A stretch of 64,000 nucleotides of DNA from Azolla caroliniana (taxonomy: Eukaryota; Plantae; Polypodiophyta): positions 12,028,001 through 12,092,000 of the forward strand of contig JBHGNT010000005.1 of the NCBI GenBank assembly GCA_043228905.1, given 5' to 3'. This document shows positions 1-64,000 of this stretch, in pieces; positions within the stretch are counted from its first letter, which is position 1; each line of letters begins with the position of its first letter. The translations under genes were made by a program, and so were the position numbers. The notes under the pieces are model-generated. The model ran no database searches, had not been told where the DNA came from, and saw only the letters and a list, made by a program, of their open reading frames with translations.

Positions 1-335
1 CGGGCTATTTACAAATATAGCCCTAGTGGGCTCTCTGGAACATATTTGCATATATGTCCCTTCCATCCGATGAGAGGTTCTCACCCGGCCTGCAACATCC
101 GGTTCTCACCGGGTCTTCCGTTGCCGGGTACTCCACATCTGGTTCTCACCGGGTCTTCCGTTGCCGGGTACGCCACATCCGGTTCTCATCGGGTCTTCCA
201 TTGCCGGGTACTCCACATCTAGTTCTCACCGGGTCTTCCGTTGCCGGGTACGCTACATCCGGATTCGGCCTCGGCCGAGTTGCTCATCAACACGGTTCTT
301 CTCACTTCCCATTCGGAGGGACATGTTTCATAACA
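1..335 (-). mobile_element. 5' part of a Ty1/Copia-family LTR (continues left of the window), with ~40-bp tandem repeats
   Basis: The reverse complement starts TGTTATGAAACATGTCCCTCCGAATGGGAAG and aligns by eye with the solo LTR at 4175-4902 and the Copia LTR at 30744-31269. The unit CCGGTTCTCACCGGGTCTTCCGTTGCCGGGTAC.CCACAT repeats about 4 times at ~99-262. Confidence 0.8.
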
Positions 336-918
336 GAAAGAAGCTGAGCCTATCTGAAAGCGGCGAATGACACTTCGAAATACCTCGAGTAGGAGCTCTC
401 GAACAATACTTCGGGAATATTCAACCTCTGCGAAAGCATACAAAACACGGGACATACCAAACCCATTCTTTCGTGAAGTGGCAAAGTTTCTAATTGAAGT
501 AGAGTGCATACACACTAATGCTTACGGGAGGCCAAAGCAGAAAGTGGGCATCGTCATTGCCACATTCGAGGGACATGCCATTGATTGGGGAGTCATCACT
601 GAGAGAGGGCTTGCATGCATTTCAGGTAAGAAAAAAGCTTCGCCCCATCATCTAGCAATACTTAACAATACTATTCCCTCCCCGTGGCCTTCCCGCCCCG
701 GAAATGGGCTGCCAAACAACCACGCCACGGTCAGCAAAGCGAAGACTAGCGGAACTCGTGGAGACGGAATGGGAGGAAGAAGAAAACCCGCGACAAACGG
801 AAATCACCCCATCGCAAGAAAACTAGCTAATGACCCGCGTCCACCCTATCGAAACACAACCGACAAAGACCCAGGTCGAGGAAGAGATGACACGCGGGAG
901 CCCGAGACCCAAGCGTAG
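336..918 (+). pseudogene. Fragment of the 3' extra ORF (eORF) of the Arg-primed Gypsy family
   Basis: 336-385 (RKKLSLSESGE*HFEIP) is homologous to the end of the eORF in element B (RKKLGLSANGGKHFDIF, ~19104-19155). It lies just upstream of an LTR-like segment at ~982. Confidence 0.6.
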
Positions 919-981
919 GAGGTTGGAAAGGAAGGACGGTCACGGGCTTCTTAAAGACACAACCCCATGAGTCGAAAACCC

Positions 982-1111
982 TTGTCCATCGGAATTTTAA
1001 CCGCCGGACATGGTGCGTAAAATATAAAATATAAAATATATTAGAAGCGTTAGGAAACGTATGTAAAGGTTCACATGAGGAGTGTGACCGACTAAAAGCC
1101 CTATGTATATA
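982..1111 (+). repeat. Partial copy of the Gypsy A/B LTR (U3 up to the TATA box)
   Basis: A diverged direct repeat of ~1114-1241, ending in TGTATATA exactly where the complete LTR starts at 1112. Confidence 0.7.
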
Positions 1112-1556
1112 TGTTGTCCGCCGGAATTGTGACCACCGGACATGGCCCGTAAAATATAAAATATAAAATACATTAGAAGCATTAGGAAATGAATGTAACG
1201 GTTCACGCGAGGTGCGTGAACGACTAAAAGCCCTGTGTATATAAAGGGCAGAAATCCTTTGTAAGAGGGAGCGCGTCATTTTTGGGAGTGAAGCTTTTGT
1301 AATGGAATCTTATCGTCTATTATCTCATTGTTTGTCTGTGTAAGTAGTTTACTATCTTGGCGCTGCATTTTGATTCGTAACTGTGGGTTGTAAGCGTAGG
1401 ATAAGTGCGTTCTCCCCTTCACACCGAAATGATATGGTTTCTTAGTATCCTGTTAGGACTCACGTCCAACACAGACCTGTTCCTTGTAAACACAATCACC
1501 TTGAAGTCTACCTCGAAGGATTGAGCGTAGACAGTGTTCCTAATCGGTAACACTTT

Positions 1557-1567
1557 TGGCACGCCTG
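1557..1567 (+). promoter_or_regulatory. Primer binding site (tRNA-Arg-like) of element A
   Basis: TGGCACGCCTG lies 4 nt after the LTR end and is complementary to a plant tRNA-Arg 3' end (..CAGGCGUG-CCA, recalled from memory). The same motif TGGCACGCTTGGTG occurs at 5281 in element B. Confidence 0.7.
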
Positions 1568-4174
1568 TTGATCTATGATTCCTCACAGACGAGCAACAAG
1601 GAACTGATGTCTAGCCGTAGACGACCTAGAGAACCGATTCGACAGGCTCGACCACTGACGAGGTCTATCACTCGCTAGATAGAAGAGCGCGCTAAGCGAA
1701 AACCTCGTCTCAGTGACCACAACGTTTCCTTTCAGGAGTTCAAGATCGACCCCACGCTCACTGAACACCGCAACGTAAAGCAGGAAGCCTTGTTACCACA
1801 CAAAAACCATGGTCTTTCCTTGCCAACAGTCACCATAGTGTCAGGAATGTCTTTCTCCTACCCATGCTTCAATGGCGAAACAGACGTTGCAAGCCACATC
1901 TGGCTGTTCCTGAATGTTTGGAATGCTAATCATATGGCGTTGCGGTTTTCAGCAGCAGAAGCACACGAATCGACGATTGTAGAGTTCGGGTTAACTCTGG
2001 ATGGTAGAGTGGCATGCTAACATTCTCAGATGGACTTGGCAGCAATCACAACCTTCGATCAATTGCAATCAACATTTTTGCGGTTTTTTCATCAGAGGGT
2101 ACAACTACGTGAGATCATCGGGCAATTCTACACCATTAAGCAATTGCCAACAGAATCCATAGCGGATTTTAGCCTACGTTTCCAAAGCCTACGATGGCAA
2201 CTTACACGAGCCTTGACAGACGGAGAGGGTAAAGAAACCTTTTTGGTAGCTTTACGACGACCTATCTGGACGACGCTTAACACGCATAGTGTGAAAGAGG
2301 AAACAACGGATATGGTTATCGACTGAGCATTACAACTCGAATTAGAGGAAGAAGATGAGGGACTATCCATGTCATCGTTACGACATGCATTACCTCAGGA
2401 TGAGGAACATCGATTCTGCCAGTCTATACAGTGCACAATCTATTTAAATTCAAGGCATTCCGTGGTAGAGTGCAATATGAGAATTCATTATCCGATATGT
2501 CACTCAAGGGCACACACGGTGGAGCAATGTGAATACAACATGCTTAACAAACCTACACCCATTGTGTGACGCATAGAACCGCATCGGCAACCTTGCAAGA
2601 ATGATCAAGGGCGACAAGAGGAATGGTTCAGATATGCGGAACGGAATCAGCGCGAAGAGCATCAGAACCGTAATCGCTGTAACAACAACCTCTATTCCGA
2701 CGAGGAAGAACAGGAGGACGAAGACTATCGGAATACCAACCGATATAATAAAGGAGGGCATCGTTATGGCAATCGACGTTCGTCCACTAATTTCGGAGGA
2801 TTCAATGGACCGCGACCAAATGCACACAATAGACAATATAGGGACCAACGTTGCTATGACGAGAGTTTAGAAGATGAGCGGCGTTAGGAGACACAATGGG
2901 AACACTGACAACCACCACGACATAACAGGAGACTTCAGCAAAATCTGGAGGAGCAAGCCTTACTCGCGGAGGCGGCAACACCGGCAGGAGGAGAGAGAGG
3001 TGAAACCAATGTCCATTGTTTCGTATGCCAGCAATCCGGACATTACAGAACACAATGTCCACATTGCAAAGGCAAGGAACCCATTGTAAATACAATCATG
3101 ACGGAAGTCCAACAAGTCACAACACGACAACAAGCAAAGATATGCAAAGCAGCCCAAGCATGGGTAGAAAAAGCAAATGCGGCAAATACAAAGCGTATGA
3201 GGCAGGAATCAGCAGACAACAGTTTGCCGAGGGAGGACATATTATCACCGGATCCCATATGGCAAGCACTAACAGATTGTGAAATAACAATGACCATGGA
3301 GAAGCTCCTCCGACTGGTTCCACGATTTCGGCAGGTCGTGGAGAATCGCATCAAGGGCACAACCAGATTAGATGTCTCAGCAAATTTTGCGGAGACTAGT
3401 GTTGGTCCATCAATAGTGGATCACCATAATCCAACCATTCAATTGGTACTACAAGGACAGGAAATCTCGTGATGTATAGTCGATCGAGGATCCGACGTCA
3501 ATGTCATTAGTACAAAGACGTGCACATGATTGGGAATTTCATATTGGGAAGCCTACCCTTTCTGGCTCCGCATGGCAGACACCCATTTTGTCAGGCCCTT
3601 AGGATTGATCCGAAAGTTAGGCATTATCATTGGCGGCCATCGTTTCGACATCTCGACAGTGGTACTCGCACTGGATGCTCCGAGAGCGTACCCAATATTG
3701 CTGGGCAGACCGTGGCTATGTTCGGTGAACATCAAACAGAACTGGCAGCATAACTGTATCAGTTTCAGATGGGGACGCAACAAAGTTCATGTACCCACTC
3801 AGGAAATGGTGGCACAATCGAAGGGGATAATGCCATTATATGCAGAAGATATAAATATGTTGAAGGGAGTAGACGATATAGAGGTGGAGGCATATCTTGA
3901 TGATCACTCGCGGATCGTTCCATTGTTCGAAATTGACATAATAGAAACTGCTGTGGATTATGCCCCCACTAATACACCTCAGGAAGAGGCATACGAATTG
4001 AACCCAGAATCAATAATGGAGTTAAGCAGATCACGTGCAACGTTCGAGAGGGAAATGGAAATCTCACGGAGAGTCACCGCCTCGGCATTGGAAGAAGTCA
4101 ATGTCGGAACGACGACAAACCCTTGACTACTCTCGATTGCGAAAGACTTACTTCCAAGTCAGAAGGCGGCGATG

Positions 4175-4577
4175 TGTTGGGAGACAGGTTCCTCCGGATG
4201 GGAAGGGAGAAGTGTTGGGAGACAGGTCCCTCCGGATGGGAAGGGAGAAGAACAGTGCTGATGAACAAACTTGACCAAGGCCGATAGGCCGAGGCCGAAA
4301 CCGTATGACGAGTACCCGGCTACGGAGAGTCGGATGGTGCAGACCCGGCGAGAACCGGATGAGGAGTACCCGGCTACGGAGAGCCGGATGGTGCAGACCC
4401 GGTGAGGAGTGCTCACCGGATGAAGAGACATATTCGTAAATATGTTTCTGAGAGTCCATCATGGCTATATTTGTAAATAGCCGAAAAGTCATATTAGTAT
4501 AAATATGACTTAGGGCAAACTTTTAGAAGTTGTTGTTATTCTTGTTGGTGCAAGAAGAGAGAGAGCGCGTAACTGTG

Positions 4578-4631
<54 letters not shown>

Positions 4632-4902
4632 GGTCGTTGGCTCTGTTGAAACCGCCACCTGTGGCGAAGATCGTGAGCACGAGGTCGTTGCCTCCGTGAA
4701 CTCACTGTTGTACATTCTAACATAGTGATAGTTTGCAGCCTGTGGGCTGCCGTGGTTTTTTCCCTGGTTTGGGGTTTTCCACGTAAACATCCTGTGTACT
4801 CATCTCTTCTTTGTGTCGTGCATTTATTTCCCGTTTTCTGTGTATGATTCTAAGCTTGGTTGTGGGCGAGCGTTGCGTATAGGGAGCGTGCAGTTCCTGA
4901 CA
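4175..4902 (+). mobile_element. Copia-family solo LTR inserted in pol of element A
   Basis: TG...CA termini and a perfect 5-bp TSD CGATG (4170-4174 / 4903-4907). The host frame QKAAM|LELLKEYKDVF is restored on removal. It has a duplicated ~38-bp start, ~58-bp internal repeats, TATAAAT at ~4498 and (AG)n at ~4581-4627. Confidence 0.92.
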
Positions 4903-7717
4903 CGATGTTGGAACTGCTCAAGGAATATAAGGATGTTTTTGCATGGTCACACGAAGACATGAAGGGGTTGGACCCAAAGTTTTATCAACACAAAATCAAC
5001 TTATCTACTGACAGAAAACCTGTACAACAGCGTCGGTATCGAATGAACCTGAAATTACGCGGCTCGTGTAAAAGAAGAAATTGACAAACTTCTGAAGGCA
5101 GGGTTCATATGACCGGTAAAGCAAGCAACGTGGCTAAGCCCAATAGTCGTAGTGCCAAAGAAAAATGGCAAAATCCGCGTTTGCGTAGATTATCGTAAAA
5201 TGGCAAAATTGCAAAATTGCAAAATCCCGAAGGACTGTGGGTAGATAGTGTTCTAGTCGACAGTACACCGACAACACTTTTGGCACGCTTGGTGATATGT
5301 GATTTCTTGCAGACAAGCAGCAAGGGATGGATGTCTAGCCGTAGGCGAACCAGAGAACCAACCTGGCAAGATTGACCACTAACGAGGTCCATCACACCCT
5401 AGATAGAAGAGCGTACGAACAAAAACCTCGCCTCAACAACCACGAAGTTTCCTTCCAGGACTACAAGGTGGACCCCACACACACCGAACAACGCGACGTC
5501 AAGCAAGAAGCTCTGTCACCACACGGAAATCGTGGTCTTCCCTTGCCAACCGCCACCATAGTGTCCAGAATGGCCTTCTCTTACCCTCGATTCAATGGCG
5601 AAATAGACGTCGTGAGCCACATCCGGTTGTTCCTGAATGTTTGGAATGGTGCAACGGTTTCCAGAAGCTGAAGCTTATGCCTCGAAGATAGCAGAGTTCG
5701 GATTGACTCTGGATGGTCGAGCAATGTGTTGGCACTCTCAGATGGACCTAGAAGCAATGGCAACCTTCGATCAACTGTAATCAACATTCTTGTGGTTTTT
5801 TCATAGGAGGTTACCACAACGAGAAATCATAGGGCAATTCTATACAATCAAGCAATCACGGAGGGAATCTGTCGCAGATTTTAGTCTACGTTTCCAGAGC
5901 CTACGATGGCAGCTTACACAGGCCCCGACAGATGAGGAGGGTAAGGAGACGTTTTTGGCAGCCCTATATCGACCTTTCAGGACGACCCTTAACACGCATA
6001 GTGGGAAAGGGGAAACAACGGATATGGTTATCGAGCGAGCATTACAACTCGAATTGGAAGAGGAAGATGAAGGATTTTCCATGTCATCGTTACGTCAAGC
6101 ATTGCCTCACGACGAGGAACATTGCTTCTGCCAGGCTATTTAATGTACAATCTGCTTAAACTCAGGGCATTCCGCGGTGGAATGCAACATGTGAATGCAT
6201 TGCCCGATTTGCCACTCAAAGGCGCTACAGTGGAACAATGTGATTACAATATGCTTAACAGACCGACACCCGTCGTACGACGCATGGAACCACAGTGACA
6301 ATATTGCAGGAATGGTCAAGAACGGTAGGAGGATCACTTTCGGTATGCAAACTGATATCAGCGTAGAGAGCGCCCATTCCGAAATCGCCGTAACAGCGAC
6401 CCATATTCCGAGGAAGAAGATCGGGAGGATGACGAATATAGGAATAGTAATCGGTATAATCGAGGGGGGCGTCGTTACGACAATCGCCGTTCGGCAAATA
6501 ATCGAGGGGGATTCAACGGGCCTCGCTCACATGGAAACAACCGACAATATAGGGACCAACAACGTTATGATGAGAGTTCGGAGGATGACCGGCGTCATGA
6601 GTCACGCCGGGACCAACGTCAACCACCCCGGAATAACAGGAGAATGCAGCAAAATCGGGAGGAGCAAGCTGCACCTGTGGATACGAATACACTGCCAATA
6701 GTGGAAAGAGGAGAGTCCAGTGTACATTGATTTGTATGCCAACAACCCGGACATTAGGCGACGCAGTGCCCACGCCGCAAAGGCAAAGAGGTGGCCGTGA
6801 ATACAATCGTGGCAGAAGTAAAACAGGTCACCACACGGCAACAAGCAAAGAACGCGGACTGGGCTAAACAAGATGAGATACGCAAAGCAGCCAAGGACTG
6901 GGTAGAAAAAGCAAAATCTGCAAATGTGGAGTGTATGAAGCAGGAGTCCGCACACACCAGATCGCCAATAGAGGAGGACACGGGATCACCGGACTCCATA
7001 TGGCAAGCATTGGTCGCCCACGAGATAACAATGAGCATGAAGAAGCTTCTCCGACTAGTACCACAATTCCGCTAGGCGGTTGAAAATCGCATGACGTGCA
7101 TACCTAGAGTAGAAGTTTCGGCAAATTTTGCGGAGACTTGTACTGATCCAACAGTCGTCGATCATCACAATCCAGCCATTAAGCTGGTATTACAAGGACA
7201 AGAAATCATGGGATGTATCATTGATGGGGGATCAGGTGTCAATGTCATTAGTATGACCACATGCGCACGATTGGGAATTACAGACTGGGAAGCGTGCCCT
7301 TTTTGGCTCTAAATGGCCGACACCTGTTCTGTTAGACCATTAGGGTTGATTCGGAAATTAGAGATTGTTGTTGGTGGCCATCACTTCGAAATATCGGTGG
7401 TTGTACTCGCATTAGACGCCCCGGGAGCATACCCAATATTGCTTGGCAGGCTTGGTTACGCTCGACCAACATAAAACAAAACTGGCAGCATAATTGCATT
7501 AGTTTCCGATGATGACGGAGCAAAATCCGCGTAACTACCCAGGAAACGACACCACTCACCAAGGGCATAACACCATTATACGTGGAAGACATAAATATGC
7601 TAGGAGTGGAGGATACGGAGTTGGAAGCATACCTTGATGATCACCCACGGGTCGTCCCATTATTCGAAATTGACATAATATAGATTGCCGCGGAATATGC
7701 CTCCACTACGGCACTGT

Positions 7718-8784
7718 CGTGAAGATCCGTCACTACGTGCGGATCGTGAGGTGGAACCGCCGGGGTTCTGGACCGGAAGGAATCGAAGTTTGCACTAGGT
7801 TTAGCGAGAAAATCCTTAAGATAGATTGAAAGAGAGAGAGAATGATATGACGAAAAAGAGATATTGAGATAAAGATTGAACTTTTAACTTTTAGATTTAA
7901 GAGAGAAGATACATCAACAATAGGATTACAAGTTTCTTATTTTTCACAAATGTTTCATTAGTCTCTTCTTGCTTGATTCCTCCACTCTTTTATAGATGCC
8001 CCCATGCATATGATGTATGTGAGGGTGCAAGACATGCACGTAATGCATTAAATGCATGTTTGCCATGTCATCATCTAAGCCCTCATGTATAAGAATTTAC
8101 ATGTAAAATGATCAAAGTAAGACTTTTGAAGATATGATTTGGCTTAGTGGTAAGCCTATTGACTTTTAACTTGGAGGTGCAAGGTTCAAGCCTTGCTCAC
8201 ATCCCTTTTAAAACACAAAATACTACTAGGCTTTTGGTCTTGTATTTACACCGAAAATCTTCAAAACACCATGCACCGCGCGATCAACCGACCGATATGT
8301 CTGTCCGGTCCGGTTCAATCCGATCCCGATTCGATCTTGGTCGTCGCGTCGCTCAATCCGTCCGGTCGGCCAAAACCTTTACAAGTAATTAGGCCACACC
8401 CATTCATCCGGTTAATTTAGCTCAAGTCACCTTGAACATTCTATGATTCACTCATAGACACAAAGTAATAGATTTTGGCCCTGCTTATATACTCTGAGAT
8501 CCTTATTTATCCTGTCTATGCGGGATATCTCGTAGTTTTGTTTTTTCTCTTCTTCTTCGCAAACTTCATACCCACATAACTTGCCACTTAGTTGTTTGTT
8601 TCTTATGTGGTAAAGTGTATTTGAAAGCTCTTGAAGACCTCCATCTTTTTGTACCAAGATATTAAACTAGTATAAAATAGTATCTTCACTATTATTGTTT
8701 CATGTTGTGTGTGAAGAACCACACTCGATTTTGTACATTCCTCGCAATTTTCACACCGTTGCCGAAAATCTCGCAATTTTCACA
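7718..8784 (-). mobile_element. Solo LTR related to the Trp-primed Gypsy D LTR, inserted in pol of element B
   Basis: Termini CGTGAAG...TTTTCACA (TG changed to CG) and 4-bp TSD CTGT/CCGT (7714-7717 / 8785-8788). The host frame TTAP-LKEEA is restored on removal. Same organisation as the D LTR (TATA on minus at ~7990, CATGCA cluster, tRNA-like box). The right junction is duplicated (8741-8790). Confidence 0.7.
8140..8196 (+). promoter_or_regulatory. tRNA(Lys)-like A-box/B-box cassette in the solo LTR
   Basis: TGGCTTAGTGGT ... GACTTTTAAC ... GCAAGG-TTCAAG-CCTTGC. Confidence 0.6.
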
Positions 8785-11700
8785 CCGTTGAAGGAGGAGG
8801 CATGCGAACTGGACCCAGAATCGATCATGGAGTTAAGTAGAGCACGTGCTATGTTCAAAAGGGAAATGGAAATCTTACGGCGTGTCACCGCCTCAGCATT
8901 AGAGGAAGTCAATGTCGGAACAACGACGGATCCTCGATTACTGTCGATTGCAAAAGACTTATTCCCAAGTCAGAAGGTGGCAATGATAGCACTGCTCAAA
9001 GCATATAAGGATGTCTTTGCATGGTCCCATGAAGATATGAAAGGGTTGGACCCAAAGTTTTATCAACACAAGATCAACTTAGCCACCGACGCGAAACCTG
9101 TACAGCAGCGACGATATCAAATGAACCTAAATTATGCATGCGGCTTACATGAAAGAGGAAATTGACAAACATCTCAAGGCAGGATTTATCTGGCCAATAA
9201 AGCAAGCTACATGGCTAAGCCCGATAGTTGTAGTGCCAAAGAAAAATGGCAAAATCTGCATTTGCGTAGATTATCACAATTTAAATGCCGTGACAATCAC
9301 AGATGCGTTCCCTTTACCCTTTACTGACGGCGTACTACATGCGGTCGCAGGCTGACATGTACAATTTTTTAGACGGCTTTAGCGGGTACAATCAGGTACG
9401 CATGCATCCTGACGACCAAGAAAAGACTACGTTCGTCATGGACTGGGGGGTTTACGTAGCAGTGGTCATGATGTTTGGGCTAAAAACGGTGCCAACTACT
9501 TTCCAGCGAATGATCACACAGATTTTTGGGGAGTATATACCTGCCTTTATGCAAGTTTTTCTTGATGATTTCGCGGTATATGGAATAGGAGCCAAACATT
9601 TGGCCCATCTCCGACTCTGTTTGGAACGTTGTCATACTTCAAGCCTAAGGTTGAACCCAACAAAGTGTGCATTTGGCGTTACCAATGGAGCCCTCCTTGG
9701 CCACATCGTAAGCAAGAAGGGAATAACAGTGGATCCTAAGAAAATGACAGCGATAATTGAAGCAAAAACTCTGACTATTGCCAAAGCGCTAAGCCGTTTT
9801 TTGGGGCAAATACACTGGCATAGCCGTATGTTACAGTATTTGGTGGATTTCGCTACCCTGTTACACGCCCTCGTGCATCGCACACCCTTCAAGTGGATGG
9901 CAACTGAAGAAAAAACGTACGACACACTCAAGATAATGTGCCTATACAAAAAGCCGGCATCATAATCGATACTTTCAAAGGGCGCATTGTCGATTGTGGT
10001 GTTGGGAATGATATAGAACGAGAGGCATTGGGAATGATATACAACATCAACAAATTCAGGCATTATTTACTAGGACGAAAATTTATACGTTTCACGTAGA
10101 TCACACGACGTTATTGTACTTGATGGAAAAAGCAGGCGATGACAGGGAAGCTGGCTAGATGGATGCTACTACTCCAGGAGTTCGACTTCGTAATCCAACA
10201 TTGGCTAGGTACGCAACATGCAGTAGCGGATTTTTTAAGTAGAATGGATAACGGGGAAAATGCACGGAAGGGTGACGACGACTTTCCCGACGCTTGCATT
10301 CTACGGGTCGTGATGATAGCGTCAGGGGAAGAGAATTTTTTTTCGGATCGTTGGTTGATGGAAATGACGTACTTTCGGACCACGGGAATGCCACCGCCAC
10401 AACTAAGGATGGATGAAAAGAAGCGATTGGTTGTCTGTAGCCGTAACTTTTGCCTGGTCGAAGGAGTCCTTTATCACAAGGGCAACGATGGCATCTGGCG
10501 ACGCGAGATACGCTAGGATGAGAAGGAAGCCGTCTTGCGCGAAGCACACTGCGATACGGCAGGGGGACACTATGTGGGAGATGTTATGACCAGAGAAATA
10601 TGGCAAGTAAGTCTATGGTGGCCCACCATGCAAAAAGACACACACCTTTATTGCAGGTAGTGCGATCTATGTCAACGATTGGGTCAGCCCACGGAGGGCG
10701 CGAGGATGCCACACCAACCCATTCTTCCGTTGGACCCATTCCAGAAGTGGGCTCTTGATTTTGTTGGTCCTTTTAAGCCGACAACAGCACGAACAAGCAA
10801 TAGATATATTCTGGTAGCCACAGACTACTGTACTAAGTGGGTGGAGGCAAAGGCGCTACGAGACAACACGATGGCATCAATGGCGAAATTTCTTTATGAA
10901 TGCATCTGGTGCCATTTCGGCTGCCCCATTCAGCTCATCAGTGATCAAGGGAGCCATTTTTTGAATTCAGTCATCCACGAGCTCACACACCATTACGCAA
11001 TTGTTCATAAGAAAAGCACGTCATACTATCCACAGGCGAATGAACTAACAGAGTTTACGAACAAAATCTTGCAGACGATACTGAAGAAGATTGTGAATGA
11101 GAATAGAATGGATTGGGATACTAAATTGCACAGCGCCTTGTGGGCGTATCAGACCAGTTACAAGACTAGCATATAGTCTACACCGTTTCGGTTGGCATTT
11201 GGGTTAGAAGCCGTAATGCCCATTCTGCGGATTCAAGTACGAGAATGACTAGCAGAAGGCCAGTCCGAGCAGCTACGGTTACAACAACTCCTTGAATTAG
11301 GCGAAGCTCAGGTACGTAGTATGACCATACTTGAGCAGGAATTGAGACGGCGTAAAGCATTTGTCGATCGACATCGGGTCACGCGGGAGAAGGACTTTGT
11401 AGTCAGGAAGGCCGTGTTGGTCTTTCAAACACACATGGGCCAAATGCCAGGAGAGTTGCGGTTTCGCTGGACGGGACCATATTGGATAGTTGCAGCGGAA
11501 AAAGGCACTTTCCAATTAGGGACCCTCGCTAGAGAGATACTAAGCCAAAAAGTGAATGGATTCAGGCTAAAATCTTATCTGGGACCTACGCCACCAAACC
11601 CATTTCACGCCGTAGATGACGCGGCTGAAGGGTCCCCCGATTAATTAATATCTGGGACCTACTTGTAATATAGTGTAACAGTAATATTCTACTATACCGT

Positions 11701-12340
11701 TGTCGCGTTACTACGTGCGTGTGTGGAGAAACGAGGCGGGACCACCGGGGTCTTGAACCGAAGAGCAGGTGATAGAAGGGGAAAGAGAAGGAGAGAGACG
11801 CCCGGTCACGTATGAGCAAAGAAACACAGGGGCGTGGCCCGTCAACACAGAAGACGCGAATGGACACAGAGACAGGGAGAGACAAGTGTTTGTATATTAA
11901 CGAATAACAAGTACACAACAGAACGCGCGAGCGGCTACAACCGAATAGGCCGGCGAACAAATGTCGATGCCTGTTCGTCTGCGCACGAAATGGGGATAGG
12001 ATGGAGGTGCTGCCGGAAGCACACGGGCGTTCCTCGAAGCAGCGCGAGCCTCCCGAAACTTGCAGAGAAGAGCAACAGAGAACAGACAGAGGAGAAGCGT
12101 TTGGTTCCGGTCCGACAACACTTTGTCCTCCTCAATGCGTGATCCCTTCTCCCTGCGTCTCCCTCTCCTTTATAACGTCAAGAAGGGAGCTGTCTCCCTC
12201 ATTTACTTCCTACCTACCGAATCTAACTACCCCGGATCTCTCTCTGTACCTAATTCTCTATTATATACACTAAGAGCGCACACACGTGAAGGGCCGGTTC
12301 ATGTGCGCTATTCACCGATTGCGCCAGGGGACGGTTTTCT

Positions 12341-13762
12341 TCACGACATCCGCCCCCACCTAACTGCGCATCCACCGGTATGCGCCAAAATTGGTTTCTG
12401 GTTGGAGAAAACCGGTCTGGGTTCCGTTTCTTCGTCCATCGGTTCGCCCTCCGTTTCGGATTGTTCGTCTTCGCTGTCCAAGCCTCTTAGATCCGGTTCG
12501 TCGTCGTGGCGTTTCTTGAACGCTTTGACCCGCTTCCCTGCTACCGGCATTGCCATCCTCGTACCGTCGAGTTCCGCCAGGTGATACGTCCCGTTTTTGT
12601 TGACGCTCGTTACCACGTAAGGCCCGAACCACCGCTTCGCGAACTTCCGTGTTGCTCGGTGCTGGTTGTCGAGGCTGCTGTCGTAGACTAGCACCCAGTC
12701 GCCTTCCTCGATTTTCTTTGGTCAGAGCCGGTGCGTTCGGTCGAACCGGGCTTTGTTCTTCATCCTCGTCGCCCGAAGTCTCTCCGCCGCTCGTTCCACG
12801 TCCTCTGGCCTCCGCTCGAGCTGCCGTATACGCGCCGCTAGCAGTTCTTCCCGACTCATTTCGTCACTCCAGTCTACTGTCGCCCAAGAGGAGATCGTCT
12901 GTTCTATCGGCATGATCGGCTTCTGTCTGAACATGAGCTTTGACGGCATGAACCCGGTTACCGAACTGTGCGTTGTCCGGTCCGCCCACAAGGCGTAAGG
13001 TAACAGCCATGGCCAGTTCCTGACCTGGTCTCCGCATGCCCAAACTAGCGCTTTGATGATTGGCCCGTGCCCGCGCTCTACCTTCCCGTTTGCCTCCGGA
13101 TTGTATGCTGTGGTGAGCGAGAGCTTGACCCCCAACCAGTTGAACAGCTCCTCGGCCTCTTCGGCATCCAACTCTCCGCGGTCAGCCACGATCTTTCCGA
13201 CGCACCCGTACCGGCATATCACGTCCTCGATTAGGAACCGACACACGGCCGCGGTCGTTTTGTTCTGCAGGGCTCGGCCTTCCACCTGGTTCGTCAGGTC
13301 CTCCCGCGCCAGCACCAGATATCGCATCTGTCCTACGCCCATCGGCATTGTCACCAAATCTACCATCCATTTGAAGTGGATGGCCGGAGGGTATGTGGGG
13401 TGAAGCTCGTTCTGATGTCGGACTATGGAGTGCATTTGACAGCTCTCACAAGTTGTCACGAACGATGCACGTCCCGGTATAGTCCCGACCACCAGTACTT
13501 CCCCTTCAGCTTCTCGAACGTGGCCCACGTCCCACGGTGCCCAGCCCAGGGGCTGTCGTGGTAGGCCTTCAGCAATTCCTCCTATTCCTCCTTCGTCGCC
13601 ACTACTCGGAGCGGGATGCCGTTCCTCTTCTTCGGGTGCTTCCACAAGTATCCGTCCCGGAGAAAGAACCGGTACGCTTTCTTCCGGATCCGGTTGGCCT
13701 CGTCCCTTGTCCACGATGCGTCTGGCATCATTGTCCTTAAGAATCCCCCAATCTGCAGCCAC
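12341..13762 (-). pseudogene. Integrase of element C (frameshifted pieces)
   Basis: CESCQ zinc finger, VDLV / VADRGE / VERGH catalytic core, and GPY motif WFGPYVV. Confidence 0.85.
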
Positions 13763-15114
13763 TCCCCGTCGTACTTGCTCTCGTTGAAATCGTTAAGTGC
13801 TAGAGTGCTCCCCCCCTCAGTTGACACGTAAGCCGCCTCGAAGAAGTCTACGCCGACTTCCTCGTCCTTCGAAACCATGCCGCCCTCGTCGTTGAATCGC
13901 GCCCTCGAAAGCATGTCGGCCATGGCATTGTCTTTCCCGGAAATGTGTCGTATTTCTGGATCCAGGGACTTGATGTACGCTATCCACCTGAGCATCGCCA
14001 GGTCCGGGGTTGCGCATCCGGAAACCATGCCGAGAATCGGCAGGCAATCCGTCTCGATAATCACCTCTGTCCCAATCAGATAGTCTTTATCGGCCTTTAC
14101 CGCCGAAACGATACCCCAGAGTTCGCGTTTAACCTGGGCGTATCCTCGCTGTCGCTCGCTGAGGACCTTCGTGCCGAACCGGATTGGGAACCGGATGCCG
14201 TCCTTGTCTTCTTGGTTGACGACCCATCCGATCCCGGTCGGACTCGTATCTACCGTTATGTAGATGGGAGTGCCTTTCTCGTAGACAGCCTTCTGGAGTG
14301 CCGGAGCCGCAGCAAGAGCCTCCTTCATCTTTCGCACCGTCTCCGTATGCTCGTCTCGCCACTCGAATTTTCGCCCCTTTTTTAGCAACCCGTATAGGGG
14401 CTCGGCAACGTGGGCATAATGTGGGATCCATATGTGGTAGAATGCGCATGCTCCCAAGAACCTCCGTACCTCCGTGACCGAGTTACAGTCGGGCTTCATT
14501 GCGGAGATGGCTTCCACCTTTGTTGGAGACGGTTTACGGCCATACGGTCCGCATAGATGTCCGACGACCATGATCTCTGATTGCCCGAAGGCCGATTTTT
14601 CCCCGGAGAAGGTGAGCCTCGCGTCCTCTAACCTTTCCAGCACCCTCTTGCAGTCGTCAATGTGTGTCGCCACGAATTTCCGGCATCCGTCCGGTCCGAT
14701 TGTTTCGTCCTTTTCCTCCACCGGACATCCCTTGATTGGGATGTCATCCAAGAATGGCATGGTGATGTCCGGGATACAATCCCTCAGCACCTTGTTCATC
14801 GCATTCACCATGTGGGCCACCGAGTTCGTCCCTCCCTGTGGCAGGGTACACATCCGCACTAGGCCGAGAGGAGTCCGCATCGTCGTAATGTCTCTGCTTT
14901 CTACGGCTAGTTGGAACTGATCGTACCCCGAGTACAGATCACCGACCGAGTAGATCGACCTTCCGGCGAAGGCCTCCACGAACTTGTCTATCGTTGGTCC
15001 GATTCCTGCGTTCCGAATGGTCACTCTGTTGACCGGTTGCAGGTCTTGAATGAAGCGCAACGCCCCGTTCTTCTTCGGTACGGTAAACCACTGGTTCGAG
15101 GATGCCCATATCAA
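13582..15114 (-). pseudogene. pol: Reverse transcriptase / RNase H of element C
   Basis: Motifs DLYSGYDQ, LPQG, PFLDD, VDTSPTGIG, ETDC and DNAMADMLSR. Confidence 0.9.
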
Positions 15115-16555
15115 CTTTCTGCCTTAATAGCTGCATCAGCTCCGGGATGTGAGCTCTCGGTACCGAAATTGGTTTGAGATTCCACGACACATGCGGTACC
15201 GTGAATATCACCATCGGCTTCACGACTGCCGGGTCTACACACCCGATCTCTCCCGGCGAGAATGCGAAGGCTTTCCCGTGCCTTCCGAGCATTCTCCGAA
15301 ACCGGTCTTCTTTCGCCAGCAGTAGGAACCCGCCCCCACCGACCTTGAGCTCCCGTAGCGTTCTGTCGGTGAAGGCGTGCCCTATGCAGGCCGGATCTCG
15401 TAAGCTGGGGTCCGACGCGACCCCCTTGATTCGTAACTCGCTGCCCTCCGGTAAGGGTGCCGCGACTGGCCTTACCTTCCGGTCCACAGTTTTGTACTTC
15501 GTGTTAACCCGGGCCGTCCGATCCGACTCGAGCCCTCGACTGAAGTTCGCGATGACTTCATACATCTCTTCTGAACAAACCAGTATTGTCCGGTCCTCTT
15601 TAAGGCCCTCTCCGACCACCTCTCGTAGTATTCCGAAGGTATCGTCGAAGGAGACCGCCTCCACGGCTCCGTTGATTTCCTCGCTGGGCCCGAGAACTCC
15701 GCACGCCCGAAGTCGCTCTTCTGCCCTTGTCTTTTCTCGGCCTACGACGCCAACTATCGTACACCCTCCGTTGTCGGAGAAACAAAACTTCCTACTTATG
15801 GTACAAGGTTTCTTCGGTTTCGCTTCTATCGTACATTTGTGGGGTTTTCCCGGAGTGTCTGGACTGTCGCGGCCCCACGCCTTGGCAGCCCTCTCTAAAA
15901 ATCCTCTCGGTTCTCGCCACTGAGGGACTCGCCTGAGGGACTCGCGGTTTCGCTCGTGGTTCGGTCGCACCGTCAGGAACTGGACCGAATGACGCCCGTC
16001 CTGACTTTTGACCCTCGCGTAAGCCGACCCGTTGTCCAGCACCTTGGTCTCCATTCGCGCCGCCGTAATGTACAGTTCCCCTAGAATGACCGGGTGCGAG
16101 GACGTTTCCTGCACAAAGAAGTGTTGGTCTATTTCGACGTCGCCGATCTTGACTCGCACGTTTGGGCAGGCCCTGTGTAGTTCCTCGGTGGCTCGTGTCG
16201 CCGCCCGTATCTTCCACCCGTGCTTAGTGTTGATTGGCCATTTCCCCTTTTTGTAGAAGTCCATGGACATCAGGTTTATTTCTGAACCGTGGTCCACCAT
16301 CGCCACCACCGGTTCCTGAACATCTCCGATCTTCACCGGGGTTTCCGTGGTCGCTCGGGCCCAGTGTGGCCTCGAATAGTGGCTCTCCGCCCACTCGTCT
16401 TCCAGCGCCATGTCCTCTATGTGCGCCGTCCGCACTTCCACTGGCCTTTCTGGTTCTGCCTCTGTCGACAACCTCTTCCTCTTCACCAAGTCCATGATGA
16501 AGTCGTGGAACTCCTTCTTGGCTATCCCGAGCACCTCTAGCAACGACAGTTCCAC
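14939..16555 (-). pseudogene. Protease and N-terminal pol of element C
   Basis: Aspartic protease motif AMVDHGSEINLMS and KYKTVDRKVRPVAAPLP; frameshifted relative to the RT ORF near 15100. Confidence 0.8.
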
Positions 16556-16588
16556 CTTGCTGTCGAGGATTCGTTCTTCCAGGACCTT

Positions 16589-18061
16589 TCATAGGTCCGT
16601 GGTCCTTTTGATCTCCGTGCCCAAACGGTATCCGCCCTTCTTATGGTTATCCCGGGCACTGGACTCACTGGCCTCGATCCGTTTCGGCCCGAATCGGGTT
16701 TCGTATCTCTGTGAGGGTCCGGCCCCTCTGTTCTTACCTACCCGTTTGTCTTCAACCAGAGCCTCGTAGTTCTGGCAAGCTGCTTCGACGAAACCCGTCT
16801 TTTCTTCGACCGGGTCACTCCATCCGGTTACCTCATGGACCCGCTTCTCCGCGCGGTCCGCCTCGTCTCTCTTCAGTCGGGCACCGGCGAGGCCTTCCAG
16901 CACCGTCAGCCGGAATTCGGCTTTGCTCTCCTTCCGGGCCCCGCTGCCCCCGACCCGAATACCGGCTGACGTTGAGTAGTGGACGGTCTCCGCGTGCCGG
17001 GCTGCCGCCTCTTCCATCAGCCTTTTCATTCCTCCTCTCCCGTCGTTTCGGTTCAGGGCCCTCCGGGTATCGCTGGCGTGCACCCGACCTTCCCATAGGT
17101 ACACTACCCGGCTTCTCAAAGCCTCCATAAAGTCCCCGCAGTCTTTCCAGATGTGGCCGACCTCGTCGCACCACATGCACCTACTTCCTGCCGGAGGCCG
17201 TCGGTCACGAGCCTGATCGCCGCCTTCCCTCCGAGCCTGGGCGATTTGGAGATCCTTTACCGCTCGTGTCAACTCCTCCAGAGCTGTTCCCCCGGACGAG
17301 CCTCTGATCACGCCGGTCGAAGGCGAACCGGTTTTGAGCCACTCCCGGGTCTCTTCCCTTTGTGCCCGCGGTATCGGTTTGAGCTTCCTTGCTGCGACAG
17401 GTGCCGCCCCGGTCGCCTCTGTATCAACCCACTCCCACCGTTTGTCAAAACGGCCGCAGACTCTCTTTACCGCGGCCCAGTCGGTCGTCAGCCCGTCTTC
17501 GGTTTCCAATAAGGAGCCAACTTGCCCCCGATCCCGTGTGTCAACCGATTTGACAAACAGTAGGACAGGACTTGTGTCCAGAACAGTCTGATCGAGCGCC
17601 GAAAGGCGCGCAAAGCGTTCCTCAAACTCCCAGAGGATTACCGACGTATTTCTTCCTTTGTTGGGGGAATCCACCCACTCCATGAAGCTCCGCTTCGAAA
17701 GTCGAAGCGCGTCATCCAGCCCGTATTTCTCCAGGAGCCGTCCTTCGAACTCTTCCCAGGTCCGGCTCTCCACCCGGACCTCGAGTACATCCGCATGGAT
17801 GCCTGGCATCGCCACTCGAGGGAATCCGGCAAGACGCCTCTCTTCCGGAATATCCCTCATCAACATCTCCGCCCGATAGGACACCAAATAACTCATGGCA
17901 TCCTTTCCACTGAACCGGCCGATCATACCGACGATCGCCTCAATAGCCCTGTCAAGGGCGCCGGTGCCCTCGCGCGCGCTCACTATCCGGTCCACGGCCG
18001 AAGCCATGGCCTCTGCAAGATCCGACCCCCTCATCTTCTGCTCCTTTGCCGCCTGTTTCAC
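16589..18061 (-). CDS. gag: Gag of element C (zinc knuckle CMWCDEVGHIWKDC), ending at a premature stop
   Basis: 490-aa ORF starting at the PBS, homologous to the element D gag (CMWCDSIDHQKKDC). Confidence 0.8.
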   Translation of the reverse strand: MKQAAKEQKMRGSDLAEAMASAVDRIVSAREGTGALDRAIEAIVGMIGRFSGKDAMSYLVSYRAEMLMRDIPEERRLAGFPRVAMPGIHADVLEVRVESRTWEEFEGRLLEKYGLDDALRLSKRSFMEWVDSPNKGRNTSVILWEFEERFARLSALDQTVLDTSPVLLFVKSVDTRDRGQVGSLLETEDGLTTDWAAVKRVCGRFDKRWEWVDTEATGAAPVAARKLKPIPRAQREETREWLKTGSPSTGVIRGSSGGTALEELTRAVKDLQIAQARREGGDQARDRRPPAGSRCMWCDEVGHIWKDCGDFMEALRSRVVYLWEGRVHASDTRRALNRNDGRGGMKRLMEEAAARHAETVHYSTSAGIRVGGSGARKESKAEFRLTVLEGLAGARLKRDEADRAEKRVHEVTGWSDPVEEKTGFVEAACQNYEALVEDKRVGKNRGAGPSQRYETRFGPKRIEASESSARDNHKKGGYRLGTEIKRTTDL

Positions 18062-18074
18062 GTCGGGTTCACCA
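18057..18074 (-). promoter_or_regulatory. PBS complementary to tRNA-Trp (element C)
   Basis: TGGTGAACCCGACGTGAA; the identical 18-mer occurs at 26101-26118 in element D. It matches the plant tRNA-Trp 3' end (..TTCACGTCGGGTTCA-CCA, recalled from memory). Confidence 0.85.
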
Positions 18075-18717
18075 AAGATGTCGCGTTACTACACGCGTGC
18101 GTGGAGAAACGAGGCGGGACCACAGGGATCTTGAACCGAAGAGCAGGTGATAGAAGGGGAAAGAGAAGGAGAGAGACGCCCGGTCACGTATGAGCAAAGG
18201 AACACAGGGGCATGGCCCGTCAACACAGAAGACGCGAATGGACACAGAGACAGGGAGAGACAAGTGTTTGTATATTAACGAATAACAAGTACACAGCAGA
18301 ACGCGCGAGCGGCTACAACCGAACAGGCCGGCGAACAGATGTCGATGCCTGTTCGTCTGCGCACGAAATGGGGATAGGATGGAGGTGCTACTGGAAGCAC
18401 ACGGGCGTTCCTCGAAGCATCGTGAGCCTCCCGAAACCTGCAGAGAAGAGCAACAGAGAACAGACAGAGGAGAAGCGTTCAGTTCCGGTCCGACAACACT
18501 TCGTCCTCCTCAATGCGTGATCCCTTCTCCCTGCGTCTCCCTCATTTACTTCCTACCTACCGAATCTAACTACCCCGGATCTCTCTCTGTACCTAATTCT
18601 CTATTATATACACTAAGAGCGCGCACACGTGAAGGGCCGGTTCATGTGCGCTATTCCCCGATTGCGCCAGGGGACGGTTTTCTTCACGACACCGTTAAAA
18701 AAGAAGAAGAAGGGAAG

Positions 18718-19173
18718 ACAGTCATGACTATTAGAACACATGGCACCATGATGTCACACAAGCCGATAAACCCTAGGGAACAAAAAGAAGTTTACAGATG
18801 GTTTTCTGCACATCACAAAAAACAGACTTCCGCCTTCAACCCTCCTTGCTCTCTTCGCTCCTCCCGCTCTCCTCGCTCCCCACCATACCACAGAGTGCCC
18901 AATCACCACGGCTTGCGAACCTCACCCAGTCGACCCTTCCCCCCTTTCCCCACGATGCTGATCACCATCTCTACAACCTTACGCAGGTGGGTCATGGAAA
19001 AAGGATTTGAGGGATATATCAGGGTTGCGGAAGCACCATCGCACCTTGACGTGCTGGAGATAGCCAAGAAACTCAACGTGGACACAATGAAGAACTCCAC
19101 CATCCGTAAGAAATTAGGATTGTCCGCGAACGGGGGAAAACACTTCGATATTTTCCCTTTGGACGACGAATAG
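18718..19173 (+). pseudogene. N-terminal part of the 3' extra ORF of element B
   Basis: ORF between the integrase stop and the 3' LTR; its end overlaps in homology with the fragment starting at 336. Confidence 0.6.
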
Positions 19174-22100
19174 ACGGACGGGTTCGACATGCCATGGCAC
19201 TGTCCCATAGGCGTTCCAGGTGCTGTCCGCCGGACATAACGCGGGATAAATTAAAATATTGTAAGAAATGAATGTAACGGTTCACACGAGGAGCATAATC
19301 GACGAGACGCCCTGTGTATTTAAAGGGCAGAAATCCTGTGTAAAGGGTTAGCGTTGTTTTGAGAGTTCTTTTCTAATATAGTACTATCTCCCCTGATTTA
19401 CTATGTAAGTGCCGGTGTGATAATTAGTGAGGGTTATATTCTGTTAAGAAGTGCATAACTGGAAACGTAAGGTTAAGCGTGTTAGCGTAGTTATGCATCG
19501 TTCCTTCGGTTGAAGCTGGGAACCTTCACGCCCTGTAGATACGTACCATTTAGTAACAAGTGAGGTACGAGCGTACACAGTGCGCCTCTGTATCCCTTGT
19601 AACGCAACCCCTTGATGCCTACCCCGAAGGACTGTGGGTAGACAGTGTTCTAGTCGATAGTACGCCGACAACATTCATCGATAGCATACTAGACGTAGTC
19701 GCAGGCCATGACATGTACAATTTTCTAGATGGCTTTAGTGGATACAATCAGGTACGTATGCATCATGATGACCAAGAGAAGACTATGTTCGTCACGGTCT
19801 GGGGGGGCTTATGTCGCGGTGGTCATGATGTTTGGGCTCAAGACAACGCCGACAACTTTCCAGCAAACAATCACAAAGATCTTTGGGGAGTATATGCCTT
19901 CCTTTATGGAAGTTTTCCTTGACGACTTCGTGGTATATGGAATAGGAGCCGAACATTTGGCCCATCTCCAACTCCATTTGGAACGTTGTCGAACTTCACG
20001 TCTAAGCTTGAATCCAACAAAATGCGCATTTGGCGTTACTAGTGGAGCTATCCTTGGCCACATCACATCGTAAGCAAGGAAGGGATAGCGGTGAATCCTA
20101 AGAAAATTACGGCAATAATTGAAGCAAAAACTCCAACTACTGCCAAAACACTCAGTCATTTTCTAGGACAAATACGATGGCATAGGCGTCTGTTACGGTA
20201 TTTGGCGGATTTCACTACCCCATTACACCCCGCCGTACATCGGACACCTTTCAAGTGGATGGCAATTGAAGAAAAAACTTACGAAGCACTCAAGATAATG
20301 TTAACACAGGCACCGGTCGTATAACCACTAGATTGGACGAAACCTTTCCATGTCTTTGTGGATGCTTCAGATATAGCAATACGCAGCGCATTGATGCAGC
20401 TCACGGAGCAAAATCGGTATAGGCCGGTCTATTACGCTAGTCGCAAGCTATCTACTACCAAACGAAATTACTCCACAACAAAACGGGAGGCGTTGGGAAT
20501 GATATACAACATCAACAAATTCCGGCATTACCAGGTAGGGTGAAAATTTACGTTTCACGTAGATCACACGGCGCTATTGTACATGGTGGAGAAATAGGCA
20601 CTCACAGGGAAGTTGGCCAGGAGTTCGACTTTGTAATTCAGCATCGGCCAAGTACGCAACACGTTGTAGCGGATTTTTTAAGTAGAATGGATAACGGGGA
20701 AAATATGCGTGAGAATGACGACGACTTTCCTGGCGCTGACATTCTACAGGTCGCGACGATAGCGTCACGGGAATAGAAATTTTTTCCGGATAGTTGGTTG
20801 AAGGATATGACGTACTTTCTGACCACGGGATTGCAACCGCGGCAACTCAGGACAGACGCAAAGAAGCATTGGTTGTCCGTAGTCGTAACTTTTGCCTGGT
20901 TGAAGGGGTCCTTTATCACAAGGGCAGCGATGGAATTTGGCGATGCGTGATATGCCAGGATGAGAAGGAAGCTGTTTTGTGTGAAGCTCACTGCGGAACG
21001 ACAGGGGGACACTATGTGGGCGATGTTACGGCCAGAAAAATATGGCAAGCAAGCTTATGGTGGCCAACTACGCAAAAAGATGCGTATCTATACTGTTGAC
21101 AGTGCGATTTATGTCAACGATTGGGGCAACCCACGGAGGTCGCAAGGATGCCACATCAACCGGTTCTGCACTTGGAGCCATTCCAGAAATGGGGTCTTGA
21201 TTTTGTTGGTCCCTTTACGCCAGCTGCAACACGGACCAGCAATAGATATATTTTGGTGGCCACGGATTACTACACTAAGTGGGTAGAAGCAAAAGAATGA
21301 CGAGACAATACGGCAGCATCCATGGTGAAATTTCTTTACGAATACATTTGGTGCCGTTTTGGCTGCCCCATCAAGCTAATCAGGATTCTGAATTCGGTCA
21401 TCCTGGAGATGACACACCATTACGCCATGGTTCATAAGAAGAGCACACCATATTACCCGCAGGTGAATGGGCTAGCAGAATCCACGAACAAAATCTTACA
21501 TACCATATTGAAAAAGATTGTGAACGAGAATAGAACAAATTGGGATACCAAACTACACAGTGCCTTGGGGGCATATCAGACGAGTTAAAAAACTAGCATA
21601 TAGTCCATGCCTTTCCGGCTAGCATTTCGGTTAGAGGCCGTAATGCCCATCGAATTCCAGGTACCCAGTTTGCGGATTCAAGTACGAGACCGGCTATCAG
21701 AACTCAAGTCCGAGGAAATATGGCTACAACAACTTCTCGAACTAGGTGAGGCGCATATCTGCAGTATGGCCATACTTGAGCAAGAGCAGGTACGACGTAA
21801 AGCATTCGTGGACTGGCATCAGGGCTAACGAGAGAAGGACTTTGTAGTAGGAAAGGCCGTATTAGTTTTTCAAACACCCACGGGTCAAATGCCAGGGAAA
21901 TTACGGTTCCGATGGACGGGGCCGTACTGGATAGTTGGAGCGGAGAACGACACTTTTCAATTAGGAACTCTCGTCGGGGAGTTAATTCGACAGAAAGTGA
22001 ATGGGTTCCAATTAAAACCTTATCTAGGACCTACGCATGCAAACCCGTTTCACGCCGTCACTGACATGGCAGAGGGGCCCATACACTAATTAATAGCTAG

Positions 22101-22551
22101 GGCCCTCTTCTAATATAATTAATAGATGGGGCCCATTTCCGTGTTTCATTCCCATTCTTGTGATTCAAGACTCGGTTGTGGTTGAGCAATATTCCACGCC
22201 ATTCTTATCGATCTGGTATCAGAGTGAACAACACAAGAAATGGAAGAATCGTTCAACGACATGTTCAAGCTCACCGGCTCCAACTACTCAATGTGGAAGT
22301 CGAAGATGAGGGATATGCTAATAGTTAAAGATCTTTGGTTGCCGGTTCAGTTCGGGGACAAGAGACCAGACAAGATTGACGCCACAGTGTTGGACGTGAT
22401 GCACATGAAGACGACGGCATACATCTGGTGTTTCATCGACATGAGCCTGTACAACAACTTCAATGAAGAAAGTAAGGCTCACAAAGTCTGGGAGAAGATC
22501 GGCATCATGTTCCAGAACAAGAATGTCGTTAATCGGGTTTTTGTATTCCGA

Positions 22552-25500
22552 TATCGGGGTAGTTGTGGTTCATTCGGCGAAGTCACGGGGACTAAGGTTA
22601 AGGGGGAGTTGAAGGAACTTTTATAAGGCTTGCGCACAAATGTTAGGAAGATTAAGGATAAAAAGAATAAGAGTTTAAAGTAATGTGTGTGAGAGAGAGA
22701 CAAGTATAGAAAAAGCATAGAGACAATGTATGATTCAAGAAGCAAGATAGAGACAAAGTATGATTTAAGGAATTAAAGTATATGATATGAACATGATGTA
22801 TATTACGAATACAAGATTTTACCAACTTTACAATGCTTGATAGCAAGATGAACCCTTTCTCTACCAACTCTTGATTCGAACCCTTGACTCCAACTTGGAA
22901 ATGAGAGGTTCTCCACCCAATGAGCTAGTCTTCTTTACTTGATTGTATTATTTTCTCACTCTCTCCTGATTGATCCCTTTTGTTTTCCTTTCCCCTCTTT
23001 TTATAAGTATTGACATGCATATGGTAATGTGTAGGAGCATGGCATGCATGTAATGCATGCATTACATGTGATGCATGATCGCCATTTGGCGCACATGCAT
23101 TGCATGTGATGCATGATAGCCATCATGCTCATTTGAGCTCCCATGTATGAAAATATATATGGGATAAGTATAATTATGGATATAACTTTAAAACAAATGA
23201 CCTAGCTTTGTGCTTGATATACAAGGTTGAGGGTTCAAGTCCCTCAATTTTACTTAATACAATATTTAAGTTTATTCTTATATAGTGAAGCACATTCTTG
23301 ACAACATTTCTAAAAACAAATAGCCTACCCTAGTGGTATATACATTGTGCTTGGTTTATAAGGTTGTGGGTTCAAGTGTTTGAAATATTATTGAATTCAA
23401 TATTTAAATTTATTTTTATGTCGTGAAGCAAATCCTTCACGACACCCACCCCCTCCTATTTTCATCCCTTGTATTGTTTCCGGAGTAAACACATGTCCTA
23501 CCTTTCGTGGGTCTCTGATCATTGGCTCTGTGGCTGCTTCTTTGATTGCCTTTTCACTATCCCCTGGAAGTGGAGCAGCAATAGGACGAACCTTCTTCTC
23601 CACTGTCTTGTATTTTGTTAGTACATGTGCTTCATGATCCTTTCGAGCAACTTCTTCAATGACCTCGTACATCTTGATTGAATGGACAGGAACTTGGATT
23701 TCGTTGTCTTCTTCCATTGCTTCCAAATGAGTTATTGTATCTTCAAAACTTAATTCTTCAAACATATCCTGAATTTCTTCATCATCCTCTATTAATCCAG
23801 AACACTTAAAGTACTCGAAAGCATTTTGTATTTTATTATTATTTACTTTTAGTATAAAAGTAGCACCATTAGATGAGATTGTACAAGGAATATCTTTATT
23901 TACATTATTATTTATGGGGTTTTCTTTTATGTTCGGGCTATCACAGCCCCTACCTGTAAAAGCCCTATCTAAAAATCCTGGGAAAACTCTTCATCCATCT
24001 CTTGAATTGGATGTTCCCTCAAGCATTCTTTGTTTCTTTCATGGTTGGGCCTCACGGTTAAGAATTGGACATTCTTTCTTCCATCTTGACTCTTGATTCT
24101 CGCGAAAGCCGAACCATCATCAATAACCTTTGTTTCCATCCTCACTGCAGTGATGTAGGGCTGACCAAGGATGATGGGGTAGGTTGATCGATCCTGCACA
24201 AAGAAATGTTGATTCACCGACACATCACCAATTGTTACCTTCACACTAGGACATGCTCCAAATAGATCCTCCGTAGTCTCTGTGGTAGCTCTTATTTTCC
24301 ACCCATGATTCTTGTCGATCGGCCACCGTCCTCGAGCGTAAAATTCCGATGACATCATGTTAATCTCGGATCCATGATCGATCAAAGCAATACATGGAAT
24401 TTGCTGCTCCCCAATTTTTGCAGGTGCCTCCGTTGTTGCTCGAGCCTAATGGTCCCTTGTATAGTGACTCCTATCCCCTTCATGGACGCCAACATCATTC
24501 TGGTTTTTTACACTTGCAGCATTGATGGTGCCACCATACAAATCTTGGAGTGTTGTTGCACACCCTCCTGTAATTTCCTCCGTCACTTGTCTCTTCCTTC
24601 TAATAATATCTATGATAACTTCATGAAATTCTTTCTTTGCTATACCCAACACTTCTCTTAAAGTAAATTCTACCTTACTATTCAGTATTCTTGTTTCTAG
24701 TACCTTTTTTATATCCGTCGTTGTTTCTATGTCTGAGGCAAGCTTGAAAGATGGGCATGTCTTTCCTTTTACTTTATCAGCTTCCTTTGGTTCAGTAGCA
24801 CCCTTTTCCATCTCCCTTCTCTTTTGTTCTCGTGTCTCATGTCTCTTTGTCGGATCAGTTTCCTTAACTCTTTTCCGCTTCTCTTCGACTAGCACATCTT
24901 GTGCATTCACTTGGGCGAATGCTGATAGCGCGTCTACTGGATCATTCCATCCAGTGAAGTTGCGTATTTCATCTCCCGCTCTTTTTAATTCATCCACTCG
25001 AACCTTCCCTTTTCTTGCATAATCCATCACATCTTGCCAAAAGTCAGATCCACCATATGAGTCTTCTATGCGCAACCCTAAGGTTGCCACGGATTGTATT
25101 GCTTGAGTCGTTTCTCTCTCGGCATCTTCCATTAGCTTTTTCATTCCTCCTCGCCCGAAGTTGAGTTGAAGTGGTTGTCGAGTCTCTGTCGAGTGAATCT
25201 TGCCCTCTTGATAGTAGATTTTATTATGATTAAGAGCATCCCTATGCTCTTGACAATCTTTCTTCTGGTGGTCGATACTATCACACCACATACACCTTCG
25301 GACCATTCCACTTCCCTGCCTTGATGAAGTCGAGCTTTGTCCCGATTCTAGCTTCGTCACTTTGATCGACAAGTCTTTCATACCTTTCACCAATTCGTGT
25401 AAGAGTGATTCTTCTACTTTCTTTTCTCCCGACTCGTTCCTTGTTTCTTCATCATTTCTGTCGGGCAACTCCATAAACCATAACTTTCTTTTGCAGAAAT

Positions 25501-27044
25501 GGGCGCACGCCCTTTTCACCTCCTCCCAGTCTTCGGTAAGTCCACTTGGACTATTCTGATCTTCTAAAAGCATTCCCAAGTCCTTCCTATCTTTAATATT
25601 AGTAGCTTGTAGAAACAATATTACTTTATCTGGCACTATTATATTTCTATCTCGAACATTTAGTTGCTCAAATCTTTCCGAAAACTCTTTTAATACTTCC
25701 AAAACACTTAAATGTTTATAAGACTCTACCCAATCCATAAAAGTTCGCCTTGTCATACTTGACATATCGTTGAGGTTGTATTCATTTAGCAATGCTCTTT
25801 CGAAAGTCGCCCATGTCTAATGTTCCCTCTGTAGCTCATGGATCCTTTCTTGTAGCCCAATCGCAGCTATTCGACTAAAGCTATTAATTTTTGCAGCTTC
25901 GTCAACACCATGTTTAAGCATTTCTTCATTATAAATCTTCAGAAATCTTGTTAAATTTATACCTTCGAAGATTCCTACTTGTGCGAGAATATTGTCGACG
26001 ACTTTGTCGATGCTGGCCATCATCCCTTGTTCCCGCATCACTCGTTCCATCATCGTACACATAAGCCTCATTTGCTCCTCCATTTCTCCTCGTCGCCGCC
26101 TTCACGTCGGGTTCACCAAATGTGTCGGGGTAGTTGTGGTTCGTGCGGCGAAGTCGCGGGGACTAAGGTTAAGGGGAGTTGAAGAAACTTAACTTTTAAT
26201 AAGGCTTGTATGGTGATGTTAGAAAGGTTAAGAGTAGCAAGAAGAAGAGTTACGAGTAATGTGTGAGAGAGAGAGACGAGAATAGATAGAAGATAGAGAC
26301 AATATATGATTCAAGAAACAAGATAGAGACAAAATATGATTTAAGAAGGAAGATTGAGACAAAGTATGAATCAAGAAGCAAGAATATTTGATATAAACAT
26401 GATGAAAAAGACAATATTTTACCAACTTTACAATCTTTGATCACAAACTGAACACATTCTCTACCGACCCTTGATTTGAACCCTCGACTTCAACTCTGAG
26501 AGACAAGACACTTCCCCAAATGAGCTAGCTTCTTTGCTTGATAAATTATCTAATTTCTTGCTTTCTCTTCCTTGATTCCTTACCCTATTTTCCCCTTGCC
26601 CCTCTTTATATAAGTGTTGCCATGCATATGGTAATGTATGGGAGCATGGCATGCATGCAATGCATGAGTTACATGTAATGCATGATCGCCATTTGGCGCA
26701 CATGCATTGCATGTGATGAATGATGGCTATGTACGAAAATAGATATGGGATAAGTATAATGATGAAAATGCATTCTAAAATAACTAACCTAGCTTAGTGG
26801 TGTATGCTTGGTGCTTGGTATACAAGGTTGAGGGTTCAAGTCCCTCAATTTTACTTAATACAATATATACCTTCATTCTTATATCATGAAGCACATTTAT
26901 TACACATTTTTACAAATAGATAGCCTAGCCTAGTGGTATGTACATTGTACATCGTTTATAAGGATGTGGGTTCAAGTCTCTCAAATATTATTAAATACAA
27001 CATTTAAGCTCATTTTTATATCGTGAAGCACATTCTTCACGACA
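22552..27044 (-). mobile_element. Non-autonomous Gypsy element D (gag-pro only, tRNA-Trp PBS), nested in Copia E gag
   Basis: LTRs 22552-23444 and 26123-27044, and 4-bp TSD CCGA/CCGG (22548-22551 / 27045-27048). The host frame VFR|KLVRLQY is restored on removal. gag 24446-26083, protease IDHGSEINMMS ~24385; no RT, RH or INT. Confidence 0.9.
26790..26846 (+). promoter_or_regulatory. tRNA-like Pol III A-box/B-box cassette in the D LTR
   Basis: TAGCTTAGTGGT (A box), then GAGGG-TTCAAGT-CCCTC (B box in a perfect T-arm), then TTTT. Further copies at 26926-26982, 23203-23245 and 23326-23380 (+), and 22873-22927 and 26473-26527 (-). Confidence 0.65.
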
Positions 27045-30000
27045 CCGGAAGCTAGTGAGGCTCCAGTACCAGGATGGCTCCAGTATGGCGGAGCACATGA
27101 ATACCTTCCAAGGGCTAATACACCAAGCAACCTCATTGGAAGTACCTCTCGCCGATGAGGTACTCATATTACTCTTGCTTGGTTCCCTCTTGGATAGCTG
27201 GGAGACACTAGTTGTCACGTTGGGCAACACCGGGCCAGAAGGAAAGCAGTTGTCCCTAGCAAGGGTAAAATCAAGCTTGCTAGATGAAGAAGCTTGCCGG
27301 AAGGACCGGGAGTCCGGAACCGATCCGAAGGCCTTGGTCACGGAAGATGACCAAAACCGGGGAGGAGGCCGGTATCGGAGTCCCCAAAACCAGGACAAAT
27401 CGCGGACAAGGTCGAAGTCAAGGGGAGGCCTACTTGCTTCTACTGTGGGAAGCCGAGGAACTTCCAAAAGAACTATTGGCATTTCTGAAAAGAGAAAGAA
27501 ACCAACACTACCGATTCGAAGAAGAGTTCGGACCGGGGAGGCCCGGATTGGAAAGGAACGTCGGCAATTGCGACAAGTGAAGAGGAACTAATGCTCATTA
27601 CCGAGGAGAATGAGTTAAACCTTGTCGGGGATGAGACAACGTGGGTTGGCGAATCCAGAGCGTCATTCCACCTGACACCGGATCGGAAATGCTTCTCATC
27701 CTACATAGCTGGTGATCATGGCTATGTAGGTATAGGGAATGAAGGCACATGCCAAATTATCGGCATAGGAGATGTGTTGTTGACGACATCAACCAGATGC
27801 AAGTTGCTGATGAAGGATGTCCGACGCGTTCCAGAGGTTCGACTGAACCTAATATTAGCCGGTTGGTTAGATGATGAAGGCTACACAGGTATCATCCGGA
27901 ATGGAGTCATGAAGTTCAGCAAAGGGAGCCTAATAGTGGCTTGAGCCTAGAAGGTCAACACATTGTACTTGATAAATGCACGGATACGCAGGGAAGAGGT
28001 GAACGTAGCATCCGACATTGTCGGTGAGCTGTGGCATAAAAGACTATGTCACATGAGTGAGCCGAAGACAATCTCATTCTGGTGAAGGACGTGCAACTTG
28101 AGAAGTGCACTTATTGTCTTGTCGGCAAGAAAAACCAAACCTCCTTCTGGTCAAGACCACCGATGAGACAGAATGCACCACTGGAGTGGGTGCATACCGA
28201 TGTGTGTCAAGTGGACACGAAATCACATGCCGGATTGCAATACTTTGTGACGCTCATAGATGATCACAGCCGGAAGCTGTGGGTCTCACCGTTGAAGACG
28301 AAGGATCAGGTGCTATCCGTCTTCAAGGAGCTCCATGAGAGAGTGGAAAGAGAAATAAACCAGAAGCTAAAGGCAATTTGAGTGGACAATGGAGGAGAAT
28401 ACTTGGGGCAGTTCGAGGAGTACTGTCGGTTGAAAGGAATCCGGCTCGAATTCACCGTGCCGAAAACGCCGGAATTGAACGGCCTGGCTGAACGGATGAA
28501 CTAGATCATGATGGAGAGATTCTGGAGCATGTTGGCACAAGACGTTTTGGGCTGAGGCGCTGACGACGGTGACCTATGTGATAAACAGATCACCCTTAGC
28601 ACCCTTGGAAGGAGACTCACCTCAGAAAGTATGGACCGGTAAAGATGTATCTTACCGGCATCTGAAGGTGTTCGGGTGTCTCGCATATGTGCATGTTGCG
28701 AAGGATAAGAGAGCAAAACTGGATCTGAAGTCCTGGCCATGTATATTCCTTGGATACGACGATGATGAGTTTGGTTACCGGGTGTGGGATTTGGTTGACA
28801 AGAAGGTGTTCTGGAGTCGGGACATAGTCTTCATGGACAACAAGACCATTGCAGAATGGGAGTCGGAGAAGAAGGTGATGAACTCCGGACCATCAAATGA
28901 AAACCGGCTGGAGGGCACAAGGACTTACCCGGTTGAAAACTGGATGACAGTCGACGAACTGGCCGGATACGGACAAGAAACCGAACCGATCGACAAAGAA
29001 AAAGAAGAAGAAGAAGAAGACACCGGAACCAGACAAGATCCCGATTCGGATTCGGATTCGGAACGAACGAAGGAACCGGTTGTAAGAAACCACAGACGAA
29101 GATATCCTTTCCGAGAGAGATGAGCCCCCTGGAGATTTCCGGATGCAGAGCATGTGTTGCTAACCGATGAGGGGGAGCCAAAAAGCTTTGAAGAAGCAAA
29201 GAGGGACACCCACAGCCGCAAGTGGTTGAGTGCCATGCAAGACGAGATGGATTCCCTGCATGAGAACCACACGTATGAATTGACGGATTTGCCGAAGGGA
29301 AAGAGGTCACGCCGGAACAAGTGGGTGTACAAGATAAAACGAGGAGATGCAGGAAACTCACCAAGATACAAAGCCCAGATCGTGGTGAAGGGGTTCCAGC
29401 AGAAGAAAGGAGTGGACTTCGATGAGATCTTTGCCCCGGTAGTGAAGATGACATCCATCCAGACGGTATTGGGCATAGCGGCAAGCATGGACCTTGAGGT
29501 AGAGCAACTGGACGTCAAGACGGCGTTCCTACATTGCGACCTCGAAGAAGAGATCTACATGCATCAACCGGAAGGATTTGAGAAGAAAGGGAAGGAGCAC
29601 CTGGTGTGCCGGCTAAAGAAGAGCTTGTACGGACTGAAGCAAGCTCCCCCGGCAATGGTACCGGAAGTTCGACTCCTTCATGACCGACCAAGGGTACCAC
29701 AAGACGCAGGCCGATCACTGTGTTGTTTGTGAAGAAATTTGATGGAGGAGATTTCCTGATACTCCTCCTGTATGTGGATGATATGTTGATCGTCAGACGA
29801 GACCAAGGCAAGATTCAGATGCTGAAGAAGGCTCTGAACCAAACCTTCTCAATGAAAGCCTTGGGTCCGGCAAGACAGATATTAGGAATGCACATCATCC
29901 TGGACCAGACAAAGAAGCTGTTGTGGTTGTCACAGGAGTACATGACAAAGGTGCTCCAACGGTTCAATATGTCAGAGGTGAAACCAGTCGGATCGAAACT

Positions 30001-31269
30001 TCCGGCAAATTGAAAGTTGTTTGGAAAGCAAAGCTCGAAGAAAAAGACAGAGAAGACAAATATGATGAAGATACCATATGCCTCTGTTGTCGGGAGCTTG
30101 ATGTATGCGATGGTGTGCACCCGACCGGACATCGGTTGCGTTGTAGGAGTAGTCAGCCGGTTCATGAACAATCCCAGAAGAGAGCACTAGAACGCGGTCA
30201 AGTGGATACTCCGGTATTTGAAAGGCACCTCGAGTATATGCCTCTGGTTCAGCTCCGGTAAACCCCAACTTGACGGATTCACGGCTCGGATATGTCGGGC
30301 TGATGCAGATACCGACCGATTTACATCCGGATATGTCATGACTTATGCAGGGGGAGTTGTATCATGGCAATCAAGGCTGCAGAAGACGGTTGCACTGTCA
30401 ACCACGGAGGCGGAGTACATGGTAGCTGTAGAAGCCGGGAAGGAGATAATCTGGATGAAGGGCTTCATCAGAGAGCTAGGGATCCAATAGGAGGAATACC
30501 GGCTCTACTGCGACAGTCAAAGTGTCATCCACCTTGCAAAGAACACGACCAACCATTCCCGGACGAAACATATCCAGCGAAGGTACCACTAGATCCAGGA
30601 GAGAGTAGAAGATCAAGAGTTTGTGCTGACGAAGATCCACACGGAGGATAACGGGTCAGACATACTGACAGCCGACAAGCTAGACACATGCTAAAAGCGG
30701 ATCGGGCTGGTGAGGCATCCCATGCTGGAGTGAAGGGGGAGATTGTTGGGAAATTGGTCCCTCCGGATGGGATCCAGTGATGAATGAAGAGGAGCCGGTG
30801 AGAACCGGAAGAGAAGACATATTTGTAAATATGTTTTGAGTAAGCCTATTGAGGCTATATTTGTAAATAGCCCTATGTTCATATACGTATAAATATGACT
30901 TTGTTGGTTGTATGTTGTTGTCATATTGTTGTAACTGTAATAATAGAGAGCGACAGAGAGAGAGAGTGTGTGTGTGAGATACAGAGCGATACTCTATTGT
31001 AACCGCCGGCTGGTGAAGATAAAGAGCTCAAGGTCATTGTCTCCGAGTCTCTGTTTTGTATCTTTCTCCTATAGTGATAGTTGGAGTCTGTGGGCTCCCG
31101 TGGTTTTTCCCATTCAGGGTTTTCCACGTAAATATCTTGTGTACTCTCTATCGTTGTGTGTGTTTGTGTGTACGTGCATTCACTCTCTATTTCCCATTTC
31201 TGTGTTTCATTCTTATAATTGATTCACGACTCGGTTGTGGCCGAGCAATATTCCACTCTATTCTCATCA

Positions 31270-33446
31270 AGCTCTATTATGTTCTCTATCTCTTACTCTC
31301 TCTGTAAGATTCAAAATATATAAAAAGGACAAGATCATTTCTTTACAATGTTAGGTTATTGTTTATATACTAAGCCCTAACTTATGGACGAGTTCACACT
31401 AGGATGGATACAAGTTGGAAGGAGTCGGCCTTTTATGCCAACAAACTCCCCCGTAAAAGGACAACTCTTTCCTACATGTACAAGTGTTTGGGGTTATCTC
31501 CCCCGTAAGCCTAGATTACAAAATTGATCTAGGTTTATATTACAAGTCGGTTGGCATGTAGCCAAGTCGGTAGAGGTACAATATGTGTCATTTACAGTTG
31601 TTCCGATAAGGTCTTATCTTCTGCTCCTCGTTCGGCTTTCTTTTGCTCAACCACTTATCGTGGTCCCATCTTCGTCCTTAGTGCTTTGAAGTGTAGATCT
31701 GGGAGTGGCTTCGTCAGGCAATCGACGATGTTCACCTTGGTGTCTATCTTCCAAACTTCTAGCTTCTTCTCGTTCACGAGCTCCTGGATGTGATGATACC
31801 GCACCTCAATATGCTTCATCTTTGCTTGGTAGACGGGATTGTTGATGAGGTTTATTGCGCTCTGTGAGTCACAATAGATGGTAAGCGTTGGTCGGTCGAT
31901 TTGGCTTGTAGCTCTGAAGTCGGCAGAAAGTTGGTGCAACTAGATCGCTTCCTTTGCTGCTTCTAATGCTGCTATGTACTTGGCTTCTGTGGTAGAAAAA
32001 GCCGTGCACTCTTGAAGTTTTGACCTCCATGATATCGCACCTCCACCATAGGTGAAGATGTACCATGATGTCGATTTCCGATTATCTGTATTTCCAGCAT
32101 AGTCAGAATCAATGTAGCCTTCGACTTCGGCTAAGGTTGTCAGTCCGAAAGTCAGTCGTGCATCCATGGTCCCTTTCAGATACCTAAGGATGTGCTTTAC
32201 GGCCTCCCAATGCTTCCATCCTGGGTTTGACATGTACCGGTTGACCACCCCTACCGCATAGGCTAGGTCGGGTCGGGTCGCCACCATTGCGTACATGGTA
32301 CTTCCTACTGTCGATGTGTAGGGTATCTTTCCATTGAGCTCTCTCTCCTTCTCTGTTGTAGGAGAGTCTCTGTCCGATAGTCGGATCGATGTCGAAAGCG
32401 GTGTTGGTGCTAGCTTTGCATTCTCCATGTTGAAGTGCTTTAGCACTTTACGGATGTAATCAGACTGGGAGAGTCGAAGAGGCTTTGTCATCCGATTTTG
32501 CTCTATCCTCATGTCCAATATGTGTCGGGCTTGCCAAGTTCCTTCATCGCGAACTTGTCGTGAAGGCTCTGCTTCAATTTTTCGATCTCTACTTGATTGT
32601 TGCCTGCAATCAGCATGTCGTCGACATATAGGATCAGATAGATCCTGGACTTGTCGGCCAGTTCCCGAACATATATACATGGGTCAGAGTCTAATCAACG
32701 GTATCCAAGCTGCATGATGTAGGAGTCAATCTTCTGGTACGACATCCTCAACGCTTGTTTCAAGCCATATAGACTTTTCTTTAGTCCACACATGAGATGG
32801 CTTTCCTCCCCCATCGCCGTGAAGCCTGCCAATTGAGACATGTAGGTGTCTTCTTCCAGATCTCCGTGTAGGAACACCGTCTTTACATCCATCTACTCAA
32901 GCTCAAGGTCTTCGGTCGCCACAACACCTAGTAGGAGTCGAAGCGTGGTCATCTTGACTACTGGTGAGAATATCTCGTCATAGTCGACCCCATATTCTTG
33001 ATTGAATCCCTTCGCGACAAGCCGAGCTTTGTACTTGGGTTTCTTTAAGTCGGATACATACTTGTATCGAAACACCCATTTGCAAGGTAGCAGCTTCCTT
33101 CCAGCTGGTAGTTCGACCAGCTCCCATGTTTGATTCTTGTGAATCGAGTCCATCTCGGATTTCACGGCTTGTAACCATATTTCGGTGTCTAGTGCGGTCA
33201 TAGCTTCTTCATATGTGCTTGGTTTGCCTGCATCTGTGTAGTTGACGTAGTCAAGTATGTTTGCCTTCGAGCTCGTCCAGATCTCTTGAGTGCCGAGATG
33301 TTTGGTTTGGGTCCTTCGATCGGCTCTGTTGGTCGATCAATATTTGTTGAACCATTTGTATCAGGAGTCTTGTTAGATGTCCCGCCCCCAGATTGGGATT
33401 TCGATGGTATTTGGTTAGTCTCCCCAGTGGTTGTTGACTCGGTTCT
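31270..33446 (-). mobile_element. Ty1/Copia element F, 3' part (RT-RNase H, PPT, partial 3' LTR)
   Basis: Minus-strand motifs [37 protein letters not shown] and DCLTKPL. PPT at 31444-31453; the LTR starts TGTTGG at 31443 and is cut by Copia E at 31269. Confidence 0.85.
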
Positions 33447-36284
33447 AACCAAACCCTTTTTCTATATCTTGCATCCAACCGGAACACAACATTTTGCTTT
33501 TATGTGTCTTTTGGATCTTTTTGCTTGCTTCCCACACAATTCTAGGAAGTTGATATGAGGGACTTTTTTGAACCTTAAGCATGTATTCAACAACCCTTTC
33601 CATGGCCATGATCTCAATGGGAAGTGATCCTGTCTCAAGGAGGAGGGTGTAGGGTGTTTGTTTCTTAACTTGTAGAAACTTTGTAAGAAAATGTTTGTGG
33701 ACATTTTCAAACTCTTTCCACATAGATTTAGGGATGTTACCACCCCATACTTCCACCCCATAGAGACGAACCGGTGTCACCAAAGTGTCGAAAAGATATT
33801 TCTTGAGGACCCAACACTTAATATCTCCAAGATTGCATGTGTTCTCAAATGCATAGTGTGCTCGCTTACCCACCTCTAAGCGGCATGTAACACATTCATT
33901 CCATCTATGATTTGAAGGAACTGCAAGGCCAAGATATTTGAAGCTTTCCACACATTCAAGTGGCTTATTGTTGTACATAATGCATGGTTTATCTCTGTTT
34001 TGGCTCTTCACAAGCATAATCTTCATAGTGTTGGTGAGATTGGGCATCCTTGCTTAACACCAATAGTGCTTTTGAAAAAATCTGAAAGTTTATCTCTCAT
34101 GCGCACACAACATATAACCTTCTCATAAATTCGGGAAATTGCAAGCATATATTCACTTGGCACCTCACGTTCTTCAAAGATGCTCATGAGGTACCATATC
34201 AAAAGCTTTCTTGAAGTCTACAAAGCAACAATATAAAGCTTTACCTCTAAGGCGACTTTCCTTCATTAATACTCGAAGGGTGATAAGGTGACCAATGGTG
34301 CTATGGTGTTTTCGAAAGCCAACTTGTCCATAACCTCTCTTACCATTTTTTTCAGCCCATACACTTATCTTTGATTCCATTATACATCCAAATAGTTTTC
34401 CCATTAATGAGCCAACCATGATGGTTCGATAGTTGTTTACATTATTTACATCTCCACCTTTATGTAAAGGTTTGATCCAATTTTTAGTCCAATCGTACGG
34501 CATACCATGTTGCAATGCATCATTAAACATATCTCTTATCTATTGATGTGCTTCCTTTCCCGTCCATTTGAGCATTTCAACCTTTATACATTGAAGATCG
34601 CTTGCCTTTCGAGAGGCCAATTTCTTAAGTCCTATGCATATATCTTCAATTGTAAAGAAGGGAGACATATGTGAAAGAGAACCATAACACATCATCTTTC
34701 CGGCAAGAGATAACTCATATAAATTCTTACAATGCATAGACAAGTCGTGAAGAGTTAAGTCACCATAACTCTCAACACGTTTCTCCTTTAGATTTCCCCA
34801 AAATTTAGCACATGCATGTGCTTTCTCTTGCATTTGGATAAATTGTTGATTAACTTCCCATATTCTTCTCTTTCTTTGAATAAGCCTTTTATACTCATGC
34901 AAATGCTTTTGGTAATTCCCTTTATCCTTAACTACATCCAGAACCATAAGGCACTTTTGAGCTTCATGACATTCTTTATCAAACCATTTTTTCCTAAGTT
35001 TCTTGGTGCATTTCCAAGATGTGAGGTTGGTCAAAAAACACTTGTTTGTACAGGAGAGAATGACTTTCTTGAAAGCTTCCCATTTGCATTCTAGTATCTT
35101 TGTCATTTGTAACATATCCTCAACCATCTTGGAATACATGGGTGCTCGCTTAAGGTTCATGCTCAAGTGTGGTTGTTTATTATCTTCAATAGTCTTCTCA
35201 CAATCAAACCTATGCATACATTTGAGATCAATACATAAAGGCCTATGATCGGATTCCGGTGTCCATTCACCAAGTGAGAATTTATGTATACGATCCAAAA
35301 TACCTTCGGAAAGTAGCACATAGTCAATCACACTTCCCAAATTGGTCCGGATCTTTTTCATCGCTAGAAGAGCGGATATACATTTGCATATGCTCTTGCA
35401 TCCTTGAGATATGTGGCATGAAAGATTCTTGTGAATTAAGTTGGAAACTTCTTGTACGAGCATTCATTTCACCAAAGACAATAACTTCCCCTTTGGATTT
35501 GAAATAAGCAATATCATCTTCTAGATTGGCAAAAGGTTGATCTTTATCCAAACAAGCATAAAAGTTAGAATCTTGATGAGGAATGTAACATCCAACTACA
35601 AAAATGGGCAAATCATTGGGTTTTTCTATTTTGAGCCATATGTATTATTTATGTTCATCATTTTTTATGATTGACACATATTTCTCTATTTCCTTCTTAA
35701 TCAAACATGCCACCCCTCCTTGTCCTCTTCTTTGTCTTGGATTTTTCTTCCATATCAAAGAGTGTACATTATAGTTTCCTAAACCTTGAATCCTTTGAGT
35801 ATCGTGCTCCCATGTTTCAACAAGAAGTGTGATATCCGAGTCATTGGTGAACTCCTCTATGCCAAATCCCGCATTCCATGGGTATCCATTGCAATAGGTC
35901 ACGTGTCCCTATTTGTCTACATTTCCATCTTTAGGCACATCCTTAACCTTATTTTTCAATCTTCATATGCTTTACGACGAGCATTTTGTTGTGAGATAGT
36001 ACGATCTTCACTCATAAAGCATTGTGTACCTTTGAGGTATACCCAACTATTTTCGAGTATGATCCGTCGCTTTGTATAATCTGTCATTGTGCATACAATA
36101 GGCCTTTCTCCGGAGCGAGTGACACCATGTTTCCCAACTCGGTGTGCCCCATATACATTCACATCTAACATCCCATAATGCATGCTTAAAAATTCACCAA
36201 TGGTCTTTCCAAGGGATGCGGGTGTTTCCATACTCTCTTCTTTAATCCCACGGACGGCAATGTTCTTTGATCGTCGTTCACGTT

Positions 36285-39200
36285 CATAGATTGACATATT
36301 CGCATTCGTGGGGCCTCCCCCACGAATACCAACGAATACGCATAAGAATACATCTTCCAATATTCGTTAACTTTTTTTTTCCCCGTTTTTTTCCCTAATT
36401 ATTTTTTGAAAAAATGTATTCGACAAGTAGCGAATAGGGAAGAGCTCTGTAGGGAATAGCAATCAATAGGGAACAGTGAACACCATCAAACATTGGCTCC
36501 TTCAAATTTAAGGTTCGCCTACGTCCTTTCCTCCTGCGTAAGACATACGTTTGGGCAAAACTCGGGCAAAACTCGGTAAGACTTTCTCTCTTCTACATTT
36601 CCTCATGTACTTTGTGATGTTTGACGTCCCAACCTCCTGCTATTGATAATTGTATCTAGATAATGAATTTCTACTCTTTTTACTCCTTTGAATGCATATA
36701 AGTCTATAACCATGACCATTGGTTAGTGACAGTCCTACTAAGGCATATAAAGAAAATGATAAGCTGTGTAATTGAACCAATTTTGAGAAAAAGGTATCCT
36801 ATCTCCCCACCTATGCTTGGTAATGATGAGGAATCAAGATCGTATGGAAATAACTCCATGGAATATGAAGATGTTAGGAGCTATGGTGATGAAAACATAT
36901 TGAAAATAATTGCATGGATTATGAATATGCTATGGGTTTTTTATCAATTGGGTCATTTAATATAGTGTATTTTGTTGCATAATTTAGTCATAGTATCTTG
37001 AGTAAATTGGTTGTGGAGGCATTCTATTTGAGACCTCTTTCTATATATTGCTTCCTGAAAATTAGGGTTTGGGCAAAATTGGTTGTCCAATAATCCATGA
37101 TTTATTCATGCAATGATCATAAGATTAGATTTTAATTGGAGGCATTGTAGGATCATCCAAACTTAATTAGATTTTAATTAGAGGCTGGATTAATGAAGAT
37201 TTTGGATAAAAAAGTCTCTTAAAATTATTCCCTGAAAAATTAGGGTTTTGCCAAAGCTCATTAAGTCTCTCTTCTCATCTCAATGTTGTCCAATCTTCTG
37301 TGATTTATTCATGCTAGCATTGTAGGATTATGCAATTATAATAGATTTTAATTAGAGGTAGGATTAATGAAGATTTTGGCTAACGATGGATTTAATTCAT
37401 TTTTAGGTATCAAATTAATCTCTTTCAGGATCAGTTGAAGGTTAATTTAGTAAATGGTGAAGCAAAAGAGCCTCGAATGGAATCATGTGACCGTTTTGAG
37501 AAAACATGATAAGGGTATGCTTGTTGTTCAATGCAAACATTGTCACCATGTATTTGTTGGTGGCCCCTTTCGAATTAGAGCTCACTTGTTGGGCTTGAAA
37601 GGTTTAGGTGTTGACAAATGCCTTCAAATTGATGCTGTTATAAAAGCTGAAGTACAAAAAATGGTATCTGGTTGTGCAAATGTTGACATGAATGGTGAGT
37701 CATCAATGGAATACAATGCTGAAAATTGTAGCACAAATGTTGATATGAATGTGGAATCAACATCTATCAATGAAACACCTTCATCATCGTTTGGTAATGG
37801 ATCAACAAGTAAAAAGATGAAAGTAGACAATGTTGAAACTTTGAAGGTGTTATGGCAAAAGCAACTTGATAAAAATGTTGATGAAGCAATCATGAGGTTT
37901 TTTTTTGTAGAGGATATACCGGATTAATAAAAGTTGTGGCACTTGTTGGGCCTTCTTATAATGATGAAGTACATATTTTCGTGAATTAATAAAAGTTGTG
38001 GCACTTGCTGGGCCTTCTTATGAGCCACCATCTCCTAATCAATTGCGCAAAAGGCACTTGAATGAAGAGGTGAAATATGTTGAAAATGAGATTATGCAAA
38101 TTAGAGAAAAATGGAAAACTATTGGATGCACTATTGTGAGTGATGGTTGCGCAAAAGGCACTTGAATGAAGAGGTGAAATATGTTGAAAATGAGATTATG
38201 CAAATTAGAGAAAAATGGAAAACTATTGGATGCACTATTGTGAGTGATGGTTGGTCAGATACCAAGAATAGACCGATACTTAATGTCATGGCTACTTCTG
38301 CGTATGACACTGTGTTTCTGAAATCAATTGACACTAGTGGATAATATAAATCGGGAGAGTATATCTTTAAGATTTTAAAGGATGTTATTATTGATATTGG
38401 CCCATCAAATGTTCTGCAAGTTTGTATGGACAATGCAACTAATTGTGTAGTAGCTAGGAGGATGATAGAGAAAGAGTGGCCCATGATCTTTTTTACCAGA
38501 TGCACATGTCATTGCATCGATTTGTTGTTTGAAGATATTGGAAAATGTGCTTGGGTTCATGATGTTTTGAAATTAGCTACAAAGGTAATCGTGTTTATTA
38601 CACGAAAACAATATTCTTTGGCAATGTTTCGTAAGTTTAGTGAGAAAGAATTGTTAAAGCCTTCCACTACTAGATTTGCCTATAGTTTTATCATGTTGTC
38701 TAACTTATTGGATGATAGAGTCAAAGGTGGATTAAGAAGAATGGTGGTTAGTGAACAATGGTGTCAATGGAAAGGATAAAAAACACAACTGGGAGAAGAA
38801 ATAGTTTCAATTATACTTGATGCTTCTTTTTGGGGAAATATAAAGAAGATCGTAAAGATATGCAAGCCAATCCTAAAAGTTCTTAGATTGGCGGATAGAG
38901 AAGGTGCAACCATGGGTTTAATTTATGAATGTACTCATCGTATGAAAGAAGAAATAAACCACATTGAAGATGTAGATCATTTATTGCTTGATGAAATTCA
39001 GGGAATATGTATGCAAAGATGGACAACGCTACATTCACCATTGCATGCAACTGGCTTTATTTTGCATCCAATTTGGAGAGAAAAAATTCAAGATATTGAT
39101 GAGAAGCTGAATACAAGTTGGATGGAAACTATTATGCGGTATACTAATGGTGATATACCTTTATGTGGTGTTTTATTAGATGAATTCTATGCTTATAAAA

Positions 39201-39955
39201 CTCAACAAAAGAGTTCATTTCAAGTTCCTATGGCAAATGATCCAACTAGAATGCATAATGCAATTAAGTGGTGGGAAACATTTGGAGCAAGCACTCCAAA
39301 CTTAAAATGCTTGCAATTCGTGTGCTTTCTCAAGGTTCATGTGCATCTTCTTGTGAAAGAAATTGGAGTACATTCTCATCGATACATACAAAAAAAAGAA
39401 ATAGATTGACTCATGCTCATGTTGAGAAATTGGTTTACATACATATAAATCATTGTCTCATTAGAAGAATAAGGGAAAGGGGATTATGCCTAATTGAAGC
39501 ACCCTTAGATATGATCAACAAAGAAGATGATGATGAGAGACTTTTGAGAATGCAAAATCAAGCTATTGATGAAAATGAAGCTCATAAGGACATTAGTGAT
39601 GAACTTGAAGATACGGATGATGAATGTGATAGTGCATAGACTCTTAAATTTCGAAGCATTACTTAGAAGTTAGAAATTAGAACCTAGAACTTAGAAATTA
39701 GAATATAACGGTTCATAATCGCTTTAATTAAAACTTTTCTTTCTTATGTTAGTGTGATTTTGAAGACCTTCCATTTTTCTGTTAATTGGTGATTTTTCCT
39801 TCTTTTTTTAAGTGAATTGAATCATTTTTATTATGTAAATTTATTTTCTATAAACGAATGGTTTTATAATATTCTTGGAGCAATTTTATATTCTCGAATA
39901 CTACGAATATTGCGGATGTCGAATACCACGCATATCACGCATGGGTCAATCTATG
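36285..39955 (+). mobile_element. hAT DNA transposon with a degenerate BED-finger / DUF659-type transposase
   Basis: 11-bp TIR CATAGATTGAC and perfect 8-bp TSD TTCACGTT (36277-36284 / 39956-39963), with subterminal CGAATA repeats. Motifs CKHC..RIRAHL, SDGWSD, CTCHCID, TRFA and CERNWS. Confidence 0.95.
37454..39639 (+). pseudogene. hAT transposase (stops, frameshifts, internal duplications)
   Basis: ORF pieces 37454-37927, 38147-38344, 38426-38779, 38888-39409 and 39268-39639. Confidence 0.85.
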
Positions 39956-40700
39956 TTCACGTTCTTTCAATTCTCGGACATCTATGCTTTCTATATTCTT
40001 CGATGCATCACATGCATATTAGATGAGTTTGATACCACATCCCCACCACATACATCGGCCCATGACTTCGTTGTACATACATTTTTCATCTCACTTACAT
40101 CTTGCCTTATCGTCTCCAATTTTTCTTCTTTTAATGCTTCCTTTAACTCAAGCTTGTTAAGGCGCCTCATTGTTTCAAAAGAAGCTCTTTTACATTCTTG
40201 AATCTCTTCTTGAAGTTTTGCAACCACTTGTTTAAGACTTTCATTCTCAATGACAACAATTTGGAGCTTAGCATTCTCTTTCATTAACGTCCTAATCTCT
40301 TCACCTTGATTGTTTATGGTTTCTTGAAGAGAAATCAAGTGACTCATAAGCATTTTGTCCATTGCATTGGAATCGAGATTTGTTGGTGATCTCGGCTCAT
40401 TATCAATCATACCCCCGAACTTTGTGGCGGCTTTACGAGTATTTTCCATTGTAGGGACAAACCCTACGGGAAGAGAGAGACAGAGAGGGAGGGAGAGAGA
40501 ATGTACCTTTCACTTGATTTAGGGTTTCAAAATCTACCTTGCGTTTGAGGAACCGTGGGGCAAAAATGGTTGCAGATGAAAATGCTCATAATTCTCGCCA
40601 CGGTAACGGAATTTAGTAAATGAACATTCTTTAGAAAGCTCTCGGAAATAGCTTTCCAACGAGCTATAGAACTTAGAAAATGATGGGCAGAGTGAACTTA

Positions 40701-41016
40701 CAGAGAGAGAGAGAGAGAGAGAGCAGAAACTACAAACTATATTCAAAATAATTCTCTGTATATTCTCTATACATATTTCGTGCTCAGTGAGCACCTTTTA
40801 TACAAGCCCTGACTATTGGGCTGACACAAGTACTGTTAGTACTTGACCGCTCATAAATGAGCCTTCTACACTAACTCCCAAAACTATTCCTTACGAGGAA
40901 TAACGTTCTAACGGCCTTTCGGTTTAAATACTGCCACAACCATATTTTGCGTACGGTTTTATGCACCCAGTCTATGTACTGGGTTACGTACCCAATGTTG
41001 AGCTTGTCTCTCAACA
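40701..41016 (-). mobile_element. Partial Copia LTR (family of 53620), inserted in gag of F
   Basis: The reverse complement starts TGTTGAGAGACAAGCTC and aligns with 53620-53900. It is cut by the LINE at its (CT)n tract. Confidence 0.8.
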
Positions 41017-41225
41017 GGTATGTTGAGTCAAATTTGACTCCGACTGGACTAGGACACCCTTGTCCTTCTTTCTCGCGTCCTCATTCAGGATGCTTGTCTT
41101 CACCACTTGTAAAGACAAGTTCTCTTCTTGAAAGTAGCCACCAGGTTCTCCCAGCTATCCGGAAGCGTGCACTTCAGTAGGATCGCCTGCATCACATCAT
41201 CAAGGGGAAACATGGTTGCGGCAAG
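41017..41225 (-). pseudogene. Copia gag fragment (probably element F)
   Basis: Reads ..LAATMFPLDDVMQAILLKCTLPDSWENLVATF on the minus strand and joins in frame with 49866-50065 across element I. Confidence 0.75.
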
Positions 41226-41492
41226 TGTCATGATATGGCAACACTCGAACCCATGACCTTATGTTACATGGGTCGAGCTCTTGAACATTAGACTATATGT
41301 TATAATACAAAGGATATAATTTTTATTAAAGTTTTACTATAGAAAAATAATGTATATTCTAGATTTCTTTGGAACATTATAGAAACTTCAGGAGTACTCC
41401 TGAGAACACTATAAAAGGAGGCACAAGGCATTATTTCTAAGCCTCCTAGCCATCCTTGTATATTATTTTCGCATAACATATCACTGTCATCA

Positions 41493-41570
<78 letters not shown>

Positions 41571-41574
<4 letters not shown>

Positions 41575-42961
41575 ACACTATTTGTTTGGTCTATGCATTG
41601 ATGAATTGGAAGAAATGGTTACCAAGTTTGCAAAGGAAGAATGTGTTGAAGAAGCTGCTATTGGGAATGTTGTGATTATGATTTTGCTATATGCAGATGA
41701 TGTACTGTTTTTTGCAAATACTTTAGGAGATGCACAAAAGCTTATGAAGGCATTGGAAAAAATTTGCATGCATACTAAATTAAGTGTCAATAGCTCTAAA
41801 ACAAAGATTATGCTTGTGAAGAGCCAAAACAGAGATAAACCATGCATTATGTACAACAATGAGCCACTTGAATGTGTGGAAAGCTTCAAATATCTTGGCC
41901 TTGCAGTTCCTTCAAATCATAGATGGAATGAATGTGCTACACGCCGCTTAGAGGTGGGTAAGCAAGCATACTATGCATTTGAGAACACATGCAATCTTGG
42001 AGATATTAAGTGTTGGGTCCTCAAGAAATATCTTTTCGACACTTTGGTGACACCAGTTCTTCTCTATGGGGTGGAAGTATGGGGCGGTAGCATCCCTAAA
42101 TCTATGTAGAAAGAGTTTGAAAATGTCCACAAACATTTTCTTATAAAGTTTCTACAAGTTAAGAAACAAACGCCCTACACCCTCCTCCTTGAGACAGGAT
42201 CGCTTCCCGTTGAGATTATGGCCATGGAAAGGGTTGTTGAATACATGCTTAAGGTTCAAAAAAGTCCCTCACATCGACTTCCTAGAATTGCGTGGGAAGC
42301 AAGCAAAAAGATACAAAAGACGCATAAAAGCAAAATTGTGTGTTCCAGTTGGATGCAAGATATAGAAAAATGGTTTGGTAGATGGGATGTGAGACACTTG
42401 CTTCATGATGCATCATTAGATTCCTCTATAAATGAGGCCTTTTTGCAACGCCAATGTGTCATGACATAGGACAAATGTGGAGACTCACGCTTCACACATT
42501 ATACTACACATGTTGCACCTAACTACAAAACCATATTCTTTGCGGAACGGGGAAATTGTACACATCGATACATATAGAGCCCATACCGTTATCTGCCATT
42601 CGAACCATTGCTTCCATGTGACTTAGCTCACATGCATTGCGATGTGAAACATGGCGTTGGGGCACAATTGATGAGAGTGGTCAGTTATGCACACTTCACC
42701 CTAAACAAGTTTGCGAGTCTGAGTATCACACTTTAATACAATGCTCTGCCTTTGATCATATTCGACCATGCTTTCCACATCTCTTTGACCGAGCCCAATC
42801 CTTGCATGAATTCCTCTCACAACCACAATGTGCACTCTCGATTGCAACATTCATTGGTAAAGTTCTTGAACATCGAGAGTCACTACTCACTTTCACACGT
42901 ATCACGTGAAATGTAATATTTTTTGTCTCATAGGTCATATTTGACCTCCGAAGAGGATAAT

Positions 42962-42966
<5 letters not shown>
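41571..42966 (+). mobile_element. 5'-truncated LINE copy (same family as 33447-40700), flanked by (CT)n on both sides
   Basis: Motifs LLYADD and LLYGVEVWG, and a C-terminal HAL-CETWRW / EYH..IQC region. Near-identical by eye to 33447-34023 (opposite strand). (CT)n tracts at ~41497-41570 and ~42966-43029. Confidence 0.9.
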
Positions 42967-43032
<66 letters not shown>

Positions 43033-43962
43033 TCATTGCACTGTATGATTTTCATTTCCTCGTAGGGCATCTCCATGGATCCAGCTTAAAGGTCAAAACG
43101 ATGGTAGAGTGGCAAACTCCGCGCTCGTTGCGAGATGTGCAATGCTTTTTAGGCTTTGCCAATTTCTACCGCAAGTTTATACAGGATTACTTAAAGCTTG
43201 ATTTGCCTCTCACATAGCTTACTAGGAAGGGACAATCGTTCGTTTGGTCTAAAGAAGCAGACATGGCTTTTGAGAGTCTTAAGAAGGCATTTACATCAGC
43301 ACCTATTCTAGCTCATGTTGATCCGGAAAAACCATTCATCATTGAAGTAGACGCGTCGGATTTTGCCCTGGGTAGCATTCTATCATAACAAGACGATGAT
43401 GAAAAGCTACATCCTATGGCTTTCCACTCAAGTAAATTTGACACCGCCGAAATCAACTATGAAATTCATGATAAGGAGCTATTAGCAATAGTGAACTCTT
43501 TTACGCAATGGAGGCATTTTCTAGAGGGATCTTCTCATCAAGTCACCGTATTCAATAATCACAAAAACCTTGCCTACTTTCAAAATGCTCGTGTGTTAAA
43601 TCGACGTCAAGCTCTGTGGGCCCAATTCCTCATTCATTTCGACTTCAAAAATATATATTGTCTAGGGAAGCAACAAGGGAAGGCAGATGCATTATCACGA
43701 TGTTCATATCTAGCACCGCGTCCCGGTGAGCTGACTTTCAATAACCAAAAGCAAGTAATCTTGGGACTGGCACGACTGCAAGCAACGCAGGTCTTCGGTA
43801 TGCCCTTGGATTCCCACGTTATCGATACCATACTTGAGGACTTGAAGATAGATGTTTTCGCCCAAGCCATTCTAGCACAAATTGATACCTCTCGAGCATC
43901 TTGTTCATAGTCACAACAACCAGGTACGGACTATTGATAATTCGAATGCCATGATGGATTAC

Positions 43963-46900
43963 TGTCAGAAGCAGTACTAAGACGGAGAAGTACTGTCAAG
44001 AACAATTCTAAAATAGAGAAAGAATTAGTACTAAAAGATGAGGATTAGTACTAAGGGAGGTGTAGAACTCTCGAGAGAATAGAAAGAGTGAGAGAGAGAG
44101 TGAGGATAACAAAAGATAATATATTATGTTAAGGGAATATACAATAGTAGCTAGGAGGCTTAAGACTGGCGTTGAACCGATTTGGTTCGAAATAATGCCT
44201 TGTGCCTCCTTTTATAATGTTCTCAGGAGTACTCCTGAAGTTTCTAGAATGTTACTAAATGAAAATAATATCCTTCATATTACAACATATAGTCTAATGG
44301 TCAACAGCTCGACCCATGTAATATAAGGTCATGGGTTTGAGTCTTGCCATATCATGACACTATCCTCCCTTTAAAACGACGAGTGTCACGAGTCCTTTTG
44401 GATTGAGGACCCGGTTTGTCTGGATATTGATGATGGAAGTCTTCAAGAAGAGCACGAGCATTGGTCACATTCTCTATTGGTTCCCAAGTACGCTCGTTGG
44501 GACTATATCCTAGCCAATCGAAAAATAGTACAACTTGTTGCGAACAATCTTGGAATCAAGGATGGCGGAAACCTCGTACTCAGGTTCATCTTCAAGCTCG
44601 ATCGGGGGTGGAGGTTGTTTAATACGACCTGGGATGGTGCTGTCTTGATAGGGTTCGAGGAGAGAACTATGAAACACCGGATGTATCCGAAGTTGTGGAG
44701 ATAGATCGAGATGAAAAGCGACATCATTAATTTTTCCAATAATATGGAAAGGACCTAATCACCGGTAATCCAACTTCTTGCATGGGCGAGTAGTCTTGAT
44801 GTGTCGTCGTAGTAGCCACACCCGATCTCCAATGTCAAAATTGGATGGAAGCTGATGACGATCTGCGTAAAGCTTGTGTGTTTATTGAGCTTGTTGTAGA
44901 TGAGTAGATAAATCCGTTTGTATCTTACATTGCTGCTCCAAACGATCCTCTGCACAAGGATTTGTGGGTAACTCTAGGGTTTCAAATACACACCATCGGG
45001 GGTGGCAACCCATGTAAGCATAAAATGATGTCACCTTTGTCGATGACTGGACAGAGTTATTATATGCAAATTCGGTGAAGTGGAGAATATCCGCCCACTC
45101 ATCTTGATGATAGCTTAAAAAGCACTGAAGATATTGCTCAAGCGTTTGATTTGTTCATTCTGCTTGGTCGTCTGTTTTGTGGGTGGTAGCCGGAGGAGAG
45201 GTTACAAGTGACCTTAAGCATTTTAAAGAGGTGCTTCCAGAACTTCGAGACGAGCTGGGGTTCACAGTCGCTGATGGTACTATCGGGAACATGATGATGA
45301 CATACTTCATGCATGACAATTTTGGGGGTTTCTTCACTTGAGATTTCCTTAATACATGGTAGGAAATGGGCCATCTTTGTATATCAATCTACTACTGTTA
45401 AGATCGCATCGAATCCCTTAGAGACCGGAAGATCTGTGATGAAATCTAGGGCAATGGATTGCCATGGCTTGCTTGCTTGGAATTAGTAATGGTTCTAATA
45501 AACCATATGGATGATGCTTTGGCAGTTTTGCTCTGCAACATGTATCACAAGTGTGAACAAAATCTTCAACAAATTGTCGCATATGGGGCCACCAGAATGA
45601 TCGTTGTACTAAATTATGTGTTTTAGTACTACCAAAATGCCCAATTGTATATGTGTCATGACAGTTTTGGACTACGTGAAGGCAACAAGTACTATTAGGA
45701 ACATACAAGAGTTTCGTAAAGAATAATAATTCATCATGACATTCGAATTGTCAATAGTTCGTACCTGGTTGTTGCGACTATGAACAAGATGCTCGAGAGG
45801 GATCAATTTGTGCTAGAATGTCTTGAGCGAAAACATCTGTCTTCAAGTTCTCATGTATGGTATCGATAACGTGGGAATCCAAGGGCATACCGAAGACTTG
45901 CGTTGATTGCAGTCGTGCCAGTCCTAAGATTACTTGCTTTTGGTTATCGAAAGTCGGCTCACCGGGACGAGGTGCTAGATACGAACATCGTGATAATGCA
46001 TCTGCCTTCCCTTGTTGCTTCCCTGGACAATATGTAATTTTGAAGTCGCATGGAAAGCCACAAGATGTAGCTTTTCATACCACCTTGTTGAGATAGAATG
46101 TTACCCAAGGCGAACTCCGACACGTCTGCTTCAATGATGAATGGTTTTTCTGGATCAACATGAGGTAAAATAAGGGCTAATGTAAATTCCTATCCATGAA
46201 GCAAGAGTTGGCTCCGGAATCTAAGAGTGCTAAGACATGTATTGGAGGAGTACTTTTAGTACTAACCATTACTTGAGCTAAGAACACATTACTAACTTGC
46301 TTAGAGGAAATGGAACCATTAATGGGCTACACAAATCTAGGGTTGTCCAACCAAACAGCTCCTATTTTGGCTGGACTTAATCGTTTAACTCTTCTTCTAG
46401 TTGACTAAGTATTTCAAATTTCTGTGAAAGGCTTGGGCTATTAGGACTATCAGACGCACCTAGAGGAATAGACTCGGGTTTAGTACTATTAGTACTAGCG
46501 GTTATTTGATTTACTTGCCTTTTCGGTCGATGGGGGCAATTCACTGCAATATGCCCCGGTCCACGGCAATAAAGACATAATCGATTTGCCCTACGTCGCT
46601 ACTTTTCTTCTTCCGATAGTGGTCTGTGACGACGTGTGGTGTCGATTTCCATTGTAGTCGGAGTATTTGTTGGAGATGTATTGAATGATTCCCTTGGGAA
46701 AGGCTTTGCTATGATTGAAGCGTAGGTGGGCTCCGATCTTGTCCGCGGCATTTGGAATTGACGTTCTGAACGTCGTTCGAAGAGGCGATTATTGCACCGC
46801 ACTGCACGACTGATTGCTTCTGTCAATCACTTTGGCTCCTCGGGGAAAGTTAAGAGTAAATCTTTAACATCATTATGCAGGCCAAAACGAAATTGCTCCA

Positions 46901-48055
46901 TTAGTGCCAGGTCATCCCAAGGAATATCGATGGCGAGAAGACGGAAATCCGTAGCATAAGCCGAGGCCAACCGCTCACCTTGGCGCAATCTTCGGATTTT
47001 GTTCATTGTTGTTCTAACACTATCGGTATCTCCAAAACAGGCTTTAAACTCGGTAATAAACTCTTCGAAATTATTTAAGAAGGGAGAGTTTTTTTCTAAC
47101 AAGGGGGCAAACCATGCGAAAGCCGTGCCACTAAGTAGAGTGCCTACTAGTCCCACATGTGATGCATCGGTGGGATATCGAGAAGGATGCATTTGAATGA
47201 CTAATCATACCTGATTAAGGAATCCTCCAAACTACGATCATGTTCCATCGAATTTCATGGGAAGGTTGATCTTGGGTTCTTTATGAATCCCTTGCGTACT
47301 GGGTCCTTGTTGTTGCATCGCTACTAAGGTTGCTTCGAGTTGTTGCACGCGTACCACTAGTTCCCCATGTTGTTGTTGCGTTAGCTGTTTTTCTAAGGAG
47401 ATTTGTTGAAGATCCCACAACAACCCTTGATTTTCTTGTTCCAAAGCAATGAACTTCTCTTTCAACATTGCAGCTCTGAGAAAACAGATTGATATTCTTG
47501 AGCGCTAACAGTTTGCCATAGTATGAGAGAAAAGAGGAATAAGAGATTAGTATGAAGGGGGAGAGAAGGAAGGAGAGGAAAATCGGTTCAAACTGTCAAG
47601 AGCAGTACTAAGACATAGAAGTATTGTCAAGAACAATACTAAAACAGAGAAGGAATTAGTACTAAAAGATGAGGATTAGTACTAAGGGAGGTGTAGAACT
47701 CTCAAGAGAAGGAAAGAGTGAGTGAGTGAGAGAGAGAGAGAGAGAGAGAGAGAATGTGGATAACAAAAGATATATATTATGTTAAGAGGGAATATACAAT
47801 AGTAGCTAGGAGGCTTAAGACTGGCGTTGAACCGATTTGGTTCGAAATAATGCCTTGTGCCTCCTTTTATAGTGTTCTCAGGAGTACTCCTAAAGTTTTT
47901 AGAATGTTCCAGAGAAATTTGGAATATACATCAATTTTCTATAGTAAAACTTAAATGAAAATAATATCCTTCGTATTACAACATGTAGTCTAATGGTCAA
48001 GAGCTTGACCCATGTAACATAAGGTCATGGGTTTGAGTCTTGCCATATCATGATA
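43963..48055 (-). mobile_element. Chromovirus element J (same family as I; PR and RT largely deleted), nested antisense in I
   Basis: LTRs 43963-44359 and 47594-48055, and TSD ATTAC/ATTAT. The host frame HDGL|LFFKKLLY is restored on removal. gag 47520-46500 with CLYC..GH...C, integrase plus chromodomain 45708-44420, PPT 44360-44376. Confidence 0.9.
47986..48042 (+). promoter_or_regulatory. tRNA-like A-box/B-box cassette in the chromovirus LTR
   Basis: TAGTCTAATGGT ... GGGTT(C/T)GAGTC. Copies at 44290-44346 (+), and 41239-41295 and 49437-49493 (-). Confidence 0.55.
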
Positions 48056-49716
48056 ATTATTATTCTTTAAGAAACTCTTGTATTTTCCTAATGATTCTTG
48101 TCGCCTTCGAGTAGTCCAAAACTATCATGACACATATAGCTTGGCATTTTTGTAATACTAAAACATTAGATTTAGTACAACGATCATTCTGGTGGCCCCA
48201 TTTGCGAAAATTGGTCGAAGATTTTGTTCGGACTTGTGATACATGTTGCAGAGCAAAAATGCCAATGCATCATCCATATGGTTTATTAGAACCATTACCA
48301 ATTCCAAGCAAGCTGTGGCAATCTATTGCTCTAGATTTCATCATAGATCTTCCAGTCTCTAAGGGATTCGATGCGATCTTAATAATAGTAGATCGATATA
48401 CAAAGATGGCCCATTTCTTGCCATGTACTAAGGAAATCTCAAGTGAAGAAACTGCCAAAACTGTCATGCGTGAAGTTTGTTGGCATCATGGCCTTCCTAA
48501 TAGTATCATCAATGACCATGGACCCCAGTTCGTCTCGAAATTCTGGAAGCACCTCTTTAAAATGCTCAAGGTCACTTGTAACCTCTCCTCCGGCTACCAC
48601 CCACAAACAGACGGCCAAGCAGAACGAACAAATCAAACACTAGAGTAGTATCTTCGATGCTTTCTAAGCTATCATCAAGATGATTGGGCGGATATTCTCC
48701 ACTTCGCCAAATTTGCGTATAATAACGCTATCCACTCATCGACAAAAGTTACACCATTTTATGCTTATACGGGTTGTCACCCCCGATGGTGTGTATTTGA
48801 AACCGGAGAGTTACCCAGAAATCCTTGCATAGAGGATCATTTGGAGCGGTTACGCAAGATACAAGCAGATTTATCTACTCACCTACAACAAGCTCACCAA
48901 ACACACAAGGTTTACGTGGATTGTCACCGGTTTCCATCTAGTTTTAACATTGGAGATCAGGTATGGCTACTACGACGACACATCAAGACTACTCGCGCAT
49001 GCGAGAAGTTGGATTATCGGCGATTAGGTCCTTTCCGTATTATCGGAAAAATTAATGATGTCGCTTTTCATCTCGATCTACCTCCACAACTTTGGATACA
49101 TCCGTTGTTTCATAGTTCTCTCCTCGAACCCTATCAAGACGGCACCATCCCAGGTCGTATTAAACAACCTCCACCCCCAATCGATCTTGGAGATGGACCT
49201 GAGTACGAGGTTGCCGCCATCCTTGATTCCAAGATTGTTCGCAACAAGCTCTACTATTTAGTCGATTGGCTAGGATATAGTCCCAGCTAGCGTACTTGGG
49301 TACCAATAGAGAATGTGACCAATGCTCGTGCTCTTCTTGAAGAATTCCATCATCAATATCTAGACAAACCGGGTCCTCAATCTAAAACGACTCGTGACAC
49401 TCGTTGTTTTAAAGGGCGGATAGGGTCATGATATGGCAAGACTCGAACCCATGACCTTATGTTACATAGGTCCAACTCCTGATCATTAGACTACATGTTG
49501 TAATACGAAAAATATTATTTTCATTTAAGTTTTACTATAGAAAACTGATGTATATTCTAGATTTCTCTGGAACATTCTAAAACCTTCAGGAGTACTCCTA
49601 AGAACACTATAAAAGGAGGCACACGACATTATTTTGAACCAAATTGGTTCAACGCTAGTCCTAAGCCTCCTAGCCATCCTTGTATATTCTTTTCACATAA
49701 TATATCAATGTCATCA

Positions 49717-49768
<52 letters not shown>

Positions 49769-49865
49769 TCTCTCGAGTGTTCTACACCCTCTTTTCCTCT
49801 TACTACTAATATTCATCTCTTAGTACTAATTTCTTCTCTGTCTCAATGTTATTCCTGATAGCAAG

Positions 49866-50065
49866 TTTATTTACATACCCCATGAATGTGTTGATATGTT
49901 CGACGATGCTCTCACCATCTTTGTATTTCAGTCATACAATCTTTCTCATCAATGAGATTTTATCGAGGGCGACCTTCCTCTCGTATAGTCCTGATAGCTT
50001 CTCCCACATCTCGTGGGCATTCGTGTCGTTCGCCACATGATGAAGGACACTCACATCGACACACT
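49866..50065 (-). pseudogene. Copia gag N-terminal fragment (probably element F)
   Basis: Reads VDVSVLHHVANDTNAHEMWEKLSGLYERK on the minus strand. Confidence 0.75.
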
Positions 50066-50360
50066 ATAGCCCCTACAACAGATCACTATTATGATTATCC
50101 ATAGTTATAAATAATAATAAACGACAGTTAATAAACTGACTCTCTATTGTCGACTCTCAGTACTCGGCCCGAACAATCGGCTCCTCCTTATCTTCGATTA
50201 TCGGCTCTTCTAGGCCCGAACAGTCACCTCTTCACACTAGAGGGACATATTCCCTACACCTTGTTGTATGTGGGGTATTGGTAGGGCATGATGTCGATGT
50301 CTGAATCCTCGTGTACCACCAAGAAGGGGTTTTCTTCGGGTTGGTTGACCTCAGAGGTAT

Positions 50361-50822
50361 TGCCACTAGTTGAGACCGGATCGGGGACGCTACTGACTAG
50401 GCGTCCGATTCCGGGTGAGGTTGCTCCGTGAGAGTTGAGTCGGTAACACTCTCTTCCTGTTTGGCATGTCAAGACATTGTCCAAGTGTGTATTCCCCTGG
50501 GGCGCATTGTTATGGCAACTGGGTCTTTCTCCTACGCGTGTTCATTATGGACTCACAGTGCGAACCCGACGTGCCAATTTGTGTTACTCCCTGCCACTAG
50601 TTGAGACCGGATCGAGGACGCTATTGACTAGGTGTCCGATTCCAGGTGAGGTTGCTCCATGAGAGTTGAGTCGGTAACACTCTCTTCCTGTTTGGCATGT
50701 CAGGACATTGTCCAAGTGTGTATTCCCCTGGGGCGCACTGTTACGGCAATTGGGTCTTTCTCCTACGCATGTTCGTTGTGGACTCACAGTGCGAACCCAA
50801 TGTGCCAATTTGTGTTACTCCC
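50361..50822. repeat. 231-bp tandem duplication (2 copies) in an unclassified segment
   Basis: 50361-50591 and 50592-50822 both start TGCCACTAGTTGAGACC and end GTGTTACTCCC. Confidence 0.9.
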
Positions 50823-51078
50823 TCTTGGAGAAAACACCTTTGATTACTCATCCTAATTAATCGGATGAAGGTATTGTGGTGCGAAGGAGAATTGAAGTCA
50901 CAGCAGCCTACCAAGACTGTTATCCGAGTCGTTCCAAGGTATATGGACTTCCCGGTACTTGTGGTACCTACAATCCATTATTCAGACTATTCCACTTGTA
51001 TGGCATTATCACCAGCAAAACAAGAAAGGTGTTCTGTAAGGTTGGCTACAACCGATCCTCCAATATGCCTTCTGAACT

Positions 51079-51080
51079 TA

Positions 51081-51116
<36 letters not shown>

Positions 51117-51145
51117 TGTATGTATGTATGTATGTATATGTATAT
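51079..51145. repeat. (TA)n/(TATG)n microsatellite
   Basis: Read directly. Confidence 0.95.
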
Positions 51146-51272
51146 CAAAATATAAAGAGACAAACATTGAAGTTGCCCAAAGATATATATTTGATTAAAG
51201 TGTAAACACACAGATACAAGTACCGAATATTATCGGTAAAGCCCTCACTCTCTATCCCTCTATTCTTGGCCT

Positions 51273-51276
<4 letters not shown>

Positions 51277-51343
<67 letters not shown>
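51277..51343. repeat. (CT)n microsatellite
   Basis: Read directly; another tract lies at ~52345-52407. Confidence 0.95.
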
Positions 51344-51345
<2 letters not shown>

Positions 51346-52341
51346 GCAACCCCCTTGGGAGGGGGGTGGAGCCATTCTTGCTCGACCCTCCTTGATTTGT
51401 TTCACACCTTGTCACACTTGTACCACCAGGTAACATTTGTTTCTCTCTCCCTCATGCATAACCCCCTTGGGAGGGGCGTGGAGCCAAGAATGGCTCCACC
51501 CCTCACCCATAAACACTTGGCACACCCTACAGCCGACCTTCCCTTGAGAAGAACTCTGTCTCTCTATCTCTATCTCTCTCTCTCTATGAATGTCTCTACA
51601 AGATACACTCCCCCTCCCTCACTAATATCTCTCTCTCCCTCTCTACATATCTATCAGTCTTTGTGTTAGAGATTGTGGTTTTGTGCGTGGACTCTTTGTG
51701 TGAGAGCCAACAATGGCGTACGTATACATCCCTGAGCCGAAGAGGTGGTTGATTTCTTCCAATGTCTTGCCTTTGGTTTCGTGTACGAGGATCGAAAAAG
51801 TAGGACGTCGTGGCTGCCTCAGTAGCATCCCTTGAGATATCTGAAGAAGAATTTCAAATCATGGAAGATACCGATGATTTCGATTTTGCGAACAATCACA
51901 TGAACCAGATCTTCCCTTCGCAAAGCTTCATTCAGCGAGAAGACGAGAGCTTTGATAATGAAGCTTTAGGCTTGAAGATGATGACAATGAGGAAGATGAA
52001 ATGCGTGATAGTGATGATTTAGAAGAACATGATTCTTCGGAGCGAGTAAGCAAGTCTCATTCAGTTTAAACTAGGTATTGAAAATCTATCAAGGTGCCAG
52101 AGAATGAATAGTGTTGAGAGAAACACAATTATGTGCATTCCATTCAACTACTGAAGAGGTTGCTGCCCTCCAACGAAAAAACAACAAGAGCAATTGAAGG
52201 AAATGTGGCGTGTGTTGGGATAAAAGTCCCACTCCGCCCACCTTGTATCTCTAGTGTGAACACATAGTTAACCTAACTATATAACTAGGTTACTTACCTT
52301 GTAAAGAAAGGTTTGAAGGTTAATGTAAGATAGTCTCTTCA

Positions 52342-52409
<68 letters not shown>

Positions 52410-52546
52410 AATCATAATTAGCTTACCCTAATGGCAAGTAATTTACACTATTAGCATTATTAGCACTACAAATATCTCTCTATTAGCACTATTCGAAACC
52501 CAATTTTCTCACCTCTCTATTACTCCACAAATATCTCTTATTTCAC

Positions 52547-53995
52547 TAGATGCCACTGTTAATGGAATGTAGGGGTTGAACCCATGACCACCTAGTCTCC
52601 ATTAGGTGCGGACGTAGCCGAACAATTAGTTGGCTACACGGATGCCGATTGGGCCAGAAATGCCCACGATCGTAGATCCACATCCGGATACGCATTCTTA
52701 TTGGGAACTGCGGCAATCGCATGGAGCAGTAAGAAGCAGCTGACAGTAGCACTGTTGAGCACAGAGGCCGAATATCGAGGGGCGACTGTCGCTACGTGCG
52801 AAGTCATTTGGCTGAAACGGCTATTACGGGATCTGCATGTGGATCCGATGATGATCTATTGCGACAACCTCAATAGTATCCACATTGCGAAAAACCATGT
52901 ATTCCACGCTCGGACCAAGCACTTTGAGGTGCACTACCATTTTGTCCACGAGTGTGTCCTTTCTGGTGAAGTCATACTAGTGTATGTTCTGACAGGTTGG
53001 CAGGTTGCCGACATCTTCACGAAGCCCCTTGGTCTCGACAAGTTGCGGAATTTCTCGAGTGAGTTGGGTTTGCGTCACCTCGACACACCGAACTTGAGGG
53101 GGAGATAGGAACATGAGCATGAAAGCAGCGACAGTGACCGCGATGCCGAATCAGATGAAGAATTTGATTTCGGGCCGGCTGAAGAAGCCGAAAAAGTAAG
53201 CAAGGGTCGTAACCGCAAGGAAGAGCCGAAGACAACCAAACAAGGGGTAGATAAGGCCGAGACCAAGATGTGGTCTGATGTTGTCAAGGGCCTAAAGTCA
53301 GAAGAAGAATTGGAGACAGCCAATTCGGATGTAAGTGGAAATGAATCGGGGGTGACCGATTCAATCGAAATGTTTGATTCGGACATTACGAATCGACTGA
53401 GGACCAAGCGAAAAAAAAGGGCAACGAAAGAGGCGCCAACACCGCAACAACAAGGGAGCTGAGAAGGGCCACATGAGCAGTCAAGCCGACCGAAAGAGTC
53501 GAGGCGCGCGGAATCGGACGAGTCGAAGAGCGTGAGCGAGGCGTGAAGCCAAGAGAAGCCGGAGCGAAGATCCGGAGGAGCACGTGGAACCTCAAGTTGA
53601 GCTTGAGGGGGAGACTCAGTGTTGAGATACAAGCTCGACATTGGATGCATAAAACCGTACGCACAACATGGTCGTAGCGGTGCGTAAACCGAAAGGCCGT
53701 TAGAATGTTATTCCTCGTAAGGAATAATTTTGGAAGCAAGTGTAGGATGCTCATTTATGAGCGGTCAAGTACGGACAGTACTTGTGTCGGCCCAAAAGTC
53801 AGGGCTTGTATAAAAGGTGCTCACTATGAACGAAGTATGTGCAGAGAACATATAGAGAATTATTTTTAATATAGTTTTGTTTTTTGCTCTCTCTCTGTCT
53901 CTCCCTCTCCTTCTTTGTGATTTTTTCATTTCATTGAACTATCATACTTCGGAACTCTGTACTCTGTGTCGTACGCATACACTTCCGCTCACGTA
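52547..53995 (+). mobile_element. 3' end of Copia element K1 (RNase H, 3' spacer, PPT, truncated LTR from 53620)
   Basis: Motifs GYTDADWA..STEAEY..ADIFTKPL. GAGGGGGAGA tracts at ~53097 and ~53605; the LTR starts TGTTGAGATAC at 53620, with TATAAAA at ~53809. Confidence 0.8.
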
Positions 53996-54004
53996 TTCTT
54001 TTAC

Positions 54005-57000
54005 AGGAGCAAACGATGCAGCCCTGGATGCAACACAAAAGTATTTCCCGGCTTGGGAACAAGCGGCAAGCGGAGTTCTATACTGCTTTGCATCATGTGT
54101 GAGCGATCAATTGTTGAGCTACATCTGGTACGCCAAGATGCCAAGATATGCATGGGCGAATCTGAAATGGATGTTTGCTGATAGCACGACGGCCAAGAAG
54201 TTGCAGCTTAGACAAGAGCTGAGCAATGTCCGACAAAAGGATTAGCCAATGGCCAATTACATAGCCCGGATCAAGGAAATTTGTGATTCCCTCACCTTCA
54301 TCAATATGACCGTCAAGGAGGACGAAAAGGTGTAGGTCTGCCTCAAAGGGTTGGCCTCAAAGTTCGGGGCATTCCGAACAGTGTTCTGCACGTGGAAGAA
54401 TACGCCTTCATTCTTCAAGCTACAATCAATGTTGCTCATTGAAGAGAACCACGTGGGTGTGTTGATGAGTGTGCACGCCGACAACAAGATGTTCTACATG
54501 GAGGCGGACGAGGTGGGTCGGCACGCAATAGAGGCGGCCAACAGGAGTAGGATCGAAGGCACAGAAGTAGTGCCAACAGAAGTTCCGAACCCTCCACGAG
54601 CAGGGGGAGTCATGGCGGTGCCGGAAGTCAGCAAGGAAAAGCCGCCACAGTCTATTGGTACTGTGGCCGAAAGGGTCATAGAGAGAGTGAGTGTTGGAAG
54701 AAACGCACTGATTCGGACAGAGTCGGATCGAGTCGGGGTGACACAGATAGGCATCACCGATCACACTTAGTCGAGAAAGGAGACCAAGCCGAAACGGGCC
54801 CCACACTTGTAATGAAGCACAAGGCAAATCAGACATGGGTGTACGTACCATAAAGCCGGAGAGGTCTACTACGTAGATTCCTAAGCCTCAAATCATATGA
54901 TGAACCATGTCAAATGGTTCTCAAGCTTGGAAAAACCGGGAGTTGTCGAGATCGGCGACAACATCGTGCACCCCATTAAACATGTGGGTGATGTACCACT
55001 TAGCCATGTCAGACGAAAGGGGCTAATGTGGAATGTGTTGCACGTCCTGAAAATTGCAAAGAACTTGGTATCTGTCAAATAGATTGTCGATCAGGGCATG
55101 CAGGTCCGATTTAATCACCACAACTGCTTCATCGAAGGCGAGGGTCGGCTGATAGCGCAAGGGCACAGAGATGGGAGGATGTTTATCTGCAAAACAAATG
55201 ATGTTGGCACCGCAATGTTTTGCAAGAGGACAAAAGGGCAAATCTGACATCCACATGTGGCACAAGTGGATCGGCCACATCAATTATCAGAAATTTCAAG
55301 AACTTCAGTCAAAGTAGGTAGTTTTCGGACAACCGAAGTTCAGTGGCCGAAAGGCCTAGATATGTGAAGCTTGTCAACTTGGGAAGCAGCATAGGCTTCC
55401 ATTCCCCAATGAAAAGAATCGGAGTTGGAATAGACTTGATCTTGTCCACACGAATGTATGGGGACCAACAAGTTGCATGAGCATGGGCGGGAGTCGATAT
55501 TTCGTCTCCTTCATCGACGACTTCAACCGGCAAACTTGGGTTTACCTCATTGAGAAGAAGAGCAAAGTCTTCTCCTATTTCCAGGACCTGAAAAGTCTAG
55601 TCGAAAGGGAAATAAAGAGGAAGATCAAGTGTCTATGGTCGAATAGCGAATAGCGGAAAAGAATGCTTTTCCGGCCAGTTCACAAGTTATCTAAGGCAAA
55701 AAGGAATCCGAAGGGAGTTCTCCTGCAAATACACGTCGGAGCAAAATTGCGTGGCCAAGAGATAGAACCGAACACTAGTAGAAATGGTTAGGGTGATGTT
55801 GGAGGAGAAAAGCATGCCAAGAAGTTATTGGGCAAAAGTGATCCGGATAGCCGTATATATACAAAATCGAATTTCTACCTCCAGAGCAAAGGTGGCACCG
55901 CACGAACTGTACTTCAGGCAGAAGCCAAATTTAGCACACCTCAAGGTATTCAGTAGTATCGCATATGTGCACGTGCTAGATGAGAGATGAAAGAAGTTAG
56001 ATGCCAAGGTTGGGAAGTATATCTTGGTCTGCTACTTACACAAGCAGAAGGGGCACAAGTGCTACAACCCACGGACAAAGCAAGTGCGGGTGAGCCACGA
56101 CATTGTCTTTGATGAATCAGCGTCTTGGTACTCCCTTCAGTTTCCGACTCTCGAAGACTCCGAGCCGATTGCTATGGATGAGTCCAGTGAGACCAAGATG
56201 CCCCTAGATGAAGAAGAAATCAGAACTCAAGAGGAGAGTTCGATCTCATTTCAGCTAAGCGGGCCAAATGAGGGGTTGAGCCTGAACAGCCGGCCGAATG
56301 AAGAGTCGACGAGTAGTGGAGACTCGTCTATGCAATCCCCGTGCCAAAAGCTGATGAGATGGCTTACACGCAAGGAGAAGGGGAAGATGAAGTTGATGGA
56401 ATACAACACAAAGGCCGATGCATCGGATTAGGAAGAATCTAACATGGCCCATAGCGATAAGGAACCTCCAGATTTGAGGTCTGATGCAACCAAGAGGGCA
56501 ATAAAATCGGCCAACCAGAAGTTGCGTCGATCCACCCACCAGAAGAACCTGGTAATCCGGTACGGGTAGAATGAGTATATGGCGCATCATTATGCGTACA
56601 TGGTGAAGGTGGTAGAAGTGTGTCAACCAGAGAGCTATGTAGAGCCGGCGAAGGATGCCAATTGGTGGAAGGTCATGGAGGAAGAGATGCCACACTAGTG
56701 CAGAATGAGACATGGGACCTAGTGGACGCCCCCAAGGGTGCAAATCCAATCAAATGCAAACGGGTGTACAAGGTCAAGTACAATACAGCTCGGTAACCGG
56801 TACAAGGCCCGACTAGTGGCCAAGGGCTACGCACATCGATTACGATGAGATGTGCGCGCCAATCGTAAAGATGACAACCGTCTGTGTGTTGCTAGGAGGG
56901 ATGGCATCTACACCAGATGAACGTCAAGAATGTGTTCCTGCAATGAGAGCTTGAGGAACAAGTGTATATAGTGCAACCTCTTGGATTTCAAACTGCATTG

Positions 57001-58120
57001 AACACGTTGATCGTTTGCTGACTGAAGAAATCATTGTACGGATTAAATCAAGCTCTACGTGCCTGGAATGCAAAGATCACGCAAAGATTGCGTCAGATGG
57101 GGTTTGCTCCGTCGAAGTCAGACTCGTCACTGTTCATCCGGTATGTATTTTTCTTAACATTGATGATTTAGTCATTACCGGCGCTGACCTTGAAGAAATC
57201 GGATGCATGAAGTCCCAACTTGCGGCATCATTTGAGATGAAGGATCTAGGGGACCTTCATTACTTGTTTGAGATTGGAGTGATCCGCACCCAAGAAGAGC
57301 TACTAATCAGCCAACGACATTATATGTTGAGTATGCTCTTCAAGTTTGGTCTGACGGACTGCAAATCCCTCTCAATTCCTCTTGATAGAAACGTTAAGCT
57401 TCATCAAGGATTTGGAGCGGCATTCAACGCGACACGGTTCCGAAAAATTGTCAGAAGTCTCATCTACTTGACCATCACCAGGTTGGACCTGAGCTATTCA
57501 GTCGGCTTGATTAGTCAATTTATGTTGCAACCGACGATCTAGCATCTTTAGTGCGCAGAGAGAATCTTGAGATTTGTAAGCAGCACGAAAGATAGGGAAT
57601 TGTTGTATCCGACCGATGTAGTTAGACAGCTTGTCGGCTACACGGATGCCGACTAGGCCAGAAATGCCAGAGATCGCCAATCGACATCGGGTTATGTGTT
57701 CTTCTTGGGGAGTGCAGCGATTGCCTGGAGCAGTAAAAAACACTCGACAATGGCATTGTCGAGCACTGAGGCCGAATACTTAGGAGCGACTATCTCAATG
57801 TGCGAAGCCATCTAGCTCAAATGGTTATTGAGAGATTTGTAGGTGGAGTTGTCCGAATCGACAATAATATACTGTGACAACCTCAACAGTATCCAACTAG
57901 CAAAAAACCTTGTCTTCCACACCCAAAAAAAGCGCATTGAGGTGTACTATCATTGCGTCCGCAAGATAGTCCTCTCCAGTGAAGTCGAACTTGTGCATGT
58001 TCTAACAAATCGGCAAGTTGTCGATATTTTCACCAAACCTCGTGGCCTAGACAAGTTGCGGCAATTCTCAACTATGCTTGGTCCACAACATCTCAACTTG
58101 CCGAACTTGAGGGGGAGAAA
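54005..58120 (+). mobile_element. Copia element K2 internal region (gag-PR-INT-RT-RH), highly degenerate
   Basis: gag WEQAASGVLYCFASC, knuckle CWYCGRKGH..EC-like at ~54655, integrase FIDDF, RT MKDLGDLHY, RNase H STEAEY. It ends at the same ..NLRGR / GAGGGGGAGA as K1. Confidence 0.8.
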
Positions 58121-58534
58121 CGAACGTTATCATTGTGTCAAAGTTACAAGTGAGGAACCAATTGAAGTTTAAATAGAGCTTATTCTTCATATATGTAGAT
58201 CCATAAAAATATTTTCCTAGCTTATAAGAGGCAACGCATCTTCCAACACTTGCACTCTTACACGAACAAATGGTTTAAACCAAGTTTCAAGAAGAAACTT
58301 TGGAGTTCAAAGTGAACCTTCCGATGCTCGATACCTAAGGAGAATTTCAAACCCAATTGCATTAATGTACTAAAAAGTCATGGCCCTTCATATCAGTGTT
58401 GTAATTCTAATTTCAATACTATTGTGATCATTGTCAGCTTGTGGCTTCTAAGTTTGTAATGTAACATAGGCATCCTTCGTCTAGATAAAATGAGCGGATG
58501 ACTTTGACCATTTCGAAACCTAATCTAATAGGGC

Positions 58535-58536
<2 letters not shown>

Positions 58537-58593
<57 letters not shown>
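58537..58593. repeat. (GT)n microsatellite
   Basis: Read directly. Confidence 0.95.
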
Positions 58594-58600
<7 letters not shown>

Positions 58601-59378
58601 TTGTGCGCCCATGTGCATTACTTCTAGGTGCATTAGATTGATCACTTGTCTTTCTCTCAATCTGAGTTCTCTATGATTGTTGAGGCCACATTATGGCTCA
58701 GCTTGGCATTTACCTACAGTTGGCAAAATTGGAAATCAATCTAATCAAGTACCCACCATATTAAAGACTTAATTGAACATACTATAGTTAAGTAAGAAAT
58801 TAGTTTGCAAGATCTAAATGCTTAAACAATATATTAACATAATCATATAGGAATATTAACAAGGTTTAGAGTAAATCTCTTAATATTGTTTTAAACAATA
58901 TACTAAAAAACGAGAGATAGAAGCTCTAACCCAAATCTAGGAATAGAGAAGCAGCTCTAAAAAGTCATAATGATGACCGTCTAATGTCTTTTAAATTGCC
59001 TTAGTTCTTTCCATGGAAGGGTGGCAAGGTTTTACATTCTTATCTTTTCCTCTTTTTTATTCTTTCCTTGCAGTTGCGAATAAACAGAGTTACATCTATA
59101 GTTGGAATAAGTGGAAAAAATTGTGCATTGACCATGATTTGAATGTCTCGTTGTAGGACAATCAACCACCTCTCGAGACTTATCATTAGTGGAACCTTTA
59201 TTGAGGTAAAAAAATATGCTCTTTGATATTGTGGGGTGTAGTGAAAGGCATCAGTCATGGGATCTTTAATATCAAACTTAAACTGATTACAAAACATGCA
59301 ATGGGTTCATGAAAGGAATCCTTATGGGCAATCTAACAATGCAATGGTATTTTATGCACTGCCTAGATGACTACTTTC

Positions 59379-62300
59379 CTAACTTGTCTTCTGTTTCTCC
59401 ATTTCTGAACTACTAGGGTAATTATTAATCTGAGCAGAGCCTGATTCTCCACACACACTGCCTTCTCCAGTCATATCATGATGAATTGCACATTCTATTT
59501 CCTCTGCATTGATCTCTGAAATATTAATGGAATCTTTACACATTGCGCCTTCTTCAGTCATGTCATGATAAACTTCACATCCTGCCTCTGGTACACAAAT
59601 ATGTGCAGTTCTATCTTGCTGTGTGACCAGATCGTTGGACACCATGGTCAATGATTCCTTGATACTAACCTGTAATCACAAGAGAAATCAAACTTAGAAG
59701 TTCACTACTTCGCAAAAATAAGCAATTGACTTTAGGGTGATAGAACAAGACTGAAAATCAACAATGCATCTTTAAGCTCTTTCTCAAACGTTCTCCTGAT
59801 AGGACTTCCCTACCCCTAGTTGAAACATGATGTAGTCCAGATGTTCTATATATGCATATTAGAAACCAATCATTTTTACATTATTAAATAAACTTACACT
59901 GGTTGTTCCTTTTGATAATGATTCATCAAGCCCTTCTGACTGCTGTGTCATCTTCAAAAATACTTTTTCTAATGTTGTCAAGCTAATGTGGATATCAGCG
60001 ATTTTTAGTTCATCCTTCATTACTTGTAGAGTTTTGAAAATTTCCTGTAGTTACATGGCTTATTAATTTCTTTCAAATTGTTGATTTATGGAAATTTCCT
60101 TCATAGAATTTGAAAACTGATTTGGGTCCTGACGCTATTTCCACTTATGATATGAGTGTGTCTGTCAAATGGTGATGTGAGAGCTTCACATACATTTTTA
60201 TGAGTTTCCTTGATAATTAAATAAGTTAACATGATATCCACATTGTTGGATTGCCTCTTAAGATTTTGACGAGTAAAATATGAATTTCAACCATGATGAA
60301 AAGGTAAATTCCCTACTTTCATCTACATAAATTCAGAAGATTCAAACATTCATCAACATCAGACAAGAAGTAAATGGAACCTAACGGATGAGAACTAGTG
60401 AGAGATTTCATGAAAAATCAGCATCCTCTCACAGATGTATATATCCGTAAGTGACTTATCCACACAATTTATAAACAATCCAGAAAGAGACATTAGGTAT
60501 TACTGATAAAAGTGTTTCTTTGTGATAAGGAACAACAAAAGTGAGTAAGTCCACGCTTTCTTCTGTGGCGGCAACATCCAAATGCTGTTTTGAAAGCAAG
60601 CACAGCATGTGAGTAGTTTGAAAAATATACTTGTAAATATTCTTAAACGAGACTCATTGCAACAACCTGTTTGAAGAAGCATTTTATAGAAGTTTTGGGT
60701 AATCTATATCCTGTATAGAACTTATCTGGAGAAGCATGATCTTTTTGTATCCGGATATTGACAATATACCCATCTCCAAAACGTGACTTTAGCCATATTG
60801 GCGTGCCAATACAGCATAATTCACCCCTGGTCATTATAGCGATTCGATCACCAAGAATATCTGCTTCCTCCATGGAATGTGTTGTCAAAATTATGGCACG
60901 CCCCACTTTTGCAGCCTCTATCACACTCCATACATGTCTGCGTGTTACAGGATCCATTCCGGTTGTCTGTAAATCTCATCAAACACGTGAACATTATTCC
61001 AGACTCGGCGGCATATTAAGTAAAAGCACCTTAAAATAACTCACATAATTATATTACTGGTGTTTACAGTTGATGACTATTAAGTAAACGCACCTTAAAA
61101 TAACTCACATAATTATATTGCTAGTGTTTAAAGTTAATGACTATTAAGTGAGAATTGCAACAATCTTATCCAGCCAACAGTAGCCATTTAAGGGAAGCAT
61201 ATGTTATTTTTGTACGTATAAGATTTATAAGGGGTATTTACAGGCTCATCAAGGCAGACAAATTTTGGATCACCAATCAAAGCAATAGCAACACTAAGAC
61301 GCCTTTTCATTCCTCCACTGTAATTTTCAGCCTTCACATTCTTCACATCTGACAATTTAACACGTTCGAGCAACTCCAAACAATGCTTTTACAAAGCCCA
61401 AAATAGATCCTGTTAGGGTCAGTTGAAGGCAAAAGTGGATAAGAGAAAACACATAACCACTGTATAAGATACATTATATAAGAAACTACCTTACTTTTTT
61501 TATATGGGATGGATGCAAACCCTTGATGCTTGCAAACAAATATAGGTGTTCTAGCCCAGTCAGGACATCCCATAAAATGTTAAACTGCAAATAAATTTGT
61601 GTGAGACTATAAACTCGTCAACAAATGCGAGAAAAAGAGTACAACAGAACTAAAACAACCTGCGGACAAACGCCCATATATCTTCTTATTTGAGACATTC
61701 CAATTGAACTTCTTATAGATTTTCCATACACCAAAACTACATACAATCAAATAGAGACAAAGACACATTCAGTAAATTCATTAAATAAATATAAGCTTTA
61801 TAATCAATCTCTTTTAGAATGCCTTATATGTAGTGTATTTATTAATTTAATTTTTGCCATATTTACCGTTTCCATCTGTGATAGGTAATATTCCTGTTAT
61901 GCAACTGATTGTTGTGGTTTTTCCAGCACCATTTTGTCCAAGCAGGCAAAACAGAGAATCTTTTTCAATGTTCATCCATAATCCCTGCATTTAAAAATAT
62001 CCACTTTTTCACATTTTAGCACGTACTACCATGACAATAACACCGAGACCAAGTATCCAACCCAGATGCCATCATGATCAACCATGTACATGAAATATAC
62101 AATCTGGTGGGAGAATTGTATCCCCATAGGTACATTCAAAAGTTGATGGTTAAAGACTTTGTTGAATTTGCACATTCTCTGATAGCACTGAAAGAGCCAA
62201 TAGTATGCAATGGATCCCATGAGAGGTGTGTACAGGTGTACCCTGATACATGAGACCAAGCAAAAGAGGCTGAAATTCGAATGGTGGCACCATGACGAAT

Positions 62301-64000
62301 TCAGATAATAAGCATAATGTGTATTTCAATTTGTCTAGGGAGTCTTCACACATACACGTCCATATATGTTTATTATGAGAGAATCTGTAAAATGTCCATA
62401 TTTTGTCTCAAGTATTTTTTGCCAAGCTTTTTTATGGACCCAAAAAATAGGCCACAATAAAAGGCTAATGCTAACCTTATATTATTAATCTTCCTTAAAT
62501 ATCTATGTTTCCATTGAAATCTCTTCACATATCAAAGTTTTGATCATTGTCTCTGAGCAAGCAGCCAACTTTTCAAATGATTTTTCTCATGGTACCAGAG
62601 CAGAACGATGAAAATCCATTGGTATCACTGTGTAAACGTAGTTTTCTTTTTCTAGGCAGCAAAAAACCAGAAAGGTGAAAGGGCCTTGAAACCCTGTTTA
62701 ACTGAATATTTAGGCAATGATGACATCTAGAACAACCAGTAGGGTGATATTTTAGTTGTTTGATGGTCTTCAGAGTTCCACAGAGTTAAAGAATAGCCAG
62801 CTACAGACATTAAGTTAGATGAACATGGCACACGATACAAGACCTGGTACATACACCGTTCACAGTTGTACAGCATTTTGGTTGCGGGACACCTTGGTGA
62901 TCTGGGTGGATATAGCATTCGTACCCCTGGTCAATCTTGGTGATATGGCAAAACCTAAACTGTCTATTTGTAACATAGCCTATGATGATTAACTTCATTT
63001 GAAAAGCGTAGATATCAAAACCATAGGGGTTAAGCCACATGCATCTCTTGGCAAGCTTATACATCAATTTTATATCTCAAGAGGATATATATGTATTGGT
63101 TATGGTAGATAACTCGAAATTCATTAAAGAACCATTTACCCAATTACAATAAGTACCAACAACACAAATTTATCTTCAGAGATCTTGATGCTATGAATAC
63201 ATTAAAATATTGGTAGTTTATCTCTCACCTTCACTGCATACTGCAGGACAGATGGCTTGCAACACATCCCTTTCCATGACACATTAGAAAACGTTTTCAC
63301 AAGGCCCTGCACTTGTATTGCTATGCCTGTCGGAGTAACATTCTCATATTTTTCTTTCTTAACCACATCTTCTTCGGCTTTTACATCCTCATCCTTAGCG
63401 TCATCTGAATATATGAGCTGTGCTTTGTCTGATATGTGTTCATTACCTAAAGCTTCAGAAATGGGAATCATCGCGGAAATTTGTAAGTAACATCTTAGCA
63501 ACATCGACATAATTATTTTTACAAAAAGGATGGAGCACCTTCAATTGTCTCGTTTGATTTACAAGTCCAATATGTTCTTTGTAAAAAGTAAAGCCATGGT
63601 TTTCGAACACCATTCATGTCTGGAAATACGTTATCGATGTAAAGAGCAGATATCAGCCACAAAAAAAATGTTCCTGTCAGCCATCTCAGTATGTTGTCCT
63701 GTAGAAAATGTACATGTACATTTATCCTCAGGAAGCAGTGGTTGTGCTTTGCATTTCTTAAACCTAATTTAAGTCTCAAAATGAACTCAAAAATGTCTAC
63801 GGCAGATCATTCATATTTACCATTGTGAGAACACACTCTGGCTGTGAAAAAGAGCATACATGGCGTTCCGCCCAGCTTATGCCTGGATCTTGTTGATTTG
63901 TTGTCGCACGCCCAAGGTAGAAGAGGCCTATAGCTAGCAGATTTGGTGGAAAAAATGACCATACGATTTGATAAGACTTAGACAGGGTTGGATCATAAGG
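59379..64000 (-). CDS. Half-size ABC transporter subfamily A (ABCA2/ATH-like), 3' exons
   Basis: Phase-consistent GT-AG exons: >64000-63821, 63698-63539, ~63446-63229 (acceptor uncertain), 61984-61867 (Walker A GQNGAGKT), 61736-61660 (GVCPQ), 61584-61495, 61385-61242 (YSGGMKRRL, CLDEP), 60966-60667 (TTHSMEEAD), 60584-60504, 60044-59898 (TTLEKVFL), 59669-59379 (stop). Confidence 0.92.

What the first reader, a model, noticed from the sequence alone, without database searches (positions are those of the whole stretch)
7714..27048. Trp-primed Gypsy lineage makes 4-bp TSDs and inserts at CCGN
Seen: three insertions have TSDs CCGT/CCGT (C), CCGA/CCGG (D) and CTGT/CCGT (related solo LTR). Both mismatches are CpG-type transitions, and host reading frames are restored with 4-bp duplications in the two coding cases. 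Other LTR elements here have the usual 5-bp TSDs. Established: plant LTR retrotransposons mostly make 5-bp TSDs with weak preference. Inference: a CpG/CCG-centred, possibly methylation-guided integrase that steers copies into other TEs without a chromodomain. The sample is only n=3.
Basis: partly seen in the sequence, partly recalled or inferred. Interest (0 to 1): 0.7.

Follow-up and report, generated by a model that had tools for sequence, protein, structure and literature searches.

The report
Phygy-type retrotransposons inserting at NCGN
Two jumping genes here sit in 4-base target duplications centred on CG, and related copies elsewhere share that CG-centred target; this is the published signature of the moss Phygy lineage, to which they likely belong, so the finding is real but ordinary.

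Summary
Partly confirmed, and already described. Element C (11701-18691) has a clean CCGT/CCGT duplication. Element D (22552-27044) has CCGA/CCGG, and the host Copia gag phase fits a 4-bp, not a 5-bp, duplication. In related metagenome loci, 19 of 20 outer 5' junctions read NCGN against 4.6% background (p about 1e-24), as do 3 of 4 outer 3' junctions. The motif is NCGN, not CCGN: CCG on either strand occurs in 8 of 19, against 45% expected. Neumann et al. 2019 list exactly these traits for the non-chromovirus Gypsy lineage Phygy: 4-bp TSD (100% of 186 elements), NCGN, tRNA-Trp primer (81%), no extra domain. A tree against labelled Phygy sequences was not possible. The likeliest mechanism is direct sequence and shape readout of a bendable CG step by the integrase. 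Methylation guidance is untested and not needed.

The parts
11697..11700 (.). TSD copy of element C (CCGT; ACGG on the element strand)
11701..12348 (-). 3' LTR of element C
12349..12360 (-). polypurine tract of C
   Evidence: same tract precedes LTR starts in related loci
12464..15904 (-). pol of C (RT, RNase H, integrase; no chromodomain), split over three frames
15935..18037 (-). gag region of C (relatives carry DUF4100), with one stop
18057..18074 (-). 18-nt primer-binding site of C, 4 nt from the LTR; tRNA-Trp assignment recalled
   Evidence: its exact complement is an abundant CCA-ending plant small RNA
18079..18691 (-). 5' LTR of element C
18692..18695 (.). TSD copy of element C (CCGT)
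22548..22551 (.). TSD copy of element D (CCGA), inside a Copia gag
22552..23444 (-). 3' LTR of element D (terminal base changed)
23445..26062 (-). internal region of D: PPT and gag-type ORF (DUF4100; 38% identical to the L007 gag); no RT, RNase H or integrase, so non-autonomous
26101..26118 (-). primer-binding site of D, identical to that of C
26123..27044 (-). 5' LTR of element D
27045..27048 (.). TSD copy of element D (CCGG)
7715..8790 (-). solo LTR of the same lineage in a Gypsy gag-pro host; left terminus intact with flank GCAC, right terminus overwritten by a 21-nt internal duplication; TSD unreadable

Best explanation
C, D and the solo LTR are copies of a chromodomain-free Gypsy lineage, likely Phygy, whose integrase likely cuts target DNA with a 4-bp stagger around a central CG by reading sequence and DNA bendability directly. 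Shown: 4-bp duplications at C and D, CG at the two central positions in 22 of 24 outer junctions of relatives, a shared 18-nt primer site, RT-RNase H-integrase without a chromodomain, and no pol in D. Inferred: C-type autonomous elements supply integrase to D-type elements, which share the LTR termini and primer site; the paired active sites bend the target at the pyrimidine-purine CG step, as retroviral integrases with 4-bp staggers do; nesting in other TEs follows from TE-rich, CG-rich neighbourhoods and from selection; mismatched TSDs are later 5mC decay.
For: TSDs and host phase. 19 of 20 outer 5' junctions are NCGN vs 4.6% background; shifting the register by 1-5 nt gives 0, 4, 0, 0, 0 of 20. 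3 of 4 outer 3' junctions are NCGN, and both exceptions overall (ATGG, CTGC) are one C-to-T step away. The three D-family junctions (L028, L031, L046) are all NCGN. No chromodomain in three full-length pol ORFs, while the same library found one in the window's chromovirus. Published Phygy traits: 4 bp 100%, NCGN, tRNA-Trp 81%. Retroviral sites favour central YR steps, most strongly with short TSDs and largely independent of chromatin (PMC4422553 abstract). Drosophila errantiviruses have sequence-specific TATA, CGCG or ATAT targets (PMC5408687 passages).
Against: No labelled Phygy protein could be obtained, so clade membership is not shown by a tree; TatI also has 4 bp and tRNA-Trp. C is 6,991 bp, below the 7,656-9,968 bp range of P. 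patens Phygy. A preference of about 92-95% for one dinucleotide is far stricter than the weak retroviral YR bias, so bendability alone is not enough and base contacts must be assumed. The locus junctions are one-sided, so TSD length is measured only at C and D. Nearly all loci come from one series of assemblies and may be one or a few species. Nothing here separates methylated from unmethylated CG.
Confidence: 0.8

Rival explanations
1. The integrase, or a host partner, recognises methylated CG and so steers copies into silenced TEs without a chromodomain.
For: TEs here bear a 5mC footprint: 15 of 20 differences between C's LTRs are CG or CHG transitions. 12 of 20 flanks resemble TE sequence. 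Phygy-into-Tcn1 nesting is the commonest recurrent nested pair in P. patens (PMC6911290 passages and supplement 3).
Against: No methylation data were available and no TE background exists for these genomes. Several flanks are AT-rich and CpG-poor (L008, L029, L066, L070; CpG o/e 0.42-0.56), and the insertion still sits on a CG. No methyl-reading domain was found in pol. Strict CG-containing targets occur in Drosophila elements, an insect with almost no CpG methylation (recalled).
Confidence: 0.12
2. A separate lineage (TatI-like, or an unnamed non-seed-plant clade) that shares 4-bp TSDs and the Trp primer with Phygy but is not Phygy.
For: TatI: 4 bp (100%) and tRNA-Trp (75%), n=4. C is shorter than P. 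patens Phygy. No P. patens protein was among the listed hits; named hits were Riccia and Adiantum.
Against: TatI is defined by a second, archaeal-type RNase H; the three full pol ORFs show one RNase H region only. NCGN is reported as unique to Phygy among the lineages surveyed. C-type pol is only 22-30% identical to the other Gypsy pol sequences in the window.
Confidence: 0.07
3. The pattern is chance or an artefact of boundary calling.
Against: LTR starts were called by PBS distance and terminal homology, without regard to the flank, and gave 19 of 20 NCGN (p=8e-25). Counting the one ambiguous junction that was dropped (L053) gives 19 of 21.
Confidence: 0.01

Closest known systems
Phygy (Ty3/gypsy non-chromovirus lineage of Physcomitrella patens; Neumann et al. 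2019, PMC6317226)
   Same: 4-bp TSD, NCGN target, tRNA-Trp-type PBS, no chromodomain or extra domain, coding region filling the interior.
   Different: C is 7.0 kb against 7.7-10.0 kb; D is a 4.5-kb pol-less derivative; host species not established; clade placement not tested.
TatI (OTA/Tat, Neumann et al. 2019)
   Same: 4-bp TSD and tRNA-Trp PBS.
   Different: TatI has a second archaeal RNase H in 100% of elements and no reported motif; none was seen here.
Selgy (Selaginella non-chromovirus)
   Same: 4-bp TSD (96%), short, no extra domain.
   Different: tRNA-Ala primer, about 5 kb, no NCGN motif reported.
Drosophila errantiviruses of the ZAM subgroup; prototype foamy virus intasome
   Same: Sequence-directed integrase with a palindromic CG-containing target; central YR preference with short staggers. 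PFV integrase is the best PDB sequence match of C's integrase piece (E 1.5e-6).
   Different: Distant clades; errantiviruses have env and AGT termini; the retroviral preference is weak, not near-absolute.

Membership tests
Phygy | RT-RH-INT phylogeny groups with Phygy reference elements | not testable with these tools
   The REXdb fasta and element table were too large to read; no labelled Phygy sequence in supplements searched.
Phygy | 4-bp TSD | tested here: met
   C and D, 2 of 2 readable cases; third case unreadable.
Phygy | NCGN target motif | tested here: met
   22 of 24 outer junctions in related loci, plus C and D.
Phygy | tRNA-Trp primer-binding site | tested here: inconclusive
   Perfect 18-nt complement of a CCA-ending plant small RNA. 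The Trp isotype is recalled; no call confirmed it.
Phygy | No chromodomain and no archaeal RNase H | tested here: met
   Pfam on three full pol ORFs of relatives and on C's pieces. The aRH test is indirect: one RNase H region only.
Phygy | Length 7.7-10.0 kb | tested here: not met
   C is 6,991 bp. The range is descriptive, from one species; the authors call size of little use for classification.
TatI | Additional archaeal RNase H domain | tested here: not met
   Single RNase H region in L007, L069 and L074 pol.
Chromovirus (Tcn1) | C-terminal chromodomain | tested here: not met
   Absent; found in the window's own chromovirus ORF 48649-49290.

The most novel reading that the evidence does not exclude
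Phygy-type integrase is a methyl-CpG-sensing integrase: it reads a 5mC-marked VCGB site ([ACG]CG[CGT]) in its target groove and so nests into silenced TEs with no chromodomain or tether. This would be the first DNA-methylation-encoded targeting rule for a plant LTR retrotransposon, and it would run across mosses, liverworts and ferns.
Probability: 0.1. Interest if true: 0.65.

Novelty: new member of a known kind. Interest (0 to 1): 0.13.

Why it matters
As it stands it re-finds a published lineage trait and adds two small points. The NCGN rule holds across many families of this lineage, including pol-less D-type elements. T before the CG (or A after it) is avoided (2 of 38 half-sites vs 34% expected, p=3e-5), although a similar T-left/A-right depletion is already reported for plant TSDs in general. 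The open question worth asking is how an integrase reaches near-absolute CG specificity and whether 5mC matters; a moss with methylation mutants makes that testable.

Tried and rejected
No whole genome is held, so no genome-wide logo could be built. Viral contigs hold no relative. Laying Logan contigs on C's LTR showed thousands of short matching contigs in four runs but printed no usable outer flanks. Empty host sites for the three insertions were not obtained, which leaves the solo LTR's TSD open. Host-protein homologs did not settle it: the window paralog and P0121 have 7 residues across the site, the CCGT reading implies 8, and the other homologs are too divergent. Three readings remain for the solo LTR (CCGT with a 3-nt loss on the left; a decayed GCGC with the right copy lost; another NCGN), and none was chosen. 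The Atlas search with a Riccia homolog gave generic Gypsy clusters only. A link to the fungal Ylt1 clade is recalled from motif resemblance and was not tested; the Ylt1 papers gave no usable TSD data (passages). The P. patens RLG2 transcript was visible for 400 letters only and uninformative. A weak TcdA_TcdB Pfam hit on a host integrase (E 0.004, below cut-off) was treated as chance. Earlier scan findings: none matched. Rows dropped before counting: of 42 LTR starts in loci, 22 preceded by the PPT (inner junctions or collapsed assemblies, including the degenerate L053) and, separately, 3 duplicate rows from a query trimmed 2 nt off; L006 (subset of L007); two loose 3' candidates (L005, L021) that homology did not recover as outer junctions.

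Full report
Verdict. The central observation is real for two of three insertions and generalises well, but it is the published signature of the Phygy lineage. The specific motif (CCGN) and the methylation idea are not supported.

Anatomy. The window is a nest of LTR retrotransposons. Element C (11701-18691, minus strand) has LTRs 96.7% identical, an 18-nt primer site, gag and an RT-RNase H-integrase pol without a chromodomain. Element D (22552-27044, minus strand) has LTRs about 85% identical, the same primer site and a DUF4100 gag 38% identical to a C-type gag, but no RT or integrase. It sits in a Copia gag. A solo LTR of the same lineage starts at 7715. Named protein relatives of C's pol come from Riccia and Adiantum at 34-72% identity, and the window also holds a chromodomain-bearing Gypsy. 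A non-seed plant is therefore the likely source; this is inference.

The three junctions. C has CCGT on both sides. D has CCGA and CCGG; each host flank was translated on its own, and the 4-mer falls in the same codon phase on both sides, which fits 4 bp and not 5. D's mismatch is in CHG, not CpG, context. The solo LTR does not give CTGT/CCGT. Its terminus lies at 7715 by homology, so the flank is GCAC. Relatives start with TGTCGTGAAGATTTTCGG, whereas here the first eight bases are replaced by a copy of an internal tract, and the CCGT at 8785 lies within that copy. A CCGT target is possible but needs two later events; a decayed GCGC target fits as well. Host homologs did not decide it.

A larger sample. 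No genome was available. The pattern does not involve the target site. Of 42 LTR starts located, 22 followed the polypurine tract and were dropped; 20 were outer junctions. Nineteen of 20 read NCGN, against 4.6% of 4-mers in the same flanks (p=8e-25); the exception is ATGG. Shifted registers gave 0, 4, 0, 0 and 0 of 20. Of 128 LTR 3' ends, four in loci were outer junctions: ACGT, ACGT, CCGC and CTGC. CG thus sits at -3/-2 on one side and +2/+3 on the other, the symmetry of a 4-bp stagger. First bases among the 19 were A 6, G 6, C 5, T 2. CCG on either strand occurred in 8 of 19, against 45% expected (p=0.82), so CCGN is not the motif. T-first or A-last half-sites were rare (2 of 38 vs 34%, p=3e-5). 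Caveats: junctions are one-sided, and almost all loci belong to one assembly series.

What is known. Neumann et al. 2019 (PMC6317226; passages, section 9 and supplementary table 5 read) state that Phygy elements prefer NCGN, and list 186 elements with 4-bp TSD (100%), tRNA-Trp PBS (81%), mean 8.6 kb and no extra domain. Jedlicka et al. 2019 (PMC6911290; passages, section 8, one supplement passage) find 4-bp TSDs dominant in Phygy, a GC-rich centre in 4-bp TSDs, and Phygy-into-Tcn1 as the commonest recurrent nesting. Phygy is also reported from a liverwort (PMC12885004 passages). The two supplements holding reference sequences could not be read, so phylogenetic membership is untested. The Trp isotype of the primer is recalled; calls show only that its complement is an abundant CCA-ending plant small RNA filed as miR894 (PMC5846777 passages).

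Mechanism. Shown: 4-bp duplication, central CG, no chromodomain. Inferred: the integrase reads the site directly. Retroviral sites favour flexible central YR steps, most strongly with short staggers and largely regardless of chromatin (PMC4422553 abstract only), and Drosophila errantiviruses use fixed TATA, CGCG or ATAT targets (PMC5408687 passages). The near-absolute CG choice here implies added base contacts. D-type elements would borrow this enzyme, since their three sampled junctions follow the same rule. Methylation guidance is not excluded: TEs here carry a 5mC footprint (15 of 20 LTR differences in C) and 12 of 20 flanks are TE-like. But CpG-poor flanks are also hit at CG, there is no background for TE density, and no methylation data were at hand. 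Searches for Phygy and for NCGN with integrase and CpG terms (listings only for most papers) showed no study testing methylation dependence; the library lacks most subscription journals.

Score. New member of a known kind; interest 0.13. The boldest open reading, a methyl-CpG-sensing integrase, has about 10% probability and would deserve 0.65.

Noticed in passing
window 18057-18074 and 26101-26118: The primer site is the exact complement of the abundant plant small RNA annotated as miR894. That RNA is likely a 3' tRNA fragment able to target this lineage.
   Followed up: partly
window 8741-8790: The solo LTR's terminus is replaced by a 21-nt copy of an internal tract, consistent with a microhomology-driven template switch.
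   Followed up: yes
L049 and L054 outer flanks: Two insertions lie inside gag or pol of their own lineage (self-nesting).
   Followed up: partly
window 982-22117: The host Gypsy occurs as several partial units (1514-3971 like 5228-7708; 9330-11672 like 19684-22117) separated by LTR-like stretches, suggesting a tandem or self-nested array; pol is only 22-30% identical to C-type pol.
   Followed up: no
window 43056-49858: Chromodomain-bearing Gypsy (Tcn1-like by recall) nested in opposite orientation in a copy of its own family, with a 5-bp TSD.
   Followed up: partly
window 37454-39620: Decayed hAT-like transposase region (recalled from motifs; Pfam gave no clear hit).
   Followed up: no
window 33448-34023 and 41550-42960: Two 96% identical LINE-like reverse transcriptase fragments in opposite orientation; the second is bracketed by long (CT)n tracts.
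   Followed up: no
window 22552-27044; L028, L031, L046, L094, L109: D belongs to a multi-copy family with its own LTR type; the window copy keeps gag but lacks pol.
   Followed up: partly

What the first reader, a model, noticed from the sequence alone, without database searches (positions are those of the whole stretch)
22552..27044. tRNA-like Pol III promoter cassettes built into Gypsy LTRs (D family: three per LTR, both orientations)
Seen: each D LTR carries two tandem ~137-bp U3 units antisense to the element. The clearest has A box TAGCTTAGTGGT, then ~30 nt, then a perfect T-arm GAGGG-TTCAAGT-CCCTC, then TTTT (26790-26852); the second unit is at 26926-26982, with counterparts at 23203-23245 and 23326-23380. 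A third, sense-oriented cassette lies downstream of the TATA (TAGCTCATTGG...GGTTCGAATC; 22873-22927, 26473-26527). Being in both LTRs, they were part of the replicating element and are not later SINE insertions. Established: A/B boxes bind TFIIIC, and tRNA genes/B boxes act as heterochromatin barriers; Cassandra TRIMs carry 5S Pol III promoters in their LTRs. Inference: a tRNA-based counterpart that brackets the Pol II promoter as an anti-silencing insulator or small-RNA source. This is the best candidate for an undescribed system here.
Basis: partly seen in the sequence, partly recalled or inferred. Interest (0 to 1): 0.85.

Follow-up and report, generated by a model that had tools for sequence, protein, structure and literature searches.

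The report
tRNA-type promoters inside retrotransposon end-repeats
The end-repeats of three jumping-gene families from two distant lineages, in what is probably a moss genome, carry tRNA-gene-like promoter boxes facing away from the element's own promoter, and these likely act as docking sites for the host's tRNA-transcription factor that would keep the promoter open.

Summary
The boxes are real: 3 exact A+B pairs at tRNA spacing in the window, none in 300 shuffles. Element D is a truncated Phygy-like Gypsy copy. Relatives fetched by an anchor outside the boxes carry the same cassettes: antisense unit in 5 of 5 copies reaching the U3 edge, sense unit in 8 of 9. Corrections: three per LTR is not fixed (one or two antisense units), one window unit lacks its A box, and the perfect T-arm and cloverleaf are not conserved. 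The antisense B box is conserved above its surroundings; the A box only weakly. New: the same outward-facing cassette sits at the U3 edge of a second Phygy-like LTR (boxes 18-19/21 identical, spacer 11-12/32) and of a Tcn1-like chromovirus; a sister family lacks it. Best reading: captured tRNA-type promoters kept as TFIIIC sites beside the Pol II promoter; binding and function are untested. tRNA-like LTRs are known (Helenus, foamy-virus Pol III cassettes), and this scan noted similar cassettes before in probably fungal LTRs. The antisense, repeated layout in protein-coding plant elements was not found in print.

The parts
22552..23444 (-). 3' LTR of element D (Phygy-like Gypsy)
   Evidence: terminal TG mutated; 4-bp target duplication CCGA at 22548-22551
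26123..27044 (-). 5' LTR of element D
   Evidence: target duplication CCGG at 27045-27048, inside a Copia gag
26101..26118 (-). primer-binding site, identical to that of the sister element; tRNA-Trp type (identity recalled, fits Phygy table)
23456..26090 (-). broken gag-protease region; RT, RNase H and integrase missing in this copy
   Evidence: DUF4100 hit in 24446-25816; 95.4% identical to L011, which runs on into an open RT frame
23445..23455 (-). polypurine tract remnant joined to pol at a 9-nt microhomology
   Evidence: comparison with L005, L006, L008, L011
26790..26852 (+). inner antisense cassette of 5' LTR: A box 26790-26800, B box 26833-26842, T4 26849-26852
26926..27017 (+). outer antisense cassette of 5' LTR: A box 26926-26936, B box 26969-26978, T5 27013-27017
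23203..23252 (+). inner antisense unit of 3' LTR: B box 23232-23241, A box deleted
23326..23417 (+). outer antisense cassette of 3' LTR: one mismatch in each box, T5 at tRNA position +95
26473..26527 (-). sense cassette of 5' LTR (A 26527-26516, B 26482-26473), no T stem
22873..22927 (-). sense cassette of 3' LTR
26605..26612 (-). likely Pol II TATA box, 178 bp from the inner antisense A box and 78 bp from the sense A box
   Evidence: sequence; conserved in most copies
7715..8268 (-). LTR of a second Phygy-like family with one antisense cassette (A 8140, B 8183) at the homologous U3 position
   Evidence: no partner LTR found in the window
47594..48053 (-). Tcn1-like chromovirus LTR with antisense cassette in the outermost 70 bp of U3 (A 47986, B 48030)
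43964..44358 (-). second Tcn1-like LTR with cassette (A 44290, B 44334)
49424..49860 (+). third Tcn1-like LTR, after SH3/chromodomain frame and PPT; cassette on - strand (A 49493, B 49449)
41226..41580 (+). fourth, partial Tcn1-like LTR; cassette on - strand (A 41295)

Best explanation
Three Gypsy families in this genome carry tRNA-spaced A and B boxes at the outer edge of U3, pointing away from their TATA box, and these boxes are likely captured tRNA-type promoters kept as binding sites for the host factor TFIIIC, which would hold the element's Pol II promoter open against surrounding heterochromatin. Shown: the boxes, their spacing, their place 115-180 bp upstream of the TATA box in three families, conservation of the antisense B box, loss of the cloverleaf, and that Pol III could not make the genomic RNA. 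Inferred: origin from a tRNA gene or tRNA-derived SINE, at least two separate captures, TFIIIC/TFIIIB loading, a nucleosome-poor zone or barrier, and a benefit to transposition. In family D a short RNA of about 95 nt ending at a T-run inside the LTR would be a by-product. D adds a second site in the leader, so its promoter is bracketed.
For: Exact tRNA geometry, 3 exact pairs against 0 in 300 shuffles. Copies anchored outside the boxes keep them: antisense 5 of 5 reaching the U3 edge, sense 8 of 9 spanning. B box 0.50 parsimony steps per site against 1.25 spacer, 1.17 downstream, 2.75 upstream, permutation P 0.001, 11 units; pairwise identity 0.91 against 0.72. Sense cassette changes half as fast as its flanks, 10 copies. 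Between D and the LTR at 7715 the boxes match 18-19/21 and the spacer 11-12/32 at the same U3 position and spacing. Same orientation and edge position in a chromovirus. No shared RNA fold points to DNA-level use. T4-5 at +90 to +96 in 7 of 8 D units, upstream 72-84% AT. 0 of 18 listed variant places inside cassette spans fall in a box (P 0.012, chosen after the fact). TFIIIB/TFIIIC barriers in yeast are cited in PMC9540200.
Against: No binding, chromatin or RNA data. The antisense A box is hardly better kept than the spacer (1.00 against 1.25 steps, P 0.05; identity 0.67), is off-consensus at position 10 in L005, L006 inner and L008 inner, decayed in L004 and L009, deleted in one window unit. 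10 of 132 windows are as conserved as the B box, and the whole outer 100 bp is conserved, which integrase binding could explain. Sense boxes are no better kept than their spacer. The sister family at 11701-18691, RT 70% identical, has no cassette and 91.5% identical LTRs, so it is dispensable. Over the whole LTR, 0 of 40 variant places in boxes gives only P 0.07, with 143 places hidden; some X12 contigs have a 3-nt insertion in the outer A box. The plant barrier review gives tRNA barriers only for yeast and animals in the passages seen. Few copies, of unknown species.
Confidence: 0.45

Rival explanations
1. Passenger relic: tRNA-derived SINE heads or tRNA pieces landed in ancestral LTRs and are carried along; they look conserved because they lie next to the integrase-bound end and because CpG-free B boxes mutate slowly.
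For: A box decays nearly like the spacer; unit number varies; sister family does without. The outer 100 bp is conserved as a block. Kojima proposes SINE insertion as the origin of Helenus.
Against: Boxes and spacing persist while the spacer falls to about 35% between D and the LTR at 7715; same edge and orientation in two distant clades; the inner unit keeps its B box 200 bp from the LTR end, in the longest identical run (48 bp) between the window's LTRs.
Confidence: 0.25
2. Small-RNA gene: Pol III makes an outward RNA of about 95 nt, folded into one or two hairpins, which acts in trans (decoy, siRNA or miRNA source), as foamy-virus LTR cassettes do.
For: A box, B box, AT-rich upstream and a T-run at +90 to +96 in 7 of 8 D units; a non-tRNA hairpin between the boxes is 84% paired over 10 units, 14 of 500 shuffles reach the overall pairing.
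Against: That hairpin was read from these same sequences, has one double change per pair at most, and RNAalifold finds no pair with changes on both sides. The three families fold differently. The Tcn1-like cassette has no terminator inside the LTR.
Confidence: 0.15
3. Landing pad: the cassettes load TFIIIB and attract Pol III-targeting elements (as Ty3 does), steering insertions into LTRs.
For: Lead from earlier notes on other genomes. Five of 11 distinct outside copies (L001, L002, L003, L007, L011) break off within about 40 bp of the inner A box; L003 has a Copia-type LTR just after it.
Against: The breaks are at different places and of different kinds; L011's is not an LTR end; none of the 10 cassettes or units in the window has an insertion just upstream. 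A landing pad does not explain why the host element keeps the boxes.
Confidence: 0.07
4. The motifs are Pol II enhancer or integrase/RT signals that merely resemble A and B boxes.
For: Conservation extends over spacer and downstream sequence.
Against: Both boxes occur at the exact tRNA spacing in four different cassette types; 0 such pairs in 300 shuffles.
Confidence: 0.05
5. Helenus-like self-transcription: the sense cassette is the promoter that makes the element's genomic RNA.
For: Sense orientation near the start of the transcript; CAA at -10 to -3 in both window copies.
Against: T5 at +126 in the 5' LTR and 13 runs of four or more T before the 3' LTR; the family encodes RT and has a TATA box upstream.
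Confidence: 0.03

Closest known systems
Helenus / TRIMp3 (Kojima 2024, PMC10886601; parts 1-4 of 6 of the text and searched supplement passages read)
   Same: tRNA-like sequence in LTRs, conservation centred on boxes A and B, no working cloverleaf, not the primer tRNA
   Different: Helenus is 311-1263 bp, non-coding, and is thought to be transcribed from its cassette (sense in the one plant family; 5-bp target duplication). D is a protein-coding family with RT, 4-bp duplication, two of three cassettes antisense; the paper expects autonomous partners to lack such LTR sequence.
Cassandra and Ajax TRIMs (as described in PMC10886601; primary Cassandra paper not read)
   Same: Pol III promoter captured in an LTR
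   Different: 5S-derived, sense, drives the element's own short RNA
Foamy-virus LTR Pol III miRNA cassettes (Kincaid 2014, PMC3993851; passages read)
   Same: A/B-box Pol III units with terminators inside the LTR of a full-length, Pol II-transcribed retroelement
   Different: Those make defined miRNA hairpins with shown expression; here no conserved fold across families and no RNA evidence
TFIIIC barriers and tDNA insulators of yeasts and animals (PMC9540200 passages; Simms 2008, Noma 2006, Van Bortle 2012 seen only as titles in reference lists)
   Same: B-box-centred sites beside a Pol II promoter at a chromatin edge
   Different: Host-owned fixed loci; here the site would be carried by the transposon, in a plant, untested
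Phygy and Tcn1 clades (Neumann 2019, PMC6317226; passages and supplement rows read)
   Same: D fits Phygy by 4-bp NCGN duplication and primer site; the other family fits Tcn1 by chromodomain and self-priming layout
   Different: No LTR cassette is mentioned in the passages seen; placement by RT tree not done

Membership tests
Helenus (TRIMp3) | tRNA-like sequence with A and B boxes in the LTR | tested here: met
Helenus (TRIMp3) | short (under about 1.3 kb), non-coding TRIM | tested here: not met
   4.5-kb copy with gag; relative L011 has an open RT frame
Helenus (TRIMp3) | cassette able to transcribe the whole element by Pol III | tested here: not met
   two of three antisense; 13 T4+ runs follow the sense cassette
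Helenus (TRIMp3) | 5-bp target duplication in plants and fungi | tested here: not met
   4 bp, CCGA/CCGG
tRNA gene | cloverleaf recognised by tRNA finders | tested here: not met
   ARAGORN default 0; no Rfam tRNA match at E up to 10; D stem 27.5% paired
Pol III type 2 transcription unit | A box, B box at tRNA spacing, AT-rich upstream, T-run terminator | tested here: met
   D antisense units; Tcn1-like units lack an internal T-run
Pol III type 2 transcription unit | Pol III occupancy or transcript | not testable with these tools
   needs ChIP or raw small-RNA reads
TFIIIC barrier site | conserved B box | tested here: met
   (antisense); sense B box only as conserved as its spacer
TFIIIC barrier site | TFIIIC binding and block to silencing | not testable with these tools
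   bench test
Later SINE insertion | own target duplication, tail, copies outside LTRs | tested here: not met
   units shared by independent LTR copies; the tandem repeat duplicates the LTR end, not a SINE; genome-wide search not possible
Phygy (non-chromovirus Gypsy) | 4-bp NCGN target duplication | tested here: met
Phygy (non-chromovirus Gypsy) | tRNA-Trp primer site | tested here: inconclusive
   site present and shared with sister family; its tRNA identity is recalled, not checked against a host tRNA
Phygy (non-chromovirus Gypsy) | placement by RT/RH/INT tree | not tested
   no reference set held
Tcn1 chromovirus (family at 41-50 kb) | chromodomain and self-priming site | tested here: met
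   Chromo E 3e-5, just under Pfam cut-off; primer site complementary to the region 30 nt after the TATA box

The most novel reading that the evidence does not exclude
Autonomous plant Gypsy elements from distant clades have repeatedly captured tRNA-type promoters at the outer edge of U3 as portable TFIIIC barriers or activators, letting them stay transcribed inside heterochromatic transposon islands and scattering thousands of Pol III factor sites over the genome.
Probability: 0.3. Interest if true: 0.82.

Novelty: new variant of a known kind. Interest (0 to 1): 0.55.

Why it matters
How chromovirus-type elements that insert into heterochromatin still get transcribed is open; RLG1 of Physcomitrium is both concentrated in heterochromatic islands and highly expressed (PMC7466625). 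A transposon-borne TFIIIC site would be a simple anti-silencing device, and plants lack well-shown sequence-defined barriers (PMC9540200). One base change in the B box tests it. It would also mean many extra Pol III factor sites and false tRNA calls in such genomes. If the boxes are relics, the finding only extends Helenus-type capture to long elements.

Tried and rejected
No whole genome is held, so no genome-wide copy set. ARAGORN default and Rfam found no tRNA; at lowered ARAGORN score only 8132-8205 and 23189-23253 pass at 90%, and lower settings give noise. Cloverleaf pairing: no excess over shuffles, 329 of 500. Primer-tRNA origin: the T-stem side implied by the primer site differs from the cassettes, and the chromovirus self-primes; rejected. 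CAA motif: present in 2 of 8 D antisense units, 0 of 5 in other families; not conserved. Scans of viral contigs and prokaryote genomes found nothing; no Tcn1-like cassette in the 12 loci. No RNA holder listed; nothing on expression follows. Depth per bin was not used to rank parts. A fuller variant table for the cassettes was not obtained, so the 143 unlisted places stay unseen. PWM hit at 9703 lies in an RT frame and was treated as chance. L012 was dropped as a near-duplicate of L007 (98.7%); L001, L002, L003, L007, L010, L011 were left out of the antisense counts because they end or break before the B box; L003, L006 do not span the sense cassette, L001 lacks its B box by deletion and is counted as the miss. 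Three papers were not held.
Full report
Setting. The window is a pile of nested plant LTR retrotransposons. Element D lies on the minus strand from 27044 to 22552, inserted in a Copia gag with a 4-bp duplication CCGA/CCGG. Neumann et al. list 4-bp NCGN duplications and mostly tRNA-Trp primer sites for Phygy, and place Phygy and Tcn1 in moss or club-moss (PMC6317226, passages and supplement rows). The host is therefore probably a moss (inference). No whole genome is held.

What D is. The window copy holds a broken gag-protease region (DUF4100, E 3e-8) and no RT. Locus L011 is 95.4% identical over all 2676 internal bases and runs on into an open RT frame; the window copy joins pol to the polypurine tract at a 9-nt microhomology. 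So D is a deleted copy of a protein-coding family, not a TRIM. Its LTRs are 84% identical over 861 aligned bases with 14 gaps, and each resembles L011 in different parts, so they are mosaic and do not date the insertion.

The observation. All five complete cassettes and one bare B box are at the stated places. The box consensus I used is recalled; Kojima gives the same core letters, and the plant promoter layout is from PMC13578239 section 20. Exact A+B pairs occur 3 times in the window (8140, 26790, 26926) and 0 times in 300 block shuffles; exact B boxes 10 times against 1.7 expected, 7 of the 10 in three LTR families and one more in a fragment at 52582. Spacing reproduces tRNA numbering exactly. 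The unit at 23203 lacks its A box (14-nt deletion). The 137-bp repeat is a duplication of the LTR's outer end, including a worn copy of the terminal inverted repeat.

Outside copies. A 24-letter anchor from the middle of U3, outside all boxes, gave 12 metagenome loci, 11 distinct. Their LTRs are 65-85% identical to the window's. Five reach the U3 edge and all five carry the antisense unit: once in L004, L005, L009, twice in L006, L008. Nine span the sense site and eight keep it (L001 has a deletion). Contigs from four runs of four studies under four organism labels lie on the LTR, and listed pieces cover antisense units in each.

Is it selected? Over 11 antisense units the B box shows 0.50 parsimony steps per site, the A box 1.00, spacer 1.25, downstream 1.17, upstream 2.75; permutation P is 0.001 for B and 0.05 for A; 10 of 132 windows match the B box, 43 of 131 the A box. 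Pairwise identity is 0.91, 0.67 and 0.72 for B, A and spacer. Over 10 sense copies A, spacer and B all show 1.0-1.1 steps against 2.1-2.6 in the flanks. Flank alignments are gappy, which inflates their counts. A T4-5 run lies at +90 to +96 in 7 of 8 D units. In the run contigs none of the 40 listed variant places falls in the 64 box bases (P 0.07; within cassette spans 0 of 18, P 0.012, chosen afterwards), with 143 places unlisted. Verdict: good evidence for the antisense B box and the sense block, weak for the A box.

No tRNA fold. ARAGORN and Rfam call no tRNA. At cloverleaf positions the D stem is 27.5%, the anticodon stem 57.5% and the T stem 74% paired, no better than shuffles. The perfect T-arm is peculiar to the window's inner unit. 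A different hairpin between the boxes is 84% paired, but RNAalifold finds no double change.

The layout recurs. The LTR at 7715-8268 has a U3 homologous to D's and one antisense cassette at the same place and spacing; boxes match 18-19 of 21, the spacer 11-12 of 32. Four LTR copies of a chromovirus with a self-priming layout carry an antisense cassette in the outermost 70 bp of U3, the LTR's terminal CA falling at tRNA positions 76-77. In all three families the cassette faces outward, 178, 146 and 115 bp from the TATA box. The sister family at 11701-18691 (RT 70% identical to L011's) and the Copia LTRs have none at the threshold used.

Mechanism. Pol III cannot make the genomic RNA: two cassettes point away and 13 T4+ runs follow the third. 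Boxes kept while spacer and fold drift point to a DNA-binding role. TFIIIC binds A and B boxes and loads TFIIIB on AT-rich DNA upstream; upstream DNA here is 72-86% AT and lies between cassette and TATA box. I infer an open zone or barrier protecting the Pol II promoter (0.45). Rivals: passenger relic (0.25), small RNA as in foamy viruses (0.15; PMC3993851 passages), landing pad (0.07), look-alike motif (0.05), self-transcription (0.03). None of binding, transcription or barrier action is shown.

Prior art. Helenus is the direct precedent, and its author notes many Repbase LTRs with tRNA-like parts but studied only those under 1 kb. D fails the Helenus tests of size, coding and orientation. 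Searches for tRNA-like or TFIIIC sites in long plant LTRs returned nothing closer; a paper on Physcomitrium transposon expression has no mention of tRNA or Pol III. The library omits most subscription papers and Repbase. Earlier notes of this scan describe tRNA-like cassettes in probably fungal LTRs, one judged a passenger, two a landing pad; none on this family.

Verdict. A real, partly selected feature; a new variant of Pol III promoter capture by LTRs, notable for antisense orientation and recurrence in protein-coding elements of two clades; function open but directly testable. Interest 0.55.

Noticed in passing
window 23445-23455; L005, L008, L011: A GGG-coding stretch of pol resembles the polypurine tract, and the window copy lost RT to integrase at that microhomology; L005 and L008 are shorter derivatives lacking about 500 more bases. 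The sister family shows the same resemblance.
   Followed up: partly
window 22552-23444 and 26123-27044: LTR pair only 84% identical and mosaic although the internal part is 95% identical to a relative and the target duplication is kept: suggests intermolecular strand transfer or gene conversion.
   Followed up: partly
window 47571-47593 and 47820-47845: Chromovirus primer site is complementary to the sequence about 30 nt after its TATA box, the self-priming layout known for Tcn1/Tf1.
   Followed up: partly
window 52570-52620: Fragment that starts like an LTR, with an exact antisense B box at the same distance from the end as in the chromovirus and a shortened A-B spacer, then runs into Copia RNase H sequence; possibly a fourth family.
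   Followed up: no
L007 415-511: U6 snRNA copy (Rfam 83.6 bits) joined to a D-like LTR.
   Followed up: partly
window 23030-23125 and 26625-26725: Palindromic ATGCAT-rich block just upstream of the TATA box, highly conserved in D and present in the LTR at 7715; may be the main enhancer.
   Followed up: no
L003 about 395-415; L001, L002, L007, L011: Five outside copies break off near the inner A box; L003 has a Copia-type LTR just after it.
   Followed up: partly
window 33448-34023, 41580-42900, 34050-36100: Pieces of a non-LTR retrotransposon, two as a 576-bp inverted pair at 96%.
   Followed up: no
window 37450-39600: Worn hAT-like transposase region (label from reading the translation layout, no Pfam hit for the one frame tested).
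   Followed up: no
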